Shown: positions 1 to 64,000 of the stretch, one piece after another
Layout of the letters: the number at the start of each line of letters is the position of its first letter
How positions within the stretch are numbered: the stretch's first letter is position 1
NCBI GenBank assembly: GCA_964459445.1
Contig: CAYWMP010000004.1
Location: 14,469-78,468, forward strand
DNA length: 64,000 nucleotides
Direction of reading: 5' to 3'
From: an uncultured Desulfobacteraceae bacterium
GTDB lineage: Bacteria > Desulfobacterota > DSM-4660 > Desulfatiglandales > HGW-15
The notes under the pieces: generated by a model
Databases searched by the model: none
Told to the model about the DNA's origin: nothing
The model's input: the letters and a program-made list of their open reading frames with translations, nothing else
Position numbers and translations under genes: made by a program

Positions 1-2645
1 CTCACGATTTGGCAAAGGCCGGATTTCGCCCAACCCTTATCGAGGCAGATGACAAGCTCGGAGGCCTCCTAAGGCAAGGGATTGCGCCCTATCGTCTCCC
101 GAGGGAGATCATCGAAGAGGAAATCGAACAGATATTGAAGCTGGGGGTCGATGTTAGATTCAATTCGCCGGTGACATCAGCGGAGGACCTGGAAAAGCTC
201 AAGGAGGAGGGTTTCGAGAAAATCCTTTTGGCCACAGGTGCTTCAAAGGACCTCAAAATGAACATTAGGGGAGAAGAGATTCAAGGCATCCATGGGTGTG
301 TTTCATTTCTGAAGAAACTGTGGATTGGAATCGTTCCCGAATCTCTCGGCGAGGTTGCCGTGATTGGGGGCGGCAATGCAGCAATTGAAGCAGCGCGGGC
401 CAGTGTTCGGACAGGGGCCCAATCCGTCACCCTTCTTTATCGCCGCACCAAAAAGGAAATGCCGGCAGACCCCCATGAGGTGGAGCAGGCCATAGAAGAA
501 GGCGTGAAGTTCATGTTTCTCACGACTCCGGTGGCATTCGAGGAAATAGACGATCGATTGGCTCGAATCAGATGCCTAGAAATGGAACTGAAAGAGGTGG
601 ATGCATCCGGACGACCTCGGCCAATTCCAATCTATGGGTCCGATTTTTTAGTCAAGGCGGATACCGCCATTGTTGCCATCGGTCAAAGGGCGCATGATTA
701 CTATGGAATTTTAAAGAATCCAGACCTGGCAACTCCGGGGATCCTGGAGAACGACAGTGAAGAAGAGACCGAAGTCCGCGGCATCTATGCCGCAGGGGAT
801 CTGGTTAAAGGTCCGACGACCGTGGTTGAGGCCATGGCATCCGGACGCAGGGCAGCTGAAAGAATCATGCATGACCTCAAACCCACTGAAAGACCTCATT
901 CAAAAAATACATCTGAGTCACCCTATGATGATTATGACCCGATCCCAAAGACGATTCAACGGCAATCACGACGTTCGATCCCTCATCGAATGATCACAGA
1001 GCGGATAAAGGACAGCCACGAAGTCATAGGTCCCTACTCGGAAGACGTGGCCATCGAAGAGGCCTCAAGATGCCTCCAGTGCGGGGTCTGCAGCGAATGT
1101 CTCAGGTGTGAAACCTCCTGTGAGTTGGACGCCATCTGCCATGATCGGAAAACAACCAAAAGGACCGAACATTTTGATCAGGTTATCCTGGCCGAGGATG
1201 GCCAAGGCATTTTGGAAAAGGAATGTTCTCGCGTCCTGAGGATAGGGGACCTTGCAAAAACAACGTCCTGGGCCAGGGCCATGGTAGCCGGCCGGGCAGT
1301 CGCCCTGGAGGCCCTTTCAGGGACGTCTCCCGCGGTGATGGAGACAATCTCCAAAAAACATTTGGGCGACGATGCACCAAGGATAGGCGTTTTCATCTGC
1401 TCGTGTAATGGGACATTGGATCTGGACGGGCAACTTGACAGGATGATCGCGCCCTTGGGAAAGATTCAAGGGGTGACCCATGCTGAAGTCTTGACATCTG
1501 CCTGTCACCCTGAGAAGGGGCAAATGATCGAAAAAGCCATACAAGAAAAGGGCCTGAATGGTGCCTTGATCGCTTCATGCGCCTGCTGTCATCTCGATTT
1601 TGCCTGCGAATCCTGCAACGACCAACGCATTAGACTGAAGCATCGGCTTTTCGGGGAGTCAGGATTTGAACCACGGGATATAGCCCTGGTCAATATCAAG
1701 GAAACATGCCTGATTCCATTTCAAAGTGAAAAAGAGAGGCTCGGCAGGGCATCCAGTGTGATTCGATCAGGGCTGCATCAATTAAAACACGAAAGGGCAT
1801 GGTCATTGATGGGTAAGACGCCGCCCCCCTGCCCGGCGGCCCTTGTCTTGGGAGCAACAGAGGCCGGGATCGCCACTGCAATGAGCCTTAAAGGGCAATT
1901 TTCTGAAGTGCTCCTTGCGGATGAGAGAAAGATCGATCGCCGACGTCTTCGGTTGCTCCAAGACAGCGGTATTCGCGTGATCGCTTCGGTCAGGCCTGTT
2001 CGGCTTGATGGGCAGCGGGGAAGATTTCATTTGATCGTAGAAAGGGTTAAAAGCTCTAATAGCAAAAGGGCGGAGGCTTTTAGACCACCTGGAGCGAGAA
2101 CGCGCAAAATGCTCCTGTCCATGGATGGCAAGGCCTTTGAGGAAGCCCCTGGCTATGAGAGAATCGAGGCTGGTATCATCCTATTGGGGAGAAAGGAATT
2201 CAAGGACATCCCCTATAAGAGAGATGACTTTGCACAAAGCCTTGCCAATGTTCCCAAAAAGGCCTTTGGTTCCCTTGAGACCGCCATCCCGGGCGTTTAT
2301 ATGGCATCATGGTCGCAAGTCCGGGGCGTCTCTGAAGGGATTCTGGGGAAATCCGCAGCGGCCGAGGCGATTGAAGGGATTTTTGAAAAAATCCATCCAG
2401 GGCATAACCTTGTTGCCCGGGTGGATGCTGAATTTTGCCGCGGCTGTGGCAAGTGCGCAGATATCTGTCCCGAAGGCGCCGCTCACCTTGAGGAGATACC
2501 CCGAGGGACAGCCAGCTCCAGGATAGAGCCCCTACTATGCACAGGATGCGGAAATTGCCTCGCAGAATGCCCGACAGGGTCCATTCTTTTGCCTGAAGCT
2601 GAGCAGGAATACTTCCAAAAGGTGATAAATGCATTCTTGGAATAG
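1..2645 (+). CDS. HdrL-type fusion flavoprotein: GltD-like NAD(P)H/FAD module, HdrA-like Cys-rich module and C-terminal 2x[4Fe-4S]. The 5' end is cut by the window edge.
   Basis: Frame is open from nt 3. Motifs: GGGNAAIEAA dinucleotide fold, AAGD..GPTTVVEAMASGRRAA (GltD type), CLQCGVCSECLRC, GVFICSCNG (HdrA type), CRGCGKCADICP and CTGCGNCLAECP. Confidence 0.7.
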   Translation, partial: HDLAKAGFRPTLIEADDKLGGLLRQGIAPYRLPREIIEEEIEQILKLGVDVRFNSPVTSAEDLEKLKEEGFEKILLATGASKDLKMNIRGEEIQGIHGCVSFLKKLWIGIVPESLGEVAVIGGGNAAIEAARASVRTGAQSVTLLYRRTKKEMPADPHEVEQAIEEGVKFMFLTTPVAFEEIDDRLARIRCLEMELKEVDASGRPRPIPIYGSDFLVKADTAIVAIGQRAHDYYGILKNPDLATPGILENDSEEETEVRGIYAAGDLVKGPTTVVEAMASGRRAAERIMHDLKPTERPHSKNTSESPYDDYDPIPKTIQRQSRRSIPHRMITERIKDSHEVIGPYSEDVAIEEASRCLQCGVCSECLRCETSCELDAICHDRKTTKRTEHFDQVILAEDGQGILEKECSRVLRIGDLAKTTSWARAMVAGRAVALEALSGTSPAVMETISKKHLGDDAPRIGVFICSCNGTLDLDGQLDRMIAPLGKIQGVTHAEVLTSACHPEKGQMIEKAIQEKGLNGALIASCACCHLDFACESCNDQRIRLKHRLFGESGFEPRDIALVNIKETCLIPFQSEKERLGRASSVIRSGLHQLKHERAWSLMGKTPPPCPAALVLGATEAGIATAMSLKGQFSEVLLADERKIDRRRLRLLQDSGIRVIASVRPVRLDGQRGRFHLIVERVKSSNSKRAEAFRPPGARTRKMLLSMDGKAFEEAPGYERIEAGIILLGRKEFKDIPYKRDDFAQSLANVPKKAFGSLETAIPGVYMASWSQVRGVSEGILGKSAAAEAIEGIFEKIHPGHNLVARVDAEFCRGCGKCADICPEGAAHLEEIPRGTASSRIEPLLCTGCGNCLAECPTGSILLPEAEQEYFQKVINAFLE

Positions 2646-3048
2646 CAGGAGGTCCATCGTAGCCTTTCTTTGCAATTGGGCACCCTATCGGTGTTACATG
2701 GATTTGTGTCAATCCGAGGCGTCGCTTCCCTATACTGTTTATCCAATCAGAGTGATGTGTGCGGGCCGCGTGGATCTTCCCATGGTGCTCTATGCCTTTG
2801 AAAAGGGTGCAGAGGGAGTCATGGTGATAGGATGCCAAGACAAGGCATGTCAATATGGACACGGTCCCCATCAGGCCGCGAAAAATGAAGAGTCTACCCG
2901 GGGTCTCATGGATATCTTGGGCCTGGAATCCGTACGATTCGCAAGGGCAACCTATTCCTTTGACGACCGAGAAGGATTTTTGGAGGACATAGAGGCATTT
3001 ACAGAAAGAGTATACAGATTGCCGAGATCACCCTTTAACAACAAATGA
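2629..3048 (+). CDS. mvhD: MvhD/FlpD-like hydrogenase iron-sulfur delta subunit domain protein
   Basis: IVAFLCNWAPY..IRVMCAGRVD..GAEGVMVIGCQDKACQYGHG is the MvhD signature. Overlaps the upstream gene by 17 nt. Confidence 0.8.
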   Translation: MHSWNSRRSIVAFLCNWAPYRCYMDLCQSEASLPYTVYPIRVMCAGRVDLPMVLYAFEKGAEGVMVIGCQDKACQYGHGPHQAAKNEESTRGLMDILGLESVRFARATYSFDDREGFLEDIEAFTERVYRLPRSPFNNK

Positions 3049-3437
3049 GCATACAAATTTAGCTTTTTTAAGCTGGGCGAGAGCTCAGCAATCTCTTTAC
3101 AGGGACGAAAGGTCTTTGAAGCAGTGCAGAAGGCGTTGCAAGCCAGCGGGCGGGGTGATGACTTTAAGGGAATCTGAGATCATCTTCCGGCACACTGTTG
3201 AGATAGTTCACCGCCCGCCATACTAAAGCAATGTGCAGATGACTACTCACTGAATCAAGTTTGTCCCTTCCAAGAGATCCCCAAGCTCTCGCTCTCAGAG
3301 ACATACTTTCAAAAGGCTAAAGTATAATAAATGAGCCAAGGACTGATTTATCCCGCGCATTCATCGACAGATTGGAATCCGTTGGTTATGTCCAACAAGG
3401 GCCATTCCAAAAACTGAAATGTTCCTGAGGATCTCAT

Positions 3438-4574
3438 TTGGAAAAAAGCGACACATTAGATCGACTCATTGAAGAGTCCCGTGTCTTCCATTGCGTGGAT
3501 TGCGGGAAGTGCACAGGAGCGTGCCCCCTAGCCCAGGTCGACAGGGATTTTTCCCCAAGGCTTATTGCTCGACACGTTATTGAAGAAGGGCTTGGGTCCG
3601 AATATATTCGAGAAAGGGTCTGGTCCTGTCTCACATGCGGCCTTTGTGATGAAAGGTGTCTTCAGGGGATTCCTTTCACGCATTTCATACGGAACCTACG
3701 CCTGCTTTTAAAAGAGTATGAAGAGGCCGGGCATCTCAGTCATGGCGGCTGCTTGCAAGGATTGATGCGCATGCAAACGGCCCTTAGCTTGAATCAGAGT
3801 CGTCTGGACTGGATCTCTCCTGATCTGAAGATATCCTCTCAGGGCGAAATTCTCTATTTTGTGGGTTGCCTCTCATTTTTCAATCGGTTTTTCCCCGAGA
3901 TGGATTTGGACCTGTTGAGGATTGCCGTCGACACGGTAAGAATTCTTAACGGGCTGGGCATTGAACCGGTTGTCCTGCCAAATGAGCGGTGTTGCGGTCA
4001 TGACCTCATTTGGACCGGGGATGAGTTGAACTTTCAAAGGCTTCGACGCATCAATATGGAGTCCTTCAAAAAGGCGGGAGCCAAGACGATCATCACGGCC
4101 TGCGGGGAGTGCAGTTATGTCTTGGGACATCTCTATCCGCAGGCCTCGGATGCCTTTCCCTTTGAGGTGATGCACCTGAGCGAATTCCTCAGACAAAGGG
4201 GTTTTAATGGGCAGAAAAGTCTGGGCAAGACCGTGACCTATCAGGATCCCTGCCGGTTGGGACGTTTTCAGGGCATTTATGAGGCGCCCAGAGAACTCCT
4301 CGGGTCGATTGCGCAGGTTCGCGAGATGCCCCACTTTGGTCCTGGGGCTTGGTGTTGCGGGAACTCCTCCTGGCTTCACTGCGATCGGTTCAGCAAGCAG
4401 ATGCAAGTTGAACGTCTCATGGAGGCCAAAGGCACCAAGAGCGATCTGGTCGTGACGGCCTGTCCCAAGTGCCAGATTCATCTAACCTGCGCCATGAGCG
4501 ATGTAAACCGATTGCAGGACCTTCACATTGATATTCAGGATATGGCCACCGTCTTGGCCGAAACAATGGCATGA
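3438..4574 (+). CDS. hdrD: HdrD-like heterodisulfide reductase (2x[4Fe-4S] plus two CCG domains)
   Basis: CVDCGKCTGACP and CLTCGLCDERC ferredoxin motifs, then CCG motifs RCCGHD and WCCGNS. TTG start is uncertain. Confidence 0.75.
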   Translation: MEKSDTLDRLIEESRVFHCVDCGKCTGACPLAQVDRDFSPRLIARHVIEEGLGSEYIRERVWSCLTCGLCDERCLQGIPFTHFIRNLRLLLKEYEEAGHLSHGGCLQGLMRMQTALSLNQSRLDWISPDLKISSQGEILYFVGCLSFFNRFFPEMDLDLLRIAVDTVRILNGLGIEPVVLPNERCCGHDLIWTGDELNFQRLRRINMESFKKAGAKTIITACGECSYVLGHLYPQASDAFPFEVMHLSEFLRQRGFNGQKSLGKTVTYQDPCRLGRFQGIYEAPRELLGSIAQVREMPHFGPGAWCCGNSSWLHCDRFSKQMQVERLMEAKGTKSDLVVTACPKCQIHLTCAMSDVNRLQDLHIDIQDMATVLAETMA

Positions 4575-4643
4575 ACTGTTACCATAAACTCCGATTTTTT
4601 TGTATAGATCTCAGGACCAAAGATATTACAAGGAGGGCCTTTC

Positions 4644-7112
4644 ATGACCCATTTGAAGACCGTGAGTACATCGGAGGAGGAAATCCGAATAGGGGTCTAC
4701 GTTTGCGAATGTGGGTTGAACATCGCTAATGCCGTGGACTGCGAGGCCACTGCCCAATGGGCGAATGATCTCGAGGGCGTGGTCGTCTCGCGGCACTATT
4801 CCTATATGTGCTCCGATCCCGGTCAACAGCTTGTGAAACAGGATATCGGTGATAATAGGCTAAACCGAATTGTTGTGGCCTCTTGCTCTCCAAGGCTTCA
4901 TGAACCCACCTTCCGGCAGATGTGCAAGGAGGCCGACCTGAATCCATACCTCCTGGAAATGGCCAACATCCGCGAACAATGCTCATGGGTCCATCCCCAT
5001 CAAAGGATGGAGGCCACGGAAAAGGCCAAAGATCTGGTCAATATGGCTGTAGGCCGTGCAAGGTTGCTGAAATCCCTCAAGGAGCAGGAGGTGCCCGTCA
5101 CACAAAAAAGCCTGGTTATAGGCGGTGGCGTGGCTGGGATTCAAGCTGCTCTCGATCTGGCCGACATTGGTTTTCATGTCTATCTCGTTGAAAAGAAGCC
5201 TTCCATCGGCGGTGTCATGGCTCAACTGGACAAGACCTTTCCGACCATGGATTGTTCCATCTGAATTCTTGGTCCGAAGATGACGGATGTCGGTCGACAT
5301 CCCAACATTGAGCTGATGACCCTGAGCACGATAAAGGACGTAAAGGGATATGTTGGCAACTTCGAAGTGACGGTCCAAAAAAGGGCACGGTTCGTGGGTG
5401 AGGGGGAGTGCACGGCCTGCGGTGATTGTGCGAAGGTCTGCCCGGTATTGAAGCCGGATGAATTCGAATTGGGCCTGGCTTCACGGAAAGCCATATTCAC
5501 GCCCTTCCCACAGGCCGTACCGTCAGCCTATGTATTGAATCCCTCAGAGTGCCTTGGCCAGAATCCTCTAATCTGCGGTAAGTGTAAAGAGGCCTGTGAG
5601 AAGGGTTGCATTGATTACGATATGAAAGACGAGGAGGTGACTTTCAAAGTAGGCACCCTCGTTGTGGCGACGGGAATGACGCCCTATGATCCCACAGCCT
5701 TGGATGAATACGGCTATACCCGTTTTTCGAACGTCTTGACGACCATGGAGTTTGAGCGACTGATCAACGCAGGAGGACCGACAAAAGGGGAGGTGATCCG
5801 CCTCAGCGATCTCAGAGTTCCCAAATCAGTCGCCTTCATCCAATGCGTAGGTTCGAGATCCCCTGGAAACGAAAAGGCAAATCCCTACTGCAGCAATATC
5901 TGCTGTATGAATACGATCAAAGACACCCTTATGCTGAAGGAGCATTATCCGGATATGGAGGTAAAGGTCTTCTATATTGATATCCGGGCCTTCGGCAAGG
6001 GCTTTGAGGACCTTTTCCAACGCTCCAAGGGCAAGGGAGTCAAGTACATCAGGGGACTTCCTGGAGACGTGCAGGCAGATCCCGCTTCTCGCGATCTGCT
6101 CCTTTTCGTGGAGAACACCGCGACCGATCGCCTGGAAAAGCATTCCGCGGAGATGGTTGTGCTCTCCCAGGGGCTGGTGCCCTCGGAAGACATGAACAAG
6201 ATCCAGGAGATGCTGGCTCTGCAAAAGACATCGGATGGTTTCTTTCTCGAGGCCCATCCGAAGTTGCAACCCGTCGATTCCGCTTCAAAGGGCATTTTTT
6301 TCGCGGGCACGGCAGAGTCTCCGAAGGACATAAAAGACGCCGTCACACAGGCCTCCGCAGCAGCCTCCAGAGCGGCCAGAATCATGTCACCCGGCAAGAT
6401 TACGGTCGAGGCGCTTACGAGTCGTGTGGATGAGAGCAAGTGTAATTCCTGCGGCATCTGCGCCAAGGTCTGCCCCTATAACGCCATCACGGTAGATAAA
6501 AAGAACAAAACGCCGGCCGTGGTGATCGAGGCTGCATGTGCCGGGTGCGGCACCTGCGGAGCCGAGTGCCCCCATGATGCCATAGAGATGAATCATTACA
6601 GCGATGCTCAGATTATGGCACAAGTCCAGGCGATATTAGAGGACAATTCGGATGAGAAGGTCGTCTGCTTTGCATGCAATTGGTGCTCCTACGCAGGAGC
6701 TGATTCCGCCGGAATAGCGCGTCTGAGTTATCCCCCCAATGTGCGCCTGATCCGAACCATGTGTTCCGGCAGGGTAGACGAGAAATTCATTTGGAGGGCT
6801 TTCGAGATGGAGGCACCCGTTGTTTTGGTTTCAGGCTGCCATTTTGGAGATTGCCACTATATTGACGCGAACCACTGGACCAAGAGGAGAATCGAAAAAA
6901 TCTGGAGAAGGATGGTTAAATGGGGGCTGAGGAAGGAACGCCTTCAATTGGAGTGGATCAGCGCTTCTGAAGGCGTACGTTTCTCTCAGGTCATGGCCAA
7001 GATGGAAGAGCTTCGAAAAACGGTGACGCGAGAAGAGATAGAAGAAACGAAAAAGGCGCTCCGGGACAACCTCAAGGGCAAAAATAAAAAGGCCGGTCCG
7101 ATGAGCAAGTAA
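4644..7112 (+). CDS. hdrA: Heterodisulfide reductase subunit A with C-terminal MvhD domain. Selenocysteine is encoded by the in-frame TGA at 5262-5264.
   Basis: ORFs 4644-5264 and 5280-7112 are in one frame, joined through TGA: ..[23 protein letters not shown]... Also [22 protein letters not shown], four CxxCxxCxxxCP motifs, and a C-terminal [21 protein letters not shown] MvhD module. Confidence 0.85.
5285..5302 (+). promoter_or_regulatory. Candidate bacterial SECIS apical hairpin for the hdrA UGA
   Basis: 7-bp stem GGATGTC/GACATCC with a GGTC loop, starting 23 nt after TGA 5262-5264. Confidence 0.6.
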
Positions 7113-7122
7113 GCATGGGGTA

Positions 7123-8802
7123 TTGGAAGAGGCAGTGAAAAGAAGATCCTATAAAGACGATTATCTTGGGATGAAACTGGTGCCTTTGAGCAGGACGGAA
7201 GCCCTCTGTTTTGTCAGCACCTATGATAAGCCCTTTCTTCTTAGTAAGGTGGCCGGGATCTTCACGATTCACGACTGCCACATCCTTGAGGCAGATATCC
7301 ATATTAAGGACGGGATAGTCACGGATCTGTACAAAATTCGTATACCCCAGAAATACGAACCTCCCTTTCTAGAGAACATGCTCTTCGAGTCTCTTCAAAA
7401 GGTGTTAAGAGGGGACACTAATATCGAGAAAGAAATTTTTCTGTGGGAGAAACGACGCCAGGTTATACAGGATCAGATTGTCCCGGGATTCAAGAGTGTC
7501 AACTTTGACAAGGGCACTCTCACTGTGAACACATCAAACAAAATAGGTCTTCTCCACAAGATCTCTTGGGCTTTGTCTCTGACCGGAATGAATATTGAGA
7601 AAGCCATCATATCCGCCACAGAGGATACGAAGGCTGAAAATGTTTTCTGGATCACTCAACGTTATGGGGAAAGCATTACACCCCAATATCAGAAGGAGGT
7701 CCTCGATCTATTAAGGGTCATTGTTAATGAGGGGAAAAACCTCATAGAGCAGGCTTTCAGGAAAGAGATCAACATGATCTATCGGCAGCAGCTTAGAAGG
7801 AAAGGCAGTGGCTTCAGGACGGCGCAGTTGTATGCGGATGTTCACCTGCGGCTGATGGAAGGGCTTTTTGAGCGGATCAAAGTACAATTGGACATCGAAG
7901 ACGCCCCGATTATCATTGGCGTCTATGGCGGCATCGGTAGCGGCGCCATCGGATTTACAAGCGATATCGATTGCGTCTTTCTCTATGATGGGGAGAAGAA
8001 GGAGGCCTACGATAAGCTAAAGGAAATTTTCAAGAAGGAATTCGAGCGGATCAGTGATCTGGAAGTGGACGAGTCTTTCCTCCCCTATCACATAAACTAT
8101 TTCTATTTGGGCAACTACGATGGGGAAAGTATCGTTTCTTTCAAGGATTTCTTTGATTATATCCATTACATCGATGAGATGCGAAGTCAGTCTGAAAACC
8201 GGCTATTCGAGCCCCAATTTTTCCATTTCCCTTGGGCCTTTTCCATCCGTTTTATCGGGGGTCGAAAAATATTAGAGGGTTTTAAAAACCAGATGCGGAG
8301 GCGGCTTCCAAGGGACGGAAAGATGGGATATCCCAGTGTGCGTGCCTATCTCCTGGGAGAGAAAAGAACGGCTATCAAGAAAAACTACAAATCTTACCTC
8401 AAAGGAAAGTACTTTCCCAAAGAACTGGCTTTTTTTGAATCCAAAGGACTCAAAAAGCTATACCGGACACGCGAATATGAAGCTTTTATCGAGTCGATAC
8501 GCCCCTACGAGGCTATCAAGTACGTATTCCGAAGAGGGGTCTTTCCTCTTCTACATATTCTCCACAGCAAGGGCCAAAGGACCGATATGGGTTTGTTGAG
8601 GAAGGAATATCGCCAGATTCGTTCTGCAATCGACTATATGCTGAAGGCCTTTAATGTCCGAAAGACTCTGTTCATCATGGGGCGATGGGACCTGAAGTAC
8701 TTTCTTTACATCATGAATTCAAAAAATGAGCCGGAATTTTGTGAGACCTATCTAAAATACCAGCAAGATATCATTCATTTCGTCAAGACCTTGAGGCGTT
8801 GA
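7123..8802 (+). CDS. ACT-ACT-nucleotidyltransferase protein (GlnD/GlnE-like NTase, permuted domain order)
   Basis: Two ACT-like segments (FVSTYDKPFLLSKVAGIF.., TVNTSNKIGLLHKISWAL..), then GVYGGIGSGAIGFTSDIDCVFLYDG (GlnD-type NTase G-S..D-x-D). Start is uncertain (TTG 7123 or ATG 7171). Confidence 0.55.
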   Translation: MEEAVKRRSYKDDYLGMKLVPLSRTEALCFVSTYDKPFLLSKVAGIFTIHDCHILEADIHIKDGIVTDLYKIRIPQKYEPPFLENMLFESLQKVLRGDTNIEKEIFLWEKRRQVIQDQIVPGFKSVNFDKGTLTVNTSNKIGLLHKISWALSLTGMNIEKAIISATEDTKAENVFWITQRYGESITPQYQKEVLDLLRVIVNEGKNLIEQAFRKEINMIYRQQLRRKGSGFRTAQLYADVHLRLMEGLFERIKVQLDIEDAPIIIGVYGGIGSGAIGFTSDIDCVFLYDGEKKEAYDKLKEIFKKEFERISDLEVDESFLPYHINYFYLGNYDGESIVSFKDFFDYIHYIDEMRSQSENRLFEPQFFHFPWAFSIRFIGGRKILEGFKNQMRRRLPRDGKMGYPSVRAYLLGEKRTAIKKNYKSYLKGKYFPKELAFFESKGLKKLYRTREYEAFIESIRPYEAIKYVFRRGVFPLLHILHSKGQRTDMGLLRKEYRQIRSAIDYMLKAFNVRKTLFIMGRWDLKYFLYIMNSKNEPEFCETYLKYQQDIIHFVKTLRR

Positions 8803-9337
8803 TTTTTTCGGCAAGTTGTAGCCCTAAGTCCATAGCCTTTCTGTTCATGTCTAGAAATCCGGGGGGGATCCTGGATTCAAGAACTTTTAGGATGGATTCC
8901 TCTTTGATCAGCTGGGTTAAACCAATCAGAGTTCCTAGAACACAGATATTGAATACAATGGATTTGCCGATATTGTCCATGATCGCCTTATACATCCCCA
9001 GGGACTCTTGACGAGCATCTATTTTTGGTTCCAGTTTGACAAAATGGCTGTCGGTAATCAAGAGACCGCCCGGACGAATCGTGCTCGAAAACTTGTTGTA
9101 GGCCTTCTGGGTCAGACAAATCAAAACATTGGGTTGGTTTACCTTCGGAAAACGAATTTCTTTGTCCGAGATAATCACATCGGACCTAGTTGCTCCCCCT
9201 CGAGCTTCCGGCCCGTAGGATTGTGACTGAACTGCATTCAGACCTTCGTGAAGCACGGCAGCCTCTGCGAGTATTATGGCGGCGGTGATAACGCCCTGAC
9301 CGCCTGAACCGGAAAAAATTAATCGACATCGTTCCAT
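8783..9337 (-). CDS. 2-oxoacid:ferredoxin oxidoreductase gamma subunit
   Basis: FSGSGGQGVITAA..YGPEARGGATRSDVIISD. Confidence 0.85.
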   Translation of the reverse strand: MERCRLIFSGSGGQGVITAAIILAEAAVLHEGLNAVQSQSYGPEARGGATRSDVIISDKEIRFPKVNQPNVLICLTQKAYNKFSSTIRPGGLLITDSHFVKLEPKIDARQESLGMYKAIMDNIGKSIVFNICVLGTLIGLTQLIKEESILKVLESRIPPGFLDMNRKAMDLGLQLAEKINASRS

Positions 9338-9342
9338 CGTAT

Positions 9343-10146
9343 CTATTTCCCTTCTTGAGCCCTTTCCACGACCTTTTCATATTCGGAACAATACTCGGGT
9401 CTTTCCTGCTCAACGAATATGCCCCTCTCGATGAAATCGGGATGCGCCTCCTTCTTTTTTGAGCCGACGGGCGCGGTATGGGTCTTATAATGGTTCAACA
9501 TGTCAATGGAATCGCCCACCTTATTCTTTCTTCCGAAATAGGTGGGGCATTGGGAAAGAATCTCAACCACCGAGAAGCCCTTGTGTTGAATGGCCTTCTT
9601 GAGGATCTTTTGCATGGAAGTCACGTGATAGGCCGTCGTTCTGGCCACGAAGGATGCCCCCGCTCCTTTGGCCAATTCCACAATGTCGAAGGCTTCATAG
9701 ATGTTGCCATAGGGTGCCGTTGTCGCCATGGCGCCGTACCCCGACAAGGGGGAAAACTGCCCGCCGGTCATGCCGTAGATGTTGTTGTTCATCACGATAG
9801 CCGTGATATCAATGTTACGGCGGGCTGCATGGATGAAATGGTTGCCCCCAATGGCGAGGGCATCCCCGTCGCCCATGGGAACGAGAACTGTTAGATCAGG
9901 GCGGGATAATTTGACTCCTGTAGCAAAGGCGAGGGCTCTGCCGTGAAGGGTGTGCAAGGTATGGAAATCCATGTAGCCGGAAATTCTGGATGAGCAACCG
10001 ATCCCTGTGGCCATGACGATGTCATTTTTTTTCAGTCCCATATCTTCAAGTGCACGAATCAGGTTGTTCATCACGATGCCGTGACCACATCCGGGGCACC
10101 ATATATGCGGCATGAATCTCTCACGTAAATAGTCTCTTACTGCCAT
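9343..10146 (-). CDS. 2-oxoacid:ferredoxin oxidoreductase beta subunit (TPP-binding)
   Basis: WCPGCGHG, GIGCSSR and GDGDALAIGGNHFIHAARRN motifs. Confidence 0.9.
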   Translation of the reverse strand: MAVRDYLRERFMPHIWCPGCGHGIVMNNLIRALEDMGLKKNDIVMATGIGCSSRISGYMDFHTLHTLHGRALAFATGVKLSRPDLTVLVPMGDGDALAIGGNHFIHAARRNIDITAIVMNNNIYGMTGGQFSPLSGYGAMATTAPYGNIYEAFDIVELAKGAGASFVARTTAYHVTSMQKILKKAIQHKGFSVVEILSQCPTYFGRKNKVGDSIDMLNHYKTHTAPVGSKKKEAHPDFIERGIFVEQERPEYCSEYEKVVERAQEGK

Positions 10147-10149
10147 GGT

Positions 10150-11298
10150 CTAAACTCCTTTTCCCTGGATAAGCCTGAGAATATTGCGAATATCCGCAGG
10201 GGTTATAAAGGTGCCGTCAATGCGGTTCGCCAGAAATACTTTGTCGGGATCATCCAGCGCCTTTCTCACCTCTTGCATAATTTGTCCCATGTTCATTTCC
10301 ACAACGATTACGAATTTCGCATACTCGCATTTTTCCTTAATCACTTCGGCCGGAAAAGGCCATATGGTTTGCAATTCCAACAGCCCCAAACGCTCTCCCC
10401 GGGCCCTGCGGTTTTCCACGACATGGAGCGCGGACCTGGCAGCGGAACCGTAAGAAATCAATATGCAGTCTGCATCATCCAAGAAGAATTCATTGATGTG
10501 GGTTATTTCATCAACATGGCCCTCGATCTTGTCCACCAGGTGCCGGAGCAGACCATAGGCGATCTGCGGATTATCCGTCGGGAAACCCCACATGTCATGG
10601 ACCAGGCCGGTCACATTGTAACGGTGGACGCCGCCGAAATCGGACATGGGCAATCTTCCATCCTCTCTCGGGAGATAGGGGTGGTAATCCGTTCCTTCGC
10701 CCACTGATGTACAGAGCCTTTCAACCAGAGGAATCTCACCCTGTTCAGGCATGATGAGTCTCTCCCGCATATGGCCTATCACCTCATCGAAAAGCAGGAT
10801 GACGGGCGTTCTGTAGGTTTCCGAAATGTTGAAGGCCTCTACGGTCATGGAAAAAAGGTCCTGATGATTGGAGGCGGTCAAGGTCACAATGGCATGATCT
10901 CCATGGGTTCCCCAGCGGCTTTGCATGACATCACCTTGACTGACGCCCGTAGGTAGCCCGGTTGAAGGGCCGCCCCTTTGAACGTTCACGATTACACAGG
11001 GGACCTCTGTCATGATGGCATAGCCGATGGCCTCCTGCTTTAGGGAAAAACCGGGACCGCTCGTGGCCGTCATGGATTTGAGGCCTGTAAGGGAAGCGCC
11101 GACAATGGCACACATTGAAGCGATTTCATCTTCCATTTGGATGAATTTGCCTCGCTTTTGAGGCAGGCGGCTTGAGAGAAGTTCGGCGATTTCCGTTGAG
11201 GGGGTGATGGGATAACCGGCGTAAAAGTCAAGTCCGGCGTATAGGGCAGCTTCAACACAGGCCTCGTTGCCTTGGATAAACATAGTTTTTTTGCTCAT
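10150..11298 (-). CDS. 2-oxoacid:ferredoxin oxidoreductase alpha subunit
   Basis: MSKKTMFIQGNEACVEAAL..YPITPSTEI..TSGPGFSL. The ORF is open to 11334, but Met at 11298 matches the family N-terminus. Confidence 0.85.
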   Translation of the reverse strand: MSKKTMFIQGNEACVEAALYAGLDFYAGYPITPSTEIAELLSSRLPQKRGKFIQMEDEIASMCAIVGASLTGLKSMTATSGPGFSLKQEAIGYAIMTEVPCVIVNVQRGGPSTGLPTGVSQGDVMQSRWGTHGDHAIVTLTASNHQDLFSMTVEAFNISETYRTPVILLFDEVIGHMRERLIMPEQGEIPLVERLCTSVGEGTDYHPYLPREDGRLPMSDFGGVHRYNVTGLVHDMWGFPTDNPQIAYGLLRHLVDKIEGHVDEITHINEFFLDDADCILISYGSAARSALHVVENRRARGERLGLLELQTIWPFPAEVIKEKCEYAKFVIVVEMNMGQIMQEVRKALDDPDKVFLANRIDGTFITPADIRNILRLIQGKGV

Positions 11299-11634
11299 GG
11301 ATTTCCAACCTTGACGGCTTCGTAAAAAATCCATCTGCCGTTCGACATGCTCACGGCCCTGAGCAAAGCCGAAGGGCGGCGTTGCGCTTCATCTTCAGTC
11401 ACTGCGGCGTACTTCTATGTACGCCTCATTCCTAAAGACTCGCGCGCCTTGCATCTGGAGCTTTTTTCTGTGCCGTCCATCTAAAGACTTATTATGAGAT
11501 TATCAACCTTCTTTAGTATCAAGAATTAAATATTAATGGGATCAAACCCGGTTTCCGCAAAACAGCTTAATTGTCTATATGACTCTAGGTTAAAGCGGCG
11601 AAGTCGCATTATATTAAATCGCGGAGCGATTTTA

Positions 11635-11874
11635 TCACTTCACTTCAATCGCGATATCCGGACAGCGAAGTTCACAGGATTTGCAGGCCGTGCAATTTTC
11701 AAGATGAGCGACAATGGCCTTTTCCTGATCATTGAGTTCGAGAACCCCCTCCGGGCAGAATTCAATACAGATTCTACAGCCTTTGCACAACTCGTTGTCG
11801 ATCTCGATTCTTGGTTTCTTCTTTCTGGCTTTCTTGGTCGTTTTTTTCACAGCAGGAACCACCCATATATTCAT
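11635..11874 (-). CDS. 2-oxoacid:ferredoxin oxidoreductase delta subunit (2x[4Fe-4S] ferredoxin)
   Basis: CKGCRICIEFCP and CTACKSCELRCP. Lies upstream of the alpha/beta/gamma genes on the same strand. Confidence 0.8.
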   Translation of the reverse strand: MNIWVVPAVKKTTKKARKKKPRIEIDNELCKGCRICIEFCPEGVLELNDQEKAIVAHLENCTACKSCELRCPDIAIEVK

Positions 11875-12081
11875 TTATTAATTCATTCCACGGATTTCTA
11901 AAGCCTACAAATATCGTGCCTAGTAGGGACTAAAATGAAATAGATCGCATCAAGACGAAACATTAAACATCGTCGTTGGGATGTCAAACCGTAGTGGCGT
12001 GAATTTTACACATGACTTAAAGGAGAATTGGAGAGATTTCAAGGATATTGTGACGGGGCGCAAATATTTTGCGCCCAATAG

Positions 12082-12368
12082 GGTTCAAGGTTGGACGGTT
12101 CAAAGTTCAAGGTTAAAGAAAAACAAAAATCGACTTGTTTCAAAATTTTAGTGATCTTTCAAATTGATGGTCATTGATGCTATTTATTGGCGCATAATCT
12201 GTTTCGAGCATTAAGAAAAAGGTATCCCCCCGTTCAAAGATGTCGCTTGCGCTGAGATGATAAAACCCTCGTATCTGACTAAGCAACGCTGGAGTCAGTT
12301 TTTTGATCAAACTGGCCGCTTAGGCGGCCAGAGGCGGCGCTGAACCTTGAACGCTGAACCTTATAACC
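12082..12368. repeat. Stutter-word inverted arms (ggttcaagg / ccttgaacc words) enclosing a ~220-bp interior
   Basis: Left arm 12082-12115 (ggttcaaggttggacggttcaaagttcaaggtt) is imperfectly complementary to right arm 12340-12368 (ctgaaccttgaacgctgaaccttataacc). Confidence 0.55.
12267..12345 (+). repeat. 79-bp perfect repeat, copy 1 (two terminator-like hairpins)
   Basis: Identical to 46914-46992. Hairpin CTGACT-N12-AGTCAG plus T6 at 12275-12304; hairpin CTGGCCGC-TTAG-GCGGCCAG at 12312-12331. Confidence 0.9.
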
Positions 12369-12380
12369 TAATTTGTCGCA

Positions 12381-13145
12381 TTATTTTTTTCGGTTTTCGA
12401 AAGTTTGGAGGGATTCCTGCCTTTCTTTTGTGGAGACGCAGGTCAAGCAGGCCTCAATTTCAAAATCCATGAGGGCATCGAGACTCACTTCGCCCCTCGC
12501 CATATTGAGGCCCTTTTTGATCATGGCAATAGAGAAGGCTGAATTTTCGGCGATCATTTTTGCCATAGCAACGGCCCCCTCCATCAGTTGATCAAGGGGA
12601 ACGGCTTTGTTGACGAGACCGATCCTTTCGGCCTCTTTTCCGTCAATGTTTTGTGCCGTGAAAAGAAGCTCTCTCGCCTTGCCCGGGCCCACTAAATCCT
12701 GCATGAGCCGAAAGGCGCCCCCAGTGATGGAAGAGGTCACACGGGCTTCGGGTGAGCCGATCTGGGCGTCTTCAGCGGCAATGCGTATATCACAGGCGAG
12801 GGCCAATTCATACCCTGACCCCAAGGCATAGCCGTTAATGGCGGCTATGGTGGGTTTTGGGAAGCGAATAATCCTTCGCGAGGTCTCCTGGAGTTCCACC
12901 AGATAGGCGCGATAATCCTCAATGCTCCTATCCTTTGATTCCTTCAGGTCAGCGCCCGTGGAAAAGGCCCTCCCTTCACCGGTGATAATGAGGGCCTTTA
13001 TCTGGGGATCATTTTCCACATCATCCAGGGCCGACTGAAAATCCAGCCATAGTTGTTTGTTCATGGCGTTTAATACTTTAGGGCGATGAAGCTTGATGAT
13101 GGCAAAATCCGCTTCTTTCTCATAGATGATGCATTCATAATCCAT
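12381..13145 (-). CDS. Enoyl-CoA hydratase/isomerase (crotonase) family protein
   Basis: KVLNAMN..ITGEGRAFSTGADLKE..INGYALGSGYELALACD. Confidence 0.85.
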   Translation of the reverse strand: MDYECIIYEKEADFAIIKLHRPKVLNAMNKQLWLDFQSALDDVENDPQIKALIITGEGRAFSTGADLKESKDRSIEDYRAYLVELQETSRRIIRFPKPTIAAINGYALGSGYELALACDIRIAAEDAQIGSPEARVTSSITGGAFRLMQDLVGPGKARELLFTAQNIDGKEAERIGLVNKAVPLDQLMEGAVAMAKMIAENSAFSIAMIKKGLNMARGEVSLDALMDFEIEACLTCVSTKERQESLQTFENRKK

Positions 13146-13426
13146 TCTTCATCTCCAGAGCCAATTTCAAAACGCCCGATTTTGGTCAATCTTCCGTCAT
13201 CGCTATCCGCCGCCGCCAAGGCTGTGGCGAACAAGAAGCTACGACGGGACAAGCGGCGTCAGACTCAAATCTCAATCCTCAAAATACTACATGTATTCCT
13301 GCGGTTAAGATTTTCGTCTTCCTTGACCCAGGCCAAACTTGAACGTTTTGAAAATGCCTCGCAAAAGAAATCAATTTCATTAACATAGTTTAGGGTTCGA
13401 AGGTTTAATCTGAAAACCGGGACCGA

Positions 13427-15574
13427 TCAATCAGTTTCTTCCAATTCTTCAAGAATCACCCGGGAATCAACAATGGATAACCCCTCTTCATGGACAATGA
13501 CCGGATTGAGATCGAGCTCTTTGATTTCCGGATTGTCCATGGCAATATCAGAGATCTTGGCGAGCAGCTCTTTTATGGCCTCGATATCCTTTGGGCTTTC
13601 ACCTCTTATACCAGTCAGAATAGAATAACTCTTTATCTCTTTGATCATTTCATCAATATCTTTATCCGCCAGGGGAGCGATCCTGAATGCCACATCCTTC
13701 ATGACCTCCACAAAGATCCCTCCCAAACCGAACATGACGACGGGTCCAAATTGAGGATCCCGAATCATTCCAATGATGCATTCCTGATCTTTCGAGATCA
13801 TGGGTGAGACCAGGGCGCCCACGACACGATCCTCTGTCGTCACTTTGCTGGCATTGGCCATGATCTCTTGGAAGGCCAGTTCTACCCCTTCCCTGTTCTT
13901 GAGTTCCAGCTTTATGCCTCCTGCGTCAGATTTGTGTAGGATATCAGGGCAAACCACTTTCATAGCCAGCGGATAGCGAATACTATCAGCCGCATCGGTG
14001 GCTTCCTCCAGGGTGCAGGCCAAGACTGCTTCGGGAAGAGAGATTCCGTATTCTATAAGGAGTTCCCGCGACTCGGTCTCCAAAAGGCTGGTCCGTTTTT
14101 CTCTCTTTACCTTCGTCAATAGCGCCCTAACCTTCGGCCGCGGATCTCCTTTTCCATTGAGCGGCCTCATATGCCGCATTTTTTTCTGGTTGACGGCAAA
14201 GGTCATCAGGGCGCCCAGGCACTGGGCAGCCCTTTCAGACGACTCCATTACGGGCACGCCGGCCTCTTTTAGGATGTTGAGGGAATCAATGGAGTCCCTC
14301 GCATAACTTGTATGAACAAAAAGAGGTTTTGCGTTATTCTCGACAAGGTCCACCAGTTGGCGTGCCGTGTTCTCCTCCAAAGCCGCCACATGGGACGCAA
14401 TGATATCCTTAAACCCCCCGAAAAAACCGGTCATATGAACCGCGTCCACTTCATCCGTTTCCATGCACACCTTCACACATTCCGCGATCATTTGAGGGTT
14501 TTCTTCGGCTGTACCGCCGTAATCGATAGGATTTGAGGCCGGCATGCCTTCGAGCAGGAAAGGTCTCATCCTCTGTTGCGTATCCTCAGAGAGAATGGGG
14601 ACCTCCATACCATAGGTTTCGGCATTGTCCGCAGCTATGGAATTGTCCCCGCCGCCCTCTGATAGAATAGCCACGCGCCTTCCTTTAGGCAGGGGACAAT
14701 GGCTGAATATTTCTGCCATATCAAACAGTTCGTCAACGTTGGTCACTCTTACGATACCTGCCTGTCTGAAGGCGGCATCAACAATGACATCATCACCCGC
14801 AAGGGATCCGGTATGGGAAGCGGCCGCCCTTGCGCCAGCTCCCGACCTGCCGACTTTGAGAGCAATAACGGGCTTTTCTTTGACGGTTTCCTTCACAACC
14901 CGCACCAGCCTGTTGCCGTCCTTAATGCCCTCCAAATAGGTTACGATAACCCGGGTATCGGGATCATCTTTCAAGTATTCGATATACTCGGGGAAGCTGA
15001 CCCCGATGGCATTTCCCAGGCTCATAATCTTGCTAAAGCCGACACCCCTTGTCCCGGCGAAGTGGGTCAGGGAGTCGATGACATTGCCGCTTTGAGCAAG
15101 GACGGAAATCGTCCCGCCTTTAAGGCGAGGCACGCCCAGTAGGTTCACCAGGGCGGAGGCACTGAACATCCCACTGCAATTGGGCCCTATAATATAGGTA
15201 CCGATCCTTGCGGCTTCATCCAGGATATCCGCTTCAATCCTTTTTCCCGCTTCCCCGGACTCTCCCAATCCTGCTGTGATGATGATGATGCCTTTGGCCC
15301 TTTTTTGAACGCATTCTTTTACAGATTGAGCAACAAATCTGGGGGCCACGACGATCATGGCCAGATCGATTTCATTTTCGACATCCAGAACGCTCTTGTA
15401 GGCCCTTCGACCGAAGATCTTGTCTCTCTTGGGATTGATGGGGTAGATCTCTCCCTTGTAGCCGCCTTCCAGAAGACTGCGGGTTCTTCTTTCCGCTGCC
15501 TTCCCAGCGACTTCGGAGGCGCCGATGATCGCGATGGATCGCGGGTTAAACACCCCTTCCAGAGAATTCGTCAT
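13427..15574 (-). CDS. ADP-forming acyl/acetyl-CoA synthetase (fused CoA-binding alpha and ATP-grasp beta domains)
   Basis: SIAIIGAS.., GPNCSG, SQSGN and ASHTGSLAG motifs, then a C-terminal ATP-grasp region (YPLAMKVV..DAGGIKL). Confidence 0.85.
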   Translation of the reverse strand: MTNSLEGVFNPRSIAIIGASEVAGKAAERRTRSLLEGGYKGEIYPINPKRDKIFGRRAYKSVLDVENEIDLAMIVVAPRFVAQSVKECVQKRAKGIIIITAGLGESGEAGKRIEADILDEAARIGTYIIGPNCSGMFSASALVNLLGVPRLKGGTISVLAQSGNVIDSLTHFAGTRGVGFSKIMSLGNAIGVSFPEYIEYLKDDPDTRVIVTYLEGIKDGNRLVRVVKETVKEKPVIALKVGRSGAGARAAASHTGSLAGDDVIVDAAFRQAGIVRVTNVDELFDMAEIFSHCPLPKGRRVAILSEGGGDNSIAADNAETYGMEVPILSEDTQQRMRPFLLEGMPASNPIDYGGTAEENPQMIAECVKVCMETDEVDAVHMTGFFGGFKDIIASHVAALEENTARQLVDLVENNAKPLFVHTSYARDSIDSLNILKEAGVPVMESSERAAQCLGALMTFAVNQKKMRHMRPLNGKGDPRPKVRALLTKVKREKRTSLLETESRELLIEYGISLPEAVLACTLEEATDAADSIRYPLAMKVVCPDILHKSDAGGIKLELKNREGVELAFQEIMANASKVTTEDRVVGALVSPMISKDQECIIGMIRDPQFGPVVMFGLGGIFVEVMKDVAFRIAPLADKDIDEMIKEIKSYSILTGIRGESPKDIEAIKELLAKISDIAMDNPEIKELDLNPVIVHEEGLSIVDSRVILEELEETD

Positions 15575-15616
15575 TTCATGTTCTCAGGTCGTTTTGTATA
15601 TCTCTAGGCGTTGCTT

Positions 15617-16066
15617 TCAACGGTAATGAAGCACAGGCACTGGGGCGTGGCGGAACATCTTTTCGGCCACTGAACCGACCAATGCATGCTCCAGATCCGT
15701 GCGCCCTTTAACCCCCATGACAACCAGGTCAACGCCCTCTTCTTTGACCACATTCACCAGTTGATTGAAAGGGTGTCCCATCTTGAAGACCACCTTCACA
15801 TTCTCTTTGGCATAGGCCGTGTTTGCGAGCATTTTATCCAATTCGGCCCGGTGATCTTGTTTGACACCTTTGATATAATCATCGGTATTAACCGAGTAAC
15901 CCATGGACTCCACGCTGCTTACGGCTTCAACGTCACGGCGATTAATGACGTTTGCCACAACAAGCTGGGCTTTCAGATCACCAGCCAATTTGGCTGCATA
16001 CTCAAGAATGGCAGGGGAATATTTTGAGAATGCAATAGCCACCATTATTTTTTTTATCTCACTCAT
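15617..16066 (-). CDS. Universal stress protein (UspA family)
   Basis: KIMVAIAFS..., ..DLVVMGVKGRTDLEHALVGSVAEKMFRHAPVPVL. Met at 16066 is preceded by GGGAGA. Confidence 0.8.
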   Translation of the reverse strand: MSEIKKIMVAIAFSKYSPAILEYAAKLAGDLKAQLVVANVINRRDVEAVSSVESMGYSVNTDDYIKGVKQDHRAELDKMLANTAYAKENVKVVFKMGHPFNQLVNVVKEEGVDLVVMGVKGRTDLEHALVGSVAEKMFRHAPVPVLHYR

Positions 16067-16324
16067 AATTGTCTCCCGATTGTTGTTTGTCCTTTGCCGA
16101 TGTGTGCACTTTAGGCGCAAAAACAGAGAACTTCGGCTGGAACGAAGGGACGTTGCGACGGATAGCTGAAACAAATATTACTTGGCCGCCCCGTCTCTCC
16201 GCTTTTTCACCCATTGTTCCCGCAGAATAACTGCAGGATCATACGCGCAGCCGTATGTCCAATGGCGATCGAGATTGCATAAATTCCGCAATATTCAATC
16301 GTCAATCTAAAATCTTCAATTTTA

Positions 16325-16819
16325 CTAATCGCCCGTCTTCAGCGTTCGGACTGCAAGAGCGCGGTAAGCCCGCTTATGAACCATGCGGTCGGTATAATGA
16401 TAGCCCCGCTGATAATTGAACACGCCGGCCGTCACATTCTGCTTTTCCGAAGACCACACCCATCCGCAGCTCAATCGAATTTCAGGGACGATTTTGACCC
16501 ATTGACCGCAGTCGCTCTCATAACCCTTATTGTCTTTGACGTACAGACTCTTAAGTTCCTCAAGGGTCGGCAGCCTCCAATTTTCCCTCTTTTCCATGGG
16601 CAGGCTAAAGGGAAAGGTATACTTGATCCATCGCTCTGCGCCTTTCCAATCGATATCCCCTTGATTGTCAGCCTTGGACCACAGGAGGCCTAACTGATGA
16701 TCGGTTACGGTGCCATCCCCGTTGTCTGTGAAACGTTCACCTGCATGGGTCCAGGCGACGCAAAGGAAAAGGCAGATGACCGTCATACCCACAAGCCTAA
16801 CTGATCTATTAAACATCAT
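16325..16819 (-). CDS. Secreted DUF1566 (Lcl C-terminal-like) domain protein
   Basis: Signal-like MMFNRSVRLVGMTVICLFLCVAWTHA, then VTDHQLGLLWSKAD..WRLPTLEELKSLY. AAGGAGGG RBS lies before 16819. Confidence 0.6.
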   Translation of the reverse strand: MMFNRSVRLVGMTVICLFLCVAWTHAGERFTDNGDGTVTDHQLGLLWSKADNQGDIDWKGAERWIKYTFPFSLPMEKRENWRLPTLEELKSLYVKDNKGYESDCGQWVKIVPEIRLSCGWVWSSEKQNVTAGVFNYQRGYHYTDRMVHKRAYRALAVRTLKTGD

Positions 16820-16856
16820 TCCCTCCTTTTCATATGCCATGAACGCCTTTAGACCC

Positions 16857-18932
16857 CTAGGCAGGTGCAACTGTTTCTGCATCCATAGGAATCCTGGGTC
16901 TTTGTAATAGGTAAACAGCGCCGAAAATGGCCAGTCCAATGAGGTATGTCCAGTAGCGTTGCTCATGGGCCAACCCGATCCAGCTTGCGATAAGGTCGGG
17001 ACGCATGAGGACCAGTGTGATTACAAGGAAAATGGGGATCTCGTAGACCCGGTTTTTGGCTACGAACCATCCCTGCGTGGCCGCTGCAAAGGCGAAATTC
17101 CCGCCACAGGTCATGATAAAGATGAGTATGGCCTGCGGCCAGCTATAAATGTTGTGCAGGATGATGTCGGTATTGAAGATGAACATGAATGGCAGGATAG
17201 CCGTTCGGATATCGTACATGAATCCCTGCAAGCCGGTAGGTATAGGTGGCGACTTAGCAATGGCAGCCGCAGCATAGGCCGCCAGACCAACCGGTGGGGT
17301 GTCATCCGCCAGGATTCCAAAATAGAAACAGAACAGGTGTGCGGCCATGAGAGGAACGATAAAATCCACATACCCCCCAAGTTCCACAATCACGGGCGCC
17401 GTGAGTGAGGCCATAACAATATAGGTGGCCGTGGTCGGCAGCCCCATACCGATGATCAGACTCGCGATGGCTGTGATGACCAACAATGCATAGATGTTGC
17501 CTCCGGAGATGGTGTCGATGACCTCGGTGATGAGCCCCCCTAAACCCATGGCGACCACACCCACAATGATTCCGGCTGCGGCGGTAGCCAGGGCAACGGA
17601 GCACATGTTTCTTGAGCCTGAAACCAAGGCTGAGAAGATTTCGGTGATGCCCACCTTAAATGCCGGACCGATAGGTTGCTTATTCCTGTAGGCCTGAATC
17701 GGGCGTTGGAAAAACATAACAATGGCCATGATCCAAATGGCGTTGAAGGCGGCCAATTCGGGGGAATGCCTGGCTATGATCAACTCATAGAGCAACACAC
17801 ACAGAGGGACAAGGAAGTGTACGCCACTGAGAAGTGTTTTAAAGAAAGGAGGCAGTTCTTTGCGGGGGATGCCCCTTAGACCGAGTTTCGATGCCTCAAG
17901 ATGGGTGATGTAGAAAAGGGCCGCATAGGAGGCAAAAGCCGGTATGGCAGCGGCCTTGATCACCTGCACATAGGGTACATTTACATATTCGGCGATAATA
18001 AAAGCTGCCGCCCCCATGATGGGCGGAGCAAGTTGTCCGTCCGTGCTGGCGGCCACTTCCACGGCGGCCGCCTTTTTTGCTGGATATCCCACTTTCTTCA
18101 TCAAGGGGATGGTAAAGGTGCCCGTTGTGACGATATTGGCGATACTTGAGCCTGAAACCAGGCCCGTAAGTCCGCTGCCCATGATAGCCGCCTTGGCCGG
18201 GCCCCCTTTGAAACCGCCCAGCAGACTCAAGGCAAGCTGGATAAAATATCTCCCCCCGCCGGCCTTGTCGAGCATGGCCCCAAAGAGGACGAAGAGGAAA
18301 ACAATGGTCGCAGACACATCAAGGGGGATACCGTAAATCCCCTCGGTGGACATGGTGATCTGACCCATGAACCGGCCAAGGGAGACACCCTTAAAGGCGA
18401 TGAGATCCGGCATGTATGGACCTAAAAAGGCGTAGGCACAGAAAAATGTCGCTATGACCGATAGGGCCGGACCGATTACGCGACGGGAAGCCTCCAACAA
18501 CAGAACCAAAAGGGCAAGGCCAATGACAACATCACGGGGAATGGGAGCGCCGTAACGGGTATTTATCCCAGCGTAATCTAAAGCAATATAGATTGCAGCA
18601 AAGCAGGCAATGATCGCAATGCCAAAATCAAAAATGGGAATTCGTCTTTTGGCTGAAAGAAATTTAAGACCCCACCGTGTTTCTTTGAATAAGGGATAGT
18701 TCAAAAAGACCATCAAAAGGGCAAATCCAAGGTGAATCGCTCTGATAAAGACCGTATCCAGGATGAGCCAACTGGCGATGGAAAGTTGAAACAGGGCCCA
18801 GACAACGCCAATGGTTGGGATTATCCATTTAACGGGACCTAATGGCCTTCTTCCAACGCCCTCTTCCTCTTCGGCCATCCGTTTTGCTAATTCGAGACCT
18901 TCGTCATTTTTTTCTAGTTGATTGTCAGTCAT
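16857..18932 (-). CDS. TRAP transporter fused permease (TAXI-type 4TM/12TM fusion)
   Basis: 691-aa polytopic membrane protein immediately downstream of the TAXI binding protein. Confidence 0.85.
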   Translation of the reverse strand: MTDNQLEKNDEGLELAKRMAEEEEGVGRRPLGPVKWIIPTIGVVWALFQLSIASWLILDTVFIRAIHLGFALLMVFLNYPLFKETRWGLKFLSAKRRIPIFDFGIAIIACFAAIYIALDYAGINTRYGAPIPRDVVIGLALLVLLLEASRRVIGPALSVIATFFCAYAFLGPYMPDLIAFKGVSLGRFMGQITMSTEGIYGIPLDVSATIVFLFVLFGAMLDKAGGGRYFIQLALSLLGGFKGGPAKAAIMGSGLTGLVSGSSIANIVTTGTFTIPLMKKVGYPAKKAAAVEVAASTDGQLAPPIMGAAAFIIAEYVNVPYVQVIKAAAIPAFASYAALFYITHLEASKLGLRGIPRKELPPFFKTLLSGVHFLVPLCVLLYELIIARHSPELAAFNAIWIMAIVMFFQRPIQAYRNKQPIGPAFKVGITEIFSALVSGSRNMCSVALATAAAGIIVGVVAMGLGGLITEVIDTISGGNIYALLVITAIASLIIGMGLPTTATYIVMASLTAPVIVELGGYVDFIVPLMAAHLFCFYFGILADDTPPVGLAAYAAAAIAKSPPIPTGLQGFMYDIRTAILPFMFIFNTDIILHNIYSWPQAILIFIMTCGGNFAFAAATQGWFVAKNRVYEIPIFLVITLVLMRPDLIASWIGLAHEQRYWTYLIGLAIFGAVYLLQRPRIPMDAETVAPA

Positions 18933-19121
18933 TTTGGTCTCCCGGGGTTATGAATTTGAAAGCCCTCATTTTGGGCGGCGCTCCGGTCAAATTGCGCGGA
19001 GCACAAAAGAGTCATTGCCGAAAAACAGAAAAAAGGAATGGGGTGGATGATATCGTTTTTTATCCGATTTTGAGGTTTGGAAGGGACGGCAGTTGAGGCT
19101 GCCGTCCCTGAGGTTGATCTG

Positions 19122-20102
19122 CTACATAAGACCGGCTTCTTTGTAATACTTCATGGCGCCCGGATGAATAGGTGCGCTCATGCCTTCCAGCATGTTTTTC
19201 TTTGTGAGCACCTGATAGGCGGGATGCAGTTTTTTAAAGGCCTCAAAATTGTCAAAGACCTCTTTCGTGATGGCGTAGACGACATCGTCCGGAACTTTAG
19301 CGGATGTGACAAAAGTGGCTTTCACACCAAAAGTAGCTACATCGCCTTTATTGGTGGATCCGGGATAGAGCTTGATGGGAATGAAGGCCTTAGCATAGTA
19401 GGGGAACTTTGAAAGGAGACCACTCACATCGGTAATGGGAACAAAGTGGACCTTCCTCTTCCCTGCCGTGGCCTCTTTGATCGCTCCACTGGGATGTCCC
19501 ACGGTGTAAAAGAAAGCATCGATACGGCCATCCTGAAGAAGCCCGGGGGCCTCAGCCGCCTTTACGCCCTCAGCCTTGAGAGCCGAATTGAAGTCAAGGC
19601 CCGCATTATCGAGGGCGTCGATGGAGTTCTGGCGTTGCCCGGAACCGGGGTTGCCGATGTTGACCCTTTTGCCCTTGAGATCCTGGATACCTTTAATTCC
19701 AGAGTCGTCTGCAGCGACCAGGGTGATGGATTCGGGATGGATGGTAAACATGGCCCTGAGATCCTTTTGGGGACCTTTGTCCTTCCATTCCGCGAGACCT
19801 TTCCAGGCTTGATACTGGCGGTCGGACTGGACCACGCCGAAGTCAAGGTCGCCGGACATAATAGCGTTCACATTAAAGACAGAACCACCGGTTGACTCGA
19901 CGGTAGCTCGAATCCCGTACTGTTTACGTTTCTTGTTAACAATCTTGGCAATGGCGCCGCCGGTGGGATAATAAACGCCCGTGATGCCGCCGGTGCCGAT
20001 GGTGACGAATTTGGTCTTGGCCTGGACAGGCGCCGATGTTGCGCCGGTCAACAAGACAACTCCGACCAATACAACCAATCCAACAATAAAGAACTTCTTC
20101 AT
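19122..20102 (-). CDS. TAXI-family TRAP transporter solute-binding protein
   Basis: Signal peptide, then TIGTGGITGVYYPTGGAIAKIVN. Confidence 0.85.
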   Translation of the reverse strand: MKKFFIVGLVVLVGVVLLTGATSAPVQAKTKFVTIGTGGITGVYYPTGGAIAKIVNKKRKQYGIRATVESTGGSVFNVNAIMSGDLDFGVVQSDRQYQAWKGLAEWKDKGPQKDLRAMFTIHPESITLVAADDSGIKGIQDLKGKRVNIGNPGSGQRQNSIDALDNAGLDFNSALKAEGVKAAEAPGLLQDGRIDAFFYTVGHPSGAIKEATAGKRKVHFVPITDVSGLLSKFPYYAKAFIPIKLYPGSTNKGDVATFGVKATFVTSAKVPDDVVYAITKEVFDNFEAFKKLHPAYQVLTKKNMLEGMSAPIHPGAMKYYKEAGLM

Positions 20103-20508
20103 GACAACCTCCTTTTCGGTAATAGATGATCGTTTTGGTTAACAGTTTGCTGGATGAAATTGGTTATTTGTTTACCGCCTTTTTCATTGAGCAGTTCCCC
20201 TCAAAAGAGGGTCGGGTTTCAATATCATTCACCTCCTTTCGAAATCGGAATAGTTAATTCAATCTTCATCGATTTAAGAGTCGCTTAGGTGTTGTCTGTT
20301 TCTAGGAATCGGTTATTGGTTTTGGGATAATGATAATCAAAATTGCATCTTAATTAATCAAGAAATATTGAATATCAAATGGTATATGCATGGGCAACGA
20401 TTAAATGATAACGAATAACTCCCGATTGAGCATTTTTTCGCTCAGATGGGGATCAAACTTACACCGTTGAAGCCGAGACCGTAAAATTCAAACAATTCAA
20501 AAGCGTCT

Positions 20509-21360
20509 CTATTGATCAAAGGTTTCAAACTCCTTGAATTCCCTTTCAAGAGCACTTAGGACAGGCAACGCAGTCTCCTTTTCGCGGAATGCAATGGCTG
20601 TGATCAAGGCGTTCAGCAAACTCATTGGGGCCGTGTATGATTCAAAGTAGGCCGGGATTTGAGTCTCTGCGACTAAAAGTAGGTCGCTCAATTGAGCAAT
20701 TGGCGAGAGCTCGCTATTCGTGATGCCGAGGATAAATGCTCCTTTTCGTTTCACCTTCTCGGTGATTCTAACCGTCTCATGGGTATAACGCTTGAAACTG
20801 ATGGCCACCAAAACATCTTCTGATCCGATGTCCCGTAATTGCTCCGGGGTGTCACCGATTCCCAAATCCACAAGACGTACGGAACTCAGAAAGAACCGGA
20901 GATCAAAGGCAAGGTAAAAGGCCAAGGCATAGCTGGAACGCAAACCCAAAACATAGATGGTTTTTGCGGAACAGAGCTTTTCAACAGAATGCCCGAATGA
21001 TTCCTCAGAGACCTGCGAGCTCAAGGCCCCAATGTTTTCAACGTCACCTTTCAGAATATCGGTGAATAGAGAGGAGCGGTCCTCCATGGCCTTCGATGAT
21101 TCCTCAAGTCGGGTGGCAGTTGAAAAATCTTCGAGGATTTTTTCACCTATGGTTCGCTTGAATTCGGCAAAGCCTGCAAAACCAAGGCTGGTGACGAAAC
21201 GCAAAACAGTTGCAACGGAAACTTCAGCTTCCGCGGCGAGTTGTGTGGAGTTGAGGAGAATCGCCTGATTAAGGTTATGGAATAGGTATTCCGCAAGCTT
21301 TCGCTGGCGAGGCGTTAAGGAGGGGTAATTCCGGGAGATCTCTTCGAGAATGTTTCCCAT
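20509..21360 (-). CDS. RpiR/MurR-family transcriptional regulator (HTH plus SIS domain)
   Basis: LTPRQRKLAEYL..STQLAAEAEVSVATVLRF.. followed by a SIS-like region. Confidence 0.8.
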   Translation of the reverse strand: MGNILEEISRNYPSLTPRQRKLAEYLFHNLNQAILLNSTQLAAEAEVSVATVLRFVTSLGFAGFAEFKRTIGEKILEDFSTATRLEESSKAMEDRSSLFTDILKGDVENIGALSSQVSEESFGHSVEKLCSAKTIYVLGLRSSYALAFYLAFDLRFFLSSVRLVDLGIGDTPEQLRDIGSEDVLVAISFKRYTHETVRITEKVKRKGAFILGITNSELSPIAQLSDLLLVAETQIPAYFESYTAPMSLLNALITAIAFREKETALPVLSALEREFKEFETFDQ

Positions 21361-21697
21361 GGGTTATAGCGGCCGCCTTGATGAGTGTGAACATTTATAT
21401 TCAGAGGAAAACATTTTGATTATTTTTTTTCAATTCAATTATTAATCTTAATTTCAATGATTTGTCAAGCAGTTTGATTGAAGGAAGAATTTTTTTTGAC
21501 CTGTATTTGCGATCACTTATGTATTCATCTGAAATCCCTTGAATTTTGGATCATCTAACCAGGCTTGACAGATCCCTGAGCTATCAGATACTTTCCAGTC
21601 CTTATATTTGGGATTCGCTAGATACTTATATTTGCCGTGTTTTTAAGATTTGAGTCAAGTCCCTATATGTTGTAGTGTAATATGGGAATAGATACTA

Positions 21698-21806
21698 GAT
21701 GCTGGTTTCTGGATGCTGGTCGAAGATTCCGTCTTTAGCGGAGATGTCGCAAGTAACGGTTCTTTTTTTGGTTTTATCCAGTATCGAGCATCGAGCAACC
21801 AGTATC
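21698..21806. repeat. Stutter-word hairpin (gatgctgg words)
   Basis: 21698-21719 pairs with 21785-21806: 18 Watson-Crick, 1 G-U and 3 mismatches over 22 positions, with a ~65-nt loop. Confidence 0.6.
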
Positions 21807-21845
21807 GCTTCGCCTAAGCAACTGCGGTGAATACTTTTCCGCTCG

Positions 21846-21879
21846 CCCGTCCTCCGCAGTAGCTTGCTACGGAGGGTGG
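21846..21879 (+). repeat. REP-like 34-bp palindromic element, copy 1
   Basis: cccgtcctccgcagtagcttgctacggagggtgg matches 23556-23589 at 31/34 positions. Internal CCTCC..GGAGG and GTAG..CTAC stems. Confidence 0.75.
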
Positions 21880-22019
21880 GTCGGTTTTCCCGTCCCCCAA
21901 CAAACAGGTTTCGGGACAGGAAGGCGTTGCTTCGTTAATGTGTTTGTTGGGTTCCAAACCTAATAGGGGGCGAATTTCAATCTCGTCGGTCATTTAAAAA
22001 AAGCCATTTGGAGGTGAAT

Positions 22020-23498
22020 ATGGACGGTGTCGTGGGTTTGTATGGGTTGAATGACAATGAATTGGTAGATAAAGCATACCTTTCGACCGGTGCCTGTCAG
22101 CACCGGGGCAAGGCCAGCACTGGGATGGCTATCGGAAACCGAAAGGGTATCTACATTCATAAAGGGCTTGGAAGGATTGCAGAGGTCATTGACCAAAACA
22201 TCATCAAATTTTTTAAGGGATTGGAGCCGGTGGCCGTCATCGGGAATATCGGTTACACAAAGAGAAAGGTCGCAGAGAAACTCAATGCCGAACCTGTAGA
22301 GATTCACCCAAAGGGCGGCAGTCGGTACCATCTCGTGTTAGCCATGGACGGTTATCTCATTAAAGAGGATGACCTAAAGGCGGAGCTTGAAACAGAATAC
22401 AGCCTACAGACAGACAACAAGACTGAAGTGGTTGGAGCCCTGCTGCACAAGTACATTGCCGAAGAGGGCATTACCTTCGGAGCGGGAGAAAGGCTCGTTG
22501 AGAAGCTGCATGGCAGGGCTACCTTCGCCTTAACGGCTCTGGTCCACGACGGCACGGAGATCTATTTGGTTGCCTTGAACGATGATCGGGCATTTGAGCC
22601 CTTCTGCTATGCAACCATAAACGGCACGTTCATAGCCAGTTCTGAGTCCTTTTCTCACAGGCGATTGAACGGTTTTACAGAGAGGGAATATGATGGTGCA
22701 GAGATGACCATTTGTTCTCCCAAGGGATTTGAAACAAAAAGGCTAAGGGAAGAGACCATGATGCCTGACATCTTCCAGGGCGTTTATTTCGGAAATGTGG
22801 CATCCCTTTTTAGGGGGAAGGAGATATTTCAAATAAGGAGAGAGTTGGGATTGGAACTCGTGAATCTCTATGGCGGCTCAAGGGCAGACATTGTTATCCC
22901 CAACCCGGAATCAGGTTGGGGGGTCACGGTCGGGATAGCGGAAGGTTTGGAAAAACCGCTCTTCCCTGCATTGATCAAGCTGCCTCAGGCGGTAAGGACA
23001 TTTCAGGAGGGAGAGAGGGCGGTAAGATCTCAGGAGGTTGGGCTTAAATTTGGGGGCATCGATTCGTTGCTCAGAGACCGAAGTATTGCCATGGGTGATG
23101 ACAGCATTGTGAGAGGAAGCGTGAGTGAGGGCGGGTCCGTATGGGTGGTCTACAATGCAGGCGCGCGGTATATTGAATTTTGGGTGTCTTACGGACCCAT
23201 GTTTTTTCCCTCCTTTAAGGAGTGGTATCGCGGGTCCGAATGCCTCCAGGAGTTGGCGGTCCAAAGGGCATTCAAGGGGGACAATCCCTACGACAAATCC
23301 CTGGAGGAGATCAATGCCGCCGTGGCGAAACTCGTGGGTGTGGATGAAGTCAAATACAATGCGCAGGAAAAAATAAATCGAGTCGCCGGTGACGGCTCTT
23401 TTCAGGCATTGGATGCAAGTTACCCGATCGAAGAGCAATACTGGCCGGATTGGTTAAAGGAAGAAGTGGAGAAATACCATTATCATAAAAAAGGATAG
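22020..23498 (+). CDS. Amidophosphoribosyltransferase (PurF)-like protein lacking the N-terminal Cys nucleophile
   Basis: ATG 22020 follows GGAGGTG. N-terminus is MDGVVGLYG versus the PurF MCGIVG. CQHRGKASTGMA is present. The PRTase loop IAMGDDSIVRGSV is conserved. Confidence 0.65.
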   Translation: MDGVVGLYGLNDNELVDKAYLSTGACQHRGKASTGMAIGNRKGIYIHKGLGRIAEVIDQNIIKFFKGLEPVAVIGNIGYTKRKVAEKLNAEPVEIHPKGGSRYHLVLAMDGYLIKEDDLKAELETEYSLQTDNKTEVVGALLHKYIAEEGITFGAGERLVEKLHGRATFALTALVHDGTEIYLVALNDDRAFEPFCYATINGTFIASSESFSHRRLNGFTEREYDGAEMTICSPKGFETKRLREETMMPDIFQGVYFGNVASLFRGKEIFQIRRELGLELVNLYGGSRADIVIPNPESGWGVTVGIAEGLEKPLFPALIKLPQAVRTFQEGERAVRSQEVGLKFGGIDSLLRDRSIAMGDDSIVRGSVSEGGSVWVVYNAGARYIEFWVSYGPMFFPSFKEWYRGSECLQELAVQRAFKGDNPYDKSLEEINAAVAKLVGVDEVKYNAQEKINRVAGDGSFQALDASYPIEEQYWPDWLKEEVEKYHYHKKG

Positions 23499-23555
23499 AG
23501 ATCCTACGGTCCTATTCTCGTGGCCCCATCGAGCAAACAAACACAAATAGGGCGA

Positions 23556-23589
23556 CCCGTCCTCGGCAGTAGCCTGCTACGGAGGATGG
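23556..23589 (+). repeat. REP-like 34-bp palindromic element, copy 2
   Basis: cccgtcctcggcagtagcctgctacggaggatgg, in the same orientation as copy 1. Confidence 0.75.
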
Positions 23590-23851
23590 ATTTTTATACT
23601 TGGAATTTGATACATGGATTTTGGGATTTTAAATCCATATCCATGTGCTATATTGTCTGTGTCCATTGCTCCTCCAATCCGTAGCAATTCTGCAATCGGA
23701 ATATCTCGACTGGCCGCCAAGGGCTCGCGCAAGGCCAAAGCCCGTTTTCCCCGAACAAGCCGAACAATCGCAAGCTGCTGATGCAGCGGGAAAGTGCGAA
23801 CGTAACGGCGAGTTCCGTTGTGAAAACCAAATTGAGGGCCAAAATATGTAC

Positions 23852-23880
23852 CTGAAAGGCTTGACAGTAACCGGGATTAG
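23852..23880 (+). promoter_or_regulatory. Candidate sigma70 promoter upstream of the second oxidoreductase cluster
   Basis: TTGACA at 23852-23857, a 16-nt spacer, then ACTAAT. The -10 is a weak match. Confidence 0.3.
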
Positions 23881-23915
23881 GGACTAATTATGAGTGTTTT
23901 ATCTCAGGATGCATT

Positions 23916-24665
23916 TTGTCGCTTTCAGGTAAGCATAGAGCGGCAAACAACCCGGGGGGGTTTTTGGAGATTAATTTAGAAGGTCTTATAGTTATTGTCG
24001 GTAACTACGGAAGCGGTAAGACCGAGGTTTCAATCAACCTGGCCGTGAAAAGGCGCCGGGATGGATTGGAGGTGCGTGTCGCCGACCTCGATCTGGTCAA
24101 TCCCTATTTCAGAACGCGTGAGGCAAAAGACCAGCTCGCTGACCTCGGGATTGAAGTGGCGCTGCCCCCTGAAAAATACCTCCATGCCGATCTGCCCATA
24201 CTGAGCCCGATCATTTCAGGCATAATCCGGCAGCCGGGTGAACTGACCATACTCGATGTCGGCGGCGACGACGCAGGGGCAACAGTCCTCTCGGCCCTTG
24301 CGGACTCATTGGAGAACCAGCAGATCGAAATGCTTCAAGTCGTCAATCCTTTCCGGCCTTTCACCGATACGATCGATGGGTGCATTAAAATGCGGGAAAT
24401 GATTGAGCAGGCGTCAAAGCTGACCATTACCGGGATCATCGGAAATGCAAATCTCATTGATGAAACGACGACCGATGAGATCTACAGGGGGTATGATTTC
24501 GTCAAAACACTCTCGGAAAAGACAGGGTTGAGTCTTCATTTTATCACGGCAACGCCGGAGCTCTTGGCCGCCATGGATGGATCGAAGTTCGACTGTCCGG
24601 TCCTACCTATTGAGAGACAGCTCGTTCCCCCCTGGAAAAAGCCTGTGAGTTTTGGACAGGTATAA
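23916..24665 (+). CDS. P-loop NTPase of unknown function (possibly GPN-loop-like)
   Basis: IVGNYGSGKTEVSINLA (Walker A), DLDLVNPYFRTRE and ILDVGGDDAGA. Start codon is uncertain. Confidence 0.5.
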   Translation: MSLSGKHRAANNPGGFLEINLEGLIVIVGNYGSGKTEVSINLAVKRRRDGLEVRVADLDLVNPYFRTREAKDQLADLGIEVALPPEKYLHADLPILSPIISGIIRQPGELTILDVGGDDAGATVLSALADSLENQQIEMLQVVNPFRPFTDTIDGCIKMREMIEQASKLTITGIIGNANLIDETTTDEIYRGYDFVKTLSEKTGLSLHFITATPELLAAMDGSKFDCPVLPIERQLVPPWKKPVSFGQV

Positions 24666-24753
24666 ATGGGTATTAAAAGGTCACAATTTCGAAGACAAGA
24701 TCATTCGATCCTTTGAATTTTTTATTCAAAACTGATGTTAGGAGCCATCGTAA

Positions 24754-24987
24754 ATGGGATTTATACACCAGATTGATAAGGATAGATGTAAAGGTTGCGG
24801 GCTTTGTGTGGAGGTTTGCCCTAAAGACGTTCTTGAGATTTCCAATGAAGTCAATACAAAGGGATACTTTCCTGCTTATCAGGCACGTCCCGATGACTGC
24901 ATACTCTGCGCAAGGTGTTGCACCATGTGCCCTGATGTGGCCATTTCGATTACTGAAACTGCTGAAAAGAAAGCTGCGGAAGGATAG
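24754..24987 (+). CDS. 2-oxoacid:ferredoxin oxidoreductase delta subunit (2x[4Fe-4S])
   Basis: CKGCGLCVEVCP and CILCARCCTMCP. Confidence 0.8.
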   Translation: MGFIHQIDKDRCKGCGLCVEVCPKDVLEISNEVNTKGYFPAYQARPDDCILCARCCTMCPDVAISITETAEKKAAEG

Positions 24988-24996
24988 GGGGGAAAC

Positions 24997-26064
24997 ATGG
25001 GCAAGGTTTTAATGAAAGGAAACGAGGCCATTGGCGAAGCTGCAATCAGGGCCGGTTGCTTGAACTATTTTGCATATCCGATAACGCCGCAATCCGAGGT
25101 TGCGGAATACCTGGCCCACCGAATGCCCGAGGTGGGCGGTGTTTTTCTCCAGGGTGAGAGCGAGGTGGCGGTATCCTATATGATTTACGGCGCCGCGGCC
25201 GCCGGCGAAAGAGTCTTTACAACCTCATCCAGCCCGGGCATCAGCCTGATGAGCGAAGGATTCAGTTATATGGCCGGGGGCCAGTGTCCCGTTGTCATCA
25301 TCAATATCATGCGGGGCGGTCCGGGCCTGGGTGGTATTCTGCCCTCCCAGGCGGATTATGCACAGGCAACAAGGGGCATCGGCCATGGCGATTGCAGGTT
25401 GCTGGTCATGGCACCGGCCAGCGTTCAAGAGGCCGTTGAAATGGTGATGTCGGCCTTTCCCCTGTCGGAAAAATACCGCAATCCTGTCATGATACTGGGG
25501 GATGGTCTAATAGGACAGATGATGGAGCCGGTGGAGTTTCCCGAGCACCTGCAAACCGAGCCGGCTAACAAAGACGACTGGGCCACAAACGGCATGGACA
25601 CGCGAAATAGAAAAGAGCGTAATCTTGTGAGGTCGCTCTATTTGGATCCAGCGGCATTGAACGATAATAATTTGGTATTGAAAGAAAAATACGAACAAAT
25701 GAAACGAGAAGAGGTGCAGTACGAATCCTATAACATTGATTCGGATTACAAGATTTTAATCGTGAGTTACGGCACCATGAGCAGGGTTTGTAAGACCGCC
25801 ATCGACAATATGAAAGAGGAAGGCATGGAAGTCGGAATGATTAGACCTCAGTCCCTCTTTCCCTTCCCGGCCGACGGGGTAAAGGAAGCCGCTTCAAAAG
25901 GTGGATGCAAATGTGTTTTGAGCGTAGAGATGAGCATGGGACAGATGGTTGAGGACGTGGAGCGATACGTGATGGGCAGAGTCCCGGTTCACTGGTATGG
26001 GAAATGCGGTGGGGATGTCCCTACGCCGGAAGAAGTTATCGACGAAGTGAAGGCCCTGTGGTAG
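24997..26064 (+). CDS. 2-oxoacid:ferredoxin oxidoreductase alpha subunit (VorB/PorA-like)
   Basis: KGNEAIGEAAIRAG..YPITPQSEV..SSSPGISLM. Confidence 0.85.
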   Translation: MGKVLMKGNEAIGEAAIRAGCLNYFAYPITPQSEVAEYLAHRMPEVGGVFLQGESEVAVSYMIYGAAAAGERVFTTSSSPGISLMSEGFSYMAGGQCPVVIINIMRGGPGLGGILPSQADYAQATRGIGHGDCRLLVMAPASVQEAVEMVMSAFPLSEKYRNPVMILGDGLIGQMMEPVEFPEHLQTEPANKDDWATNGMDTRNRKERNLVRSLYLDPAALNDNNLVLKEKYEQMKREEVQYESYNIDSDYKILIVSYGTMSRVCKTAIDNMKEEGMEVGMIRPQSLFPFPADGVKEAASKGGCKCVLSVEMSMGQMVEDVERYVMGRVPVHWYGKCGGDVPTPEEVIDEVKALW

Positions 26065-26111
26065 AGAGTCAGAAATGGCCGCAATGCGGCATAAAATGAG
26101 GAGCATTTAAC

Positions 26112-26864
26112 ATGGCAAAAGCATTCTGTAAGCCCGAAGCCCTTTCCGATCAACATACCCATTATTGCCCCGGGTGTACCCATGGTATTATTCATCGTCT
26201 GGTTGCCGAAGTGATCGACGAAATGGGTGTTCGCGGCCGCACGGTGGGTATTGCCCCCGTGGGTTGCGCGGTCATTTGCTACAACTATTTTACCTTTGAT
26301 TTCCAGGAAGCGGCCCATGGGCGGGCCCCGGCAGTGGCAACAGGGGTGAAACGAGTCCGCCCGGATCTCATCGTATTCACCTACCAAGGGGACGGCGACC
26401 TGGCAAGTATCGGTATGAGCGAGATCGTTCATGCTGCAAATCGAGGCGAAAAGTTCACCACCATTTTTGTTAATAATGCGGTCTATGGCATGACGGGCGG
26501 CCAAATGGCGCCCACGACCATGCCGGAGCAACGGACGACGACCTCACCTTTCGGCAGAGATGTGGCCGATGTCGGGATGCCGATCAAAGTCGCCGAGCTC
26601 CTCGCGGCCCTTCAAACGCCGGGATACATTACGAGACAGGCGGTTTTGGCGCCCAAGTACGTTGTGAAAACCAAAAAAGCGATAAGGAGAGCCTTCAACT
26701 ATCAGTTGGAAAATCGGTGTTTTAGCATGGTTGAAGTGGTGAGTACATGCCCGACAAATTGGGGTTTGACGCCTTTGGAATCTTTAAAGTGGGCAGAGGA
26801 CAAGATGCTTCCCTACTATGAACTTGGCGACAAAAAGACCCCCGAAGAATTCGAGGAGGCATAG
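26112..26864 (+). CDS. 2-oxoacid:ferredoxin oxidoreductase beta subunit (TPP-binding)
   Basis: YCPGCTHG, GDGDLASIG and MTGGQMAPTT. Confidence 0.85.
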   Translation: MAKAFCKPEALSDQHTHYCPGCTHGIIHRLVAEVIDEMGVRGRTVGIAPVGCAVICYNYFTFDFQEAAHGRAPAVATGVKRVRPDLIVFTYQGDGDLASIGMSEIVHAANRGEKFTTIFVNNAVYGMTGGQMAPTTMPEQRTTTSPFGRDVADVGMPIKVAELLAALQTPGYITRQAVLAPKYVVKTKKAIRRAFNYQLENRCFSMVEVVSTCPTNWGLTPLESLKWAEDKMLPYYELGDKKTPEEFEEA

Positions 26865-26868
26865 GAAA

Positions 26869-27405
26869 ATGCAGTGGGAAGTCATGTTTGCTGGATTTGG
26901 GGGACAGGGAATTCTATTAAGCGGGAAAATTCTTGCCCATGCCGGTATGGAGGAAGGTTATGAAGTAGCCTGGGTTCCCTCCTACGGTCCTGAAATGAGG
27001 GGAGGGACCGCCTATTGTACGGTGGTCATCGGCGACAGGCCTATCGGCTCTCCGATCATAAAGAACCCTATGCATCTCGTGGCCTTGAACCGCCCTTCAT
27101 TGGAGAAATTTGCACCGGTCGTAAAGCAGGATGGGGTTGTGCTTATCAACAGTTCACTCATACCTGTAAAATCCGGGCGCGAGGACGTGGATGAGCTCAT
27201 CGTCCCGGTCACCGAAATTGCTAAAGATTTGGGAAACGTAAGGGCAGCCAATATCGTGGCTCTTGGTGCATTTGTTGCTCGAAGCGAGATCGTTGGTTTT
27301 GATACGTTGCGCAAGTGTGTGGAGGAGGAGTTTTCCCATAAGAAAAAAGTGTTGCCCCTGAATATGGATGCCTTGGATGAGGGGAAAAAAGCGGCCCAAA
27401 GATAA
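26869..27405 (+). CDS. 2-oxoacid:ferredoxin oxidoreductase gamma subunit
   Basis: MQWEVMFAGFGGQGILLSG..YGPEMRGGTAYCTVVIGD. ATG 26869 was chosen over the longer ORF start at 26818. Confidence 0.85.
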   Translation: MQWEVMFAGFGGQGILLSGKILAHAGMEEGYEVAWVPSYGPEMRGGTAYCTVVIGDRPIGSPIIKNPMHLVALNRPSLEKFAPVVKQDGVVLINSSLIPVKSGREDVDELIVPVTEIAKDLGNVRAANIVALGAFVARSEIVGFDTLRKCVEEEFSHKKKVLPLNMDALDEGKKAAQR

Positions 27406-27733
27406 CGTCAGCGTTTGCCTAAACCCCTTTTTAAACCGGGCGATTATTTAGTTTATTCCCTCCTGGCATAAAAGAGATCAACAGCACTTGCCCATCCCCA
27501 AAAGGGTCTGTTTGGACATCAGGGTCTTTTTTCATCTATGCCGCACCACTGCCCCTAAATGGTAAGAATTCTTTTGAAAAATAGAGAATTTCTGGTATGT
27601 TTATGTGCCTTTTTTCCGGGCATTGACCCGCCTGATTGAGTCAATATCGTCCCTCGAGTTTGATCTGAGACACATACCCAACAAAGGGATAAGGTTGAAG
27701 AATTGAAAAGCAAATATAGGCATAGGAGCAAAA

Positions 27734-30505
27734 ATGGATAACGAAAACGTCATGGTTATCGATGGCCACGAACTATCCTTTACACCCGGGGAAACCATCC
27801 TCCAGGTGGCGAAGCGGAACGGAATGGATATTCCCACCCTATGCTACATGAAGGGGGCATCGCCGACCGGAGCTTGCCGGATCTGTGTTGTGGAAGTCGA
27901 GGGCGCCAGAAATCTAGTGGCATCCTGCGTCTCACCGGCGGCAAATAAAATGGCAGTGAAAACAGAAACCTCGCGGGTGGTCCGGGCAAGGAAGGTGACC
28001 TTGGAATTGCTGCTCTCCTCTGGTCAGCACAATTGTCTAGCGCAGGATCTGGATATAGATTCCTGGACCGATTTTCAACTTAAGGCTATGACGGAAAAGG
28101 AACATCAAGACCTTTGTCCCGCCTATGGGGAGTGTACTTTGCAGGATTTGGCTATCCGTTACCAGGTCAGAGCCAAGAAATACACGCCAAAAGAGCCCCG
28201 ATATCCTCTGGAAAATGTAAATCCCCTTATTGTGCGTGATTTTTCCAGATGTGTCCTGTGCGGACGATGTGTTCAGGCCTGCAATGAAATACAGGTGAAC
28301 AACGCCATTAGTTTCGGCTATAGGGGCTCCTCTTCAAAGATCGTGGCCAGGGGTGATTTCTCTCTTAAAGACTCGGACTGCGTGTTTTGCGGCGAATGCA
28401 TTCAGGCCTGCCCCACAGGCGCACTGGTTCCAGTAACGGATTTTCAAAGCGAACAACGAGACCTGGCCAATACAAAAAAGATCCGAACCACCTGTTCCTA
28501 CTGCGGCGTGGGCTGTCAGCTCTATCTCCATGTCAGAGACGGTAGGGTCGTGAAGGCCACGGGCGTGGAGGGCCTTGGGCCCAATTTTGGAAGTCTTTGT
28601 GCAAAGGGGAGATTCGGTAACGATTTCATCCATGATCCTGAAAGGCTTACAAAACCGCTCATTAAGGAAGACGGGGAATTCCGGGAAGCCTCCTGGGATG
28701 AGGCCCTGGATCTCGTTGCCGACAGGTTGAAGGGGATAAAACAGGAGGCGGGACCGGACTCCATCGGGGTTTTATCTAGTGCACGAATAACGAATGAGGA
28801 GAATTATCTGGCGCAGAAATTTACAAGGGCGGTCATTGGAACGAATAATGTGGATCACAGTGCCCGGCTCTGTCACGCCTCGACAGCGGTCGGTCTGGCC
28901 GCAGCATTTGGTAGCGAAGCCATGACAAATCCTATCGAAGATATCGAAAAAGCCGATGTGATCCTGATCACGGGCTCAAATACGACAGAGAACCATCCCG
29001 TATTATCCTCCTATGTAAAACGTGCGGTGACCCAAAAGGGCGCAAAGCTGATCGTTGTTGATCCGAGGAGAATTCCCATAGCGAAATTTTCCGAATACTG
29101 GCTTAGACAAAATCTAGGGACCGACGTGGCTTGGATCAACGGGATGATGCATGTCATTATCAAGGAAGGTCTCTACGACAAGGCGTACGTCGAAACCCGC
29201 ACTGTGGGGTTGGATGAGATCCAAAAAGCGGTTGAGAAATTCACGCCGGAATATGTCGAGAAGATCACCGGGATTCCCCAGGATGATCTCATGGCGGCCG
29301 CACGCCTATACGCGAATGCCAAAGCCGCCTCCATTCTCTTCGCCATGGGCATAACCCAACATATTACAGGAACGGACAACGTCAAGTCCCTTGCCAATCT
29401 GGCCATGCTTTGCGGAAATGTGGGCAAGAAAGGCGGCGGCGTCAATCCCCTTCGCGGCCAGAATAACGATCAGGGCGCCTGCGATATGGGCGCTTTACCC
29501 AATGTATATACAGGCTATCAAAAGGTTGTTGATTCCGCCGTTGCAGAGCGTATGGCAAGTTCATGGGGTGTCGAGAAACTTTCTGAAGAACCCGGACTTA
29601 CCGCGACCGAGATGATGGAGCAGATCCCGAAAGGGGGCATCAAGGCCATGTACATTATCGGAGCAAATCCCATGGTCTCGGACCCCAACCTGCATCACAC
29701 AAAGGAGGCTATCGAACAGCTGGATTTCCTGGTCGTCCAGGATATATTCCTGACAGAGACGGCACGGTTGGCGGATGTGATCTTGCCGTCGGCTTCCTTT
29801 GCAGAGAAAGAAGGAACCTTTACAAATACCGAGAGGAAGGTGCAGCGCGTCCGCAAGGCGGTGGCGCCGCCCGGTGAGGCCCGGGAGGATTGGGAGATCA
29901 TCGGCGATTTGTCAAGGCGCATGGGCTATCCCGTGGAATATGGGAACAGCCGGGATATTATGAAGGAGATTGCGGAGGTGACGCCCTCCTACTGCGGGCT
30001 AAATTACGATCGATTGCAGCAGGACGGGATCCATTGGCCCTGTACGGGCACCGATCATCCCGGTACGCCCTGTCTTCATATGGATCAGTTCACCTGCGGG
30101 CTGGGCGTATTCCATGCCATTGATTATGTTCCTCCAGCGGAAGTGCCGGATGATGAATACCCCCTCTACCTTACGACCGGCCGAATCCTCTATCAGTACC
30201 ACACGGGGACCATGACCATGAAATCCGAAGGCCTCAACGCGTTGGCCCCGGAGTGCTTTATCGAGATCTCATCCCAGGATGCAGATGACTACAATATTAA
30301 GGAGAACGAACCGATAAAAATTGCTTCCCGGAGAGGAGAGATCACCGCCAAGGCCAAGATATCGACAAAGGCTGTAAAAGGTACGGTGTTCTTACCTTTT
30401 CATTACGCGGCCGCCGCCAATACTCTGACGATTTCCGCTCTCGACCCCACATCCAAAATACCCGAATTCAAGGTGTGCGCGGTTCGGATTGAAAAGGCGG
30501 CATGA
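27734..30505 (+). CDS. fdhA: Formate dehydrogenase catalytic subunit (Mo/W-bisPGD) with an N-terminal NuoG-like Fe-S module; Cys-type active site
   Basis: N-terminal [2Fe-2S] CRICVVEV, CVLCGRCVQAC, CVFCGECIQACP, CSYCGVGC, and VDHSARLCHAST (Cys codon 28871-28873 where Sec-type enzymes have U). Confidence 0.85.
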   Translation: MDNENVMVIDGHELSFTPGETILQVAKRNGMDIPTLCYMKGASPTGACRICVVEVEGARNLVASCVSPAANKMAVKTETSRVVRARKVTLELLLSSGQHNCLAQDLDIDSWTDFQLKAMTEKEHQDLCPAYGECTLQDLAIRYQVRAKKYTPKEPRYPLENVNPLIVRDFSRCVLCGRCVQACNEIQVNNAISFGYRGSSSKIVARGDFSLKDSDCVFCGECIQACPTGALVPVTDFQSEQRDLANTKKIRTTCSYCGVGCQLYLHVRDGRVVKATGVEGLGPNFGSLCAKGRFGNDFIHDPERLTKPLIKEDGEFREASWDEALDLVADRLKGIKQEAGPDSIGVLSSARITNEENYLAQKFTRAVIGTNNVDHSARLCHASTAVGLAAAFGSEAMTNPIEDIEKADVILITGSNTTENHPVLSSYVKRAVTQKGAKLIVVDPRRIPIAKFSEYWLRQNLGTDVAWINGMMHVIIKEGLYDKAYVETRTVGLDEIQKAVEKFTPEYVEKITGIPQDDLMAAARLYANAKAASILFAMGITQHITGTDNVKSLANLAMLCGNVGKKGGGVNPLRGQNNDQGACDMGALPNVYTGYQKVVDSAVAERMASSWGVEKLSEEPGLTATEMMEQIPKGGIKAMYIIGANPMVSDPNLHHTKEAIEQLDFLVVQDIFLTETARLADVILPSASFAEKEGTFTNTERKVQRVRKAVAPPGEAREDWEIIGDLSRRMGYPVEYGNSRDIMKEIAEVTPSYCGLNYDRLQQDGIHWPCTGTDHPGTPCLHMDQFTCGLGVFHAIDYVPPAEVPDDEYPLYLTTGRILYQYHTGTMTMKSEGLNALAPECFIEISSQDADDYNIKENEPIKIASRRGEITAKAKISTKAVKGTVFLPFHYAAAANTLTISALDPTSKIPEFKVCAVRIEKAA

Positions 30506-30573
30506 GGAATGGACGACGCAGCATTCAATGATAAATGACTCATGACAGATGACAATAGTAAGGAGATGAAACC

Positions 30574-31074
30574 ATGCACCAGGCCAGGAATCTTGAAGCG
30601 ATAAATCCAGACCTCACCCCGGAGATCATGGCTAAGATAAATGACATCATCCGTGTCCATCGGGGCAAGCCGGGGAGCCTTATCCCGGTTTTAGAGGAGT
30701 GCCAGGGTATAACGGGTTATCTTCCGGTAGAGCTCCAGGAATACATCGCGGATGAGCTGAATATCCCAGGCAGCACCGTTTATGGCGTCGTCACCTTCTA
30801 CTCCTTTTTTTCAATGGTACCGAAAGGGCGACATACGATAAAGGTCTGTATGGGGACGGCCTGCTATGTGAGAGGAATCGGAGAGGTATTGAATCGCCTG
30901 CAAACGACCTATCACCTGGATGTCGGGGCCACGAGTGATGACCGGAGGTTCTCCCTTGAGGCCGTTCGGTGCCTCGGCGCCTGTGGCTTGGCCCCGGTAG
31001 TGGTGGTGGGTGAAGACACCCACGGTGGCGTAACGCCGGACAGCGTTTTAAAGATTCTGGAGAAATACGAATAA
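30574..31074 (+). CDS. NuoE/HndA-like thioredoxin-fold [2Fe-2S] subunit
   Basis: ..VCMGTACYVRG..CLGACGLAPVVVV. Confidence 0.85.
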   Translation: MHQARNLEAINPDLTPEIMAKINDIIRVHRGKPGSLIPVLEECQGITGYLPVELQEYIADELNIPGSTVYGVVTFYSFFSMVPKGRHTIKVCMGTACYVRGIGEVLNRLQTTYHLDVGATSDDRRFSLEAVRCLGACGLAPVVVVGEDTHGGVTPDSVLKILEKYE

Positions 31075-31125
31075 TTCGAATAATCCAAAATGGGGTGAGT
31101 TCCCCCATATCTATTAGGGATTGAA

Positions 31126-31485
31126 ATGAAATTATCCGAAATAAAAGAAGCACTCAAAGCAGAGATAGTTTTTGGCGATGACAGTCAGGAGATCGACATA
31201 GAACGCGGAGCGGCAAGTGATCTGATGAGCGATTTGCTAAGGGGACCTACAGACGGTGTTTTGGTTCTGTCGGGTCTCAACAATCTTCAGACCATTCGCA
31301 CTTCGGTTATCGCAGGTGTTGCTGCGGTTGTCTTTGTAAGAGGGAAACGGCCTGATGAAGATATGATTGCTCAAGCAAGAAAGCACGGGCTACCGCTTTT
31401 GTCTACGCCCTTTACAATGTTCACCGCCTGCGGCCGGGTGTTCGGCAAGGGTCTACGGGGCGTGGATCAAAAAAACTCCGGCTAA
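31126..31485 (+). CDS. DRTGG domain protein (1)
   Basis: LVLSGLNNLQTIRTSVIAGVAAVVFVRGKRPDEDMI..GLPLL resembles the DRTGG domain pattern. Confidence 0.6.
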   Translation: MKLSEIKEALKAEIVFGDDSQEIDIERGAASDLMSDLLRGPTDGVLVLSGLNNLQTIRTSVIAGVAAVVFVRGKRPDEDMIAQARKHGLPLLSTPFTMFTACGRVFGKGLRGVDQKNSG

Positions 31486-31546
31486 ATCCATACCCCTGTT
31501 TCACCGACAGACAAAAACATAAGGGCAAAACCGACGAGGCGTTGAT

Positions 31547-31981
31547 GTGCCCCATCTCTTAAAAAACTTTAATATTAAACCAAAGGATTTTATCAGGGCC
31601 GGGGAAGTGTCCCTTCAGGTACAGAGCGTCCTGAAGACGATTGGCTTTGAAGCGGATATCATCAGACGAGTTTCAGTATGCGCCTATGAAGCGGAAATGA
31701 ATGTGGTCATGCATGGTGGAAACGGCAATCTCTTTCTCATCGTGGATCCGGACTCGATCATCATGGAGGTGAAGGACGATGGTCCGGGCATCAAAGATAT
31801 CGACCTGGCTCTAAAGGAAGGCTGGTCTACAGCAGTACCTGAACAAAGGGAATTGGGTTTCGGGGCCGGCATGGGTCTCCCCAACATAAAAAAGAACGCC
31901 GATAAATTGGAAATTCAGTCCAATGAAGACGGGGGCACCCATCTAAAACTGCTATTCAAGGTGGATAATACCGGTGGCTAA
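31547..31981 (+). CDS. Histidine-kinase-like ATPase (RsbW/anti-sigma-type Ser kinase-like)
   Basis: EAEMNVVMHG (N box), DDGPGI (G1) and GFGAGMGLPNI (G2). Confidence 0.65.
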   Translation: MPHLLKNFNIKPKDFIRAGEVSLQVQSVLKTIGFEADIIRRVSVCAYEAEMNVVMHGGNGNLFLIVDPDSIIMEVKDDGPGIKDIDLALKEGWSTAVPEQRELGFGAGMGLPNIKKNADKLEIQSNEDGGTHLKLLFKVDNTGG

Positions 31982-33269
31982 AGGTTCCAAGAAAGGCAAA
32001 ACACCCCATTACGTTAAAATTAATGAAGAGCTATGCAATGGCTGTGTATTGTGCATGAAGGTGTGTCCCGCGAAGGCGATTCGCGTAAAGGCCAATGAGC
32101 TTGCGCGCATTGAAGGAGAATGCATCGATTGCGGGGAATGCATCAAGGCCTGTCCCAGAGGCGCGATCAAGGCCGTTACAACGGTTGATTCCGGCAGATT
32201 AGACAAGTCCAAGGCCATCGTCGGGGTCTCCCCTGTCCTTTTCACTCAATTCGGGGAAGATGTTACCCCGGATGACGTTATATCGGCGCTCAAGCGTTTG
32301 GGATTCTTGGATGTCTATGATCAAAGCGATGCCCTTGAGATGTTTAACATGGCGGTCGGTCTCTATATCGAGGAGAGCAAAAATAAACCGGCCGCGCCCA
32401 GGCCCCTCATTTCGCCGGTCTGCCCGGTCGTCACGAGGCTCATTGCCCAGCGTTTCCCGTCACTATTGAGTCATATACCCCCTCTTTTGACTCCTCGTGA
32501 ATTGGCTGCAAGGGAAGCCAAGCGGCGGGCGATCCAGGAATATGGACTAAAGGAGAACGAGCTTAAGGTGTACCATATCACGCCATGCTCGGCAAAAATG
32601 ATTGCCATTAAGAACCCCATACTGGTGGATCAGTCTTATCTGGACGGCGCCATAGGTATTAAAGATATATACGAACCGCTTTTGGGAGAGCTCAAGTCCA
32701 TGAATCTTTCCAAGAGATCAAATCATCCCATCAGGGCGATCATCGGATGGGCCAGATCAGGTGGCGAAATCGCCGGTATGGAGGGCGGCAACTTCTTGGG
32801 GGTATCGGGTATGCAAGAGACCATACGATACCTTGAAAAGATCGAAATGGGATTGCTTGATGATATTGATTACGTCGAGTTCAGGGTCACTCCTGAAGGA
32901 TGCATCGGCGGCGCCTTGACGGTTACGGACAAATACCAGGCAAAGCACACCATATCGAGGTTGACTCAGAAATATGGTTTGGAGAAGAAGGTCAAAACGG
33001 ATTACGTAAAAGAACAGTACGATAAGGGCTGGTTCTTCTTCCAGGGTGGGGTGAAGATGCCGCCAAAGAGTTCAGATATATCGCTATCTGAGGCCATCGA
33101 AAGGCAGCTGAAGGTCGAAGAAGTCAAGGAAATGCTGCCTGGAAAGGAATGCGGAATCTGCGGATGCCCGGACTGCCAGACCTTTGCCGAAGATGTCGCA
33201 GACGGCAGAGTGTTCGTGGAGCAGTGCATACTCCTGGATCGTGAAAAGGGGAAAGGAGAAAACAAGTGA
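31974..33269 (+). CDS. [FeFe]-hydrogenase-like Fe-S protein with degenerate H-cluster motifs and a C-terminal CGxCGxxxC domain (putative sensor)
   Basis: CNGCVLCMKVCP and CIDCGECIKACP. H-domain motif equivalents: SPVCPVV (versus TSCCP), TPCSAKM (versus MPCxxK), EFRVTPEGCIGG (versus ExMxCxxGCxxGG). C-terminal CGICGCPDCQ. Confidence 0.6.
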   Translation: MAKGSKKGKTPHYVKINEELCNGCVLCMKVCPAKAIRVKANELARIEGECIDCGECIKACPRGAIKAVTTVDSGRLDKSKAIVGVSPVLFTQFGEDVTPDDVISALKRLGFLDVYDQSDALEMFNMAVGLYIEESKNKPAAPRPLISPVCPVVTRLIAQRFPSLLSHIPPLLTPRELAAREAKRRAIQEYGLKENELKVYHITPCSAKMIAIKNPILVDQSYLDGAIGIKDIYEPLLGELKSMNLSKRSNHPIRAIIGWARSGGEIAGMEGGNFLGVSGMQETIRYLEKIEMGLLDDIDYVEFRVTPEGCIGGALTVTDKYQAKHTISRLTQKYGLEKKVKTDYVKEQYDKGWFFFQGGVKMPPKSSDISLSEAIERQLKVEEVKEMLPGKECGICGCPDCQTFAEDVADGRVFVEQCILLDREKGKGENK

Positions 33270-33613
33270 AGTTGGATGATGTGAGGAACGCCCTCAATCT
33301 CGAAGTGGCGGCCGGTGACAAATATCTTGATCGGGAAATAACCGGAGGCTATTGCGGGGATCTCCTGAGTGATGTGATGGCGAATTCACCGGACGGCGCC
33401 CTCTGGATGACAATCCAATCGCATCAGAACATTGTGGCCGTTTCAGTGCTGAGAGAGCATGGCGCCATTGTCCTAGTGAATGGGCGGGTTCCCGACGATG
33501 ATACAAAGGCCAAGGCTGAGGAAGAAGGCATTCCCATACTGCTTTCTCCCTTGTCGGGCTATGAACTGGCGGGGCGGCTCTATGAAATGGGGATTGGCAA
33601 GACGAAAGAGTGA
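33266..33613 (+). CDS. DRTGG domain protein (2)
   Basis: Paralog of 31126-31485: CGDLLSDVM..WMTIQSHQNIVAVSVLREHGAIVLVNGRVPDDD..GIPIL. Confidence 0.6.
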   Translation: MKLDDVRNALNLEVAAGDKYLDREITGGYCGDLLSDVMANSPDGALWMTIQSHQNIVAVSVLREHGAIVLVNGRVPDDDTKAKAEEEGIPILLSPLSGYELAGRLYEMGIGKTKE

Positions 33614-34344
33614 GACAATTTAAGGCCGATTTGCATATTCATTCCTGTCTGTCGCCCTGTGCGGATCTTGATATGAGCCCGAGGGCCATTGTAGAAAAGA
33701 GCCTGGAAATGGGAATGGATATCATCGCTGTTTGTGATCACAATTCCGCCGAAAACGTGGGTGCGACCATAAGGGCGGGTGTTCAGAACGGGCTGTTCGT
33801 ATTGCCGGGCATTGAAATCAATAGCAAAGAGGAAGTCCACACCCTAGCGATTTTTGAGAACGAAAAGCAGGCCTTGTCCATGCAAGACATCATTTATCGC
33901 CACCTCAAAGGCATCAATAGGCCGGAAATTTTTGGGGAGCAGGTGGTCGCTAATGAGTTTGATGAGGTCGAAGGGTTTAATGATCGGATGTTGATCGGAT
34001 CATCGCAACTGGGGTTGCAGGAGGTCGTCAAGGAGGTTCGGCGTCTTGGGGGCCTGAGCATCGCATGCCACGTGGACCGTCCGAGTTTTAGTATTGTGAC
34101 GCAATTGGGATTTATCCCTCCGGACTTGGGGCTGGACGCCCTTGAAGTCTCTCGATCTGAAAAATTAGAGAGAATTCGTGAAGAGGTGCCTGAAGCAAAC
34201 AACCTTGCCATGATAGTCTCTTCAGACGCGCATTTTCTCGATGACCTTGGGCGCCAATTTACAACCTTTGCCATAGAAAGCCCCAGTTGGGACGAGATGC
34301 GCAAGGCCTTTAGGTCGGAATCGGGAAGGAAGGTTAGAATTTAG
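33610..34344 (+). CDS. PHP-domain phosphoesterase
   Basis: ADLHIHSCLSPCA..IIAVCDHNS..SSDAH metal-binding pattern. Confidence 0.7.
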   Translation: MRQFKADLHIHSCLSPCADLDMSPRAIVEKSLEMGMDIIAVCDHNSAENVGATIRAGVQNGLFVLPGIEINSKEEVHTLAIFENEKQALSMQDIIYRHLKGINRPEIFGEQVVANEFDEVEGFNDRMLIGSSQLGLQEVVKEVRRLGGLSIACHVDRPSFSIVTQLGFIPPDLGLDALEVSRSEKLERIREEVPEANNLAMIVSSDAHFLDDLGRQFTTFAIESPSWDEMRKAFRSESGRKVRI

Positions 34345-34360
34345 GGGCTTCGCCCCAATT

Positions 34361-34510
34361 GGAATGTTGGATGACTGGAATGATGGAAAAATGGGTTCAG
34401 GGAAAATGGGCAAATAGGTAGCTGGTTGAATTACTATGGATAAGGAAGTCATAAGCATTAAAAAGGGCATACTTCCTTAAAAAACCATCATTCCATTATT
34501 CCACCATTCC
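34361..34510. repeat. Stutter-word hairpin (ggaatg/cattcc words) inside the fdh-nuoF operon
   Basis: 34361-34386 pairs with 34485-34510 (22 of 26 positions; a perfect 10-bp core at 34377-34386/34485-34494). Inner 8-bp hairpin at 34442-34449/34471-34478. Confidence 0.7.
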
Positions 34511-34594
34511 ATAATTCCATGTTTGAGGCAAAAACACTTGGCCTCGTTAATTGCTTATAAGTTCAAAAAGTTGCAGAAATAGCGAGACGGTTAA

Positions 34595-35170
34595 TTGAGG
34601 GAAGTATCCCTTCACATAATGGACATCATCGAGAACGGCATCAATGCAGGGGCAACACTTATCCATTTGACCGTTATCGAAACCAGGAAAAATAACCGGT
34701 TATATGTGACCATAAAAGATGACGGGCAGGGGCTTTCGGACGAAAAACTTCAGGAGGTCATGGATCCTTTTTATACAACGCGTACAACACGGCGTGTCGG
34801 ACTCGGGCTTTCTTTATTTCGGGAAACGAGCAGACGATGTGAAGGAACCTTTGATATCAAATCCAGGGAAGGGGAGGGGACCGAAGTCTTCGTGTCATTT
34901 CAACTCGACCACATTGATCTTCCGCCTCTTGGCGATATGGCTGGATCAATGGTTAGTCTTATCGTGGGGAATCCGGAGGTGGATTTCGTCTACACCCATG
35001 AGGTGGAGGAAGATACCTTTGATTTGGATACGAGAGATGTAAAAGGCGAACTCGATGAAGTGCCGATAACCCATCCGGAAGTCATAAAGTACTTAACCGA
35101 GACAACGCGTGAGTCTTTGAAAAAAATTGGGGCAGGGAATTTCGCAGCGTCTATTAACAGCCCAAAATAG
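34595..35170 (+). CDS. Histidine-kinase-like ATPase domain protein (2)
   Basis: IIENGINAGA, DDGQGL and TRRVGLGLSLF. Start is uncertain (TTG 34595 or ATG 34619). Confidence 0.6.
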   Translation: MREVSLHIMDIIENGINAGATLIHLTVIETRKNNRLYVTIKDDGQGLSDEKLQEVMDPFYTTRTTRRVGLGLSLFRETSRRCEGTFDIKSREGEGTEVFVSFQLDHIDLPPLGDMAGSMVSLIVGNPEVDFVYTHEVEEDTFDLDTRDVKGELDEVPITHPEVIKYLTETTRESLKKIGAGNFAASINSPK

Positions 35171-35215
35171 AAACTCGGGTTTGCCCGCTTTTGGCAGGGA
35201 CAAGGAGGAAGTCGG

Positions 35216-35587
35216 ATGGCTAAACTGACAATTGGCGATCTTAAAAAAATCAAGGAAAACGCACAAAAGGCAACAGCCCTAAGAGAGGGCGAGGCTACGG
35301 TCAAAATTACGGTCCACATGGGAACCTGCGGCATAGCGGCAGGGGGAAGAGAGGTGATGGATGTCCTATTGGAAGAGCTGGCGGAGTCGGAACGCCAGGA
35401 TATCAGGGTTGTCACCTCCGGGTGTATGGGCATGTGCAGCAGCGAGCCAAACGTCACCGTGGAAATCAAAGACCATGCGCCGGTCATCTATCAACTTATG
35501 GACAAAAACAAGATGCGACAGGTGTTCAAACGACATGTCATGATTGGAGAGGTCCAGAGCGATTTTGCCCTGGCCAGAATGACCTAG
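35216..35587 (+). CDS. Thioredoxin-like [2Fe-2S] ferredoxin (HndB-like)
   Basis: VHMGTCGIAAGG..SGCMGMCSSEPNV. Confidence 0.75.
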   Translation: MAKLTIGDLKKIKENAQKATALREGEATVKITVHMGTCGIAAGGREVMDVLLEELAESERQDIRVVTSGCMGMCSSEPNVTVEIKDHAPVIYQLMDKNKMRQVFKRHVMIGEVQSDFALARMT

Positions 35588-35714
35588 AACCGGTTTCAGA
35601 AAAGAATTTGACCGGATAACAGGATAGACCAAATATGGGGACCCATGGGTCTGGTTCTTAATGTTGGAGAGAGAAAGGTCGAATTCAAACGTAAGGGCAG
35701 GGATCGGTTCTAAG

Positions 35715-35754
35715 CGATCAACAGGATAAAAAAATCAAATCAATCCTGTTATCG
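35715..35754 (+). repeat. Hairpin in the hndB-like/nuoF spacer (aacaggat word)
   Basis: cgat(c)aacaggat-N15-atcctgttatcg: 12 bp with one bulge. The word aacaggat also occurs near 35620. Confidence 0.6.
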
Positions 35755-35826
35755 TGTCGAAAAATATCTGAACTGTTATGGATATGCAGCATTGAAAGAC
35801 TGGCGGAGGAATGAGGAGGCCATAGA

Positions 35827-37614
35827 ATGAGCACGTTCCGAACTGATTTGCTTATTTGCGGAGGGACAGGTTGTCACGCGTCGGGAAGTCAAGGGGTAAA
35901 GGAATCCCTTGAAAAGGAGCTTGTCCAACGGGATCTCCAACGTGAGATTCGGGTGGTTGAAACCGGTTGCAATGGTTTTTGCGCACAGGGACCCATCATG
36001 ATCGTCCAACCCGAAGGCATCTTCTATCAAAAACTCAAACCAAAAGACATTCCACATTTGGTTGAAGAGCATTTTCTTAAGGGACGACCGGTGAAGAAGC
36101 TTTTCTATAAGGAACCGGCTTCAGCGGAGAGCATCCCGGGAATGGATGATATACCCTTCTATGCCAAACAGCAGTTGATCGTGTTGAAAAATAGGGGAGT
36201 GATTGATCCGGAGAGTATTGACGAGTATATCGGTCGGGACGGTTATATGGGATTGGGCAAGGCACTCCTGGAAATGAAACCGCAGGAGATCATTGAAGAG
36301 ATGAAAAAATCCGGTCTTCGAGGCCGGGGAGGCGCCGGATTCCCGACAGGCCTGAAGTGGGAATTCGCCAGCAAGGCGACCGGAGATATGAAATACGTGC
36401 TTTGCAATGCCGATGAAGGAGATCCGGGGGCGTTCATGGATAGAAGCGTCCTTGAAGCGGATCCCCACGCCGTGCTTGAAGGGATGGTCATCGCCGCAAG
36501 GGCCATCGGCGCCAAGCAGGGCTATATCTACTGCAGGGCCGAATATCCATTGGCCCTGAGAAGACTCGATATTGCGATTGACAAGGCCAGGGAATACGGG
36601 CTCTTGGGCGAAGATATCCTAGGCAGTGGTTTTGATTTCGATCTGGAAGTATATCAGGGGGCGGGCGCATTTGTATGCGGCGAGGAAACGGCCCTCATTC
36701 ACTCCATCGAAGGAAAACGGGGCATGCCCCGGCCGAGACCGCCATTTCCGGCACAACAGGGCCTCTGGAAAAAACCGACGGTACTGAACAACGTGGAAAC
36801 CTACGCCAATGTCGCCCAGATCATGATAAACGGGGGCGACTGGTACGGGAGCATAGGAACGGAATCGAGCAAGGGCACAAAAGTATTTGCACTCACAGGG
36901 GCCGTAAACAACATCGGTCTTGTGGAAGTGCCCATGGGAACCACCCTCAGGACCATCATCTATGATGTAGGAGGCGGTGTTCCCAATAAGCGAAAATTCA
37001 AGGCTGTCCAATTGGGCGGTCCCTCAGGGGGATGTGTGCCAGAGCAATTTCTGGATACGCCCATCGATTATGAGTCCATAGCCAAGGTGGGGGCCATCAT
37101 GGGATCGGGGGGTATGATTGTCATGGACGATCGCACCTGCATGGTGGATATGGCGCGTTTCTTCATGGATTTCATCCAGGACGAATCCTGCGGCAAATGC
37201 ACGCCGTGCCGGGAAGGGACGGGACGCATGCTCGAGCTCGTTGAGAAGATCACTCGCGGCGAAGGAGAGCCGGAAGACATCGAAAGCCTAGAGGCGTTAA
37301 GCGATGTTATCAGCGATGCCGCCCTATGCGCCCTGGGCGGAACCGGGCCAAATCCGGTCCTATCCACCCTGCGCTATTTTAAGGATGAATACATGGCCCA
37401 CATCCATGAAAAAAGATGCCCTGCCAAACGCTGCCCATCCCTGCTTGATTTTGTGGTAGGCGAGGACAGGTGCAAAAAGTGCGGCCTGTGCTATAAAGCC
37501 TGTCCCGTGGAGGCTATCCAATGGCAAAAGAAAGAGACGGCTTACATAGACAAAAATAAATGCATCAAGTGCCTGAGTTGTTTCTCAACCTGTCCCTTTG
37601 ATGCGATCGATTAA
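35827..37614 (+). CDS. NuoF/HndC-like NAD(P)H-binding FMN flavoprotein with N-terminal [2Fe-2S] and C-terminal 2x[4Fe-4S]
   Basis: GRGGAGFPTGLKW, CNADEGDPGAF, ESCGKCTPCREG, CKKCGLCYKACP and CIKCLSCFSTCP. Confidence 0.9.
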   Translation: MSTFRTDLLICGGTGCHASGSQGVKESLEKELVQRDLQREIRVVETGCNGFCAQGPIMIVQPEGIFYQKLKPKDIPHLVEEHFLKGRPVKKLFYKEPASAESIPGMDDIPFYAKQQLIVLKNRGVIDPESIDEYIGRDGYMGLGKALLEMKPQEIIEEMKKSGLRGRGGAGFPTGLKWEFASKATGDMKYVLCNADEGDPGAFMDRSVLEADPHAVLEGMVIAARAIGAKQGYIYCRAEYPLALRRLDIAIDKAREYGLLGEDILGSGFDFDLEVYQGAGAFVCGEETALIHSIEGKRGMPRPRPPFPAQQGLWKKPTVLNNVETYANVAQIMINGGDWYGSIGTESSKGTKVFALTGAVNNIGLVEVPMGTTLRTIIYDVGGGVPNKRKFKAVQLGGPSGGCVPEQFLDTPIDYESIAKVGAIMGSGGMIVMDDRTCMVDMARFFMDFIQDESCGKCTPCREGTGRMLELVEKITRGEGEPEDIESLEALSDVISDAALCALGGTGPNPVLSTLRYFKDEYMAHIHEKRCPAKRCPSLLDFVVGEDRCKKCGLCYKACPVEAIQWQKKETAYIDKNKCIKCLSCFSTCPFDAID

Positions 37615-37723
37615 CAGACCGTCGAAAAATGTCCACTTTTTTGCTAAGGCGGGATATTTGGAGGAGTATAGGGTTGGTGTAAGGCTCAGCGTATAAGGCG
37701 CGAGGCGTATTCCTCTGTATTCG

Positions 37724-37752
37724 TTGACAATCATTTGAAATCAATATAGAAA
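37724..37752 (+). promoter_or_regulatory. Candidate sigma70 promoter upstream of the FecR-domain gene
   Basis: Perfect TTGACA at 37724-37729, then TATAGA/TAGAAA 15-17 nt downstream. Confidence 0.35.
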
Positions 37753-37826
37753 CCAGGCACCCGTAAATGGTTATAGTCCCTGTGATTGGAGCCTCAAAGC
37801 GGATCAAAATCGTCGGATGAATCGAA

Positions 37827-39779
37827 ATGTTTAAAAATGCTCTTGCATACATAACTCTATTCCTCTGTTTCTTTCTCCTTGTGATTCCGGGCACCCTATT
37901 GGCCCAAGCAAACCGAGGGGTGGCCGTGCCTGTTAAAGACCTTCCTGATGAACTAAAGAATCTCGATATTAAAGATCATTTTATGCCTTCCACTCTCAAA
38001 AGAGTCGGTGTTATCCATGCCCTTAACGGCCGGGTTGTCGTCATCCACAGGATCTCAAAACAAGCCTATTTCGGAATGGCGGGAGACGCTATTTATGAAA
38101 ACGACGCCATCACAACACTTCGAAATTCCAAGTGCCGAATCCGATTCGCAGATGAAGACGTCGTCACCCTGGCCTCTCAAACCAATCTCAATGTGGAAGA
38201 ATTTCGAGATCAGAGGGGGGAAGGGAAAAAGACCTCTCTATTGAGCATGGCAAAGGGCAAGGCCATGTTTTACGCCCTCCGGCTGTTCAGCTATAAGGAG
38301 ACTCGATTCAGGGTCAGGACCCCCACGACCGTTGTTGGTGTAAGGGGAACCAAATTCGGTACACATGTCTATTGGATAGAAGGGGATCAGGCCACTCGTA
38401 ATAATCTGAAGGTCGCCGATCTCGGAAAAGGATTGGGACATTATCTGACCCAGGTCAGCCCCGAAGCCCAAGGAAAGAGCTATACGGATGCCTTCTCAGA
38501 GGACGGCTTCCTGGATGTGGAGGGCAAAGTCGTCGGTCCGGGAGAGATTTATCGGGGTGATACAGGACAGATTACACTCACACCTCCTGAATATATCAGC
38601 GCCTTCGAAGAGGAGACCGAGGTAAAGAAAGAAGAAGAAAAGGTCGGCGAAGAGGAAGCCAAGGAAGAAGAAAAAGAGGCCGAAAAAGAAGCTGAGAAAG
38701 AAGGGGAGGGCGAGGAAGCCGACGATGAAACCACGGAAGAAGTAGCTACTGATGATACTGGGGAAACCACTACTACGGATATCGCCGATATAAGCGAAAA
38801 TCTATCGGACACGACGCAACAGGAAATCGCGACAACGACCGAAACTGAAAACGTTGCGGCTGCCGCAACGGGATCTCAGGCAGTTGTAGGGGGCGGAATC
38901 CTTGCAGTGGGCAAGACTGCGGGAGAGGTAAGCGCCATTGCTACAATCATATTGTTGAATAGCGCAACCGGGGAGGCCAAGAAAAACACATCTCCCGCCA
39001 AGGATCCCATATATATTTCCGAAGATCATAACCACCTCATAGGAGGTGCGGAAACCCATATTGCCTATGAAGTTGGACATCAGAACGATCCGAATTTCAT
39101 CATGAAAGTCCAGGAGGAATCCGCCGCGAGTATGGATGCCAAGGTGACGGATGTCCGCTGGGGAAGTCCATCCAACCAGGCCATTGGTTCGCCCCATTCC
39201 TTTACATGGACCCAGGCCGGGCAATATACTGATGCAAATGGAAGTGAATACCTTCGTTGGGGATTTTGGGAAGACCTTAACGCCAACCCAGGGCTCATCG
39301 GAAATGACGGAAATGATTTCTATGCCGCCACCGCGAAGATTTGGGAGGTGGAAGGGGACCTCACGCATCCGGATATCATTTCAGCTCTACAACAACAGGG
39401 AACGGTGTATACCTATAAGGGAGAGGCCAAAGGCGTTTATGCCGACAGTTCTGCCGCTGACACCGCGAATTTGACCGGCGATTTTTCCTGTTCGGTAGAC
39501 TTTGGGAATACCCAAGTCTCAGACTTTACAATTGACGTAGACGATGGGGCGGGCGGCCATGCAGTCAACCTATCAGGGGGCAGCGGAAGTCTTAATTCAG
39601 AAGGGGGTTTCAATATAGACAACTTCAGTGGAACGATCAATGGATCAACCATCCCATCCGGCGATAGCCTAGCCAGCGGAGGATTGGTAGGCGGTAAGGC
39701 TGAGGGTGTGGGCGGCGTGTGGGCAGCCCATGATGGCAATGATAAGTGGGCAACCGGTGAATTCCACGGAAAGAGATAA
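37827..39779 (+). CDS. Secreted FecR-domain protein with an acidic E/K-rich linker and a C-terminal TbpB-like beta-barrel domain
   Basis: Signal peptide ..LLAQA. FecR pattern DAIYENDAITT..IRFADEDVVTL..FRVRTPTTVVGVRGTKF. EEEKVGEEEAKEEEKEAEKEAEKE linker. C-terminal GGLVGGKAEGVGGVWAA....ATGEFHGKR. Confidence 0.6.
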   Translation: MFKNALAYITLFLCFFLLVIPGTLLAQANRGVAVPVKDLPDELKNLDIKDHFMPSTLKRVGVIHALNGRVVVIHRISKQAYFGMAGDAIYENDAITTLRNSKCRIRFADEDVVTLASQTNLNVEEFRDQRGEGKKTSLLSMAKGKAMFYALRLFSYKETRFRVRTPTTVVGVRGTKFGTHVYWIEGDQATRNNLKVADLGKGLGHYLTQVSPEAQGKSYTDAFSEDGFLDVEGKVVGPGEIYRGDTGQITLTPPEYISAFEEETEVKKEEEKVGEEEAKEEEKEAEKEAEKEGEGEEADDETTEEVATDDTGETTTTDIADISENLSDTTQQEIATTTETENVAAAATGSQAVVGGGILAVGKTAGEVSAIATIILLNSATGEAKKNTSPAKDPIYISEDHNHLIGGAETHIAYEVGHQNDPNFIMKVQEESAASMDAKVTDVRWGSPSNQAIGSPHSFTWTQAGQYTDANGSEYLRWGFWEDLNANPGLIGNDGNDFYAATAKIWEVEGDLTHPDIISALQQQGTVYTYKGEAKGVYADSSAADTANLTGDFSCSVDFGNTQVSDFTIDVDDGAGGHAVNLSGGSGSLNSEGGFNIDNFSGTINGSTIPSGDSLASGGLVGGKAEGVGGVWAAHDGNDKWATGEFHGKR

Positions 39780-39805
39780 AAGACGGTCAAAAAAGGGTAA
39801 TAGGT

Positions 39806-40192
39806 ATGGACATAAAAAATGAACGGGTAGTGGCATACGGTATTGCGGTCGTTTTGTTTGTTGTCGGCGTGGTCTGTTACGCAGGCTTTCCGCCGGAGCC
39901 GCCGGAGGAGCCCATCAGGATCTATTTCACGAGTACCGCGGGGAATTTACTCTTTGACCATAAGGAACACACCTCGGAAGAGGGATATGGCTTTGATTGT
40001 GCTGAATGCCATCATAAGTGGGAGCAGGAAGAAGGCACCAAGCCCGAGGCATGTGGTAAATGTCATTTGGTTGAAAGTGAGAAGGAGGACGTACCAAAAC
40101 GGACCGACTCCTTTCACCAGCAATGCAAAGGGTGCCATGAGGAGGCTGAGGAGGGACCCATCGATTGTTTTGAATGCCATTTCAGCGGCTAA
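39806..40192 (+). CDS. Membrane-anchored tetraheme cytochrome c (c3 family)
   Basis: N-terminal TM helix and four CxxCH motifs: CAECH, CGKCH, CKGCH, CFECH. Confidence 0.85.
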   Translation: MDIKNERVVAYGIAVVLFVVGVVCYAGFPPEPPEEPIRIYFTSTAGNLLFDHKEHTSEEGYGFDCAECHHKWEQEEGTKPEACGKCHLVESEKEDVPKRTDSFHQQCKGCHEEAEEGPIDCFECHFSG

Positions 40193-40277
40193 ACCTTCCG
40201 CTACATGAATCAGGACAAACAGGCGCTATCTTGAATTGGATAGCGTAAATGTGAACGGTATAAAAGGAAGTGGAAGG

Positions 40278-40447
40278 AAATACGAATATCGAAATTCGAA
40301 ACCCGAAACAATATCGAAAAAGAAATGTTTAAAATCCAAAACAAACGGATTAATCCAATATAGTCTAGAAGAGCTTGCATGTTTTGGCCATTTAGAATTG
40401 GATCATTGGTATTTGTTTCGTATTTCGAGTTTCGAATTTCGGATTTG
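40278..40447. repeat. Stutter-word hairpin (cgaaat/atttcg words) between the cytochrome c gene and rnfC
   Basis: Perfect 13-bp core 40290-40302 (cgaaattcgaaac) / 40429-40441 (gtttcgaatttcg), with degenerate flanking arms. Confidence 0.7.
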
Positions 40448-40538
40448 TGGTCAAGAAACCTCTGACCAACTTTGATTAAGTGCCAAATGTATGTTTGATG
40501 CTCCTGAGTTTTAAGGGAGCCGCGTCCAGGAGGAATAG

Positions 40539-41798
40539 ATGATAAAAAGACCATTCTTCTCCCTAACTAAAACCAGGATAGAATATCCAGCCCTAAAGGA
40601 GCCCTACGAGGAAACTGCCATCGAGATCCCTTTACCCAAAAGGGCGGCATTGTTTCTTGAAGATCCCGGCACGGCACTGACTGATCTTCATCTAAAGGAG
40701 GGTGATAGGGTAAGGACAGGGCAAAGAATAAAACTCTTTGAGGGGGAGCAAGAGCATTTTGTTTCAACGGTAACCGGAACCGTTTTTTCTATTGAACGAC
40801 AAACCGGATACCTGAAGCAACCCTATATAGAAATAACCATTGATGTAGATGACGATGAATGGGATGAAGAGTTCAATCAAGAGGACCAGACATTAAGCCT
40901 AACCCTTTCCGGCTTGCCCATCTTTGCCGATCTGTTCGAGCCCCAATCCTCTCTGAAGACGATTATCATCTGCGGCATCGATCGAGAACCCCTTGTTAGG
41001 ACCAATCAGATCACTGTGCTCCAGGAATTTGAGCTTTTAAAGGACGGCATTGATTATCTGAAAGGCGCAGTAAACGGAAGCCGGATTATCCTCATAGTTC
41101 CGGCGCACATAGAGTTTATGGGACAGCAATCGGGGGTCGAGGTGCAGGCGTTAAACCCTCTTTATCCCAATGCCCTGCCTGAATTGGTTGTTAAAGCGAT
41201 TCTGGGTAGGGAGGTGCCTGCCGGCAAGTGTCCAGAAGACATCGGGGTCAAGTTTGTCAGCGCGGATGCGGTAGTCAAACTTGCGAAAGCCCTTAAGGAT
41301 GGCGAAATGCCTGTTCACCAGAGGCTCACGGTGATCGACAAGAAAGGCAACACCTTTCTGGTAAAGGCCCGGATCGGAACGCCCGTGCAGGATATCCTTG
41401 AAAACCTTCAAATTGAAACGGCCCATGGAGACAGACTTATCCTGGGTGGCCCCATGTCCGGAAAACCCATATTATCTGAGGATTTTCCCGTGCTTCAGGG
41501 CATGAACGCCGTCATGGTCCAGGATAGGAGCGAGATCATATTGAGCACCGACACCCACTGTGTGAACTGCGGGGAGTGCGTGAGGGCCTGTCCTGCTAAG
41601 ATTCCGGTCAATATGTTGGTGCGACTCCTAGAAAACGGGCTCTTTGAAGAGGCGGCCGATCAGTATGACATGTTGTCCTGTATTGAATGCGGGCTTTGCA
41701 GCTACGTGTGCACCGCGCGGATACCAATATTTCATCACATCACGCTCGGCAAGTATGAGTTGTTGCAGATAAGAACTGCGGAGGAAGCCAATGCTTAA
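40539..41798 (+). CDS. rnfC: RnfC-like subunit lacking the flavin/NADH glycine-rich loop
   Basis: N-terminal barrel GDRVRTGQRI, SLBB-like RLTVIDKKG..ARIGTPVQDIL, LILGGPMSG, CVNCGECVRACP and CIECGLCSYVC. No GGxGAGFP-type motif is present. Confidence 0.75.
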   Translation: MIKRPFFSLTKTRIEYPALKEPYEETAIEIPLPKRAALFLEDPGTALTDLHLKEGDRVRTGQRIKLFEGEQEHFVSTVTGTVFSIERQTGYLKQPYIEITIDVDDDEWDEEFNQEDQTLSLTLSGLPIFADLFEPQSSLKTIIICGIDREPLVRTNQITVLQEFELLKDGIDYLKGAVNGSRIILIVPAHIEFMGQQSGVEVQALNPLYPNALPELVVKAILGREVPAGKCPEDIGVKFVSADAVVKLAKALKDGEMPVHQRLTVIDKKGNTFLVKARIGTPVQDILENLQIETAHGDRLILGGPMSGKPILSEDFPVLQGMNAVMVQDRSEIILSTDTHCVNCGECVRACPAKIPVNMLVRLLENGLFEEAADQYDMLSCIECGLCSYVCTARIPIFHHITLGKYELLQIRTAEEANA

Positions 41799-42759
41799 TC
41801 AGAAGTTGTTGCTGGGATCCCACGCCCCCTACTGGCATAACGGGAGCAGCGTAACTGAAAAGAACTACCATATCATGGTGGCAGCCCTTCCGGCCGTCAT
41901 CGTGGGCATTATCCAATATGGTTTCCCGGCCCTTGCGGTCGTGGCCCTATCGGTCTCAAGCGCCATGTTATGGGAACTCCTTATGAACGTCATAATGCGC
42001 CGATCCCATACCATTGGGGATTACAATGCGGCACTGATCGGACTTCTGTTCGGTATGCTGATGCCTGCAACTATTCCCTGGTGGGCTGTCCTGGCCGGGA
42101 CCTTTGTGGCCGTCATCATAGGCGTGCAAATTTACGGCGGGATCGGATGTAATCCCCTTAATCCGACTTTGGTTGCCGTGGCTATGCTGATTCTATCCTG
42201 GAAATCTCTATTGGATTTCAACGGCATGCTGGCGGATTATGAGTTCGCATTTCCCATGCTCTATCCCCTGTCGGCGGTGAAGTACTTTGGGGCTGATGCT
42301 GCTGTAAATTACAGTACAATCGATTTGCTTCTTGGACAACAAGCAGGAGGGATAGGCGCCACATTCGGGCTGGGCCTTCTTATTGGCGGTATATATTTGA
42401 TCCTCAGAGGCTTCATCAGGTGGGAAATCAGCCTGTCATTCCTCGTCGGCCTGTTCATAACCGCCCTCGTCTTTAATATCGCGAGCCCCGATAAATATGC
42501 CGGCCCCATGTTTCATATCCTGACCGGGTATACATTAATCAGCGCCTTTTTTCTCCTTACCGAGGATTCATCATCACCCGTCAACTTCATCCCCATGTTG
42601 ATTTATGGGGCACTGGCCGGTGTCCTGACCGTTCTTATTCGCAACATTGGGGCCTTTGTAGATGGTGCGGTTTTCGCCGTGCTTATTGTAAATATTGCCA
42701 ACCCGGTATTAGATAAAATCAGACCAAGAGCGCTAGGAAAGGGAGCAGAACATGCGTGA
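41791..42759 (+). CDS. rnfD: Rnf complex subunit D
   Basis: Polytopic membrane protein with ..GQQAGGIGATFGLGLLIGGIYLI... Position in the cluster fits rnfD. Confidence 0.85.
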   Translation: MLNQKLLLGSHAPYWHNGSSVTEKNYHIMVAALPAVIVGIIQYGFPALAVVALSVSSAMLWELLMNVIMRRSHTIGDYNAALIGLLFGMLMPATIPWWAVLAGTFVAVIIGVQIYGGIGCNPLNPTLVAVAMLILSWKSLLDFNGMLADYEFAFPMLYPLSAVKYFGADAAVNYSTIDLLLGQQAGGIGATFGLGLLIGGIYLILRGFIRWEISLSFLVGLFITALVFNIASPDKYAGPMFHILTGYTLISAFFLLTEDSSSPVNFIPMLIYGALAGVLTVLIRNIGAFVDGAVFAVLIVNIANPVLDKIRPRALGKGAEHA

Positions 42760-43345
42760 TATGGCAAAACTCTTCGTTACGGTAGCCATTTTCAGCTGTA
42801 TTGCAGGCGGGTTGCTGGCTGCTGTTCAGGGTGGGACAAAGGAACGGATTGAGTTGCAGGTCCTCAAATTCGTCCAGGGACCGACAATCCAGGAAATACT
42901 TGAGGGATGTTCCAATGACCCACTCATCGATCGGTTCAAGATCCTTGACGGAGAAGAGGAGCGAAACTTCTTTGTGGGTGTTTTCGACGGCAAGCCGAAC
43001 GTCGTGGCCTTTGAATCAGTCGGAAAGGGATTCGGCGGCGATTTAGGCGTTATGGTGGCGATTAATTTGGAAGATGACAATATCGTTGGCATTGGCGTGA
43101 CTACCCATAGTGAAACACCCGGGGTGGGATCGCTGGCCAAGACGGATCCGGATTTCAAGGGGCAGTTTCAAGGTAGATCGATAAAGAACCCCTTTAAGGT
43201 GAAGAGCGACGGCGGAGACGTGGATGCCGTCAGCGGGGCCACTATTTCTTCACGAGGAGTCTGTGCTGCGGTGATGGCCACGGCGGCAGTCTATGAGCGG
43301 TTGAAAAAAGAAATCGTTGAAAAGGCAAAGGCCTTAAGCGCATAG
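42752..43345 (+). CDS. rnfG: Rnf complex subunit G (FMN-binding)
   Basis: N-terminal TM helix, ETPGVG, and the flavinylation motif VDAVSGATISS. Confidence 0.85.
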   Translation: MRDMAKLFVTVAIFSCIAGGLLAAVQGGTKERIELQVLKFVQGPTIQEILEGCSNDPLIDRFKILDGEEERNFFVGVFDGKPNVVAFESVGKGFGGDLGVMVAINLEDDNIVGIGVTTHSETPGVGSLAKTDPDFKGQFQGRSIKNPFKVKSDGGDVDAVSGATISSRGVCAAVMATAAVYERLKKEIVEKAKALSA

Positions 43346-43359
43346 GGAGATAAAGGAAT

Positions 43360-43971
43360 ATGGCAAAAAGTGTTGCTCAGGAATTTACAAAGGGACTGTG
43401 GGCCGAGATACCCCCGTTTCGCCTAGTGCTGGGCTTATGCCCCGTTTTGGCCGTTACCAAGACATTAGAAAATGGCGTGGGTATGGGCGTAGCCACCACC
43501 TTTGTGTTGGTTTGTTCCAATATACTGATCTCATTGCTAAGGAATTCTATCCCAAAGCAAGTAAGGATAGCCTGTTTCATTATAGTAATTGCCACCTTTG
43601 TGACCGTTGTTGAGCTATTGATGCAGGCCTTTACCTATCCTCTATTTCTCAAATTGGGGATCTTTATTCCCCTAATTGTCGTGAACTGTATTGTTCTGGG
43701 TCGCGCTGAGGCCTTCGCATCGAAAAACGGGGTTGTCGCGTCCCTTGCTGATGGGCTTGGAATCGGTGTGGGTTTTACGCTTTCCCTGTCTGCTTTGTCC
43801 GTTTTCAGGGAGGTGCTCGGAAGTGGAACCTTGACAATGCCAGGCACAGGAACCGCCTACACCCTGTTCGGCTCCTCCTTTGAGCCCTTTTCGTTCATGG
43901 TCGAGGCGCCGGGGGCCTTTGTGTGCCTTGGATTGATGCTGTGTATGATGAATATGCTTGGAAAAAAGTAG
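43360..43971 (+). CDS. rnfE: Rnf complex subunit E
   Basis: LGLCPVLAVT..FIPLIVVNCIVLGRAEAFA. Confidence 0.85.
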   Translation: MAKSVAQEFTKGLWAEIPPFRLVLGLCPVLAVTKTLENGVGMGVATTFVLVCSNILISLLRNSIPKQVRIACFIIVIATFVTVVELLMQAFTYPLFLKLGIFIPLIVVNCIVLGRAEAFASKNGVVASLADGLGIGVGFTLSLSALSVFREVLGSGTLTMPGTGTAYTLFGSSFEPFSFMVEAPGAFVCLGLMLCMMNMLGKK

Positions 43972-44009
43972 GCACGATATTTTCTAGCGACAGGATAAGG
44001 AGATATTAA

Positions 44010-44585
44010 ATGGGCGACATGTTTTTGCTTTTCATAAGTTGCATCTTTGTGAACAACATCCTCCTTATGCAGTATCTGGGGAATTGCCCTTTTCTTGGTG
44101 TCTCCAAGAAGATGGAAACGGCATTGGGCATGGCCATGGCTGTTATATTCGTTCTGGTCATGGCGGGCGCGATTACCTGGATTACGAACACCTTTTTATT
44201 GAAACCCTTTGGGTTTGAATATCTGAGGACCCTTGCCTTTATTCTCGTAATCGCATCGCTCGTGCAATTTGTCGAGATGTTCCTGAAAAAGAGCATTCCC
44301 GCTCTATATGCAGGCCTCGGCATATTCTTGCCCCTTATCACGACAAACTGTGCGGTCATGGGCGTTTGTCTCATCAATATCAAAGAGGAATACGATTTTG
44401 TCCAGGCCCTGGTTTCTTCTTTTAGCTATGCGGTGGGATTTGGATTGGCGTTGGTTCTTTTTGCGGCGGTTCGCGAAAGGATCATCCTGGCCCGTGTTCC
44501 AAAGCCATTACAGGATACTTCAATCGGATTGGTGTCCGCAGGGATGATGTCCCTGGCATTTTTTGCCTTCAAAGGCATGGTATAG
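44010..44585 (+). CDS. rnfA: Rnf complex subunit A
   Basis: LGNCPFLGVS..FLPLITTNCAVMGV. Confidence 0.85.
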   Translation: MGDMFLLFISCIFVNNILLMQYLGNCPFLGVSKKMETALGMAMAVIFVLVMAGAITWITNTFLLKPFGFEYLRTLAFILVIASLVQFVEMFLKKSIPALYAGLGIFLPLITTNCAVMGVCLINIKEEYDFVQALVSSFSYAVGFGLALVLFAAVRERIILARVPKPLQDTSIGLVSAGMMSLAFFAFKGMV

Positions 44586-44603
44586 TTATCGCGTAAGAAG
44601 GGT

Positions 44604-44706
44604 ATTCGGTTTTAAAACCCGACCTGTTCAGTTAAGTTTAGTTAAGGTTGAGTGGTTCAACTTTCCCGTTTGAAAATTGTTATACCATTTGAACCCTGAA
44701 CCGAAT
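44604..44706. repeat. Nested inverted repeats in the rnfA-rnfB spacer
   Basis: attcggtt 44604-44611 / aaccgaat 44699-44706, plus inner ggttcaa 44654-44660 / ttgaacc 44689-44695. Confidence 0.5.
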
Positions 44707-44724
44707 GAAATCGGAGGTTTTTGA

Positions 44725-46803
44725 ATGTTAGGTGGATTTTTGATCATGGGAGGCTTGGGGATCTTTGTGGGTGTAGGATTGGCCCTGGCTTCAAAAATTT
44801 TCTACGTCTATGTTGACCCCAAGATCGAAGCGGTAGAAGAGGCGTTGCCTGGGGCCAATTGCGGTGGGTGCGGCCTGCCGGGATGTAGCGCAAATGCAGT
44901 AGCCGTGGTTGCCGGGCAGGCAGCGGCTACTTCATGTGTTGCCGGCGGCCCGGAAGTCGCCGAGCAGATCGCCGCTATCATGGGCGTAAAAATCGAGGCA
45001 AAGGAACCCGATATCGCAAGACCGGGATGCACCTACGGATTCCAGGATGCTGACCTGAAATATCTTTATGACGGGGTCAGAGATTGCAGGGCCGCCGCCC
45101 TCCTGAGCGGAGGCACAAAGGTGTGCCCCATAGGGTGCCTGGGACTGGGGACGTGCGCTAGGGCATGCCCCTTTGATGCCCTTTCAATGGGACCCGACAA
45201 CCTCCCGGTAGTTAACCTTGAGCGTTGCACCGGGTGCGGCACATGCGAACGTATCTGCCCTAAAGATATTATCACCCTGAGTTCCAATACCAGACGCTTT
45301 CAAGGAGAATATACCACGGATGAGTGTACGGCCCCCTGTCAGCGGGCTTGCCCTGCGGGAATCGAAATTCCGGTTTACATCAAACAGGTCAAAGAAGGAG
45401 ATTATCTCGGGGCTGTTCGGACCATCAAAGAAACGAATCCCTTTCCCTTGGTATGCGGAAGGGTTTGTGTGCATCCCTGTGAATATGAGTGTCGTCGAAA
45501 CCTGGTTGATGAACCGGTGGCTATCAACTATTTGAAGCGTTTTGCATCTGACTATGAAATGACCTCCGGCCAGAGGGTCCAGGTCCCTCGGGCGCCTGAA
45601 TCAGGGCTAAGCGTTGCCGTAGTTGGGGGAGGGGCTGAAGGATTGACTGCTGCCTATTTCTTAAATCGTCTCGGCCATGAGGCCGCTGTTTACGAAGCAT
45701 CTTCACAGCTCGGCGGGCTGTTGCGTTCGGGCATTCAAGAGAATAGACTCCCGCGGGATGTCCTGGACTATGAGATTGGCGGTATCCTTGAAGCGGGGGT
45801 CCAGGCCAAGACCAACCAAAAACTCGGGAAAGACTTTACCCTAGAGTCCCTGTTGAAGGAGGGCAATGCAGCGGTTTTGATCGCGATCGGTGGATGGGAC
45901 TCACAATTATCGGAAAGGGTTGAAGCAGGTAAACCGGTTCAAGTTTTGCCGGGCTTCATGCTCTTGATTGATTTTATCATGTACCAAAGGGCCGGTAATG
46001 GCCCTGCCATCGGAAACCATGTCATGATACTCGGTGGAGGAAACGCCGCTCTGGAGGCCGCCTTTACTTGCCTCAAGACGGGAGCGGAGAGCGTGGATAT
46101 CGTTTTTAGGGGTTCTCCCAACAAAACCCAAATCCCGAAGGATGAGTTGAAAAAGGCCGAAGATCAAGGCATTCGGTTACATTTCAATAGCGCTCTGACC
46201 AGGATGATGGGAGAAGACTCCAAACTCACGCATGTGGAGATTGCCCGGATTTCGGAGGAACAAGAGCTAACGGAAGATGGGGAGAAGCAAACCCTTCCTG
46301 TGGATATCCTGCTCACGGGTGCAGGGCGATTCCCGGAACTCATCTATGTGCCGCGACGGGGCGAGGGTGAAGAGGAAAGCGAGCCAGGCAAGGGTCATTT
46401 GCTTTGGGAAACCCTGCCGCCCTATGCGAGTCCTTACGCCGATAACGATATCGGAATCTTTCGCCCAGGGGAAGTAACCGGGGACTATAAGGCGGTCGTC
46501 GAAGCCATTGGCGCGGGAAGAAGGGCCGCAAGCTCGGTTAACCATTTTCTAAATGGCGAACCCTTGAAGGCGCCGGATCACATGATTCGGAAATATACAG
46601 AAGTTCTTAACGTTATTGAGCTTGAGCCGGTCCCAAAGTCTACCAGACAGGAAATGCCTGCAAGAGAACAGGAATTGCAGATCTCCGATCCTTCGGCCGA
46701 GATCGAGTTGGGTTATTCGGATAGTCAGGCTATTAAAGAGGCGGATCGATGTTTGCAATGCGGGCTGATTTGTTATCGTCGGGTGAGCGGGGATTTACAC
46801 TAG
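44725..46803 (+). CDS. rnfB: RnfB fused to a GltD-like NAD(P)H:FAD oxidoreductase module
   Basis: RnfB N-terminus (TM helix, ANCGGCGLPGCSANA, CPIGCLGLGTCARACP, CTGCGTCERICP). Then the GltD signature CQRACPAGIEIP..NPFPLVCGRVCVHPCEYEC, VAVVGGGAEGLTAAY and VMILGGGNAALEAA. Confidence 0.8.
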   Translation: MLGGFLIMGGLGIFVGVGLALASKIFYVYVDPKIEAVEEALPGANCGGCGLPGCSANAVAVVAGQAAATSCVAGGPEVAEQIAAIMGVKIEAKEPDIARPGCTYGFQDADLKYLYDGVRDCRAAALLSGGTKVCPIGCLGLGTCARACPFDALSMGPDNLPVVNLERCTGCGTCERICPKDIITLSSNTRRFQGEYTTDECTAPCQRACPAGIEIPVYIKQVKEGDYLGAVRTIKETNPFPLVCGRVCVHPCEYECRRNLVDEPVAINYLKRFASDYEMTSGQRVQVPRAPESGLSVAVVGGGAEGLTAAYFLNRLGHEAAVYEASSQLGGLLRSGIQENRLPRDVLDYEIGGILEAGVQAKTNQKLGKDFTLESLLKEGNAAVLIAIGGWDSQLSERVEAGKPVQVLPGFMLLIDFIMYQRAGNGPAIGNHVMILGGGNAALEAAFTCLKTGAESVDIVFRGSPNKTQIPKDELKKAEDQGIRLHFNSALTRMMGEDSKLTHVEIARISEEQELTEDGEKQTLPVDILLTGAGRFPELIYVPRRGEGEEESEPGKGHLLWETLPPYASPYADNDIGIFRPGEVTGDYKAVVEAIGAGRRAASSVNHFLNGEPLKAPDHMIRKYTEVLNVIELEPVPKSTRQEMPAREQELQISDPSAEIELGYSDSQAIKEADRCLQCGLICYRRVSGDLH

Positions 46804-46913
46804 GGAAGCGAAGCTCCGCCTCAAGTCTTATGCCCACCTTCAGCGACGAAAGTCGTCAAATAATCTATCTTTTTGGTTTCAAGTTTCGGGTTTCAGGAAA
46901 GCAACGGCTGACA

Positions 46914-46992
46914 CCTCGTATCTGACTAAGCAACGCTGGAGTCAGTTTTTTGATCAAACTGGCCGCTTAGGCGGCCAGAGGCGGCGCTGAAC
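46914..46992 (+). repeat. 79-bp perfect repeat, copy 2, between convergent rnfB and rseC-like genes
   Basis: Identical to 12267-12345. Hairpin plus T6 at 46922-46951; GC-rich hairpin at 46959-46978. ctgacacct occurs at 46908-46916 and again at 46994-47002. Confidence 0.9.
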
Positions 46993-47063
46993 ACTGACAC
47001 CTATTCTCTTTTTTCATCCAGCGTCCAAGAACCGGCATCGCGTATCAACTAGTGCACGAAACT

Positions 47064-47534
47064 TCAAGCCTTGTCTTTTTGCCCATCCCTGATCCGCCCT
47101 GATGTCCTAGAGACGATCCGAGTCATTTGAGGGAGATACTCGGATTTGCCCTGAGCGGCTCGATCTATCCATTTGAGCGCATAAAACGTCAACCCAACAG
47201 CAAGGGCCCCGCCAAATAGTGAAGCCAGGTGGGGATGTATTTGAAAATATTCCGCCCATTCTCTTCCAAGGTAAGCGCCGATGATAAGCGTAATAATGGG
47301 CAGGATATAAACGAGCAATGAAAGTTTTATTAAAGATCGGGTGGGCACGGTGATCTCCACACGATCCCCTTCCTTTGCATGAAGATTATTTTTCACTTCA
47401 ATCAGCATTTCCGAATCACTTAGGCTGCGGCAGGCGCCACGGGATGAACACCTTGAGCAGGCACCGCTCTTTTGGATGCGCACCTCGGCCTTCATCCCTG
47501 ATATACCTTCTATAATTCCCTGTTCAGTGCTCAT
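47064..47534 (-). CDS. RseC/MucC-family protein (SoxR-reducing system type)
   Basis: ..AEVRIQKSGACSRCSSRGAC.. followed by two TM helices. Confidence 0.7.
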   Translation of the reverse strand: MSTEQGIIEGISGMKAEVRIQKSGACSRCSSRGACRSLSDSEMLIEVKNNLHAKEGDRVEITVPTRSLIKLSLLVYILPIITLIIGAYLGREWAEYFQIHPHLASLFGGALAVGLTFYALKWIDRAAQGKSEYLPQMTRIVSRTSGRIRDGQKDKA

Positions 47535-48508
47535 TACTCAACCATGTAACGCTTGAATTCCTTTTTTTTACCGACAACAATGTCACGCTGTCGGTTTCCA
47601 TCATGTCCCGATACATTGATCATTATGCGATCTCCCCCATTTGCGTCGCTATATGAGGCGGTAATCGCAGCAGCCAAACTCTCATCTTCCGGCGAGGCCT
47701 CACCGAGTATCAACGCGGTGGGCCCAGGTATAGGTTCCGTACTGAGGAGATAATCGTATCCTCTGGACCATCCCCTGATTGCTTCATTCTCCTGTTTGTT
47801 TCGACCCACAATCAGTTTTGAGTGGGGGTTGATACGGAAATGACGTCCGAGCTTCAGCAGTTCGATCTCGCGTATATCGGGAAAGGGGTTGGCCGAAATT
47901 AAATCCTTTAGTCTTCGGGAGAATCGCGGATCAGTCAGCAAACAGCCTCCGGCAGGGGTCGGATATTTTGCTACGCCCAATTCCCTAGCGAGGGCCATCT
48001 GAGGCTTTCGAGAACGACCTGAGAAATCCATGAGTTTTTCCCTGTCGACCCACCCTTTTTCTTCTGGGATTGTGATGGGAAGACGTTTAGCGGAGAGCGG
48101 TCTCAGGATGAGCCCTGGATAACCGCTTTCTTTGGCTACAACAGAAAGGGCCTGTTTGTTCTGAGACATCGGTCTCTGCCCAAGGACTTCGCCGGTGACG
48201 ATAAAGCGGGCTTCTTCTTCCTCCAGGAGATCGCCCGCATGACGTATCATCAAGGCATGGCAGTCTATGCACGGATTCAAGTTGCCGCCATACCCGTGTT
48301 TTGGATCCTTAACGACATCAAAATGCGGTTTTGTGAGATCAATTACTTTGAAAGGCAAGTCCAGGCTGGCTGCAGAAATTTTTGGTTTCGCGGATGAAAA
48401 AAAGGGTGTTTCAAAAAAAAGGGCCAGGACATCAATCCCCTGGGCCTTTATGAGTTGCGAGGAGAGCATACTGTCGAGCCCCCCTGAAAAAACGCACAAC
48501 GCTTTCAC
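47534..48508 (-). CDS. PP-loop ATP pyrophosphatase family protein (ThiI/MnmA-like tRNA thiolation enzyme)
   Basis: ALCVFSGGLDS PP-loop, NPCIDCH, and TGEVLGQRPMSQ. Confidence 0.6.
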   Translation of the reverse strand: MKALCVFSGGLDSMLSSQLIKAQGIDVLALFFETPFFSSAKPKISAASLDLPFKVIDLTKPHFDVVKDPKHGYGGNLNPCIDCHALMIRHAGDLLEEEEARFIVTGEVLGQRPMSQNKQALSVVAKESGYPGLILRPLSAKRLPITIPEEKGWVDREKLMDFSGRSRKPQMALARELGVAKYPTPAGGCLLTDPRFSRRLKDLISANPFPDIREIELLKLGRHFRINPHSKLIVGRNKQENEAIRGWSRGYDYLLSTEPIPGPTALILGEASPEDESLAAAITASYSDANGGDRIMINVSGHDGNRQRDIVVGKKKEFKRYMVE

Positions 48509-49453
48509 TTAAAATCCTGACTCGGTCATCTCCTTGACCAAGGCCTTTTGCTTTTTGTTCAACTTCTTGGGCACGGCAATGCCAACCACCACATAGGCGT
48601 CTCCCCTTTCAGAACCGTTCATACGGGGCATGCCGTAGCCTTTAAACCTGAATTTTGAATTGTTTTGGGTGATCGGCGGCACTTTAAGGAGTAAAGTTTT
48701 TTTGTCGATGGTGGGGATCTCGATTTCCGATCCTGAAATCGCTTCCGTAAACCGGATATCCATATTCAGGTAAAGATCGTCACCTTCCCTTTGGAACAGG
48801 GGGTGATCAAGGACCTTTACCCGGATGTACATGTCCCCGTTCGGGCCTCCATAGGGGCTGGGTTGGCCTTTGCCCGGAAGCCTCAGTTTCTTGCCCGTTG
48901 AAATACCGGCCGGGATCTTGACTGATACGCTTTCCTGGCGATCGCCGATCTGATAGCTGACCACCTTGTTGGTTACCTCTGCAGCTTCTTCAAGTGTGAT
49001 GGCTAACTCATAAATGAGATCCTGGCCTTTGGCGGTTTGTGAATGGCCGTCAAAACCGCCGAATTGATCTCCAAAGGGTGAACCGCCGGATCTGAACTGG
49101 GTCTGCCCGCCGCCACCGCCAAATATATTGGTGAATACCCGGCCGCGTCCGCCACCGCCAAAGCCGAATTCTCGAAATATGCTGCCAAAATCAAAATCAC
49201 GAAAGATGTCATCCTGCGTAAAACGTCTTTGAAATCCTTCGGCCCCAAACATGTCATATTGCTTTCGCTTTTCGGAATCACTCAGGACGGCATAGGCTTC
49301 GCTGATATCCTTAAATTTGGCTTCAGAGGCCTTGTCTCCTTTGTTTCGATCCGGATGGTATTTAAGGGCGAGTTTTCGGTAGGCCTTTTTGATTTCATCG
49401 GAAGAGGCCGATTTGGCAACACCAAGTATTTTATAATAGTCCTTGCCTGACAT
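48509..49453 (-). CDS. DnaJ-family co-chaperone without zinc finger (CbpA-like)
   Basis: J domain [15 protein letters not shown] and a G/F-rich region. No CxxCxGxG repeats. Confidence 0.8.
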
Positions 49454-49624
49454 ATCCCTAAATATTCATTTCAATTTTTGTACCATAACAAGTATTTAAT
49501 GCTTAAAAACATTAATCATTATGTCAAGTTAGTCAAGAAGAGGCCGGTAAGGGATTGCAGGGCCCGTCGTTCTTGAAATGATGGGCCCATTTAGGGTTTT
49601 TTCATAAGAAAATAGGGCGAAGAT

Positions 49625-50266
49625 TTAAGGATTAGCCTTTGCCGATGTCAAACGATAATCGAAATTGGCAATGATGTTTAGTCGGCCTACCAGGATATGA
49701 TCGGGAAAGGGCGGGAAAGGCACAGCGCTTTTAATCGCCCTGAGAGCTTCTCTATCGAGAATATCGTGGGCAGAGGCCTTCTTGATCTGAATCCGGGTCA
49801 TGTCACCGTCAGAGGCTAGGCTGAAAATGACCACAAGCCCTCCCTCAAGCAAATCCTTTTTGGCTCCCGGCGGATAAGTCCATAGCTTCAAGATTTTACT
49901 CTTGATTACCCGGGCATAATCCACGTATCGTTCGTCTTCTGTGTCTAAAGAGATAGTTTCCTGACCGCCCTCAAAGGTGAGTTCCGGTTCTTTTCTATCC
50001 AAGGTTTTTTCAATTTCGGAATTCTTGCCCTCATCGAGATCATGCACCGGAGGCCTGAGCAGTTCCACATAATAGGTTCGAAGCTCCTCATTCATGCCCA
50101 GCCATGGGATGGTTTTTTGAAAGGCAAGGACAATACAGGCATGGATCATGAAAGAAACTGCCAAACAGATCTGCATGATCCTCCTTGTGTGATAAGGGGG
50201 AAGGCTATTCGTTGCCCGTTTGATCATTGTTGGGTCCTTTTGCCCATAATTCCGTTCGTTTTTCAA
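49625..50266 (-). CDS. TonB C-terminal domain protein
   Basis: TM segment ICLAVSFMIHACIVLAF and C-terminal YPPGAKKDLLEG.VVIFSL...G....I.K.S....LD.EALRAIK. Start is uncertain (internal Met codons at 50227 and 50176). Confidence 0.65.
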   Translation of the reverse strand: MKNERNYGQKDPTMIKRATNSLPPYHTRRIMQICLAVSFMIHACIVLAFQKTIPWLGMNEELRTYYVELLRPPVHDLDEGKNSEIEKTLDRKEPELTFEGGQETISLDTEDERYVDYARVIKSKILKLWTYPPGAKKDLLEGGLVVIFSLASDGDMTRIQIKKASAHDILDREALRAIKSAVPFPPFPDHILVGRLNIIANFDYRLTSAKANP

Positions 50267-50837
50267 ACCACCACTCGGTACTGTCTGTCTTGAGAATCTC
50301 TGCGGCCATCTCTTTTGCTACCTCCGTCTCCAGTCTCTTTAGAGCGTAGCGGAGCCACTCTGTTGCGTATTTATTGCCCAGATCTTGCTGTTCTTTCAAC
50401 TCAAGGATCAAATCAATTTGGTCCGCATCTCTTGATATCCGGGATTCTAGAGTTATTCCCTCATTGAATTCCTCAGAAAGGGAGAGGATTTGATTTCCGA
50501 TGGGCAGGCCTTTGGTCAAATCTTTTAGGGCCTTTTCTTCGTCTACTCTCACATACCTCTTATTGACGTAATTCTGGTCACCCGTTCTGGCTTCATGGAG
50601 ATCGTGAAACAGGCACATGAGTGTTGCCTTCATAGAATCCGCACCCGGTTCTTGGGTAGCGAGCAAATACCCTATAACCGCGGTCCGAAATGAATGTTCA
50701 GCAACGGTTTCACCTCCCGATCCCAGGAATTGATATCCGGTGCGGGGCGTCTTTTTCAACATACCGACTTCAAATAAAAAGTTTACCAGCGCATTCATAA
50801 TGCCCTTTTGAATAGGAGTACGGTTCGAAAAAGTCAA
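50205..50837 (-). CDS. HD-domain phosphohydrolase (YfbR-like)
   Basis: VAEHSFRTAVIG..LFHDLHEARTGD. Confidence 0.75.
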   Translation of the reverse strand: MTFSNRTPIQKGIMNALVNFLFEVGMLKKTPRTGYQFLGSGGETVAEHSFRTAVIGYLLATQEPGADSMKATLMCLFHDLHEARTGDQNYVNKRYVRVDEEKALKDLTKGLPIGNQILSLSEEFNEGITLESRISRDADQIDLILELKEQQDLGNKYATEWLRYALKRLETEVAKEMAAEILKTDSTEWWFEKRTELWAKGPNNDQTGNE

Positions 50838-50954
50838 GTCGGTTTTGTAAAGCTCTTAACTTGATTTATAGAGAATGAGGCTTTAACATTAGCAAATATT
50901 TTCGCTTACCAAAGTTGATCGGTTTAATTTTGAAGACCCTAACTGGTAAACCGT

Positions 50955-50985
50955 AACCCTTGAACCCTTGAACCCTTGAACCCTG
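50955..50985 (+). repeat. Tandem 8-mer stutter (aacccttg x3 plus degenerate copies) upstream of def
   Basis: aacccttg at 50955, 50963 and 50971, then aaccctg and aacctta. Confidence 0.8.
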
Positions 50986-51006
50986 AACCTTAAACAAGGT
51001 TTTGAC

Positions 51007-51516
51007 ATGTCGGATAAATTTAAAATACTCACCTACCCTGAACCTGTCCTAAGAATAGAGACTGAACCCATCTCGGACATTGACGAAGATATTCAGGACC
51101 TCGTGGACGGCATGGCTGAAACCATGTATGCGGCGCCGGGCATCGGTCTGGCCGCCAATCAGGTTGGTGAGTCGAAACGGATTCTCATTTATGATCTTAC
51201 CCCAAAGGAAGACGGCCGAAAGCTCTCCGTTATTATCAACCCTGAGATTGTCCTTGTTGAAGGGAGCATTCTGCATGAAGAGGCCTGTCTCAGCGTTCTG
51301 GACTATACGGCCGAGGTTAAACGCCACTCCCAGATAAAGGTTCGTGGTGTGGATAGAGACGGCAAGCCTGTGGACATCGAGGCCGAAGGGTTATTGGCTA
51401 TTTGCCTTCAGCACGAAATCGATCACCTTAACGGAAAACTTTTCATTGATCACATCAGCAGCCTCAAGAGAGCCCTGTACAAGAAAAAGCTGAAGAAGAT
51501 GCTCAAGAACGGGTAG
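51007..51516 (+). CDS. def: Peptide deformylase
   Basis: GIGLAANQVG, EACLS and HEIDHLNG. Confidence 0.95.
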   Translation: MSDKFKILTYPEPVLRIETEPISDIDEDIQDLVDGMAETMYAAPGIGLAANQVGESKRILIYDLTPKEDGRKLSVIINPEIVLVEGSILHEEACLSVLDYTAEVKRHSQIKVRGVDRDGKPVDIEAEGLLAICLQHEIDHLNGKLFIDHISSLKRALYKKKLKKMLKNG

Positions 51517-51619
51517 GCCCCTGGAAGGTAAATTACCCCCAAGGAGCTAAGTTGTTTTACAAAATTCACGGATAAATTTATACCGTGCGGGTTTGTTGTA
51601 AGCTGAACGTTGAACATCG

Positions 51620-51789
51620 AACATTGAACGTCCAACGTCGAATGAAAAATAATCATCCAATATCGAATAATAAAGTGGCATTTCTTCTTGGCCGTTTTGA
51701 TACGTATTCACGAACAACCTTTATTCAGGATCATTAGTCTTTTTCTTTATCTTTTTGAATTCAACATTCGATGTTGGGCGTTCGATGTT
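51620..51789 (+). repeat. Long stutter-word hairpin in the def-fmt spacer (25 contiguous pairs)
   Basis: 51620-51644 pairs with 51765-51789: 22 Watson-Crick plus 3 G-U pairs on the + strand, no mismatches, 120-nt loop. Confidence 0.8.
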
Positions 51790-51856
51790 AATATTTTCGG
51801 GAAACCACCGATCGTCCTTCCATTACAAGATTAGTTCAGTATAACGGCGATTAAAA

Positions 51857-52834
51857 ATGATGTCCCATTCTAAAGAGAACTTTCCCCGTAACCCAAAACT
51901 GATATTTATGGGAACGCCCGATTTTGCGGTGCCCACATTGGAGGCTCTTATTGAAGGGGGATATGATATCCACGCGGTGGTCACGCAGCCCAATAGACCG
52001 AAGGGAAGAGGGAAGAAGATGGCGGCGCCGCCCATTAAGGCGCTGGCCGTAGAAAAACGCCTGAAAGTGCTGCAACCGGAAAAGGCTTCGGATCCCCATT
52101 TCTGTGAATTGATCAAGGGCGAGAATCCTGACCTCATTATCGTGGTTGCCTTTGGGCAGATATTAAAGAAAAATCTGCTGGAAATACCTCATTGGGGTGT
52201 TCTCAATATCCATGCCTCTCTTTTGCCCGAATACCGGGGCGCCGCCCCGATACAACGGGCCATCATGAACAATGAACAAAACACGGGTTTGACCATCATG
52301 CAGATGGATGAGGGGTTGGATACGGGGCCGATCCTATTTCAAGAAAAAGTCCCCATCATGGAGGACGAAACCGCAGGCCAATTGCATGATCGGCTCGCTG
52401 CCATAGGTGGAGGCTTCATGGTCAGGTTTTTAAGGCAGACGGCCGGGAAGCCCCTCTCAGGAAATTCGCAGGATGGCACAAAGGCTACCTATGCAGGAAA
52501 GATTGAGCGCCGACATTGCCTGATTGATTGGCGGGACAAGGCCGTAAAAGTGTGCGCCCACATCAGGGGCCTTGATCCGATTCCCGGCGCACGCACAATC
52601 CTCGATAGCAAGGAATTGAAGCTTTTCTCCGCCACTGTAGTGGATGAAGGGCGCTCCGGCGGTGTTCCGGGGACGGTGTTGGGACACGAAGAGAAAAGAC
52701 TGCTTGTGCAAACCGGGAAAGGCATCGTGGGGATGAGCGAGATCCAGTATCCGGGAAAAAAAAGACTTCCTGTGGTTGATTTTTTAAGGGGATTTTCCTT
52801 ACCAGAGGGGACGGTATTCGGAGTCAATAAATAG
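51857..52834 (+). CDS. fmt: Methionyl-tRNA formyltransferase
   Basis: FMGTPDFAVPTL..VVTQPNRPKGRG..NIHASLLPEYRGAAPIQ. Confidence 0.95.
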   Translation: MMSHSKENFPRNPKLIFMGTPDFAVPTLEALIEGGYDIHAVVTQPNRPKGRGKKMAAPPIKALAVEKRLKVLQPEKASDPHFCELIKGENPDLIIVVAFGQILKKNLLEIPHWGVLNIHASLLPEYRGAAPIQRAIMNNEQNTGLTIMQMDEGLDTGPILFQEKVPIMEDETAGQLHDRLAAIGGGFMVRFLRQTAGKPLSGNSQDGTKATYAGKIERRHCLIDWRDKAVKVCAHIRGLDPIPGARTILDSKELKLFSATVVDEGRSGGVPGTVLGHEEKRLLVQTGKGIVGMSEIQYPGKKRLPVVDFLRGFSLPEGTVFGVNK

Positions 52835-52996
52835 ATACGGAAATTGAACCATTCTTGGAAGGCCCGAGCGTATTTTCGGACATATCAATTTAAGTTTCAA
52901 AGTGCATTTGTTTAAGCGGGGGCTCGGGGATCAAAAAGAAATGGCATAAGGCAAAGGGTATGGGGCACAAGGAAGAAATTTTTTGCCTTGAGCCTT

Positions 52997-53022
52997 AGGC
53001 CTTAATCCCTAGGCCTTTTTTT
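52997..53022 (+). terminator. Candidate intrinsic terminator/attenuator after fmt
   Basis: AGGCCT-N8-AGGCCT stem followed by a T7 run. Preceded by a stutter hairpin at 52961-52997. Confidence 0.45.
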
Positions 53023-53032
53023 ATTTGTCCCC

Positions 53033-54445
53033 GTGAAGAGATTGTTGAGTCCCCGCTTATTGAGAAGTTCTAATTGCTGCCATGGATGGATATTGGACAA
53101 GCCACGGGACATAGCACTGAAAGTACTGGATCGGCTGTCATTAAAACAACAGCCAAACGCATACCTTTTGGACGAGGCCCTTGGCAATCAAGATCAATTG
53201 GATGCCAGGGACAGGGGCTTTATTATCCATTTGGTCCAGGGTGTTCAACGCTGGCGGCTTCGGCTCGATTGGATCATCGGGCAGGCCGTTCATTTCCCCC
53301 TAAGAAAGATTACGCCCCGGAATCTAAATATTCTCCGGCTCGCCCTCTATCAAATCTACTTTATGGACAAGGTACCTGAATCCGCCGCAGTCAATGAAGC
53401 AGTGAAACAGGTGAAGGTCCGCGAGTCTAAGCATGTGGTTTCTTTTGTAAATGGGGTTCTCAGAAACATTTGCAGAAACAAGGACGATTTCTCTTTCCCC
53501 GATCCAAAGAAAGATCCTATAGGGTATCTTTCAACCTTCTTTTCATATCCGGAGTGGCTGGTAAAAAAGTGGACAAGAGAACTTGGAAAGGATACCGCAC
53601 AGGACCTTTTGGAGGCGGGAAATAGAGTCCCAAAGCTTATTGTCAGAACGAACACTCTGAAAATCAATCGAACGGCCTTGATAGAGCGGCTCAAACAAGA
53701 AAATGTTGTGGGAATACCAACGCCAAAGGCTCCGGACGGCATCTTCTTGGAAGGACTTAAAGGAAGGATAGACGGTCTAAATACCTTTCGGGAAGGGCTG
53801 CTTCAGGTCCAGGGCCAGGCAACACAACTCATGTCCCATCTCCTGGCGCCCCAACCGAGGGATTCAGTGCTCGACGTATGCGCCGGATTAGGGGGCAAGG
53901 CCGGTCATATGGCAGAACTCATGCAAGGGCGGGGAAATGTTCTCGCCCTTGACATAAGCGCAAGGAGGCTGATAGACCTTGCGAGGAACTCAGAAAGGCT
54001 CGGAATTCATAACATCGATCCGGTTGTAGCAGATGCGGCTTTTGGTCTGTCGTCGCTTATTCGGTGCCGGTTTGATGGAATTATGGTAGATGCACCCTGC
54101 TCGGGGCTTGGAGTCCTTTCTAGGCATCCCGACGGTAAATGGAACCGGGATGTAAAGGACATCAAACGTCTGGCTAGGTTACAGAAGACGATATTGAAGG
54201 GCGCAGCTTCCGTCCTCAAAAAGGGGGGGAGGATGTTGTATGTGACCTGTACGATTTCAAAAGAGGAGAACGAAGAAGTCGTAGAGGACTGCCTTGAGAG
54301 AAACAAGGATCTGGAATCAATAAATCTTGCCTATGACGCCCCTGTTTGGGCTCGGCCTCTTGTCAATAGGGAAGGTTTTTTTCAGTCCTATCCCCATATC
54401 CATGAAATGGACGGCCTTTTTGCAGCGCTGTTTACAAAAAGCTAG
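53033..54445 (+). CDS. rsmB: 16S rRNA (cytosine967-C5)-methyltransferase
   Basis: NusB-like N-terminal region, DVCAGLGGKAG (SAM motif), DAPCSGLGV and TCT. Start is uncertain. Confidence 0.85.
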   Translation: MKRLLSPRLLRSSNCCHGWILDKPRDIALKVLDRLSLKQQPNAYLLDEALGNQDQLDARDRGFIIHLVQGVQRWRLRLDWIIGQAVHFPLRKITPRNLNILRLALYQIYFMDKVPESAAVNEAVKQVKVRESKHVVSFVNGVLRNICRNKDDFSFPDPKKDPIGYLSTFFSYPEWLVKKWTRELGKDTAQDLLEAGNRVPKLIVRTNTLKINRTALIERLKQENVVGIPTPKAPDGIFLEGLKGRIDGLNTFREGLLQVQGQATQLMSHLLAPQPRDSVLDVCAGLGGKAGHMAELMQGRGNVLALDISARRLIDLARNSERLGIHNIDPVVADAAFGLSSLIRCRFDGIMVDAPCSGLGVLSRHPDGKWNRDVKDIKRLARLQKTILKGAASVLKKGGRMLYVTCTISKEENEEVVEDCLERNKDLESINLAYDAPVWARPLVNREGFFQSYPHIHEMDGLFAALFTKS

Positions 54446-54455
54446 CATAGAGCAA

Positions 54456-54476
54456 GGAGCATGGAGCATGGAGCAT
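54456..54476 (+). repeat. Tandem 7-mer stutter (ggagcat x3) in the rsmB-rpe spacer
   Basis: ggagcat at 54456, 54463 and 54470, then ggagcaa. A second word series taatggctaatgaccaatgactaat lies at about 54528-54552. Confidence 0.8.
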
Positions 54477-54565
54477 GGAGCAAAGAAAGGTTTTTTGATT
54501 CAGCCCGAGCATCCAAACCACAAATGTCTAATGGCTAATGACCAATGACTAATACGGAGAAGAAT

Positions 54566-55219
54566 ATGAAGAAGATAGCACCCTCAATACTCTCGGCTGA
54601 TTTTTCAAGGCTAGGGGAAGAAGTGCAGGCGGTTGAGAAGGCAGGCGCGAACTATATCCATGTTGATGTCATGGACGGCCATTTTGTCCCCAATATTACG
54701 ATTGGGCCACTGGTGGTGAAAGCGGTACGACGAGTTACAAAATTGCCCCTTGATGTCCATTTGATGATTTCAGATCCCGATCATTTTACTGAGGAATTTG
54801 TGAAGGCCGGTTCAGATTCCCTCACGGTCCATGCCGAGGCCGTAGACCACCTGCACAGATCAATTCAGCACATTAGAAAGCTTGGGGCGAAGCCGGCTGT
54901 ATCATTAAACCCTGCAACACCTATTGAAGCGATTGAATATGTCCTGGATGATGTGGATATGGTCCTGTTGATGACCGTGAATCCCGGTTTCGGCGGTCAA
55001 GCATTTATATCTAATATGATACCGAAGATCGAACGACTGAAAGGGATGATAGATCGGAGGGGTTTGGATGTTGACATCGAGGTTGACGGCGGCATTAGTC
55101 CCAATACCATAGGCCCAGTGTCTGAGGCAGGCGCCAATGTTTTTGTGGTGGGTTCGGCGATATTTGGCAGCGAAGACTATGGTGCAACCATCCGTCTCAT
55201 GAGAGAAAAAATGGGCTGA
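54566..55219 (+). CDS. rpe: Ribulose-phosphate 3-epimerase
   Basis: [37 protein letters not shown] 54566 follows GGAGA. Confidence 0.95.
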
Positions 55220-55323
55220 AAACCCTTTGACTCCTTAGTGAGGAAGTATTAATATCCACTTTTTTGTAGCATGCTACTAGCAACAAGCTAATAGCAACCA
55301 GTAAATCGCTGTGGCGATTTCCC

Positions 55324-55411
55324 GGAGGGATGGCCGAGTGGTTGAAGGCGGCGGTCTTGAAAACCGTTGTCCCGAAAGGGACCGTGGGTTCGAATCCTAC
55401 TCCCTCCGCCA
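55324..55411 (+). tRNA. tRNA-Ser (anticodon UGA), CCA encoded
   Basis: Acceptor GGAGGGA/TCCCTCC, anticodon loop CTTGAAA, long variable arm GTCCC-GAAA-GGGAC, T loop TTCGAAT. Confidence 0.9.
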
Positions 55412-55438
55412 AGAAATCCAGTTTTACAGGATTTCACT

Positions 55439-55889
55439 TGTGGCTAGTAGCTTTTGGCATTTAACTGAGTGGAATTGTGGTTATTAGGGTAGCAATTGAA
55501 GCGCTTCAGATTCAAAGAGTTTCGCGTCTATCAAGATGCCAAAGAATACTGCAAGTACTGCCGCGATATTGTAAAAAGGCATATAGAGAAAAAGGATAAG
55601 GGTCTTTCTGATCAGCTAGGAAGGGCGCTCAATTCTATTGTTCTTAATATAGCAGAGGGATCAGGTGATAATTCCGACGCCGAATTCGCGAGGTTTCTAG
55701 GAATCTCAATTCGGTCTGTCTACGAAACTGTTGCTGGTTTTGATCTAGCCACACTTTATGAACTCATAGACAATAATCTGAATGATGATATTGAAGAAAG
55801 GGCTCACAAGCTAGTAAAGCAACTCGTATCATTCAGAAAAAAGCTGAAGGAATAAATTGTAAGCTACTGGCCGAGGGCCAATAGCCACA
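55439..55889 (+). repeat. Hairpin cassette enclosing the four-helix-bundle gene
   Basis: tgtggcta 55439-55446 pairs with tagccaca 55882-55889. gtagctt 55447-55453 pairs with aagctac 55861-55867. The bulge 55868-55881 folds as TGGCC-GAGG-GCCA(A). Confidence 0.65.
55496..55855 (+). CDS. Four-helix-bundle protein (23S rRNA intervening-sequence protein / Avd-like family)
   Basis: FKEFRVYQDAKEY.., ..ALNSIVLNIAEGSG..., FARFLGISIRSVYET match the family pattern. TTG start. Confidence 0.75.
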   Translation: MKRFRFKEFRVYQDAKEYCKYCRDIVKRHIEKKDKGLSDQLGRALNSIVLNIAEGSGDNSDAEFARFLGISIRSVYETVAGFDLATLYELIDNNLNDDIEERAHKLVKQLVSFRKKLKE

Positions 55890-56017
55890 GGTGGCCTATA
55901 GCTTATGGCATGTGGCTTAAAGGGGAATAGGAGCAAGTCAATTAGAGATTAGACAGCGAAAAAAAAGCTACTGGCTAATAGCCAATAGCTACCAGTGTTT
56001 CGCATCAGCGAAACCGC

Positions 56018-56110
56018 GGAGAGATGGCCGAGTTGGCTGAAGGCGCTCGCCTGCTAAGCGAGTGTAGGGCGAAAGTTCTACCGAGGGTTCGAATCCCTCT
56101 CTCTCCGCCA
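56018..56110 (+). tRNA. tRNA-Ser (anticodon GCU), CCA encoded
   Basis: Acceptor GGAGAGA/TCTCTCC, anticodon stem CTCGC/GCGAG with loop CTGCTAA, long variable arm, T loop TTCGAAT. Confidence 0.9.
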
Positions 56111-56122
56111 TTTCAATAACTT

Positions 56123-56146
56123 AGGCGGCGTAAAGTCGCCTTTTTT
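56123..56146 (+). terminator. Intrinsic terminator after tRNA-Ser(GCU)
   Basis: AGGCGG-N7-TCGCCT stem followed by T6. Confidence 0.6.
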
Positions 56147-56286
56147 ATTTAGGGACAGGGATTGTCTACTGAAGATTGATGAGTTGAGTTATTGAGTTGA
56201 TAACAACTCTTTTTTTCCAAGGAAGCAGCGAAGAGTGTTGCAGAGGTGAAGGAGCAAACGGGGCGGCCGAAACCTCATTGGAGAAG

Positions 56287-56919
56287 CTACCTCTTCTTGC
56301 CAACCATAAATGCCATAGGAATGGCATCTTCGATCACCTCCCGTTTGATCAGGGAAAACCCGGAGTCACGTATCAGGTTCGCTAATGCCTCGATAGTGAA
56401 GCGATGATAGGCCGGAAAACCTGTGAATCCCATAAGCATGGACAAGAGCCTTGATTTGAAACCCTCGCCATGACAGAAGGTCGGGGTCAGGAGCTTGCCA
56501 TCTTCTTTAAGGACCCTTCTCATTTCGGACAGGGCGATCTCCGGCGCCTTCATGTTATGCAAAGCATTGCTGCATATCGCCGCATCAAACACCTCGCTTT
56601 CAAGGGGCAGCGCATAGGCATCTTCAACCAAAAAGGTTACGTTTTCAAGTCCCCTCGCAGCAGCCTTTTTTCGCGCCTGCTCTACCATGGCCGGAGAGAT
56701 ATCGACCGCGTAGACGCGGCCCGCTTTTTCAGCCATCTTCAGGGCAAGCAACCCGGTTCCGGAAGCCACCTCCAGTACGGTCGAGCCCATCGGGATTTCC
56801 AGGGAGATCCTTTCCAAGAGCAAGGGGTAGCTTTTGATCCACCGATCCACGAACCTGTCGTATCTTCCAGCGAACCGGTCCCAGAATTTTCGCTCCATTT
56901 GAATTCTGTTATCCGTCAT
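56287..56919 (-). CDS. Class I SAM-dependent methyltransferase
   Basis: VLEVASGTGLLAL (motif I), VYAVDISPAM, and ..FDAAICSNALHNM. Confidence 0.8.
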   Translation of the reverse strand: MTDNRIQMERKFWDRFAGRYDRFVDRWIKSYPLLLERISLEIPMGSTVLEVASGTGLLALKMAEKAGRVYAVDISPAMVEQARKKAAARGLENVTFLVEDAYALPLESEVFDAAICSNALHNMKAPEIALSEMRRVLKEDGKLLTPTFCHGEGFKSRLLSMLMGFTGFPAYHRFTIEALANLIRDSGFSLIKREVIEDAIPMAFMVGKKR

Positions 56920-57227
56920 GGCCTTTCCTCCACACCAGGCGCCGACAACAGAACCGACCTGCGCCTAAAAAAAAATCCCAGATGCCATTTTCACGAAAGA
57001 ACTCAAGTATGATGTGGACAAAGATCCCGCCAAGCTGATATTCGATCTCATTGTGTGGAAGCGTTGTCCCCCTACTCGTTGCCTATTCCGATCCTATACC
57101 AGGGGCACGACCATGGGATTCCCCTTGTGGTAATGGATTTCGACGGGCAGGCCGCACACCGCTTCCAAAACGGAAAGGGCCGCCCCAACCAGCAAGGCCT
57201 GCCGTTGGTTGCCCCGCCCTTATTCGG

Positions 57228-58445
57228 TCAATATAGAAATCCAAATAGCCATAATGGTATAAAATTCCCATGTCCTATTTCTATGTCGTCCTTCACGATG
57301 AAGGCGTCTTCCTCAGCGCCTGCGATTTGTCCTTTCCCCTTCTTTTTTCCCCCAATTTCGAAGAGGTATCTGCCTTCAACCAGAAAGTCCCCCTGATTGG
57401 GAATTCGCATACTCAACCCAGCGGCCTTGAGCTGATGTGCAAAAAAGGTCTCACGTGCTGCACCCTCCTGGTTTCTTAAGCCGATTTCCCCAACCACGGC
57501 CCTCAAGAGATTTGTGTTGTCCATGTAGACCTTTGAGGGCTTGCGTATGAGTCTGTAACCCGTCAAGGAAGGCAAAAGGCTCAGGAGCAAACCAGCCCGC
57601 TCCAAGGAGTCCAAATAATTATACACGTATTCCTTGGAGATTCTTAGATCTCGGGACATTCTCTCGATATTCGGTGTAAAAGGTTGTGAGGTGGCGATAA
57701 GCCACAATATGCGTTTCAGGACAGGAATGCTGGAGGGTTTGATGCCCGTCACCACAAGGATGTCTTCATAGAGGACCTTTTCAATAACGTTTAGGAGCTT
57801 GGGAAAGTACTCTTCACGTCCCTCAAGGAAGAAGGGATAAACACCATAGTTCATGTATTCCTTGAAATGACCTAAAATCGGTCCTCTTGTCAAGATCTCT
57901 GAAGCTATGGCCGCATGATCTTCTAGGACACTCTGTAATGAAACCGGCAGCATCCTCAATCCATGAGCAAAATGAAGGTATTCGCGAAACGACAAACCGG
58001 GGAGCGTATAAAAGACCGCTCGTCTCGAAAGATCGCCTTTTCCCTTTTGAAGGGCCAGAGTGGAACTTCCGGAAAAAAAGATCTTTGCCCCTGGAAAAGA
58101 GTCATACAGATTCTTCAACTCCTGCTGCCAATTAGTATACTTGTGCACTTCATCAATAATAATCTTTTCACCCCCGAGGCGAAAGAAACTCGAGGCGATT
58201 TCGTAGAGTCCCACGGACTGCACATGGATATGGTCTGCGGAGATGAAGAGTTCCCGCTGCTCTCGGGTGTCAGTTTCTGCAAGGTGCTGAAGCAGCATGG
58301 TTGTCTTGCCGGTTCCCCTACTCCCGACAATACCCATAAGAGGCGTATTCCAGTCGATACCGGAGTATAAAAACCGTTTTCGATCCCTGGTCACACTGGC
58401 AACGAGGCTCGTTTGAATGCCAAAAAACTCACTTAGGTCCAGCAA
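57228..58445 (-). CDS. AAA+ ATPase of the DUF4143/COG1373 type
   Basis: Walker A GSRGTGKTT, Walker B IIIDEVH, and a C-terminal region typical of the ~400-aa orphan ATPase family. Confidence 0.7.
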   Translation of the reverse strand: MLDLSEFFGIQTSLVASVTRDRKRFLYSGIDWNTPLMGIVGSRGTGKTTMLLQHLAETDTREQRELFISADHIHVQSVGLYEIASSFFRLGGEKIIIDEVHKYTNWQQELKNLYDSFPGAKIFFSGSSTLALQKGKGDLSRRAVFYTLPGLSFREYLHFAHGLRMLPVSLQSVLEDHAAIASEILTRGPILGHFKEYMNYGVYPFFLEGREEYFPKLLNVIEKVLYEDILVVTGIKPSSIPVLKRILWLIATSQPFTPNIERMSRDLRISKEYVYNYLDSLERAGLLLSLLPSLTGYRLIRKPSKVYMDNTNLLRAVVGEIGLRNQEGAARETFFAHQLKAAGLSMRIPNQGDFLVEGRYLFEIGGKKKGKGQIAGAEEDAFIVKDDIEIGHGNFIPLWLFGFLY

Positions 58446-58824
58446 TTGTATCTCCTCCGTAAATCAAAATGAACGTTTATTTGCAAAAATCGTCGAGTAG
58501 ACTTTACGGTATTAGGTGTATATTGTCAAGTGTGTCGAACGGAAGGCTCCGTCCTGGCTGGATGAAAATCCCCTATTCGTGGAAAATCCGACGGTACAGG
58601 TTTCTTTCTCATGCCGCCGATGCCCTTCACTCCGGGCTCTTTGCTATGCGCTGGTGAAATTCCGTCAAACCTTTGGCGGAATTTCCTCATATTGACAATT
58701 GGAAATCAGAATTTTCCATAAATACTCCAAGGTAACTCGATAGGGCTTTCGTCGATTAATCTCATCTGATTGGAATCATTTACTATTGCTGGAATTTGAT
58801 TTTATTCCTCAGCATGCCCCCTAT

Positions 58825-58840
58825 TGGCATCCCTGTTGCT
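58825..58840 (+). promoter_or_regulatory. Candidate sigma54 (-24/-12) promoter
   Basis: TGGCATCCCTGTTGCT fits TGGCAC-N5-TTGCW with exact GG/GC spacing. It lies 123 nt upstream of ATG 58963. Confidence 0.55.
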
Positions 58841-58962
58841 ATAAGAAATAGATGACCGGAGTCTCTTCCCGTGGCTACTTCAAACCCGATAGACTACAAA
58901 TGAAAACCTTAAGCGATAAGAGAGCCAAACTGTTAAGGAACTAAACCGCCAAACAACTGGTT

Positions 58963-60012
58963 ATGGAATCGACCGCTCTGAGAAAAGGAAAGAGAATCGT
59001 GACCTGGAAAAAGATGACCATAGTCCTGATGCCCGAAGACACGAATGAACTCAGACATTTCAGAGTTCCGAGGATCCTCTTGTTTTTATTCATACCTATT
59101 ATGCTCATCTCCTTAACAACCCCTGTCTGGTTCATTCGCGATTATCTCTCCCTCAAGGCACAGATTCCAAAGCTGGCAAAAATGGAACAGGAAAGCCAAT
59201 TCCAGGAAGGGCATTTTATCAAGTTGGCTGGGCGAATCAAACAATTGGCCTATAAAGTAAAGGCTTTAACCGAGTTTGATTACAAGCTGAAGGCCCTGGC
59301 CGGCTTGGAGAAAACCGATGCAGAAGCAGATCATAGGGGAATGGGCGGATCCCCCATGCATCTTGATGACGGGGATTTTCTCGAATCCGAAAAACAGGGG
59401 ATTCAAGAAAAAACAGCAAAAAGCCAGACACAAGACAAGTCCGCTGAAGAACCAAACAGGTCGATACTTTCAAGTCTTCCGAATATCCCTCTTAAACATG
59501 AAACGCAAAATCCGGATACCCGGCCTGATTTTAAACCCATGGTAAGGCAAAAGATCAAACGCACTGCTGGAGTGGGAAAGGACAAGATAGAAAGGCATCA
59601 AACTAAAACATACGCCAGTCCAGTGGCCGTTAAGCCAAGTCCCTTGAGAAAGAAAACGGAGAATGACAGACCTAAGATAAGCGACATCCCTTTGCTTCAA
59701 ACGAAAAAGGCATACTCGGTTCAGGTAGGGGCATTCCTTGTGAAAGAAAACGCGGAAAGGCTGGCGGCTCGTCTCAGGCAAAGAGGGTACAATCCCTATG
59801 TGAAGGGGCTCTTAGACAGATTGGAAAAGGAATGGCACACCGTGAGGCTTAGGGATTTCACTGATTTCGAGGAGGCCCTTCGTTTGGCGGAAACATACAG
59901 AATTCAAGAAGGGAAGCTGGCCATCGTGACCCCCCTTGATTCACTTACCCAGATAATCTCCAATCGCACCAAGCGCCCAGCTTCCACGCAATTGAGTTCT
60001 ACGGGAGACTGA
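58963..60012 (+). CDS. SPOR-domain membrane protein
   Basis: TM segment ILLFLFIPIMLISL, charged linker, and C-terminal YSVQVGAFLVKENAERLAARLRQRGYNPYV...VRL. Confidence 0.7.
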   Translation: MESTALRKGKRIVTWKKMTIVLMPEDTNELRHFRVPRILLFLFIPIMLISLTTPVWFIRDYLSLKAQIPKLAKMEQESQFQEGHFIKLAGRIKQLAYKVKALTEFDYKLKALAGLEKTDAEADHRGMGGSPMHLDDGDFLESEKQGIQEKTAKSQTQDKSAEEPNRSILSSLPNIPLKHETQNPDTRPDFKPMVRQKIKRTAGVGKDKIERHQTKTYASPVAVKPSPLRKKTENDRPKISDIPLLQTKKAYSVQVGAFLVKENAERLAARLRQRGYNPYVKGLLDRLEKEWHTVRLRDFTDFEEALRLAETYRIQEGKLAIVTPLDSLTQIISNRTKRPASTQLSSTGD

Positions 60013-60076
60013 TTGCAAAAGTAAGGCCTCAACCAGCTTCATCTTCAACTTTTCCTCTTCATCCACCAGGAGTTTT

Positions 60077-61591
60077 CTATTCCGAAAGGATAGAATCACC
60101 CCCGATAGTTTCCATTAGTTTTTGCACGATTTCTTTATCCAGCTTACCGTCTTCCACCTCTTGATAAAGGATTTCGAGGGCCTTTTCTTTGGTCATGGCC
60201 TTGCGGTAGGGTTTGTCGGTGGTCATGGCATCATACATATCCGCGACGGTCATAATCTGTGAAGGGATCGTGAGTTCTTCGCCGCTTAGGCCGTCCGGAT
60301 AACCCGAGCCATCCAGTCTCTCATGGTGATGCCGAATGATATCCAGAGCAGGGCCCAGATTCTTGGCCAAGGGGAGACAACTTCTGTAACCCACATCAGT
60401 ATGCCCCTTGACAACTTCCCACTCTTGGTCATTGAGAGTACTCGGCTTATTCAAGATGTCGCCGGATACCCCGATCTTCCCTATGTCATGGAGGATGCCC
60501 CCGAGTCTCAGGGCCTGGATATCGGTCTCGGGGAGGCCCATGGTGCGCCCCAAGGCTACGGCCATACTCGCCACTCTTTGGACATGTCCCTGCGAAGAAT
60601 CGTCTTTTGCCTCTGCCGCATTTGCGAGGGACATCAGAACTTTCTCAACCGTAGTCAAGCTATTATTAAGATATTTTATCCTCAAAAGAGATTTCACCCG
60701 GGCTTGAAGCTCCACCCTTTTGGGTGGTTTTGTAACGAAATCATCGGCGCCGTACTCCAGGGCTTTGACCTTTGCCTTGGTATCATTCAAGGCAGTCACC
60801 ATCACCACGGGGATAAGGTTTGTGGCTTCACTTTGTTTCAAACGACGACAAACCTCATAACCATCTATGCCGGGCATCATGATATCCAGAAGGACGAGAT
60901 CCACACCCATATTATTGACAATGGACAGGGCTTCTTCTCCGTCATATGCCTTTACGATCTCGTAGCTTGAATGAAAGAGATAGGCCTCCATCAGTTTGAC
61001 GTTGGTTGGGTCATCATCCACAATCAGAATAGTTGGTTTGGAATGAGACTGCGGTGTATCTTCTTCGAAATAGTAGAGATTGTTCTTACCCATCATCTTG
61101 GCATGCAGTAAAGCCTCTTCCGCCTTGCTCAAAAGCCCCTCCTGGCTCTTGGCATTAGCAGGGTGGCTGGCAAGACCCACACTGACGGTCGGTTCGCTAT
61201 CAAAGGTCCTTTTTACGGCCTCCCTGATTCTCTCTGCAGCTTCAGCGGCCGGGGCGATATCTGATTTTGTATAGATGACAGCAAAGACATCCCCCGAGAA
61301 CCTGGCAGCAATATCCACTTGTCGGATGTTATTCTTGACTATCTCAGCAACTCCCTTCAACACGCGATCGCCCTTGCAGTGGTCATGGCGTCTGTTAAAA
61401 CTCGCAAAAGCGTCAATATCGAACAGGGCCAGGGTCACCGGTTCACCATATCTCATGGATCTCCCGATTTCCATGCCCAATGATATCGAGAAAAACCCGT
61501 GGTTGAAAAGACCGGTGAGGCTGTCCGTTATCGGAGAATCCACCTCCTCTTCATACCTCTTTATAGATGCTGCATCGTTTAACATCGCCAT
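60077..61591 (-). CDS. Degenerate GGDEF - receiver - HD-GYP c-di-GMP phosphodiesterase
   Basis: GGDEF fold with SGDVF in place of GGDEF, preceded by RQVD (RxxD). REC ILIVDDD..LLDIMMPGIDG. HD-GYP ILHDIGKI..HHERLDGSGYPDGL. Confidence 0.8.
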   Translation of the reverse strand: MAMLNDAASIKRYEEEVDSPITDSLTGLFNHGFFSISLGMEIGRSMRYGEPVTLALFDIDAFASFNRRHDHCKGDRVLKGVAEIVKNNIRQVDIAARFSGDVFAVIYTKSDIAPAAEAAERIREAVKRTFDSEPTVSVGLASHPANAKSQEGLLSKAEEALLHAKMMGKNNLYYFEEDTPQSHSKPTILIVDDDPTNVKLMEAYLFHSSYEIVKAYDGEEALSIVNNMGVDLVLLDIMMPGIDGYEVCRRLKQSEATNLIPVVMVTALNDTKAKVKALEYGADDFVTKPPKRVELQARVKSLLRIKYLNNSLTTVEKVLMSLANAAEAKDDSSQGHVQRVASMAVALGRTMGLPETDIQALRLGGILHDIGKIGVSGDILNKPSTLNDQEWEVVKGHTDVGYRSCLPLAKNLGPALDIIRHHHERLDGSGYPDGLSGEELTIPSQIMTVADMYDAMTTDKPYRKAMTKEKALEILYQEVEDGKLDKEIVQKLMETIGGDSILSE

Positions 61592-61908
61592 GTTCTTTCC
61601 CTCGCTTATTTGAGTTTCAGAGAAGAGTCAAAAGGCTCTTTTGCAAAGAGAGCCCCTTATCTCAGTGAACTTATCCCTTCCCCGAAGGAATTCAACTTCG
61701 CGACCTTAGAGAGCAAGGTCACGCATAAATCATCTGACCCTCGAGCTGTTTGTTGGCGAGAAACGTCTCTCGACCTGAGCAACGAGGGCATTTAAAATTA
61801 CATTCACATTTGGGAGGTTTTTGTCAGTGATTTCAAAATGCAAATATCAATCATAATATCGGTAAAGAACCGAAAAAACTTTAATATTAAACGCCCAATT
61901 CTCGGAAT

Positions 61909-64000
61909 TCATGGGGTGTTCTCAATTTCCGGCGTTTGCCTCAGAGCCTTTGCAGCCCTGGAAATGGCGTTCGAGTGAGACCTTTTCTTATTTCCGGGCT
62001 TTCCACTATCAGCCCAACTGCCGTTCTCATTAAGTTGCACGGCGGCATCACCCCTCTTATTGTGGGAGACATGGAGTCCCATGGACCCGGAGCTCTTGTA
62101 TGAATCTTTTAGTGCATTGGAGACTAAGCCAAGGGCATCCCTGTTTCCGACAAGGTGATGGGAATCATCTTGAGATACCTCGTCTTCTTCAGAAATAGCT
62201 GATGCTGTTTTGTGTAACTTCGACCCTTCCGATTTCGGTCTTTCTGGCTCAGCGCTCCCGGGGAAGGGGGCATATAATGCATCAACCTCTGGCATGGGAG
62301 CAGCCTGGTCTGGTGAAAGGGCTATGTTCATCGGGTCAGCGGTTTTGCTGGATTCGGCGCTGTCCACTATTTCTTTTGTATCTCCCTGGCCAAGGGGGGC
62401 ATCGTGGCCGTCATGCCCTGTTGAACCGGCTTCATCAACATGGGACGCCGTCTGCACCTGACGGAGGACATTATCATCGGCATCGGCTAATGTTAAGCCG
62501 GGCTCTGCAACTGGGTGGGTTGCGTTTCCCTTCGACGTGATCCTGTTATCCACTGCCGTGACTTCTGAAATTTCATCAATGGCGCCGGGGTTGGCTTGTC
62601 TCAAACAGACGACACGATTACGTCCGCCGTCCTTTGCAGCATAGAGGGACTTATCGGCCCGGTCGATGAGTTCCGACACATCGCCGACGCCGGAATCTAC
62701 ACAGGAAACACCAAAACTGGCGGTGACGGATATGCCCGAGAAATCGTAAGATTCTATCCCCCGTCGGTAGCGTTCCGCTGCCTGGAGGGCGCCATCGATG
62801 TCAATGTGCGGCAAAACAATGCAGAACTCCTCGCCGCCGTACCGGCCAATGGCGTCGGATTTTCGCAACAGCGAGGTAAGAACGCTGGCCACACCCTTAA
62901 GCACCCGATCTCCGGCAGCATGTCCGTGGGTGTCGTTAATATTCTTAAAGTGATCGATGTCGAGCATGATGCAGGACAGATCATGGCCGTATCGCTTGGA
63001 TGAACTGAAATCTATTTCAAATCTCTCAAAAAAGGAGCGCCGGTTCAGGCAGCCGGTCAGGGGGTCCGTTGTGGCAAGAATCTTGAGTTCCTTGTTCTTA
63101 CTACGTATCTCATCGCGGGACTTCTCGAGCTTTTTCAACATGACTTGAAGCTGTTCATTTTGCTCTTCCATTTTGGTCACGTCATCGAATGTCGCCAATG
63201 CCCCCCGGCAGTTCCCCCCGTCATCAAGAATAGGCGCCCCATTAACCATAAACGTTTGCCATTGGCCTGCTGCCGTGGGCAGGCCCAGTCGGAGGCCGGA
63301 GTGGCTTTGTTTATCACTCAGTGCCTGAATCCAGGGAAACTCTTGGGCTGCTTCTTTGGATTGCGGCAGGGTCCAGTTCAACTTCGTGGCCTTGACCCCC
63401 AGCAACGACGAGGCGGGTTGGCCGACTTTCTTCGCAAAGGCGGCATTGGCCAGGACAATGCGTTCGTTCTTGTCCACGATGACAATGCCTTCCGACAAGG
63501 TGTCCAGGGCCGCTTTGACTCGGGGTGGTACGACAGAGGAGGGATCTAAATGCCGAAGCGTTTTCTTCAAGAAGAAACGGTATACGACGAAGCCCGCAAG
63601 AAGGAAAAACAGAATCAACCTGACAAGCGTTCCCATCAGAATTCCTGAAATGCCTCTTCCGCCGATCTGCTTGAAGCGGACCTCGATCATGCCCCAGAGC
63701 CTGTCCTCATTGAAGACGGGGACGCGAACGTTTGTCGATGAAGACGCCTTTATGTGGGTCCCTTTCCAGTTTGCGCTGTGATCCCCTGCCTGTACCAGGA
63801 GTTTCCCGCCCACTCTGAAGGCTGCTGCGGAGAGGATGTCCTCATTCCTTTTCACCAGAGCTTCCACAGTATTCCGAATCGTCTCGGCATCGTCCCTTTG
63901 AGCCGCTACCGAGCAATGCACCGCCAGTGATTCGAGGGTCTTCTTTCTCTCATCAAGAACGACCTTGGAGCGGTTTGGAATGAGGCCGATCAGATCGGCG
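61909..64000 (-). CDS. Membrane sensor PAS-GGDEF diguanylate cyclase with a long low-complexity C-terminal tail; 5' end beyond the window
   Basis: Frame stays open to nt 64000. TM segment, PAS-like region, TDPLTGCLNRR..RKSD..RYGGEEFCIVL, then a ~230-aa Ser/Asp/Ala/Pro-rich tail. Confidence 0.8.
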   Translation of the reverse strand, partial: ADLIGLIPNRSKVVLDERKKTLESLAVHCSVAAQRDDAETIRNTVEALVKRNEDILSAAAFRVGGKLLVQAGDHSANWKGTHIKASSSTNVRVPVFNEDRLWGMIEVRFKQIGGRGISGILMGTLVRLILFFLLAGFVVYRFFLKKTLRHLDPSSVVPPRVKAALDTLSEGIVIVDKNERIVLANAAFAKKVGQPASSLLGVKATKLNWTLPQSKEAAQEFPWIQALSDKQSHSGLRLGLPTAAGQWQTFMVNGAPILDDGGNCRGALATFDDVTKMEEQNEQLQVMLKKLEKSRDEIRSKNKELKILATTDPLTGCLNRRSFFERFEIDFSSSKRYGHDLSCIMLDIDHFKNINDTHGHAAGDRVLKGVASVLTSLLRKSDAIGRYGGEEFCIVLPHIDIDGALQAAERYRRGIESYDFSGISVTASFGVSCVDSGVGDVSELIDRADKSLYAAKDGGRNRVVCLRQANPGAIDEISEVTAVDNRITSKGNATHPVAEPGLTLADADDNVLRQVQTASHVDEAGSTGHDGHDAPLGQGDTKEIVDSAESSKTADPMNIALSPDQAAPMPEVDALYAPFPGSAEPERPKSEGSKLHKTASAISEEDEVSQDDSHHLVGNRDALGLVSNALKDSYKSSGSMGLHVSHNKRGDAAVQLNENGSWADSGKPGNKKRSHSNAISRAAKALRQTPEIENTP

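Follow-up and report, generated by a model that had tools for sequence, protein, structure and literature searches.

Paired heptamer arrays form hairpins in the operon spacers of an uncultured Desulfobacteraceae bacterium and resemble the shells of 23S rRNA intervening-sequence protein genes

Many non-coding spacers of the window, the 64-kb stretch of DNA analysed here, carry a short word repeated in tandem (a stutter), which is paired with a complementary stutter nearby. These loci appear to form a lineage-wide class of spacer elements, in which paired inverted tandem arrays, mostly of period 7 and sometimes 8, would form a long stem with mismatches at regular intervals, enclosing either a loop of 60-230 nt or a cargo. 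23S rRNA intervening sequences (IVS) have the same architecture, as do the shells around PF05635/TIGR02436 four-helix-bundle (4HB) genes in many phyla. We put at roughly 50% the probability that the hairpins are ORF-less, IVS-like stems that were inserted or grew in operon spacers, changed by mirrored slippage, and are probably cut by RNase III. The window would then contain one complete cassette in a tRNA operon and about 10 ORF-less stems in mRNA spacers that are compact in relatives.

Inverted period-7 arrays in the spacers of the window

A first-pass annotation had reported stutter words in many spacers of the window, and every listed word was found in its place. For each of the 29 window spacers of at least 60 nt, the best ungapped long-range inverted repeat was compared with those of 100 dinucleotide shuffles. 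In 9 of the 29, the repeat matched or exceeded at least 98 of the 100 shuffles (z 2.9 to 9.6; pairs 3077/3260, 12088/12343, 13158/13333, 21698/21787, 34360/34485, 35607/35740, 40278/40413, 51620/51765, and 55273/55437), so that same-composition sequence does not yield similar stems. RNAfold gave long closing stems at all nine loci, with fold z-scores of -3.5 to -5, and added two further sites, one at 52.96 kb (z -5.0) and the other at 55.86-56.0 kb (z -4.0). Non-coding DNA (7.8 kb) contained 10 arrays of period 7 or 8 with at least 2.8 copies (including one first labelled coding because of a spurious ORF) and coding DNA (56 kb) only 1, an approximately 60-fold enrichment, and autocorrelation showed a sharp peak at lags 7 and 14 that was confined to spacers.

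Features are on the plus strand unless stated otherwise. Pairing was strongest in the cytochrome c3/rnfC spacer, where NNN-CGAA units of period 7 (40278-40311) are 82% complementary to a TTTCGAA x4.4 arm at 40413-40446 (z 9.6), followed by the def-fmt spacer, where a GAACGTT/GAACATC arm of period 7 (51605-51644) faces CATTCGATGTTGGGCGTTCGATGTT at 51753-51789 (z 8.3). The TGGAATGA x3.6 arm at 34360-34388 is 85% complementary to CCATCATT x4.5 at 34485-34520 (z 7.2), an arm with GGATAACAGGATAG at 35607-35628 pairs with CAATCCTGTTATC at 35740-35761 (z 4.1), and GATACTA/GATGCTG units at 21691-21719 pair with CCAGTATC/GAGCATC at 21778-21806 (p 0.02). On the minus strand, GGTTCAAG-type units at 12080-12114 are 81% complementary to CGCTGAA/CTTGAAC units at 12338-12369 (p 0.01, z 5.4). 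This hairpin lies not between korD and korA but between the 3' end of an echA-like gene and korD, upstream of korD; no hairpin is present between korD and korA, which are 301 nt apart (p = 0.94). Two long hairpins show little or no clear stutter: a rod-like one at 3077-3292 between an mvhD-like and an hdrB/C-like gene (z 4.8), and one on the minus strand at 13158-13360, between two minus-strand genes (z 5.6). In the fmt-rsmB spacer, an AAGGC/AGGGT-type arm (52925-52972; fold z -5.0) precedes its GCCTTAG x3.7 partner (52985-53032), which contains a terminator-like hairpin and T run at 52997-53016.

Two of the loci first listed are weak: the GGATTTT-type stutter at 23586-23623 forms a weak local hairpin (z -1.6, not significant), and the GGTTCA-type words of the rnfA/rnfB spacer (44604-44706) show weak inverted pairing that is not significant (p 0.25, z -0.9). 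The view that each locus uses its own word holds in part. Arm words differ between loci within the genome, but GGTTCAA-type words occur at four to five loci (GGTTCA/GTTCAA clusters at 12.08, 12.34, 44.65, 50.96, and 51.61 kb), so the words are not strictly private, and several are also found in other genomes. Sense-strand mismatches were G-U rather than A-C with a mild skew only (22 vs 13), and fold strength relative to shuffles was about equal for both strands; an RNA-level function is thus not demonstrated.

A four-helix-bundle cassette between tRNA-Ser genes

The only 4HB gene in the 64-kb window lies in a cassette with the order tRNA-Ser(UGA), stutter arm, 4HB ORF, complementary arm, tRNA-Ser(GCU). 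A promoter-like site (55227-55255) and a GCTAnnAGC-type stutter (55273-55301) precede tRNA-Ser(UGA) at 55324-55411, and the TGGCT/TAGCT arm (55436-55458) follows it. The 4HB gene (55496-55855; TTG start, 119 aa) is followed, 3' of its stop codon, by the complementary arm (GCTACTGGCC...CCAATAGCCACAGG, 55861-55892), then by a GCTACTGGCTAATAGCCAATAGCTACCAG stutter (55967-55995), a leader hairpin (55997-56014), tRNA-Ser(GCU) at 56018-56110, and a terminator-like site (56123-56141). The TGGCT/TAGCT arm has alternative partners: its positions 55437-55451 pair with 55273-55287 around the tRNA (z 4.9), and the arm as a whole pairs with 55861-55892, enclosing the 4HB ORF (p = 0.01). As first suggested, the encoded protein belongs to a 4HB family, that of the 23S rRNA IVS proteins (TIGR02436, 80 bits vs a cutoff of 24; PF05635; PDB 2gsc, E = 5e-4).

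Two tRNA-Ser genes flank the 4HB gene in all 37 close homologues from metagenomes, and at about 18-20 of 32 such loci the ORF is spanned by stutter arms that pair with each other. An association with 4HB genes, proposed as a check on the first-pass reading, extends to distant homologues: flank-to-flank inverted stutters, mostly of period 7 and with locus-specific words, surround 21/37 of them in many metagenomic lineages versus 7/94 control genes, and a strict period-7 array occurs in a flank at 16/37 4HB loci versus 0/50 control pieces (other lags 0-1). An energy-based duplex test was weaker than the inverted-repeat test, with 15/32 and 9/37 loci beating all 40 shuffles. The design of an ORF within a stutter stem is also found on cyanobacterial plasmids; in Nostoc edaphicum, (AGTAGGG)x7 / (CCCTACT)x5 enclose a 4HB gene in the nrdB-nrdA interval, and in Pseudanabaena, a stutter-enclosed 4HB gene lies in the cas6-cas4 interval.

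Comparable stems are known elsewhere. In the Coxiella IVS, RNase III cuts a terminal stem of 28 bp, and GACAGAT heptamers, which vary in copy number, lie upstream of the S23p start (PMC4990558). In the H. influenzae hmw 5'-UTR, one arm of a hairpin that RNase III cuts is made of heptamer repeats, and changes in their number require both RNase III and transcription (PMC12721329). The window hairpins share heptamer repeats within the stem with the former and a heptamer hairpin with the latter, the cutting being known for the Coxiella stem and the hmw leader. Heptamer arrays, some as inverted pairs, have in fact been described in cyanobacteria, Xanthomonas (GGGAATC heptamers as 70-75 inverted pairs; PMC4692102), Beggiatoaceae, and the hmw leader, so that what seemed an undescribed pattern is in part described; we found no paper that connects it with 4HB genes.

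The IVS-like reading is thus supported for the architecture (4HB shells, Coxiella stem), but not for the suggestion that the ORF-less hairpins are footprints or empty shells. No 4HB remnants were detectable in any window spacer, ORF-less hairpins included, and the ORF-less arms have neither the TRGC words nor the RAC-unit asymmetry of 4HB shells, in whose upstream sense arm RAC occurs 69 times versus GTY 9 times, tying orientation to the transcript. An origin of the ORF-less copies as empty shells is unproven.

Presence and absence at orthologous spacers

Near-identical strains aside, the closest relatives share ~66% Fmt identity. In five of the genomes compared (L001-L003, L020, and L021), def and fmt overlap or lie within about 10 nt of each other. 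The spacer is 340 nt with its hairpin in the window, about 170 nt in L004, with a stutter hairpin of a different word, and about 450 nt in L009. The hairpins of L004 and L009, which are sister MAGs, have homologous outer parts, with extra units on both L004 arms; this mirrored gain supports the earlier idea of locally generated hairpins. No 4HB remnants were found in the relatives' def-fmt inserts. Similarly, only 17 nt separate the two tRNA-Ser genes in L006, whereas in L002 the interval is 135 nt and contains a stutter remnant but no ORF. At orthologous sites, stutter elements are thus present in some genomes and absent from others.

Processing stems and competing explanations

Heptamer repeats are reported to be generally over-represented in bacteria, possibly through polymerase slippage (Mrazek 2007, as cited in PMC4692102), and it is conceivable, although unlikely, that the arrays are a neutral by-product with no IVS or 4HB link. 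They would then be slippage microsatellites of 7 or 8 nt, arising wherever these lineages have non-coding DNA, some of which came to lie near a complement by chance or were retained, like REP/BIME, as generic hairpins that stabilise mRNA or act as terminators. Stutters without a nearby inverted partner would be expected under such a process, and three were found: AACCCTTG x4.5 at 50955-50989, the reverse complement of the GGTTCAAGG word family, and GGAGCAT x5.6 at 54444-54482 in the rsmB-rpe spacer, both already recognized as unpaired, and CTAATGR x4.4 at 54523-54553, adjoining the rpe start codon. The ORF-less arms without the 4HB-shell unit motif, and the terminator-like character of the 52.96 kb arm and of an 84-nt core, agree with it as well. 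However, independent slippage cannot explain why the complement of a word lies 60-230 nt away from it at eight or more loci, shuffled sequence fails to reproduce the stems, arrays of this period and design surround 4HB genes much more often than they surround controls, and most stems are AU-rich with no U run after them.

More doubtful is a non-autonomous mobile element (MITE- or REPIN-like) with the stutter arms as terminal inverted repeats, moved in trans by a transposase or by a 4HB-bearing master copy. The 84-nt core is dispersed at two loci with 98% identity (neither copy assigned a strand): 12267-12350, within the 12.1 kb hairpin and with two terminator-like hairpins, and 46914-46997, flanked by the 9-nt direct repeat CTGACACCT (46908-46916 and 46994-47002) and adjoined by a GGTTTCA x3.3 stutter at 46875-46897 that the first-pass annotation had not listed. 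Mobility would also account for the nested insertion in the loop of the L009 def-fmt hairpin, the 60-nt direct repeat on either side of the 4HB gene in L021, the short-read contigs that end at stutter elements, and the recurrence of word families at non-homologous sites (GATACTGG and TTTCGAN in L022, which also has GATACTA/GATGCTG at 5240-5320; AAGGATTC in L004, L006, and L020; GGAGCAT in L020). Yet loci of the same genome carry different arms, target-site duplications are not consistent, no transposase or RAYT lies near the hairpins, JGI metagenomes yielded no copy of the core, and the mirrored in-situ gain in L004 needs no transposition. To our knowledge, 4HB proteins have no catalytic activity.

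It is improbable that the arrays serve mainly as protein-binding sites, with each 7-nt unit bound by one subunit of an oligomeric nucleic-acid-binding protein (a pentameric 4HB toroid, ribosomal protein S1, or a CsrA-like factor) controlling translation or DNA transactions, and the hairpin secondary. The typical array of 3-6 units, each with about 4 constant and 3 variable positions, would suit such a binder, as would the homopentameric Xanthomonas S23p (Lin 2006, as cited in PMC4990558), the RAC strand asymmetry, and the upstream arms that adjoin 4HB start codons (0-15 nt in many loci), as reported for TAACTGA repeats (PMC4679880). One sequence-specific binder is nevertheless insufficient for such a variety of words beside a single 4HB gene, and the complementary partner arrays, which covary, point to pairing itself as the feature that is maintained. 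Chance similarity in low-complexity sequence is very improbable and, although the 44.6 kb and 23.6 kb loci are indistinguishable from shuffles, is ruled out for the majority of loci by the shuffles, the fold z-scores, the lag-7 signal limited to spacers, and the presence of the class in related genomes but not in Eubacteriaceae and Bdellovibrio control loci.

Rather than chance sequence, the hairpins probably represent RNA-processing stems, a reading based on the shell that they share with the genes of 23S rRNA intervening-sequence proteins in many bacteria. In that role, they would be part of the operon transcript, where their double-stranded RNA would serve as a site of processing or stabilisation, in all likelihood as a substrate of RNase III. 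Their arms may evolve by replication slippage of 7-8-nt units, each change being mirrored on the opposite arm via compensatory selection or template switching across the hairpin; pairing would thereby be kept while the word drifts, which would make the words look private. Cleavage at these stems would separate or excise parts of a polycistronic or tRNA precursor.

Stutter hairpins in the gene spacers

The window is a Desulfobacterales-type chromosome segment with HdrA/MvhD-like and 2-oxoacid:ferredoxin oxidoreductase genes, in which a TmcA-like cytochrome c3 gene and rnfCDGEAB are followed by def-fmt-rsmB-rpe and two tRNA-Ser genes. In the databases its host stands alone phylogenetically: Def has exact copies nowhere but on short Logan contigs that match the window at 99.8-100% identity, the next-best Fmt shared 66% identity, and the nearest GTDB representatives, Desulfobacteraceae metagenome-assembled genomes (MAGs), shared 55-62%. 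The HdrA-like gene is interrupted by an in-frame TGA (5262-5264), leaving ORFs at 4644-5264 and 5280-7112, and this TGA is possibly a selenocysteine codon.

The first-pass annotation had described stutter hairpins in the gene spacers, with two complementary arms of tandem short words, and every word that it listed could be read in the sequence at its position. For each spacer, the best ungapped inverted repeat (loop of at least 10 nt, span below 400 nt) was scored against 100 dinucleotide-preserving shuffles, and 9 of the 29 spacers of at least 60 nt equaled or exceeded at least 98 of 100 shuffles (z 2.9 to 9.6). RNAfold predicted long closing stems in these nine spacers, adding the 52.96 kb locus (z -5.0) and stems around the tRNA and four-helix-bundle (4HB) region. 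Tandem Repeats Finder (period 7 or 8, at least 2.8 copies) returned 10 arrays in 7.8 kb of non-coding DNA versus 1 in 56 kb of coding DNA; the array periods that it found in the window were 7, 8 and 14, and a sharp autocorrelation excess at lags 7 and 14 was confined to the spacers (0.571 versus 0.405). Shuffle, fold and tandem-array statistics thus confirm the observation as such, and chance is excluded as the origin of the stems at most loci.

Several details had to be revised. Two loci, at 23.6 kb and at 44.6 kb between rnfA and rnfB, were indistinguishable from shuffles, and the hairpins at 3.1 and 13.2 kb were significant yet contained no clear stutter. Between korD and korA, which were thought to be split by a hairpin, the spacer is indeed long (301 nt, while the genes overlap in the related genome L020), but no hairpin was found in it (p = 0.94), the one at 12.1 kb being located upstream of korD. 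Nor are the words strictly private to one locus each: among at least eight word families in 64 kb, the GGTTCAA type alone recurs, with GGTTCA/GTTCAA clusters at five places, and an additional locus at 46.9 kb carries a GGTTTCA stutter. Enrichment within operons cannot be claimed, as 8 of the 9 significant spacers lie between co-directional genes but so do about three quarters of all spacers (our own count from the spacer inverted-repeat table and gene orientations). As evidence of selection on one RNA strand, G-U versus A-C mismatches (22 versus 13) were not decisive, and the fold-energy comparison of the two strands was confounded by G+U richness. In a separate test, self-duplex energies of the spacers were uninformative, being dominated by full-length self-dimers.

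The 46.9 kb stutter adjoins one copy of a dispersed 84-nt core (46914-46997), the other copy of which lies inside the 12.1 kb hairpin (12267-12350). Both copies, 98% identical, sit at the 3' ends of minus-strand genes and contain two terminator-like hairpins (CTGACT..AGTCAG followed by T6, and CTGGCCGC..GCGGCCAG). The second copy is flanked by a 9-nt direct repeat, CTGACACCT (46908-46916 and 46994-47002); no match to the core was found in the scanned JGI metagenome contigs. Separately, a 34-nt palindromic element, CCCGTCCTCCGCAGTAGCTTGCTACGGAGGGTGG, occurs at 21846-21879 and 23556-23589 (91% identical), its copies lying in direct orientation on either side of a purF-like gene (22008-23498). 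By eye, the compared locus L006 has a hairpin resembling it near 14160-14200, and a pattern search of the compared loci for this palindrome as a family gave no match.

Short-read contigs assembled independently from the same population break off at the stems (Logan contigs L013, L016, L018, L019 and L106). In four of seven, the end coincides exactly with the inner border of the left def-fmt arm (51641-51643), and further ends fall inside the 84-nt core (46973) and in the tRNA/stutter region (about 56087), which suggests population variation, loop inversion or a drop in coverage. Mechanical ORFs of 80-114 amino acids also lie on or across stutter hairpins (40210-40554 on the minus strand; 13086-13388 and 23645-23887 on the plus strand); these are almost certainly spurious, and gene callers may annotate them. 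In practical terms, stutter stems break short-read assemblies and yield spurious ORFs.

Polymorphism at the def-fmt junction and recurring words in relatives

The def-fmt site is polymorphic among related genomes. In five of them (L001-L003, L020 and L021) the two genes overlap or lie less than ~10 nt apart, whereas the window has a 340-nt spacer with a GAACGTT hairpin. Other relatives also have filled junctions: ~170 nt with a stutter hairpin of CAAGGATT/ATCCTTGG in L004, ~220 nt in L005, where the inverted repeat is a different G-rich/C-rich one, and ~450 nt in L009, whose inverted repeats are nested. The spacers of the sister lineages L004 and L009 align in their outer parts, and the single unit per arm in L009 corresponds to 2-2.6 units on both arms in L004. 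Compared with L004 (9830-9990), L009 (1960-2380) has an extra insert of ~300 nt, nested in the loop of the homologous hairpin and bearing an inverted repeat of its own, GGGGCAAGGGGGTCTCTTTTTAG / CTAAAAAGAGACCCCCCTGCCCC. These data are direct evidence of presence/absence polymorphism at one site within an operon and of mirrored stutter growth in situ.

Most related Desulfobacterales loci contain period-7/8 arrays, and the four control loci, from Eubacteriaceae or Bdellovibrio, have none. Some words recur at non-homologous sites, namely GATACTGG/GATGCTGG and TTTCGAN in L022, GGAGCAT in L020, and AAGGATTC in L004, L006 and L020. Related MAGs also contain tight stutter hairpins of G-rich/C-rich words with a period of ~6 (L021, 2873-2930; L005, 3400-3520 and 7700-7745), and downstream of rpe in L021 (TCACCC)x4.3 is followed immediately by its complement.

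Four-helix-bundle genes and the arrays around them

The window encodes one 4HB protein, as had been proposed: the ORF at 55496-55855 on the plus strand belongs to the "23S rRNA intervening-sequence protein" family (TIGR02436, 80 bits versus a cutoff of 24; PF05635 is precomputed for an identical protein). Its sole solved relative by sequence is XCC0516 (PDB 2gsc, E = 5e-4), a homopentameric toroid according to PMC4990558. The gene sits between tRNA-Ser(UGA) and tRNA-Ser(GCU); promoter-like sequence at 55227-55255 and terminator-like sequence at 56123-56141 make the whole look like one transcription unit. An arm of TGGCT/TAGCT units (55436-55458) can pair either with 55273-55287, enclosing the first tRNA, or with 55861-55892, enclosing the 4HB ORF.

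This setting is shared by close relatives. Among the metagenome contigs scanned, 37 held a close homologue (62-76% identity), and all 37 genes were flanked by two tRNA-Ser genes on the same strand, UGA preceding GCU or CGA preceding GGA, apart from a single locus with GGA before UGA. In L020-L025 the gene likewise lies between a tRNA-Ser pair, even where the outer gene context differs; with these six further loci, members of the tRNA-Ser-resident subfamily are 62-87% identical to the window protein. The common layout is tRNA, trailer hairpin, stutter arm (TRGC/TAAC units), ORF, complementary arm, leader hairpin and tRNA, and the arm words vary across lineages while their pairing is kept. Across L020-L062, the trailer hairpin lies directly 3' of the first tRNA-Ser (GAAAnnnn..nnnnTTTC; 55413-55435 in the window) and the leader hairpin directly 5' of the second (e.g., GTTTCGC ATCA GCGAAAC; 55997-56014); they too vary in sequence across lineages and keep their pairing. 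One locus, L022, has the hairpin and stutter module four times.

The tRNA-Ser pair also occurs without the gene, 17 nt apart in L006 and 135 nt apart in L002, where a stutter remnant but no ORF lies between the tRNAs. In the two genomes with both genes on one contig, the 4HB protein was better conserved than Fmt (74% versus 62% and 70% versus 63% identity), so the 4HB of this subfamily is under purifying selection. A text search of the literature found no description of the subfamily.

More distant homologues (43, with 37-47% identity) are mostly not linked to tRNA genes. The 37 with sufficient flanking DNA were examined for an inverted match, better than in any of 100 shuffles, between the upstream and downstream 250-nt flanks; a duplex-energy test of the same flanks proved noisier. 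The inverted match was present around 21 of the 37 genes versus 7 of 94 other genes in the same loci. The arms, usually 0-60 nt from the start and stop codons, are mostly period-7 stutters of locus-specific words (e.g., ATAACTG, ACACCTA, TGACACT, GGTCTCC, GAGACCG, CGACAAC, AAAACTT and TTGAGTA). Lag 7 is prominent in the autocorrelation of these flanks (0.616 versus 0.425), and a strict period-7 array occurred in a flank of 16 of the 37 loci versus none of 50 control pieces, lags 5, 6, 8 and 9 giving 0-1. On the sense strand of the upstream arm, RAC outnumbered GTY (69 versus 9 occurrences; 17 versus 3 loci), so the arrangement is oriented relative to the transcript.

Three cyanobacterial plasmids also carry such genes, inserted inside operons and bordered by heptamer arrays that are long and perfect. 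On pNe_5 of Nostoc edaphicum (L110), the 4HB gene separating nrdB from nrdA has (AGTAGGG)x7 on one side and (CCCTACT)x5 on the other; on pPg_01 of Pseudanabaena galeata (L109), one between cas6 and cas4 has arrays of (AAAGCTA)x16 and (AAAGCCA)x10; and on a plasmid of Calothrix PCC 7716 (L108), one inside a toxin-secretion pair has (TTAGCTG)x3. These cases link classical cyanobacterial heptamer repeats to 4HB genes.

Affinities, origin and possible role of the stems

The window hairpins belong to a class of stutter stems that is real and typical of the lineage, has period 7 in most cases and shares its design with intervening sequences (IVSs) and 4HB shells. IVSs of the Coxiella, Leptospira, Brucella and Xanthomonas type likewise have a terminal inverted-repeat stem of ~25-40 bp and an optional 4HB ORF: the window elements have a terminal complementary stem around the insert, one cassette has the S23p/PF05635 ORF in its loop (55496-55855), and ORF-less forms are known among IVSs as they are among the window hairpins. 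The elements here differ in their sites, which are spacers of mRNA operons and a tRNA-Ser operon, not a 23S or 16S rRNA helix (no rRNA was found in the window with Rfam), and in the strong conservation of the 4HB (70-87% identity where Fmt has at most 66%), whereas the Coxiella IVS ORF is decaying. The IVS-like reading is partly supported: it gains from the stem architecture, the one 4HB cassette and the general association with 4HB genes, and loses from ORF-less copies that bear no trace of a 4HB gene. The proposal that these copies are footprints or empty shells gained no support, no 4HB pseudogene remnants having been found in any window spacer or in the relatives' loci. The arms of the ORF-less hairpins also lack the RAC asymmetry of the 4HB shells.

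Two published systems bear on what the stems may do. In the 23S rRNA IVS of Coxiella, RNase III cuts a terminal stem of 28 bp, and the region of the 5' arm, directly before the S23p ORF, contains three tandem GACAGAT heptamers whose number varies between strains (PMC4990558). In the 5'-UTR of hmw1/2 in H. influenzae, RNase III acts on a long RNA hairpin, one arm of which is a heptamer simple sequence repeat (SSR), and changes in repeat number require both RNase III and transcription (PMC12721329). The latter is a worked example of the mechanism proposed here, although it is a single locus type that serves as a phase-variation switch in a promoter or leader, with at least 11 perfect units opposite a G-rich non-repeat right arm, whereas the window stems have 3-6 degenerate units on both arms. 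Most likely, the hairpins are co-transcribed with their operons and provide double-stranded RNA sites of processing or stability, probably as RNase III substrates; we infer excision by analogy with these two systems (PMC4990558, PMC12721329). The arms would most likely evolve by slippage of units, mirrored on the partner arm. Together, these two proposals would explain the private words, the units of 4 constant and 3 variable positions seen in the arms, and the difference between L004 and L009.

Three alternatives to such double-stranded RNA sites are less likely but still viable: (i) neutral slippage with generic selection for hairpins would likewise generate repetitive arms; (ii) the stutter arms could be protein-binding arrays; and (iii) MITE-like mobility of the elements would fit the 84-nt core, the recurring words and the nested insert of L009, but a 9-nt direct repeat surrounds core copy 2 only, no consistent target-site duplications were seen at other window loci, and the arms are not conserved between loci. 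Intrinsic terminators can be dismissed for the long stems, a short GC-rich stem with a U run being confined to 52997-53016, 56123-56141 and the 84-nt core.

REPs are single conserved sequences of ~20-40 nt in hundreds of copies, tied to a RAYT transposase; they can stabilize upstream mRNA, and REPINs are hairpin-forming doublets. The REP/BIME/REPIN class is similar in placing imperfect palindromes in spacers, including those inside operons, but the window arms vary by locus and are internally repetitive. Direct and inverted repeat searches found no arm common to loci, the only elements shared between loci being the 84-nt core and the 34-nt pair, and no RAYT was present among the window genes scanned or the Pfam calls in neighboring loci. 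Nothing in the window beyond the two tRNAs passed the Rfam gathering threshold. The 4HB protein shares its fold and family (PF05635) with Avd, the accessory protein of diversity-generating retroelements, a four-helix bundle that assembles as a pentamer and binds both nucleic acid and reverse transcriptase. It differs in standing alone in a tRNA operon, with no reverse transcriptase, template repeat or variable repeat near the gene.

Further parallels are the heptamer arrays. Mazel in 1990 reportedly described the cyanobacterial STRR, intergenic arrays of heptamer repeats, and Elhai in 2008 is said to have found small dispersed repeats within such arrays. To our knowledge, STRR and their relatives have had no accepted function since 1990, and we know of none for the large family of IVS proteins and stand-alone Avd-like four-helix bundles. 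Intergenic GGGAATC and GGGGAYT arrays occur in Xanthomonas and Nostoc, with 70-75 inverted pairs of the GGGAATC arrays in Xanthomonas, and heptamers are over-represented SSRs according to the same source (PMC4692102). TAACTGA arrays abut start codons in Beggiatoaceae, cyanobacteria and Bacteroidetes (PMC4679880), and TAACTGA-type units surround a 4HB gene in our compared locus L063. Like these families, the window has tandem intergenic 7-nt units, few to many in number and variable between close relatives. It differs in its Desulfobacterales-type host and in its words, which change by locus and are usually paired, whereas a genome with one of those families has a single word or a few; no genome-wide consensus heptamer of the kind of CCCCAGT, GGGAATC or TAACTGA was apparent in 64 kb. 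The suggestion that the pattern was undescribed therefore holds only in part, as heptamer arrays and inverted pairs have been published (PMC4692102, PMC12721329). Neither a text search of the literature nor PMC4692102, PMC4679880, PMC4990558 and PMC12721329 revealed a link between heptamer arrays in general and 4HB/IVS protein genes, or an account of the tRNA-Ser-resident subfamily, and no mention of xcc0516/S23 was found in the Xanthomonas repeat paper (PMC4692102).

A joint reading would place STRR, the GGGAATC and TAACTGA arrays and the window hairpins in one IVS-like class, the complete form of which carries a pentameric Avd-like 4HB gene whose product recognizes or maintains the array stems. 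The ORF-less, operon-splitting hairpins would then be non-autonomous derivatives, and one subfamily would have become fixed in tRNA-Ser operons. The 4HB might bind with one subunit per 7-nt unit, or control RNase III access or repeat expansion. We consider this joint reading unlikely, with a chance of roughly one in five.

A statistical link thus connects heptamer arrays with the 4HB family, both functionally enigmatic. The typical 4HB gene is framed by inverted period-7 arrays, one subfamily always lies between two tRNA-Ser genes, and the same stem design without an ORF populates intra-operon spacers of a Desulfobacterales-type genome. This may represent a general mechanism for segmenting polycistronic and stable-RNA precursors.

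Follow-up and report, generated by a model that had tools for sequence, protein, structure and literature searches.

A six-gene set around a group D HydS in a Desulfobacteraceae formate dehydrogenase operon: a candidate redox/H2-sensing module for NuoEF-type enzymes

In an uncultured Desulfobacteraceae bacterium, the operon of a Cys-type formate dehydrogenase holds six genes (31126-35170, all on the + strand and partly overlapping) between its nuoE and hndB/nuoF. The six belong to a conserved set tied to NuoE/NuoF-type redox enzymes. The most likely function of the set, at about an even chance in our judgement, is that of a redox/H2-sensing signalling module with a group D HydS at its centre, tuning the NuoEF-type flavin module. 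We examined a stretch of 64,000 nt (GCA_964459445.1 CAYWMP010000004.1:14469-78468), referred to here as the window. The original prediction had placed six co-oriented genes between nuoE-like and hndB/nuoF-like genes; the Pfam and NCBIfam matches agreed with it, and all ORFs of the operon segment were on the + strand at the coordinates first assigned (Table 1). It had also held that the set has no assigned mechanism, and none was found in the literature searched.

Table 1. Features of the formate dehydrogenase operon and its neighbours in the window
Feature	Position	Strand	Evidence
FdhA, catalytic subunit	27734..30505	+	TIGR01591, 885 bits vs cut-off 666
NuoE/HydC-like thioredoxin-like [2Fe-2S] subunit	30574..31074	+	PF01257, 162 bits; NCBIfam best = HoxE/NuoE
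DRTGG1, stand-alone DRTGG-domain protein, first gene of sub-module 1	31126..31485	+	PF07085, 28.1 bits vs cut-off 25.2
HATP1, single-domain GHKL protein, SpoIIAB/RsbW type, putative Ser/Thr kinase	31547..31981	+	PF13581 (HATPase_c_2), 42 bits
HydS-like group D (M2e) [FeFe]-hydrogenase homologue, presumed sensor	31974..33269	+	2x Fer4 + Fe_hyd_lg_C (78.6 bits) + PF04060
DRTGG2, DRTGG1 paralogue, first gene of sub-module 2	33266..33613	+	BLASTP vs DRTGG1
PHP-family metal-dependent phosphoesterase	33610..34344	+	PF02811 (PHP) + PF13263 (PHP_C)
Non-coding insert 1	34345..34594	.	27-nt inverted-repeat arms 34360-34386 + 34485-34511
HATP2, GHKL ATP-binding protein	34595..35170	+	PF02518 (HATPase_c), 60 bits
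HndB/HydD-like small thioredoxin-like ferredoxin	35216..35587	+	PF01257 weak, 19.6 bits, under cut-off
Non-coding insert 2	35588..35826	.	22-nt inverted-repeat arms 35607-35628 + 35740-35761
NuoF/HydB-like flavoprotein	35827..37614	+	Pfam Complex1_51K 165 bits, NADH_4Fe-4S 115 bits, Fer4 x2, 2Fe-2S_thioredx
Cytochrome c3 + RnfCDGEA + RnfB::GltD-like fusion	39806..46803	+	Pfam

Start/stop overlaps join HATP1, HydS, DRTGG2, and PHP into a coupled run; those predicted at 31974/31981 (HATP1/HydS, 8 nt), 33266/33269 (HydS/DRTGG2, 4 nt), and 33610/33613 (DRTGG2/PHP, 4 nt) are all real in ORF coordinates. The set is not seamless, with 250 nt of repeat-like non-coding DNA between PHP and HATP2, and a further 239 nt between HndB and NuoF. 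Insert 1 looks like a dispersed repeat outside the conserved module, with depth raised 2-5x and contig breaks at the site in four metagenome runs; in relatives, PHP and HATP2 directly adjoin without it. Depth was raised ~2.4x at insert 2 in metagenome runs. The two repeat-bearing gaps (~240-250 nt each) could split the transcript of the operon.

Comparison of about 85 neighbourhoods bore out the proposal that the six genes are conserved as a unit, with a tie to NuoE/NuoF-type enzymes. HATP1 was immediately 5' of HydS in 74 of 79 evaluable loci, with DRTGG1 upstream of the pair in 69 of 74, while DRTGG2, PHP, and HATP2 travel jointly and adjoin HndB-NuoF, the HndB-like gene always being 3' of HATP2. 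The set thus comprises two sub-modules, DRTGG-SpoIIAB-like kinase-HydS and DRTGG-PHP-GHKL ATPase(-HndB). As had been suggested for NADH-dependent [FeFe]-hydrogenase operons in Firmicutes, these six genes recur in unchanged order in Thermoanaerobacter, Caldicellulosiruptor (C. bescii), Coprothermobacter, and one metagenomic contig, where they surround a group D HydS and are followed by bifurcating HydABC, and this order is kept in Firmicutes with a HydS just 36% identical. Among strain SNPs from metagenome contigs, 23 synonymous vs 5 non-synonymous changes fell across nuoE-nuoF, a segment under purifying selection. Given the upstream linkage to HydS, the order kept in distant Firmicutes, and the 23:5 SNPs, the gene arrangement is not due to chance.

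In a large Desulfobacterota-dominated sister clade, the set lies beside Sec/Cys formate dehydrogenase-NuoEF, cytochrome c3-Rnf, or Nfn/Stn-like modules, not hydrogenase. Partners found beside NuoEF include HydA, Sec or Cys FdhA, Rnf, NuoF::GltD with a GltB-like protein in WOR-3, and an NfnAB-like fusion in a Gemmatimonadota MAG, and NuoF itself was present in 25 of the 29 loci with good flanks. Across loci, NuoEF is the constant part and the catalytic subunit the one exchanged.

The partner in the window is a formate dehydrogenase, as proposed. FdhA begins with a HydA/NuoG-like Fe-S domain (2Fe-2S + 4Fe-4S clusters), followed by a molybdopterin formate dehydrogenase domain (Pfam Fer2_4, NADH-G_4Fe-4S_3, Fer4_7, Molybdopterin, Molydop_binding); it is of the Cys type (Cys380, TGT at 28871-28873), and 20 relatives have TGA (Sec) at this position. 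The HndB-like protein has three cysteines (C38, C70, C74) and a conserved His35. NuoF comprises an N-terminal [2Fe-2S], an FMN/NADH site, SLBB, [4Fe-4S], and a C-terminal 2x[4Fe-4S] ferredoxin domain, an architecture identical to that of the HydB adjoining HydA in loci L081 and L082. The cytochrome c3-Rnf block is a downstream neighbour here and often directly follows the HydS triad in relatives (L016, L019, L022, L026, L037, L039, L042, L044). NAD(+)/ferredoxin-linked formate dehydrogenases with HydBC/NuoEF-type subunits, such as clostridial HylABC-FdhF2, share the Fe-S N-terminus of FdhA, the NuoE-like subunit, and the HydB-like NuoF with C-terminal 2x[4Fe-4S]. To our knowledge, an embedded HydS/DRTGG/PHP/GHKL set has not been described in such operons.

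HydS had been predicted to be a hydrogenase-like Fe-S protein. Hydrogenase-like it is, but not anonymous, since it belongs to a named and biochemically characterised family, the group D (M2e, TamHydS-type) [FeFe]-hydrogenases. It aligned with HydS of T. mathranii (TamHydS) at 36% identity over 418 aa (251 bits, E 8e-84), carries all group D hallmarks described in PMC8163306, and has the same domain plan, 2x[4Fe-4S]-H-domain-Cx2Cx4Cx16C (PMC8163306, PMC13104023, PMC3561251). These elements comprise two N-terminal [4Fe-4S] motifs (C21-C60), the H-domain residues V149-C150, T203-P-C205, K208, R304, T306, and C310, and the C-terminal C393, C396, C401, and C418. Both proteins lack C299 and a PAS domain and have Ser/Thr for M353, and both have the six accessory genes alongside in matching order, next to a NuoE/HndB/NuoF-type module. 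An AF2 model (pLDDT 80.3) confirmed the predicted [FeFe]-hydrogenase fold, its top 50 PDB matches all being [FeFe]-hydrogenases (TMq 0.56-0.67). The two loci differ in that the partner of TamHydS is HydA, whereas formate dehydrogenase (+ Rnf) is present in the window, and nuoE precedes the set in the window but lies between PHP and HATP2 in T. mathranii. The 70 group D members listed in print include none from Desulfobacterota and relatives, the host clade of the window.

The pocket also differs from that of TamHydS at M497 (Arg), S232 (Val), and, in the window copy, C499 (Thr). Across the window HydS clade, Arg occupies M497 in 67/67 sequences and Val occupies S232 in 55/67, and K358 is kept in 43/67. 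Thr306 of the window copy replaces the C499-equivalent Cys, a [4Fe-4S]H ligand, as in only 2/82 sequences. Judging from these residues, the H-cluster pocket of the clade is remodelled, with one of the four cluster cysteines missing from the window copy.

HydS is presumably the sensor of the module. Group D and C [FeFe]-hydrogenases are slow, high-affinity enzymes proposed as sensors (PMC8163306 for group D), and a sensory role for the Firmicutes versions was proposed earlier from their proximity to kinases (Carere 2012 PMC3561251; Land 2020 PMC8163306). The group D family has been studied biochemically as a "putative H2 sensor" of unexplained physiological role, and TamHydS is a functional H2-reactive enzyme (PMC8163306). 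Its C-terminal cluster gives no response to H2 (PMC13104023), a point against the signalling model. Because one [4Fe-4S]H cysteine is missing and the pocket is remodelled, Fe-S redox sensing by the window copy is somewhat the likelier mode, at a little under an even chance, with true H2 sensing not far behind.

HydS might instead be a second catalytic subunit sharing NuoEF/HndB with FdhA in a soluble formate-hydrogen-lyase-like or H2-dependent CO2 reductase-like enzyme. The protein is encoded within a structural operon and has a conserved N-terminal 2x[4Fe-4S] relay, TamHydS catalyses reversible H+/H2 conversion at low rates (PMC8163306), and formate dehydrogenase-hydrogenase complexes are known (HDCR, PDB 7qv7, among the structure-database matches). 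However, besides the Thr306 ligand position, the window copy lacks the proton-transfer Cys (Val149 instead) and the S232 equivalent, group D rates are low, the Firmicutes operons already hold a bona fide HydA, and catalysis leaves the constant kinase-like, DRTGG, and PHP flanks unexplained. We therefore regard a catalytic role as very unlikely.

We then considered the proteins encoded around HydS. HATP1 resembles the kinases of the SpoIIAB/RsbW-SpoIIAA/RsbV-SpoIIE/RsbU systems in being a single-domain GHKL protein of ~145 aa with conserved ATP-binding boxes N, G1, and G2, and in the pairing of its gene with those of a small alpha/beta protein and a phosphoesterase; its sole PDB sequence relatives are SpoIIAB, a Ser kinase (E ~1e-3). 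Its best NCBIfam match, SpoIIAB TIGR01925, nevertheless scored 43 bits, far under the cut-off of 135, and the set has no STAS protein, PP2C phosphatase, or sigma factor; the partner-switching originally suggested is not supported in its canonical sense. As HisKA, receiver, and HTH domains were likewise absent from the six-gene set, no established signalling chain could be traced.

The postulated second DRTGG gene is real. DRTGG2 is 32% identical to DRTGG1 over 110 aa (BLASTP, E 1e-22), and its orthologues match PF07085 although the window copy itself gave no Pfam match. D32-L-M-S35-D36 of DRTGG1 is at least 95% conserved among 72 orthologues, as are Y29, D32, L33, S35, and V37 of DRTGG2 (at least 95%); Ser35 may be a fold-structural feature, not a phospho-site. 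The PHP protein retains the N-terminal HxH and C-terminal DAH motifs, and the PDB entries closest to it in sequence are those of EndoQ, 3e0f (a putative phosphoesterase), and RNase AM. HATP2 consists of a GHKL domain (residues 1-105) and an alpha/beta domain of ~85 aa, joined at an invariant H106-I-D108, with no HisKA/DHp domain. We took its start as TTG 34595, since the conserved N-terminus SLHI supports this form, which is longer than the 183 aa of the collection's own gene call. Its AF2 model (pLDDT 87.6) matched MutL/PMS2/MLH1/Topo VI-B full-length (TMq 0.45-0.53) and histidine-kinase CA domains across only ~100 columns, suggesting about equal likeness to GHL clamp ATPases and to kinases; as a model, a GHL-type ATPase with an additional domain fits it better than a kinase. 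The solved structures closest to PHP are phosphoesterases that act on nucleic acids or nucleotides rather than protein phosphatases.

The set could instead be an assembly or maturation factory for NuoE-HndB-NuoF, with the GHKL ATPases as chaperones or clamps, the DRTGG proteins, PHP, and HydS helping in FMN or Fe-S loading or in assembly, and no signalling. The full-length match of HATP2 to GHL clamp ATPases (MutL, Topo VI-B) fits this view, the set follows NuoEF/HndB whichever catalytic subunit is present, it has no output domain, and the clade's H-cluster pocket is degenerate, like that of scaffold-like hydrogenase relatives. However, many HydABC and NuoEF-type operons function without the six genes, locus L048 retains FdhA-NuoE-HndB-NuoF without DRTGG2-PHP-HATP2, and TamHydS is itself H2-reactive (PMC8163306). 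Sets away from redox enzymes are rare but real: the triad stands alone, away from NuoEF, in L084 and L002, and a lone HydS lies directly 3' of a Rex-type redox regulator in L053. This explanation is quite unlikely.

Group C (M2f) HydS systems, including T. maritima HydS, the Thermoanaerobacterium HfsABCD cluster, and R. albus HydS, are encoded with an RsbW-like Ser/Thr kinase, a PP2C phosphatase, and Rex. A sensory role of these hydrogenases has been cited (PMC8924675, PMC10055695). Like the window set, they combine a hydrogenase-derived sensor bearing a C-terminal [4Fe-4S] with a small anti-sigma-type kinase and a phosphatase, and a bifurcating hydrogenase adjoins, as it does the six-gene set in Firmicutes. 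They differ in using a fused PAS domain and a PP2C phosphatase, whereas the window set has no PAS, uses a PHP-family phosphoesterase, and adds two DRTGG proteins and a second GHKL ATPase.

Control of hydrogenase gene expression is the role assumed for group C systems, and the module here could likewise be purely transcriptional, passing H2/redox sensing to a DNA-binding regulator or sigma factor encoded elsewhere, as SpoIIAB/RsbW do, to control expression of the operon and not the enzyme. The SpoIIAB-like HATP1, the AraC-type regulator flanking TamHydS (PMC8163306), and the HydS-Rex pair of L053 are consistent with this. On the other hand, no DNA-binding gene, regulator, or sigma factor was conserved in the neighbourhoods compared, the STAS antagonist is absent, and sub-module 2 stays beside HndB-NuoF even where the triad has moved elsewhere (arrangement B), which a protein-level target explains more easily. 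We consider purely transcriptional control unlikely, and we infer, in line with the original prediction of a switch acting on the enzyme complex, that the target is the enzyme, not a promoter.

Under the favoured redox/H2-sensing model, the six-gene set would be regulatory and would monitor reducing pressure, that is, H2, the redox state of the ferredoxin/NADH pool, or both. Its target would be the NuoE-HndB-NuoF (HydBC-type) flavin module, here serving formate dehydrogenase with Rnf adjoining. HydS would change conformation with redox or H2 state, a change read by the translationally coupled SpoIIAB-like HATP1 and DRTGG1 of sub-module 1. The signal, probably phosphorylation of a DRTGG protein, would then pass to sub-module 2, in which DRTGG2 and the GHKL/GHL-like ATPase HATP2 are joined by the PHP phosphoesterase, whose part would be to reset the switch. 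Sub-module 2, genetically locked to HndB-NuoF, would act on that subcomplex or on its expression.

Because the same gene set is known beside electron-bifurcating hydrogenases in Firmicutes, the window represents a new host and enzyme partner for it, not a new kind of system. Beyond the descriptions found in the literature are the Desulfobacterota-dominated clade with non-hydrogenase partners, the split into two sub-modules, and the remodelled H-cluster pocket, with Thr306 in the window copy.

The ten genes from fdhA to nuoF lie in one co-oriented run on the + strand (see the table below), and Pfam and NCBIfam searches bore out the domains that had been assigned to them by eye. Its three start/stop overlaps are real (31974/31981, 33266/33269, and 33610/33613), and most of the genes are preceded by Shine-Dalgarno-like sequences. 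Metagenome contigs differed from the window at 23 synonymous and 5 non-synonymous sites from nuoE to nuoF, so these genes are live and under purifying selection. Scans of 27300-40600 returned background levels of both promoter-like sites (11, versus 13.5 expected) and terminator-like sites (17, versus 14.2 expected), which leaves the gene overlaps and synteny as the features that point to probable co-transcription of fdhA through nuoF.

Features of the formate dehydrogenase operon and of other regions of the window
Feature	Position	Strand	Basis or remark
FdhA	27734-30505	+	TIGR01591, 885 bits; Fe-S N-terminus HydA/NuoG-like
FdhA Cys380 codon (TGT)	28871-28873	+	within 28868-28926
NuoE	30574-31074	+	PF01257
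DRTGG1	31126-31485	+	PF07085
HATP1 (HATPase_c_2, SpoIIAB-like)	31547-31981	+	PF13581
HydS, hydrogenase-like Fe-S protein	31974-33269	+	2x Fer4 + Fe_hyd_lg_C + PF04060
DRTGG2	33266-33613	+	no Pfam match; 32% identity to DRTGG1, E 1e-22
PHP	33610-34344	+	PF02811, PF13263
Gap after PHP	34345-34594		250 nt
HATP2	34595-35170	+	HATPase_c
HndB-like, thioredoxin-like ferredoxin	35216-35587	+	PF01257, weak
Gap after HndB-like	35588-35826		239 nt
HydB-type NuoF	35827-37614	+	Complex1_51K and others
FecR-domain protein	37827-39779		650 aa; between nuoF and cytochrome c3 gene
RnfB fused to GltD/NfnB-like NAD(P)H module	44725-46803		692 aa; PF04060 + Fer4 + Fer4_20 + Pyr_redox_2; end of rnfCDGEA cluster
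HdrA-like flavoprotein, HdrB/C-like CCG protein, MvhD(FlpD)-ferredoxin fusion	9-8802		cluster
2-oxoacid:ferredoxin oxidoreductase set	9343-11334	-	near the Hdr-like cluster
ADP-forming acetyl-CoA synthetase	13427-15574		near the Hdr-like cluster
2-oxoacid:ferredoxin oxidoreductase set	24997-27405	+	near the Hdr-like cluster
GGDEF-receiver-HD-GYP protein	60077-61591	-	c-di-GMP-type signalling
PAS-GGDEF protein	61909-63921	-	c-di-GMP-type signalling

Both gaps that interrupt the set carry inverted repeats with loops of about 100 nt (arms of 27 nt in the gap after PHP and 22 nt in the gap after the HndB-like gene), and on folding they were more stable than shuffled sequences (z -2.5 and -2.8). 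In four marine metagenome runs they coincided with 2-5x raised depth and contig breaks, and relatives lack the two inserts. They look like dispersed, multi-copy MITE/REP-like repeats and were not counted as part of the module; riboswitches or attenuators were rejected on the basis of this multi-copy inverted-repeat behaviour and of an Rfam search that gave no match in either gap. The FecR-domain gene had no BLASTP counterpart in any of 82 related loci.

From 293 relatives found by scanning a genome collection, we took the best 80 loci for comparison and mapped them by BLASTP with the window proteins. Among these best 80, HATP1 lies immediately 5' of HydS in 74 of 79 loci and DRTGG1 5' of HATP1 in 69 of 74, while 3' of HydS we found DRTGG2 immediately adjacent in 47 of 76, PHP in 45 of 69, and HATP2 in 41 of 64. 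The order of the window, FdhA-NuoE-DRTGG1-HATP1-HydS-DRTGG2-PHP-HATP2-HndB-NuoF, recurs exactly in about 20 of the best 80 loci, in many cases with cytochrome c3 and Rnf next in line. The six genes are a conserved unit. About seven of the 80 have the arrangement FdhA::NuoE-DRTGG2-PHP-HATP2-HndB-NuoF-DRTGG1-HATP1-HydS, and in about eight DRTGG1-HATP1-HydS stands alone, immediately 5' of cytochrome c3-RnfCD. One further related locus (L048) is missing DRTGG2-PHP-HATP2 as a single block. These arrangements show that the set consists of two sub-modules, a sensor triad (DRTGG1-HATP1-HydS) and a block (DRTGG2-PHP-HATP2) that stays with HndB-NuoF.

The catalytic partner varies between loci. Among 29 loci flanked by 8 kb or more on each side, NuoF occurred in 25, NuoE in 23, FdhA in 19, and Rnf in 8. 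Of five other contexts, four (Thermoanaerobacter, C. bescii, Coprothermobacter, and one metagenomic contig) have the order DRTGG-HATPase_c_2-HydS-DRTGG-PHP-NuoE-HATPase_c-HndB-like-NuoF-HydA; these are the same six genes as in the window, with the position of nuoE as the sole difference in placement, which confirms that like sets accompany Firmicutes [FeFe]-hydrogenases. The Thermoanaerobacter HydS in this context is 96% identical to TamHydS, the group D (M2e) HydS of Thermoanaerobacter mathranii. In a Gemmatimonadota genome the partner is an NfnAB-like fusion, and in WOR-3 it is a NuoF::GltD fusion with HoxU-like and GltB-like proteins. HydA was ruled out as the WOR-3 catalytic partner, the gene being HoxU-like; the run of NuoF::GltD, HoxU-like, and GltB-like genes encodes a complex of the Stn/Nfn-like kind and neither a hydrogenase nor a formate dehydrogenase. 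NuoF::GltD fusions of about 1010-1030 aa (Fer4_20 + Pyr_redox_2) also occur in many relatives (L005, L008, L014, L021, L043, L063, L075, and others).

The expected tie to redox enzymes held at most well-flanked loci (NuoF in 25 of 29) and failed in a Peptococcaceae MAG (L084), which has the triad only, and in another relative (L002), where the six genes are present with NuoEF not nearby. A third exception, L053, has a lone HydS, without kinase or DRTGG partners, immediately 3' of a Rex-type redox-sensing regulator (Put_DNA-bind_N + CoA_binding, positions 9044-9817 of that locus). Regulation exerted purely through an unlinked transcription factor is unlikely; HTH, receiver, STAS, PP2C, and sigma-factor genes are not conserved in any arrangement compared. 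The reading with most support is that the set senses and signals, with the NuoE-HndB-NuoF flavin module as its constant genetic partner and with variation in the catalytic subunit that this module serves.

In the window this flavin module serves a formate dehydrogenase and lies beside Rnf; it is of the HydABC type by Pfam, with a HydC-like NuoE and a HydB-like NuoF that has an N-terminal [2Fe-2S] and C-terminal 2x[4Fe-4S] region; the architectures are identical to those of HydC and HydB beside HydA in two related loci (L081, L082). Pfam likewise gave the FdhA catalytic subunit its HydA/NuoG-like Fe-S N-terminus. FdhA is a Cys variant, and 20 related loci have an in-frame TGA, encoding the selenocysteine equivalent, at the Cys380 position (DHCARL*HSSTVA). 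A sub-threshold Rfam SECIS_3 match (31.2 bits, gathering score 63, E 0.0011) starts at the Cys380 codon and has the look of a SECIS remnant from before a change of Sec to Cys. The HndB-like protein has only three cysteines (C38, C70, C74) and a His35-Met36 pair at least 95% conserved in 50 orthologues, and may either bind a [2Fe-2S] cluster through 3Cys/1His ligands or lack a cluster.

HydS (431 aa) combines two N-terminal [4Fe-4S] motifs (C21, C24, C27, C31 and C50, C53, C56, C60, all invariant in alignment A1 and matched by Pfam Fer4 families), an H-domain (PF02906, 78.6 bits), and a C-terminal C393-x2-C396-x4-C401-x16-C418 motif matching PF04060; no PAS domain was found by Pfam. The published M2e/group D plan, exactly that of the window protein, puts an H-domain between two N-terminal clusters and Cx2Cx4Cx16C, lacks both a PAS domain and C299 (CpI numbering), and has Ser or Thr for Met353 (Land et al. 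2020, PMC8163306). We rebuilt TamHydS from its coding sequence, which Schumann et al. 2026 (PMC13104023) give in their supplement, and the product was 99% identical to one database protein. The window HydS is 36% identical to the rebuilt TamHydS across 418 residues (251 bits, E 8e-84) and reaches no more than 42-63 bits with group A enzymes of solved structure. In a neighbour-joining tree with two HydA (A3) sequences as outgroup and without group C sequences, all HydS-like proteins formed one clade distant from HydA, with Firmicutes group D and WOR-3/Gemmatimonadota sequences on one branch and a large Desulfobacterota-dominated clade, including the window HydS, as its sister. By domain plan, fold, and nearest relative, the window HydS belongs to group D (M2e). 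The 70 group D members listed in the literature include no Desulfobacterota. The nearest HydS homologues of this marine, Desulfobacterota-like organism share only 62% identity, and the window stretch was found in seawater metagenomes.

For an AlphaFold (AF2) model of HydS (pLDDT 80.3), [FeFe]-hydrogenases made up the entire top 50 of PDB matches (TMq as high as 0.67). The H-cluster motifs of HydS are altered (SPV-C150-P, T203-P-C205-xx-K208, and E-F-R304-V-T306-P-E-G-C310), and alignment to HDCR HydA2 and TamHydS placed V149 (SPVCP) at the proton-transfer Cys299 position and T203 (TPC) at Met353. Of the four cysteines C300, C355, C499, and C503, which carry the [4Fe-4S]H subcluster and form the bridge to [2Fe]H, the window protein keeps three (as C150, C205, and C310) and has Thr306 at the C499 position, a substitution found in only 2 of 82 sequences, the window and one relative (L009). 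With a pocket of this kind, HydS is very unlikely to be a second catalytic subunit.

Residues of the H-cluster pocket in two HydS clades (CpI numbering)
Residue	Firmicutes group D	Desulfobacterota clade
A230-P231-S232	A-P-S/T	S-(T/P)-V, Val at S232 in 55/67
K358	retained 17/17	retained 43/67
M497	variable, Leu 12/17	Arg 67/67
C499	Cys 17/17	Cys 66/67 (window excluded)

Among residues that hydrogen-bond the CN ligands, the window HydS has Val at the S232 position and retains K358. The M497 counterpart in the sensory TmHydS tunes the potential of the [4Fe-4S]H cluster, and sensory hydrogenases otherwise conserve the Cys ligands and the residues hydrogen-bonding the CN ligands (PMC10055695). Set against this conservation, the pocket changes and Thr306 make it questionable whether an H-cluster is built in the Desulfobacterota clade, particularly in the window copy. 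The gene itself is not in decay, since strain differences within it comprise 4 synonymous changes and 1 non-synonymous change.

HATP1 (144 aa) is a small single-domain GHKL protein that keeps the N, G1, and G2 boxes, with conserved ATP-box residues E48/N52/H56, DDGPG, and GFGAGMG. Its only solved sequence relatives are SpoIIAB proteins (Ser kinase/anti-sigma factor; E about 1e-3), and it falls below the SpoIIAB family threshold (TIGR01925, 43 bits versus a cut-off of 135). A STAS antagonist, PP2C phosphatase, or cognate sigma factor was not found near HATP1 in the window operon or in related loci, and DRTGG and PHP genes occupy these positions instead. Canonical partner switching, one of the mechanisms originally suggested, was rejected because all three components are missing.

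DRTGG1 exceeds the PF07085 cut-off (28.1 versus 25.2 bits), and DRTGG2 is assigned to the same family by paralogy (E 1e-22) and by orthologues that match PF07085. The equivalents of the D-R-T-G-G residues of the Pfam consensus are presumably SGLNN...VRGKRP in DRTGG1 and QSHQN...VNGRVP in DRTGG2. Both proteins share a D-L-(M/L)-S35-D motif, at least 95% conserved; it is a candidate phospho-site that may just as well have a purely structural role in the fold. Where DRTGG is described in the literature, it is one domain within CBS-pyrophosphatases and phosphotransacetylases; a literature search found no functional study of a stand-alone DRTGG protein, and sequence matches in the PDB were insignificant. 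PHP (PF02811, 32.4 bits; PF13263, 34.6 bits) conserves its metal motifs, H9-x-H11 and a C-terminal SDAH, in 53 orthologues. None of the closest relatives with a solved structure (EndoQ, RNase AM, and an uncharacterised phosphoesterase) is a protein phosphatase.

Residues 1-105 of HATP2 form a histidine-kinase-like ATP-binding (CA) domain, and a HisKA/DHp domain with a phospho-accepting His is absent N-terminal to it. An invariant His106-Ile-Asp108 lies at the domain junction, with His106 after the CA domain in a context unlike that of a DHp His. The AF2 model (pLDDT 87.6) has a second alpha/beta domain and matched over its full length the ATPase modules of MutL, PMS2, MLH1, and Topo VI-B (TMq 0.45-0.53), whereas histidine-kinase CA domains aligned over only about 100 columns. 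With DHp missing and full-length fold matches to GHL ATPases, a histidine kinase was rejected. An assembly or chaperone role, which would take these ATPases and their companions as helpers of the enzyme complex rather than as signalling proteins, is improbable.

A regulatory role for the six genes as a sensing and signalling module is the likeliest of the readings, at about even odds. From synteny and domain content we infer a chain in which HydS would act as sensor upstream of the SpoIIAB-like kinase and DRTGG1, these would act on DRTGG2, PHP, and the GHKL ATPase, and HndB-NuoF would receive the output. Either H2 or the redox state of the Fe-S relay could be what is sensed, and a sensor of reducing pressure would physiologically suit enzymes that keep formate, NADH, and ferredoxin in balance. 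If the module is regulatory, Fe-S redox sensing is our tentative choice for the window copy, at slightly less than an even chance; true H2 sensing is somewhat less likely. It is a speculative proposal, and on the whole unlikely, that DRTGG is the switch or phospho-acceptor of an undescribed cross-phylum system (Fe-S sensor, SpoIIAB-like kinase, PHP phosphatase, GHL-type ATPase) that post-translationally gates a bifurcating NuoEF/HydBC module, whichever enzyme it serves (hydrogenase, formate dehydrogenase, Nfn/Stn-like, or Rnf-linked), with the Desulfobacterota sensor re-tooled from H2 to Fe-S redox.

Published work acknowledges that the signal output of "sensory" [FeFe]-hydrogenases in groups C and D is unsettled (PMC8163306; PMC13104023); group D lacks a PAS domain as a candidate output (PMC8163306) and is still classed as functionally undefined (PMC11216029). 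Literature searches (DRTGG/hydrogenase, group D/formate dehydrogenase, and Firmicutes locus tags) found no functional study of the accessory genes. Nor did we find publications that describe the conserved partner set in full, its division into two sub-modules, its coupling in Desulfobacterota, WOR-3, and Gemmatimonadota with formate dehydrogenase, Rnf, or Nfn-like modules, or the clade-specific pocket changes. What is new is that the sensor is accompanied across distant phyla by a fixed two-part partner set, and that the neighbour it keeps throughout is the NuoE-HndB-NuoF flavin module and not the hydrogenase. The partner proteins are therefore candidates for the missing signalling chain, with the flavin module as its predicted target. 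The remodelled pocket, with its invariant Arg at M497 and the Cys loss in the window copy, supplies natural variants for probing what the sensor senses. These data also extend the family to marine Desulfobacterota, where it is linked with formate dehydrogenase and Rnf, which in sulfate reducers and syntrophs determine the formate/H2/NADH/ferredoxin balance.

Follow-up and report, generated by a model that had tools for sequence, protein, structure and literature searches.

An rnfB gene fused to an StnC-like flavoprotein module in an Rnf2-type cluster of the Desulfobacterota

Gene cluster and integrity of the fused rnfB gene

The window, by which we mean the whole stretch of 64,000 nucleotides that was analysed, contains a cluster of genes for an Rnf complex (Table 1), whose host is a marine bacterium of the phylum Desulfobacterota that has not been cultured. 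The genes lie on one strand in the order cytochrome c3, rnfC, rnfD, rnfG, rnfE, rnfA and rnfB, the rnf genes being contiguous from 40539 to 46803. The same rnf order was observed at eight other loci, and a cytochrome gene occupies the equivalent place at seven. The cytochrome of the window has a hydrophobic N-terminus and four CxxCH motifs (at residues 65, 83, 107 and 121), and matches Cytochrom_CIII with 49 bits as well as a TmcA-like NCBIfam model. RnfG, in which the DAVSGATIS motif is conserved, scored 238 bits with the exception model RnfG_DVU2794 (cut-off 205). Cys27 and Cys110 of RnfE and Cys26 and Cys114 of RnfA correspond to C25/C108 and C25/C113 of the A. woodii subunits, respectively, the ligands of the [2Fe-2S] cluster AE1. 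The rseC-like gene that follows rnfB was found in the equivalent position at two other loci and is co-directional at a third; rseC is reported to be tied to Rnf function in C. ljungdahlii (PMC9124969). The window also encodes ferredoxin-linked enzymes, namely two 2-oxoacid:ferredoxin oxidoreductases, a formate dehydrogenase with NuoE/F-like subunits and Hdr. No Rfam families were found between 39000 and 48000, the promoter and terminator scan of the locus gave signals at or below chance, and no RNA runs carrying the window sequence were found.

Table 1. Coordinates of the features of the rnf cluster in the window
Feature	Position	Strand	Length or residues	Remarks
Cytochrome c3-like protein, tetrahaem, membrane-anchored	39806..40192	+	128 aa	First gene of the cluster
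RnfC, degenerate	40539..41798	+	419 aa	NuoF-like FMN/NADH loops lost; C-terminal 2x[4Fe-4S] kept
RnfD, without covalent-FMN threonine	41791..42759	+	322 aa	PF03116, 280 bits
RnfG, periplasmic FMN subunit	42752..43345	+	197 aa	Flavinylation motif intact
RnfE	43360..43971	+	203 aa	PF02508, 213 bits; TIGR01948, 241 bits
RnfA	44010..44585	+	191 aa	TIGR01943, 251 bits
Fused rnfB, whole open reading frame	44725..46803	+	692 aa	ATG start; no internal stops
RnfB proper	44725..45300	+	aa 1-192	TM helix, [4Fe-4S] 'B8' domain, ferredoxin domain; Pfam FeS and Fer4 matches
StnC/NfnB/GltD-like module	45319..46776	+	aa 199-684	2x[4Fe-4S], FAD and NAD(P)H; PDB matches and motif conservation
RseC/MucC-family membrane protein	47064..47534	-		PF04246, 107 bits; convergent with rnfB

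A preliminary description of this DNA had placed an RnfB and a flavoprotein in one open reading frame. All the motifs that it quoted were found in the 692-residue product: NCGGCGLPGC at residues 45-54, CQRACPAGIEIP at 205-216, NPFPLVCGRVCVHPCEYEC at 238-256, VAVVGGGAEGL at 297-307 and ILGGGNAALEAA at 435-446. It had also pointed to positions 45290-45330 as the place where an assembly join or a frameshift might be hidden, and the junction was inspected in independent assemblies of four metagenome runs out of three studies. In three of them a single Logan contig covers 44500-46937 and crosses the junction with 0-5 substitutions, no indels and no joints; the sole contig break in the fourth, at 46079-46108, is far from the domain junction. 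More than 120 full-length homologues of the fused RnfB were found in many metagenomes and MAGs, and in 120 of them (66-100% identity) the peptide across the junction has no gaps and a conservation of 78%; full-length fused relatives reach down to 34% identity. Among the matches listed, the gene is intact in the isolate genome of Desulfosarcina alkanivorans PL12 and split over two open reading frames in that of Salidesulfovibrio brasiliensis; according to the Rnf2 literature, Rnf2 proteins have been detected by proteomics in cultured Desulfobacteraceae. No evidence was found for an assembly artefact, nor for a frameshift by which rnfB and a distinct downstream gltD-like gene would appear as one. 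The contigs that run across the junction without a break, the conserved junction and the presence of the gene in many genomes, including those of isolates and of cultured strains with proteomic detection, led us to reject this explanation, the probability of which is negligible. The open reading frame is almost certainly a genuine single gene, which closes the operon and whose product is the large RnfB of a complex of the Rnf2 type (that of Desulfobacula toluolica Tol2).

This architecture is already known, since the Tol2-type or 'Rnf2' complex of sulfate-reducing bacteria has been described since 2013-2016. It is characterised by an RnfB of about 700 residues with a nucleotide-binding domain (Dörries 2016, PMC5109826, citing Wöhlbrand 2013; Sci Adv 2025, PMC11887813), by an RnfC without the NuoF-like domain and by a linked cytochrome c3 (PMC5109826; PMC11887813). 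The window locus has all these features: about 200 residues of RnfB joined to a pyridine-nucleotide oxidoreductase domain of about 500 residues, the loss in RnfC, the cytochrome c3 gene and, in addition, the rnfCDGEA order and a host of the same phylum. It differs from classical Rnf2 in that its RnfB shares no more than about 40% identity with the classical Desulfobacteraceae and Desulfovibrionaceae proteins, is placed in a sister clade and has FRGS for YRRT..EMPAN. The Rnf2 literature describes the complex as part of the core genome of Desulfobacteraceae, abundantly and constitutively made. The preliminary description was right to suspect a rewired input and output of Rnf, which is the same conclusion as that published for the Tol2-type complex. 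The literature searched contained no enzymology, other biochemistry or structure of any Rnf2-type complex, and a 2025 review of RNF and NQR nowhere mentions fusions, Desulfo-, cytochrome c or NADPH. What is new here is the loss of the RnfD threonine, the StnC-type permuted module with its lysine, and the loss of the 'YRR' motif in the window clade. In public annotation, the fused RnfB is named 'FAD-dependent oxidoreductase', 'formate dehydrogenase beta subunit' or 'glutamate synthase beta subunit-like'.

The two parts of the fused RnfB

The first ~190 residues had been described as a normal RnfB, and this is borne out by the TM helix, the CX2CX4C..C cluster motif and the two [4Fe-4S] sites. 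Residues 2-27 are hydrophobic, the FeS family PF04060 matches residues 41-72 (40 bits, cut-off 23), a 4Fe-4S dicluster matches 137-185, and the NCBIfam RnfB models extend over residues 2-261 (TIGR01944, 75.5 bits as compared to a cut-off of 68.7). Cysteines C46, C49 and C54 of the 'B8' cluster are invariant and C71 is nearly so; two further cysteines, C102 and C121, are invariant, as are all those of the 2x[4Fe-4S] ferredoxin domain (C134, 138, 144, 148, 168, 171, 174 and 178). Residues 7-187 align with residues 11-191 of A. woodii RnfB (9eri_B, E value 5e-51), and RnfB of C. tetanomorphum gave an E value of 9e-49. The A. woodii protein is alignable over residues 11-191 only, its remainder being replaced here by the flavoprotein module. 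In particular, the C-terminal poly-ferredoxin region of canonical RnfB with clusters B1-B2, which is the proposed docking site of ferredoxin, is absent from the window protein.

For the remaining ~500 residues a GltD-like signature had been proposed, and it is indeed present, with matches to Fer4_20 (residues 201-281, 86 bits, cut-off 25.8), Pyr_redox_2 (296-538, 55.6 bits) and Pyr_redox (46.3 bits) and with both FAD and NAD(P)H motifs. In the FAD Rossmann motif GxGxxG (GGGAEGL, 301-307), G301, G303 and G306 are invariant. The invariant cluster cysteines of the module are exactly eight (C205, 209, 248, 252, 256, 676, 679 and 683). Matches in the PDB were 9bov_A (6e-74), StnC (8oh5_C, 1e-66), NfnB (5jca_L, 3e-45) and GltD (1e-37). 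Likewise, the first gene of the window had been said to carry a related GltD module, and the two are 30% identical over 389 residues. A true glutamate synthase subunit was rejected, given that the GltD models, which cover residues 198-685, score far under their cut-offs (TIGR01317, 130 bits against 448; TIGR01318, 150 bits against 483) and no gltB adjoins rnfB.

The C-terminal tail of the module, with the motif RCLQCGLIC at residues 675-683, corresponds in the alignment to the N-terminal end of NfnB. For this reason, and because the invariant cysteines are exactly eight, an additional Fe-S cluster at the C-terminus was rejected and a circular permutation preferred. The module is circularly permuted, and StnC is its closest relative. 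The permutation, the RCLxCG motif after the FAD domain and the proximal lysine are shared with StnC (8OH5; PMC10482914) and with the 'molybdopterin oxidoreductase' chains (9BOV); these StnC-type chains are NADPH:FAD input modules that feed a [4Fe-4S] chain, and among solved structures they give the best matches to residues 199-684. StnC, however, is a soluble protein with NuoG/FdhF-like domains fused to it, and the module that it supplies is a bifurcating one of the HydBC type, whereas the window module sits on a membrane-anchored RnfB and its YRR NADPH motif is altered. NfnB, GltD and the N-terminal module of dihydropyrimidine dehydrogenase are of the same fold family and also combine Fer4_20 with two Rossmann domains (E values from 1e-45 to 1e-29); with respect to NfnB and GltD, the window module lacks the GltB partner, the NfnB glutamate ligand and the NfnA partner, falls under the GltD cut-offs and has its first cluster-binding segment permuted.

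The preliminary description had also suggested that the module might be a bifurcating or confurcating head. The RnfB flavin would then be an Nfn-like centre that splits the electrons of NADPH, with a low-potential route over clusters to ferredoxin on one side and a high-potential route into the membrane on the other, or would work in reverse. In favour of this are the homology of the module to NfnB, which has a bifurcating FAD, and the conservation as R341 of the arginine found in NfnB as R201 and in StnC as R239. However, its closest relatives are of the StnC type, and in StnC the electrons of NADPH are passed singly along the clusters by an FAD that was found experimentally to be non-bifurcating (PMC10482914). 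Moreover, the proximal-cluster position, which is the glutamate of LERF in NfnB and K170 in StnC, is Lys271 (LKRF) here and a lysine in 15 of 15 locus sequences, no NfnA-like [2Fe-2S]/FAD partner is encoded in the operon or nearby, and the primary structure gives a single cluster chain from the flavin. A bifurcating centre is disfavoured by these features and seems to us quite improbable.

In the same description the NAD(P)H:FAD module was called complete. This holds for the GxGxxA motif of the NAD(P)H domain, present as GGGNAA at residues 437-442, and fails for the arginine pair that binds the 2'-phosphate of NADPH: where NADPH-dependent relatives have YRR[TS]..EMPA, the window protein reads FRGSPNKTQIP. 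The YRRT..EMP motif is present in StnC, in NfnB and in six of seven classical Rnf2 RnfB proteins; the NADPH-type 'YRR' motif, kept by classical Rnf2, has been lost in the window's clade. Since FRGS stands in its place, this clade may use either NADPH or NADH. Nucleotide binding is also less certain here than in classical Rnf2, considering that YRR..EMPA is gone and that the GxGxxA motif is decayed in a sister clade of stand-alone proteins.

In the window clade the NAD(P)H domain might even have ceased to turn over nucleotide, the module being retained as a FAD/[4Fe-4S] extension or as a docking platform for another redox protein, for example a formate dehydrogenase-like protein such as that of locus L006, where a stand-alone paralogue adjoins an FdhA-like gene. 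This would agree with the motif loss and the motif decay just described and with the low conservation of the NAD(P)H domain, the least conserved part of the protein (0.63 as compared to 0.82-0.88 for the FAD and FeS parts). On the other hand, the GGGxA core with its Ala-rich helix (GGG[NKQ]A[AS]LEAA or near variants) and the first arginine are kept in the window protein and in nearly all 120 close homologues; GGG is kept in the close clade, the motif not being invariant family-wide. The whole domain also aligns to the NADPH-binding StnC without large deletions. We consider a domain without turnover improbable.

RnfC and RnfD of the fused-RnfB operons

The nucleotide site of RnfC had been reported as lost, and our analysis confirms it. 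The Complex1_51K match reaches 27.1 bits (cut-off 31.2) and covers profile positions 24-138 only, and the loops GLGGAGFPT and ECEP of E. coli RsxC have no counterpart in the window RnfC; they are lost in nine of nine sequences from operons with a fused RnfB. The protein scores 193 bits with TIGR01945 (cut-off 246) and 85 bits with the NqrA model over residues 24-316. The eight cluster cysteines (residues 341-391) are invariant in ten of ten sequences.

RnfD has lost the threonine to which FMN is covalently bound in the canonical subunit (T156 in A. woodii and T153 in C. tetanomorphum). In alignments with RnfD of A. woodii, C. tetanomorphum and E. coli, the window sequence PMLYPL stands against TTATPL or SQATPL, with Tyr158 (nucleotides 42262-42264) at the attachment site, and none of the 11 RnfD sequences taken from operons with a fused RnfB has the threonine. 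We rejected the sequence GGIGAT as a displaced flavinylation site, for it is not conserved between family members and its context is not that of Dxx[ST]gA[TS]. The riboflavin-site residues are kept, as N124 and an E/D, equivalent to N123 and D249 of A. woodii. The co-loss of the RnfD threonine is reported in none of the literature searched.

The cluster shares with canonical Rnf (A. woodii 9ERI, C. tetanomorphum 7ZC6, A. vinelandii 8AHX) six homologous subunits, the cysteines of the RnfA/E [2Fe-2S] cluster, the flavinylation site of RnfG, the TM helix and B8 cluster of RnfB and the two [4Fe-4S] clusters of RnfC. It differs in that the docking end of RnfB has given way to a flavoprotein, the RnfC loops and the RnfD threonine are gone, and a cytochrome c gene is added.

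Proposed electron path and its meaning for sulfate reducers

NAD(P)H may enter the complex at RnfB, by an Nqr-like logic, and the electrons may leave to a periplasmic cytochrome c3. This is a tentative proposal, the likeliest of the mechanisms considered but somewhat short of probable. An StnC-like, non-bifurcating NAD(P)H:FAD module would take the place of the ferredoxin-docking poly-ferredoxin end of RnfB, and its two [4Fe-4S] clusters would lengthen the cluster wire of the subunit; with that end replaced, NAD(P)H would succeed ferredoxin as the cytoplasmic substrate on the RnfB side. That the module is an input wire for NAD(P)H is suggested by its StnC-type best relatives, by the FAD and NAD(P)H Rossmann motifs and by Lys271 at the position of StnC K170. 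Electrons would pass from FAD over about five [4Fe-4S] clusters to the membrane [2Fe-2S] cluster of RnfA/E, where the ion-pumping step would take place, and then to the covalent FMN of RnfG. The pump core is intact, with the AE1 cysteines of RnfA/E and the SGAT motif of RnfG present, and in A. woodii pumping has been located in RnfA/E, not in RnfD. From RnfG, the exit would most likely be the co-encoded, membrane-anchored tetrahaem cytochrome c3, followed by the periplasmic cytochrome pool. There is precedent for such an exit in the model of M. acetivorans Rnf, in which RnfG gives electrons to a cytochrome c, and for Rnf2 itself a route over cytochrome c3 to Qrc has been proposed. The classical return arm looks run down, RnfD being without its covalent-FMN site and RnfC without its FMN/NADH pocket in all the fused-RnfB operons covered, but it is not deleted; because the riboflavin-site residues of RnfD and the clusters of RnfC are conserved, the complex may have another port on the cytoplasmic side. 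We expect the reaction to run in both directions, either pumping ions with the oxidation of NAD(P)H or driving electrons from cytochrome c3 to NAD(P)+ at the expense of the gradient.

Several points count against this mechanism. The redox potentials leave little driving force for pumping between NAD(P)H and cytochrome c3. The conserved eight cysteines of RnfC and the riboflavin site of RnfD imply that the D/C arm may still carry electrons, and RnfB, which keeps its ferredoxin domain (C134-C178), could still take ferredoxin. The loss of the NADPH-type signature in the window clade and the decay of GxGxxA in its stand-alone sister clade, which make nucleotide binding less certain than in classical Rnf2, weigh against it as well. 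Finally, cytochrome genes also occur in the small-RnfB clusters of Desulfovibrionaceae, so that the presence of one is no mark of the fusion.

The complex might also still be a ferredoxin:NAD(P)+ oxidoreductase whose nucleotide site has moved to the RnfB flavin, with ferredoxin acting at the RnfB domain or at the RnfC clusters and the cytochrome as a third port that need not be used. In essence, the working model published for Rnf2 is the same: ferredoxin and possibly NADH are oxidised, Na+ is pumped and cytochrome c3 is reduced. It is consistent with the two [4Fe-4S] clusters kept in RnfC, with the 2x[4Fe-4S] ferredoxin domain kept in RnfB, and with the plentiful ferredoxin-linked enzymes of the window. 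However, were ferredoxin to act at RnfC and NAD(P)+ to be reduced at RnfB, the downhill flow would cross RnfA/E in the ion-importing direction, judging from the A. woodii mechanism, and would conserve no energy; with both substrates reacting on RnfB, electrons would not pass through the membrane part at all. RnfB is, moreover, without the canonical end at which ferredoxin docks. A ferredoxin:NAD(P)+ oxidoreductase is, in our judgement, rather unlikely.

The proposed entry of NAD(P)H at RnfB resembles Na+-NQR, where the nucleotide dehydrogenase likewise belongs to the subunit from which the membrane [2Fe-2S] cluster receives its electrons (NqrF, here the fused RnfB) and the RnfC homologue NqrA is without flavin and nucleotide site, in keeping with the NqrA-model score of the window RnfC. 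The resemblance is functional only, and the complex is not a member of that family: NqrF is an unrelated protein of the 2Fe-2S/FNR type, whereas the window RnfB is of RnfB/StnC ancestry; NqrA is devoid of Fe-S clusters, whereas the window RnfC keeps two; and Na+-NQR retains the covalent FMN of NqrB, has ubiquinone as acceptor and lacks a cytochrome. The Rnf-MmcA system of Methanosarcina acetivorans (PMC4023990) is similar in that a multihaem cytochrome is co-transcribed, RnfC does not use NAD and RnfG is the proposed cytochrome donor; unlike the window complex, it has a normal, unfused, ferredoxin-accepting RnfB, and its final acceptor is methanophenazine. Rnf2-type complexes as a whole could be independently evolved, Nqr-like ion pumps that are driven by NAD(P)H (or reduce NAD(P)+) and are not ferredoxin:NAD+ oxidoreductases, with the cytochrome c3 pool as the real partner, and the flavins of RnfD and RnfC could have been dismantled together after RnfB gained the StnC-like flavoprotein. 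This wider view is possible, though we lean against it.

Under the public names of the fused RnfB, rnfB can be missed, and Rnf scored as incomplete, in metabolic reconstructions. The question of what Rnf2 does has already been posed in the literature, and the locus described here is another, more divergent example; the loss of the FMN site of RnfD, the StnC-type non-bifurcating signature and the clade-wise NADPH motif sharpen the hypotheses that can be tested. Desulfobacteraceae are credited, in the Rnf2 literature, with a large share of carbon oxidation in marine sediments, and the redox couple and ion direction of Rnf2 bear directly on the energy conservation of marine sulfate reducers.

Fused rnfB gene and its operon

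The fused rnfB gene closes a same-strand cluster at window positions 39806-46803 and consists of a single uninterrupted open reading frame (44725-46803, + strand), which starts with ATG and encodes 692 amino acids; all the motifs quoted for it in the preliminary description were found in place. The RnfB models of NCBIfam match residues 2-261 of the protein and the GltD-like models (PRK12771, PRK12814, gltA) match residues 198-685.

Genes and protein domains at the fused rnfB locus and at compared loci
Feature	Located on	Position	Strand	Remark
2-oxoacid:ferredoxin oxidoreductase	window	24997-27405
Formate dehydrogenase alpha subunit	window	27734-30505		N-terminal 2Fe-2S
NuoE-like	window	30574-31074
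Fe-hydrogenase-like protein	window	31974-33269		RnfB-type FeS domain at end
PHP and HATPase proteins	window			between the Fe-hydrogenase-like and NuoF-like genes
NuoF-like	window	35827-37614
Tetrahaem cytochrome c3-like protein	window	39806-40192	+	first gene of rnf cluster
rnfC	window	40539-41798	+	rnf cluster
rnfD	window	41791-42759	+	rnf cluster
rnfG	window	42752-43345	+	rnf cluster
rnfE	window	43360-43971	+	rnf cluster
rnfA	window	44010-44585	+	rnf cluster
Fused rnfB	window	44725-46803	+	rnf cluster
rseC-family gene	window	47064-47534		downstream, convergent with fused rnfB
RnfB-type FeS domain	fused RnfB	aa 41-72		Pfam
4Fe-4S dicluster domain	fused RnfB	aa 137-185		Pfam
Fer4_20 domain (GltD/DPD family)	fused RnfB	aa 201-281		Pfam
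Pyridine-nucleotide oxidoreductase domains	fused RnfB	aa 296-538		Pfam
Formate-dehydrogenase-like neighbours	locus L006	5654-6787, 4019-5605	-

The fusion of RnfB with a flavoprotein is real. A frameshift, stop or assembly join at the domain junction (45290-45330) was looked for in four metagenome assemblies, and none was seen. This stretch occurs, with 88-100% of the sampled words present, in 11 metagenome runs of marine or seawater origin that belong to three studies. When Logan contigs from four of these runs were compared with window 44500-47000, neither inserted or deleted letters nor joints were found over that interval: one contig spans 44500-46937 in three runs, with 0-5 substitutions, and the sole contig break in the fourth lies at 46079-46108, far from the junction. 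Nor is the fusion a one-off, as 3192 relatives with E<=1e-20 were obtained in a search of 5.8 billion proteins. Of these, the best 120, which come from many sources and include one identical sequence, are all 671-702 aa long, with 97-100% query coverage and 66-73% identity, and their junction peptide between RnfB and flavoprotein shows no gaps and is 78% conserved. Full-length relatives extend down to 34% identity in a 50%-identity library; therefore, the fusion architecture is old.

Other elements of the locus were also recorded. The window contains two copies of a short intergenic repeat with the hairpin GGCCGCTTAGGCGGCC (46914-46997 and 12305-12350), which differ by 2 mismatches in 46 nt. 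At this repeat, metagenome contigs break and the word depth rises from ~10 to hundreds or thousands, which indicates a high-copy REP- or MITE-like element; Rfam gave no family on window 39000-48000. Upstream of the rnf cluster, the ferredoxin- and NADH-linked gene run at 24997-37614 resembles in its layout a HydBC-type bifurcating formate dehydrogenase or hydrogenase locus. Its NuoF-like gene is separated from that for cytochrome c3 by a gene (37827-39779, +) whose 650-aa product is predicted to be secreted and combines a FecR domain with a long, acidic linker of low complexity, rich in Glu and Thr; no counterpart occupies the same position in L001, the closest long contig (803 kb) among the matches listed. 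In L001, the gene at 1859-4885, directly upstream of the cytochrome c3-rnf cluster, encodes a 1008-aa fusion of NuoE-like, NuoF-like (Complex1_51K, NADH_4Fe-4S) and GltD-like (Fer4_20, Pyr_redox_2) parts, the window equivalent being the unfused NuoF-like gene followed by the FecR-domain protein.

The flavoprotein module on RnfB

A. woodii RnfB aligns to the fused protein over A. woodii residues 11-191 only (E 5e-51), and the flavoprotein occupies the place of its C-terminal cluster region, which is thought to be the site of ferredoxin docking. The solved relatives of the added module are the StnC-type chain of 9BOV (E 6e-74), StnC (8OH5; E 1e-66), NfnB (E 3e-45) and GltD (E 1e-37). The C-terminal tail of the fused protein (SAEIELGYSDSQAIKEADRCLQCG) was aligned by HMMER to the N-terminus of NfnB, and the NfnB segment that it matches sits directly upstream of the one matching residue ~203 of the window protein. 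Hence, the tail is part of the Fer4_20 domain, placed at the C-terminus by circular permutation. Eight cysteines of the module are invariant (205, 209, 248, 252, 256, 676, 679 and 683), a number that fits two clusters.

The preliminary description had proposed that the module might be a bifurcating or confurcating head, or that it might use NADPH. The first proposal is disfavoured: where bifurcating NfnB has the Glu of its proximal cluster (LERF), the module has Lys (LKRF) in 15 out of 15 locus proteins, as does StnC (K170), whose FAD was shown to be non-bifurcating (PMC10482914). For the second, the motifs differ between clades. The FAD motif is invariant; conservation is lowest in the NAD(P)H domain (0.63 vs. 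0.82-0.88 for the FAD and FeS parts, among the best 120 of the 3192 relatives). The canonical NADPH signature GGGNxAID...YRRTRxEMPAN is kept in six of the seven proteins of clade A, the classical Rnf2 proteins, for which NADPH as the substrate is well supported by this motif. In contrast, the clade of the window protein has GGGNAALE...FRGS at the same site, so that either NADPH or NADH may be its substrate, and the glycine motif is degenerate in the stand-alone group (L004-L008).

A related GltD module was correctly noted in the first gene of the window (9-2645, +, cut by the window edge), whose GltD-like FAD/NADPH module shares 30% identity over 389 aa with that of RnfB. The canonical LLYRRTKKEMPAD motif is present, as is the permutation seen in RnfB after the FAD part ('EASRCLQCG'); additional domains and a C-terminal 2x[4Fe-4S] come next, in an arrangement similar to that of the HdrL type known from D. 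autotrophicum. Further on (4644-7112, +), the reading frames 4644-5264 and 5280-7112 lie in one frame, separated by a single TGA (5262-5264) at what we take to be the HdrA site where selenocysteine can stand for Cys. Together they are probably one HdrA-MvhD selenoprotein, beside an HdrB/C-like CCG protein (3438-4574).

Partner subunits and a possible electron route

The partner subunits were compared with E. coli RsxC/D/G and with the solved complexes of A. woodii, C. tetanomorphum and A. vinelandii. RnfC was said to have lost its own nucleotide module, and indeed the GLGGAGFPT loop of the NuoF-like FMN/NADH pocket and the ECEP motif are gone in nine out of nine sequences from fused-RnfB operons. 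RnfC keeps the full set of eight cysteines for its two [4Fe-4S] clusters, and its N-terminal two-thirds score 85 bits on the NqrA model. In RnfD, the Thr for FMN attachment (T156 in A. woodii, TTATPL; T153 in C. tetanomorphum; SQATPL in E. coli RsxD) is replaced by Tyr158 (window 42262-42264), within PMLYPL. This Thr is missing in all 11 RnfD sequences from fused-RnfB operons (besides the window, in loci L001, L003, L010-L013, L015, L016 and L018), a loss that we did not find in the literature searched; the only comparable case described there is that of a two-subunit Nqr/Rnf-like system, which is unrelated. The riboflavin-site residues of RnfD (A. woodii N123 and D249) are kept as N124 and E/D. 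No site loss was seen in RnfG, which keeps the SGAT flavinylation motif, or in RnfA and RnfE, which keep the four cysteines of the membrane [2Fe-2S].

In A. woodii, electrons pass from ferredoxin through RnfB, the RnfA/E [2Fe-2S], the RnfG FMN, the RnfD FMN and riboflavin, and the RnfC clusters and FMN to NAD+, and it is the RnfA/E step, rather than RnfD, that is coupled to ion pumping. In the complex with fused RnfB, the B-side substrate would be NAD(P)H, because an NAD(P)H:FAD input module stands in place of the ferredoxin-docking end. The pump core (RnfA/E, RnfG) is intact, and the classical flavin arm past RnfG lacks two of its flavin sites. Electrons may then exit to the periplasm via the co-encoded membrane-anchored cytochrome c3, or enter there if the complex runs in reverse, which the intact core, the two lost sites and the presence of the cytochrome gene would make the most economical reading. 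Whereas the presence or absence of the cofactor sites, the operon conservation and the homology ranking are shown, this route is a tentative proposal, for which our confidence falls slightly short of even. Similar arrangements are found in Nqr, where the dehydrogenase is on NqrF and NqrA is a cofactor-less homologue of RnfC, and in the Rnf-cytochrome model of Methanosarcina, where RnfG is the proposed donor to the cytochrome (PMC4023990). A mere exchange of sites between ferredoxin and NAD would make no thermodynamic sense with a conserved pump polarity, since ions would be imported by electrons flowing downhill. Against this route stands the conservation of the RnfC clusters and of the riboflavin site in RnfD, which argues for a D/C arm that continues to serve a partner in the cytoplasm. 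The driving force between NAD(P)H and cytochrome c3, small given their redox potentials, also counts against it.

Distribution and relation to Rnf2

A scan of one genome per species, with counts referring to the matches listed, showed that at least 17 loci carry the fused form, 14 of these 17 with an intact full-length gene. All 17 among the matches listed belong to Desulfobacterota (Desulfobacterales, Desulfosarcina alkanivorans, Desulfotignum, Desulfobacula, Pseudodesulfovibrio, Salidesulfovibrio and Geopsychrobacteraceae). The distance tree of the 14 intact proteins and the window protein has two clades. Clade A, with ~40% identity to the window protein, contains the classical Rnf2 proteins, every one in an rnf operon. 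Clade B comprises the rnf-operon members (the window protein, L001 at 69% and L003 at 59% identity) and a sister group, L004-L008 (45-52%), around which the 3.7-7 kb of DNA compared on either side contains no rnf genes. The latter are TM-anchored RnfB-flavoprotein fusions from Desulfotignum, Desulfobacula and Desulfobacteraceae MAGs; in L006 the fusion (7001-9052) adjoins, divergently, a selenocysteine-type FdhA-like gene split by an in-frame stop. The rnf cluster in the Desulfotignum phosphitoxidans genome paper, a cytochrome gene and rnfCDGEA without rnfB, is consistent with a fused rnfB at another place in these genomes.

The architecture is already described as Rnf2. RnfB of this type has ~700 aa instead of the usual ~300, with NAD+-binding sites; five Rnf2 subunits were seen by proteomics, and both Rnf types are present in Desulfococcus multivorans and Desulfobacterium autotrophicum (Dörries, PMC5109826). 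Rnf2, with a cytochrome c3 gene in its cluster, is part of the Desulfobacteraceae core genome and is abundant and constitutive in six strains; its cytochrome c3, proposed to be reduced by ferredoxin and perhaps also by NADH, would feed Qrc, and its remaining subunits are termed "very similar" in the supplement (2025 Sci Adv, PMC11887813). The window locus has every element of the published description and is a new, rather divergent example of this known type; the rewired Rnf of the preliminary description is the same inference as that in the literature. No enzymology or structure of an Rnf2-type complex was found in the literature searched.

The question that Rnf2 raises is real and ecologically relevant, yet it is already posed in the literature, and the window locus by itself makes it no more testable. 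The public names of the fused RnfB and its homologues (P0002-P0114) are either unspecific or misleading ('FAD-dependent oxidoreductase', 'formate dehydrogenase beta subunit', 'NADPH-dependent glutamate synthase beta subunit-like oxidoreductase'). For this reason, automated pathway calls may report Rnf as lacking RnfB where the fused form is present.
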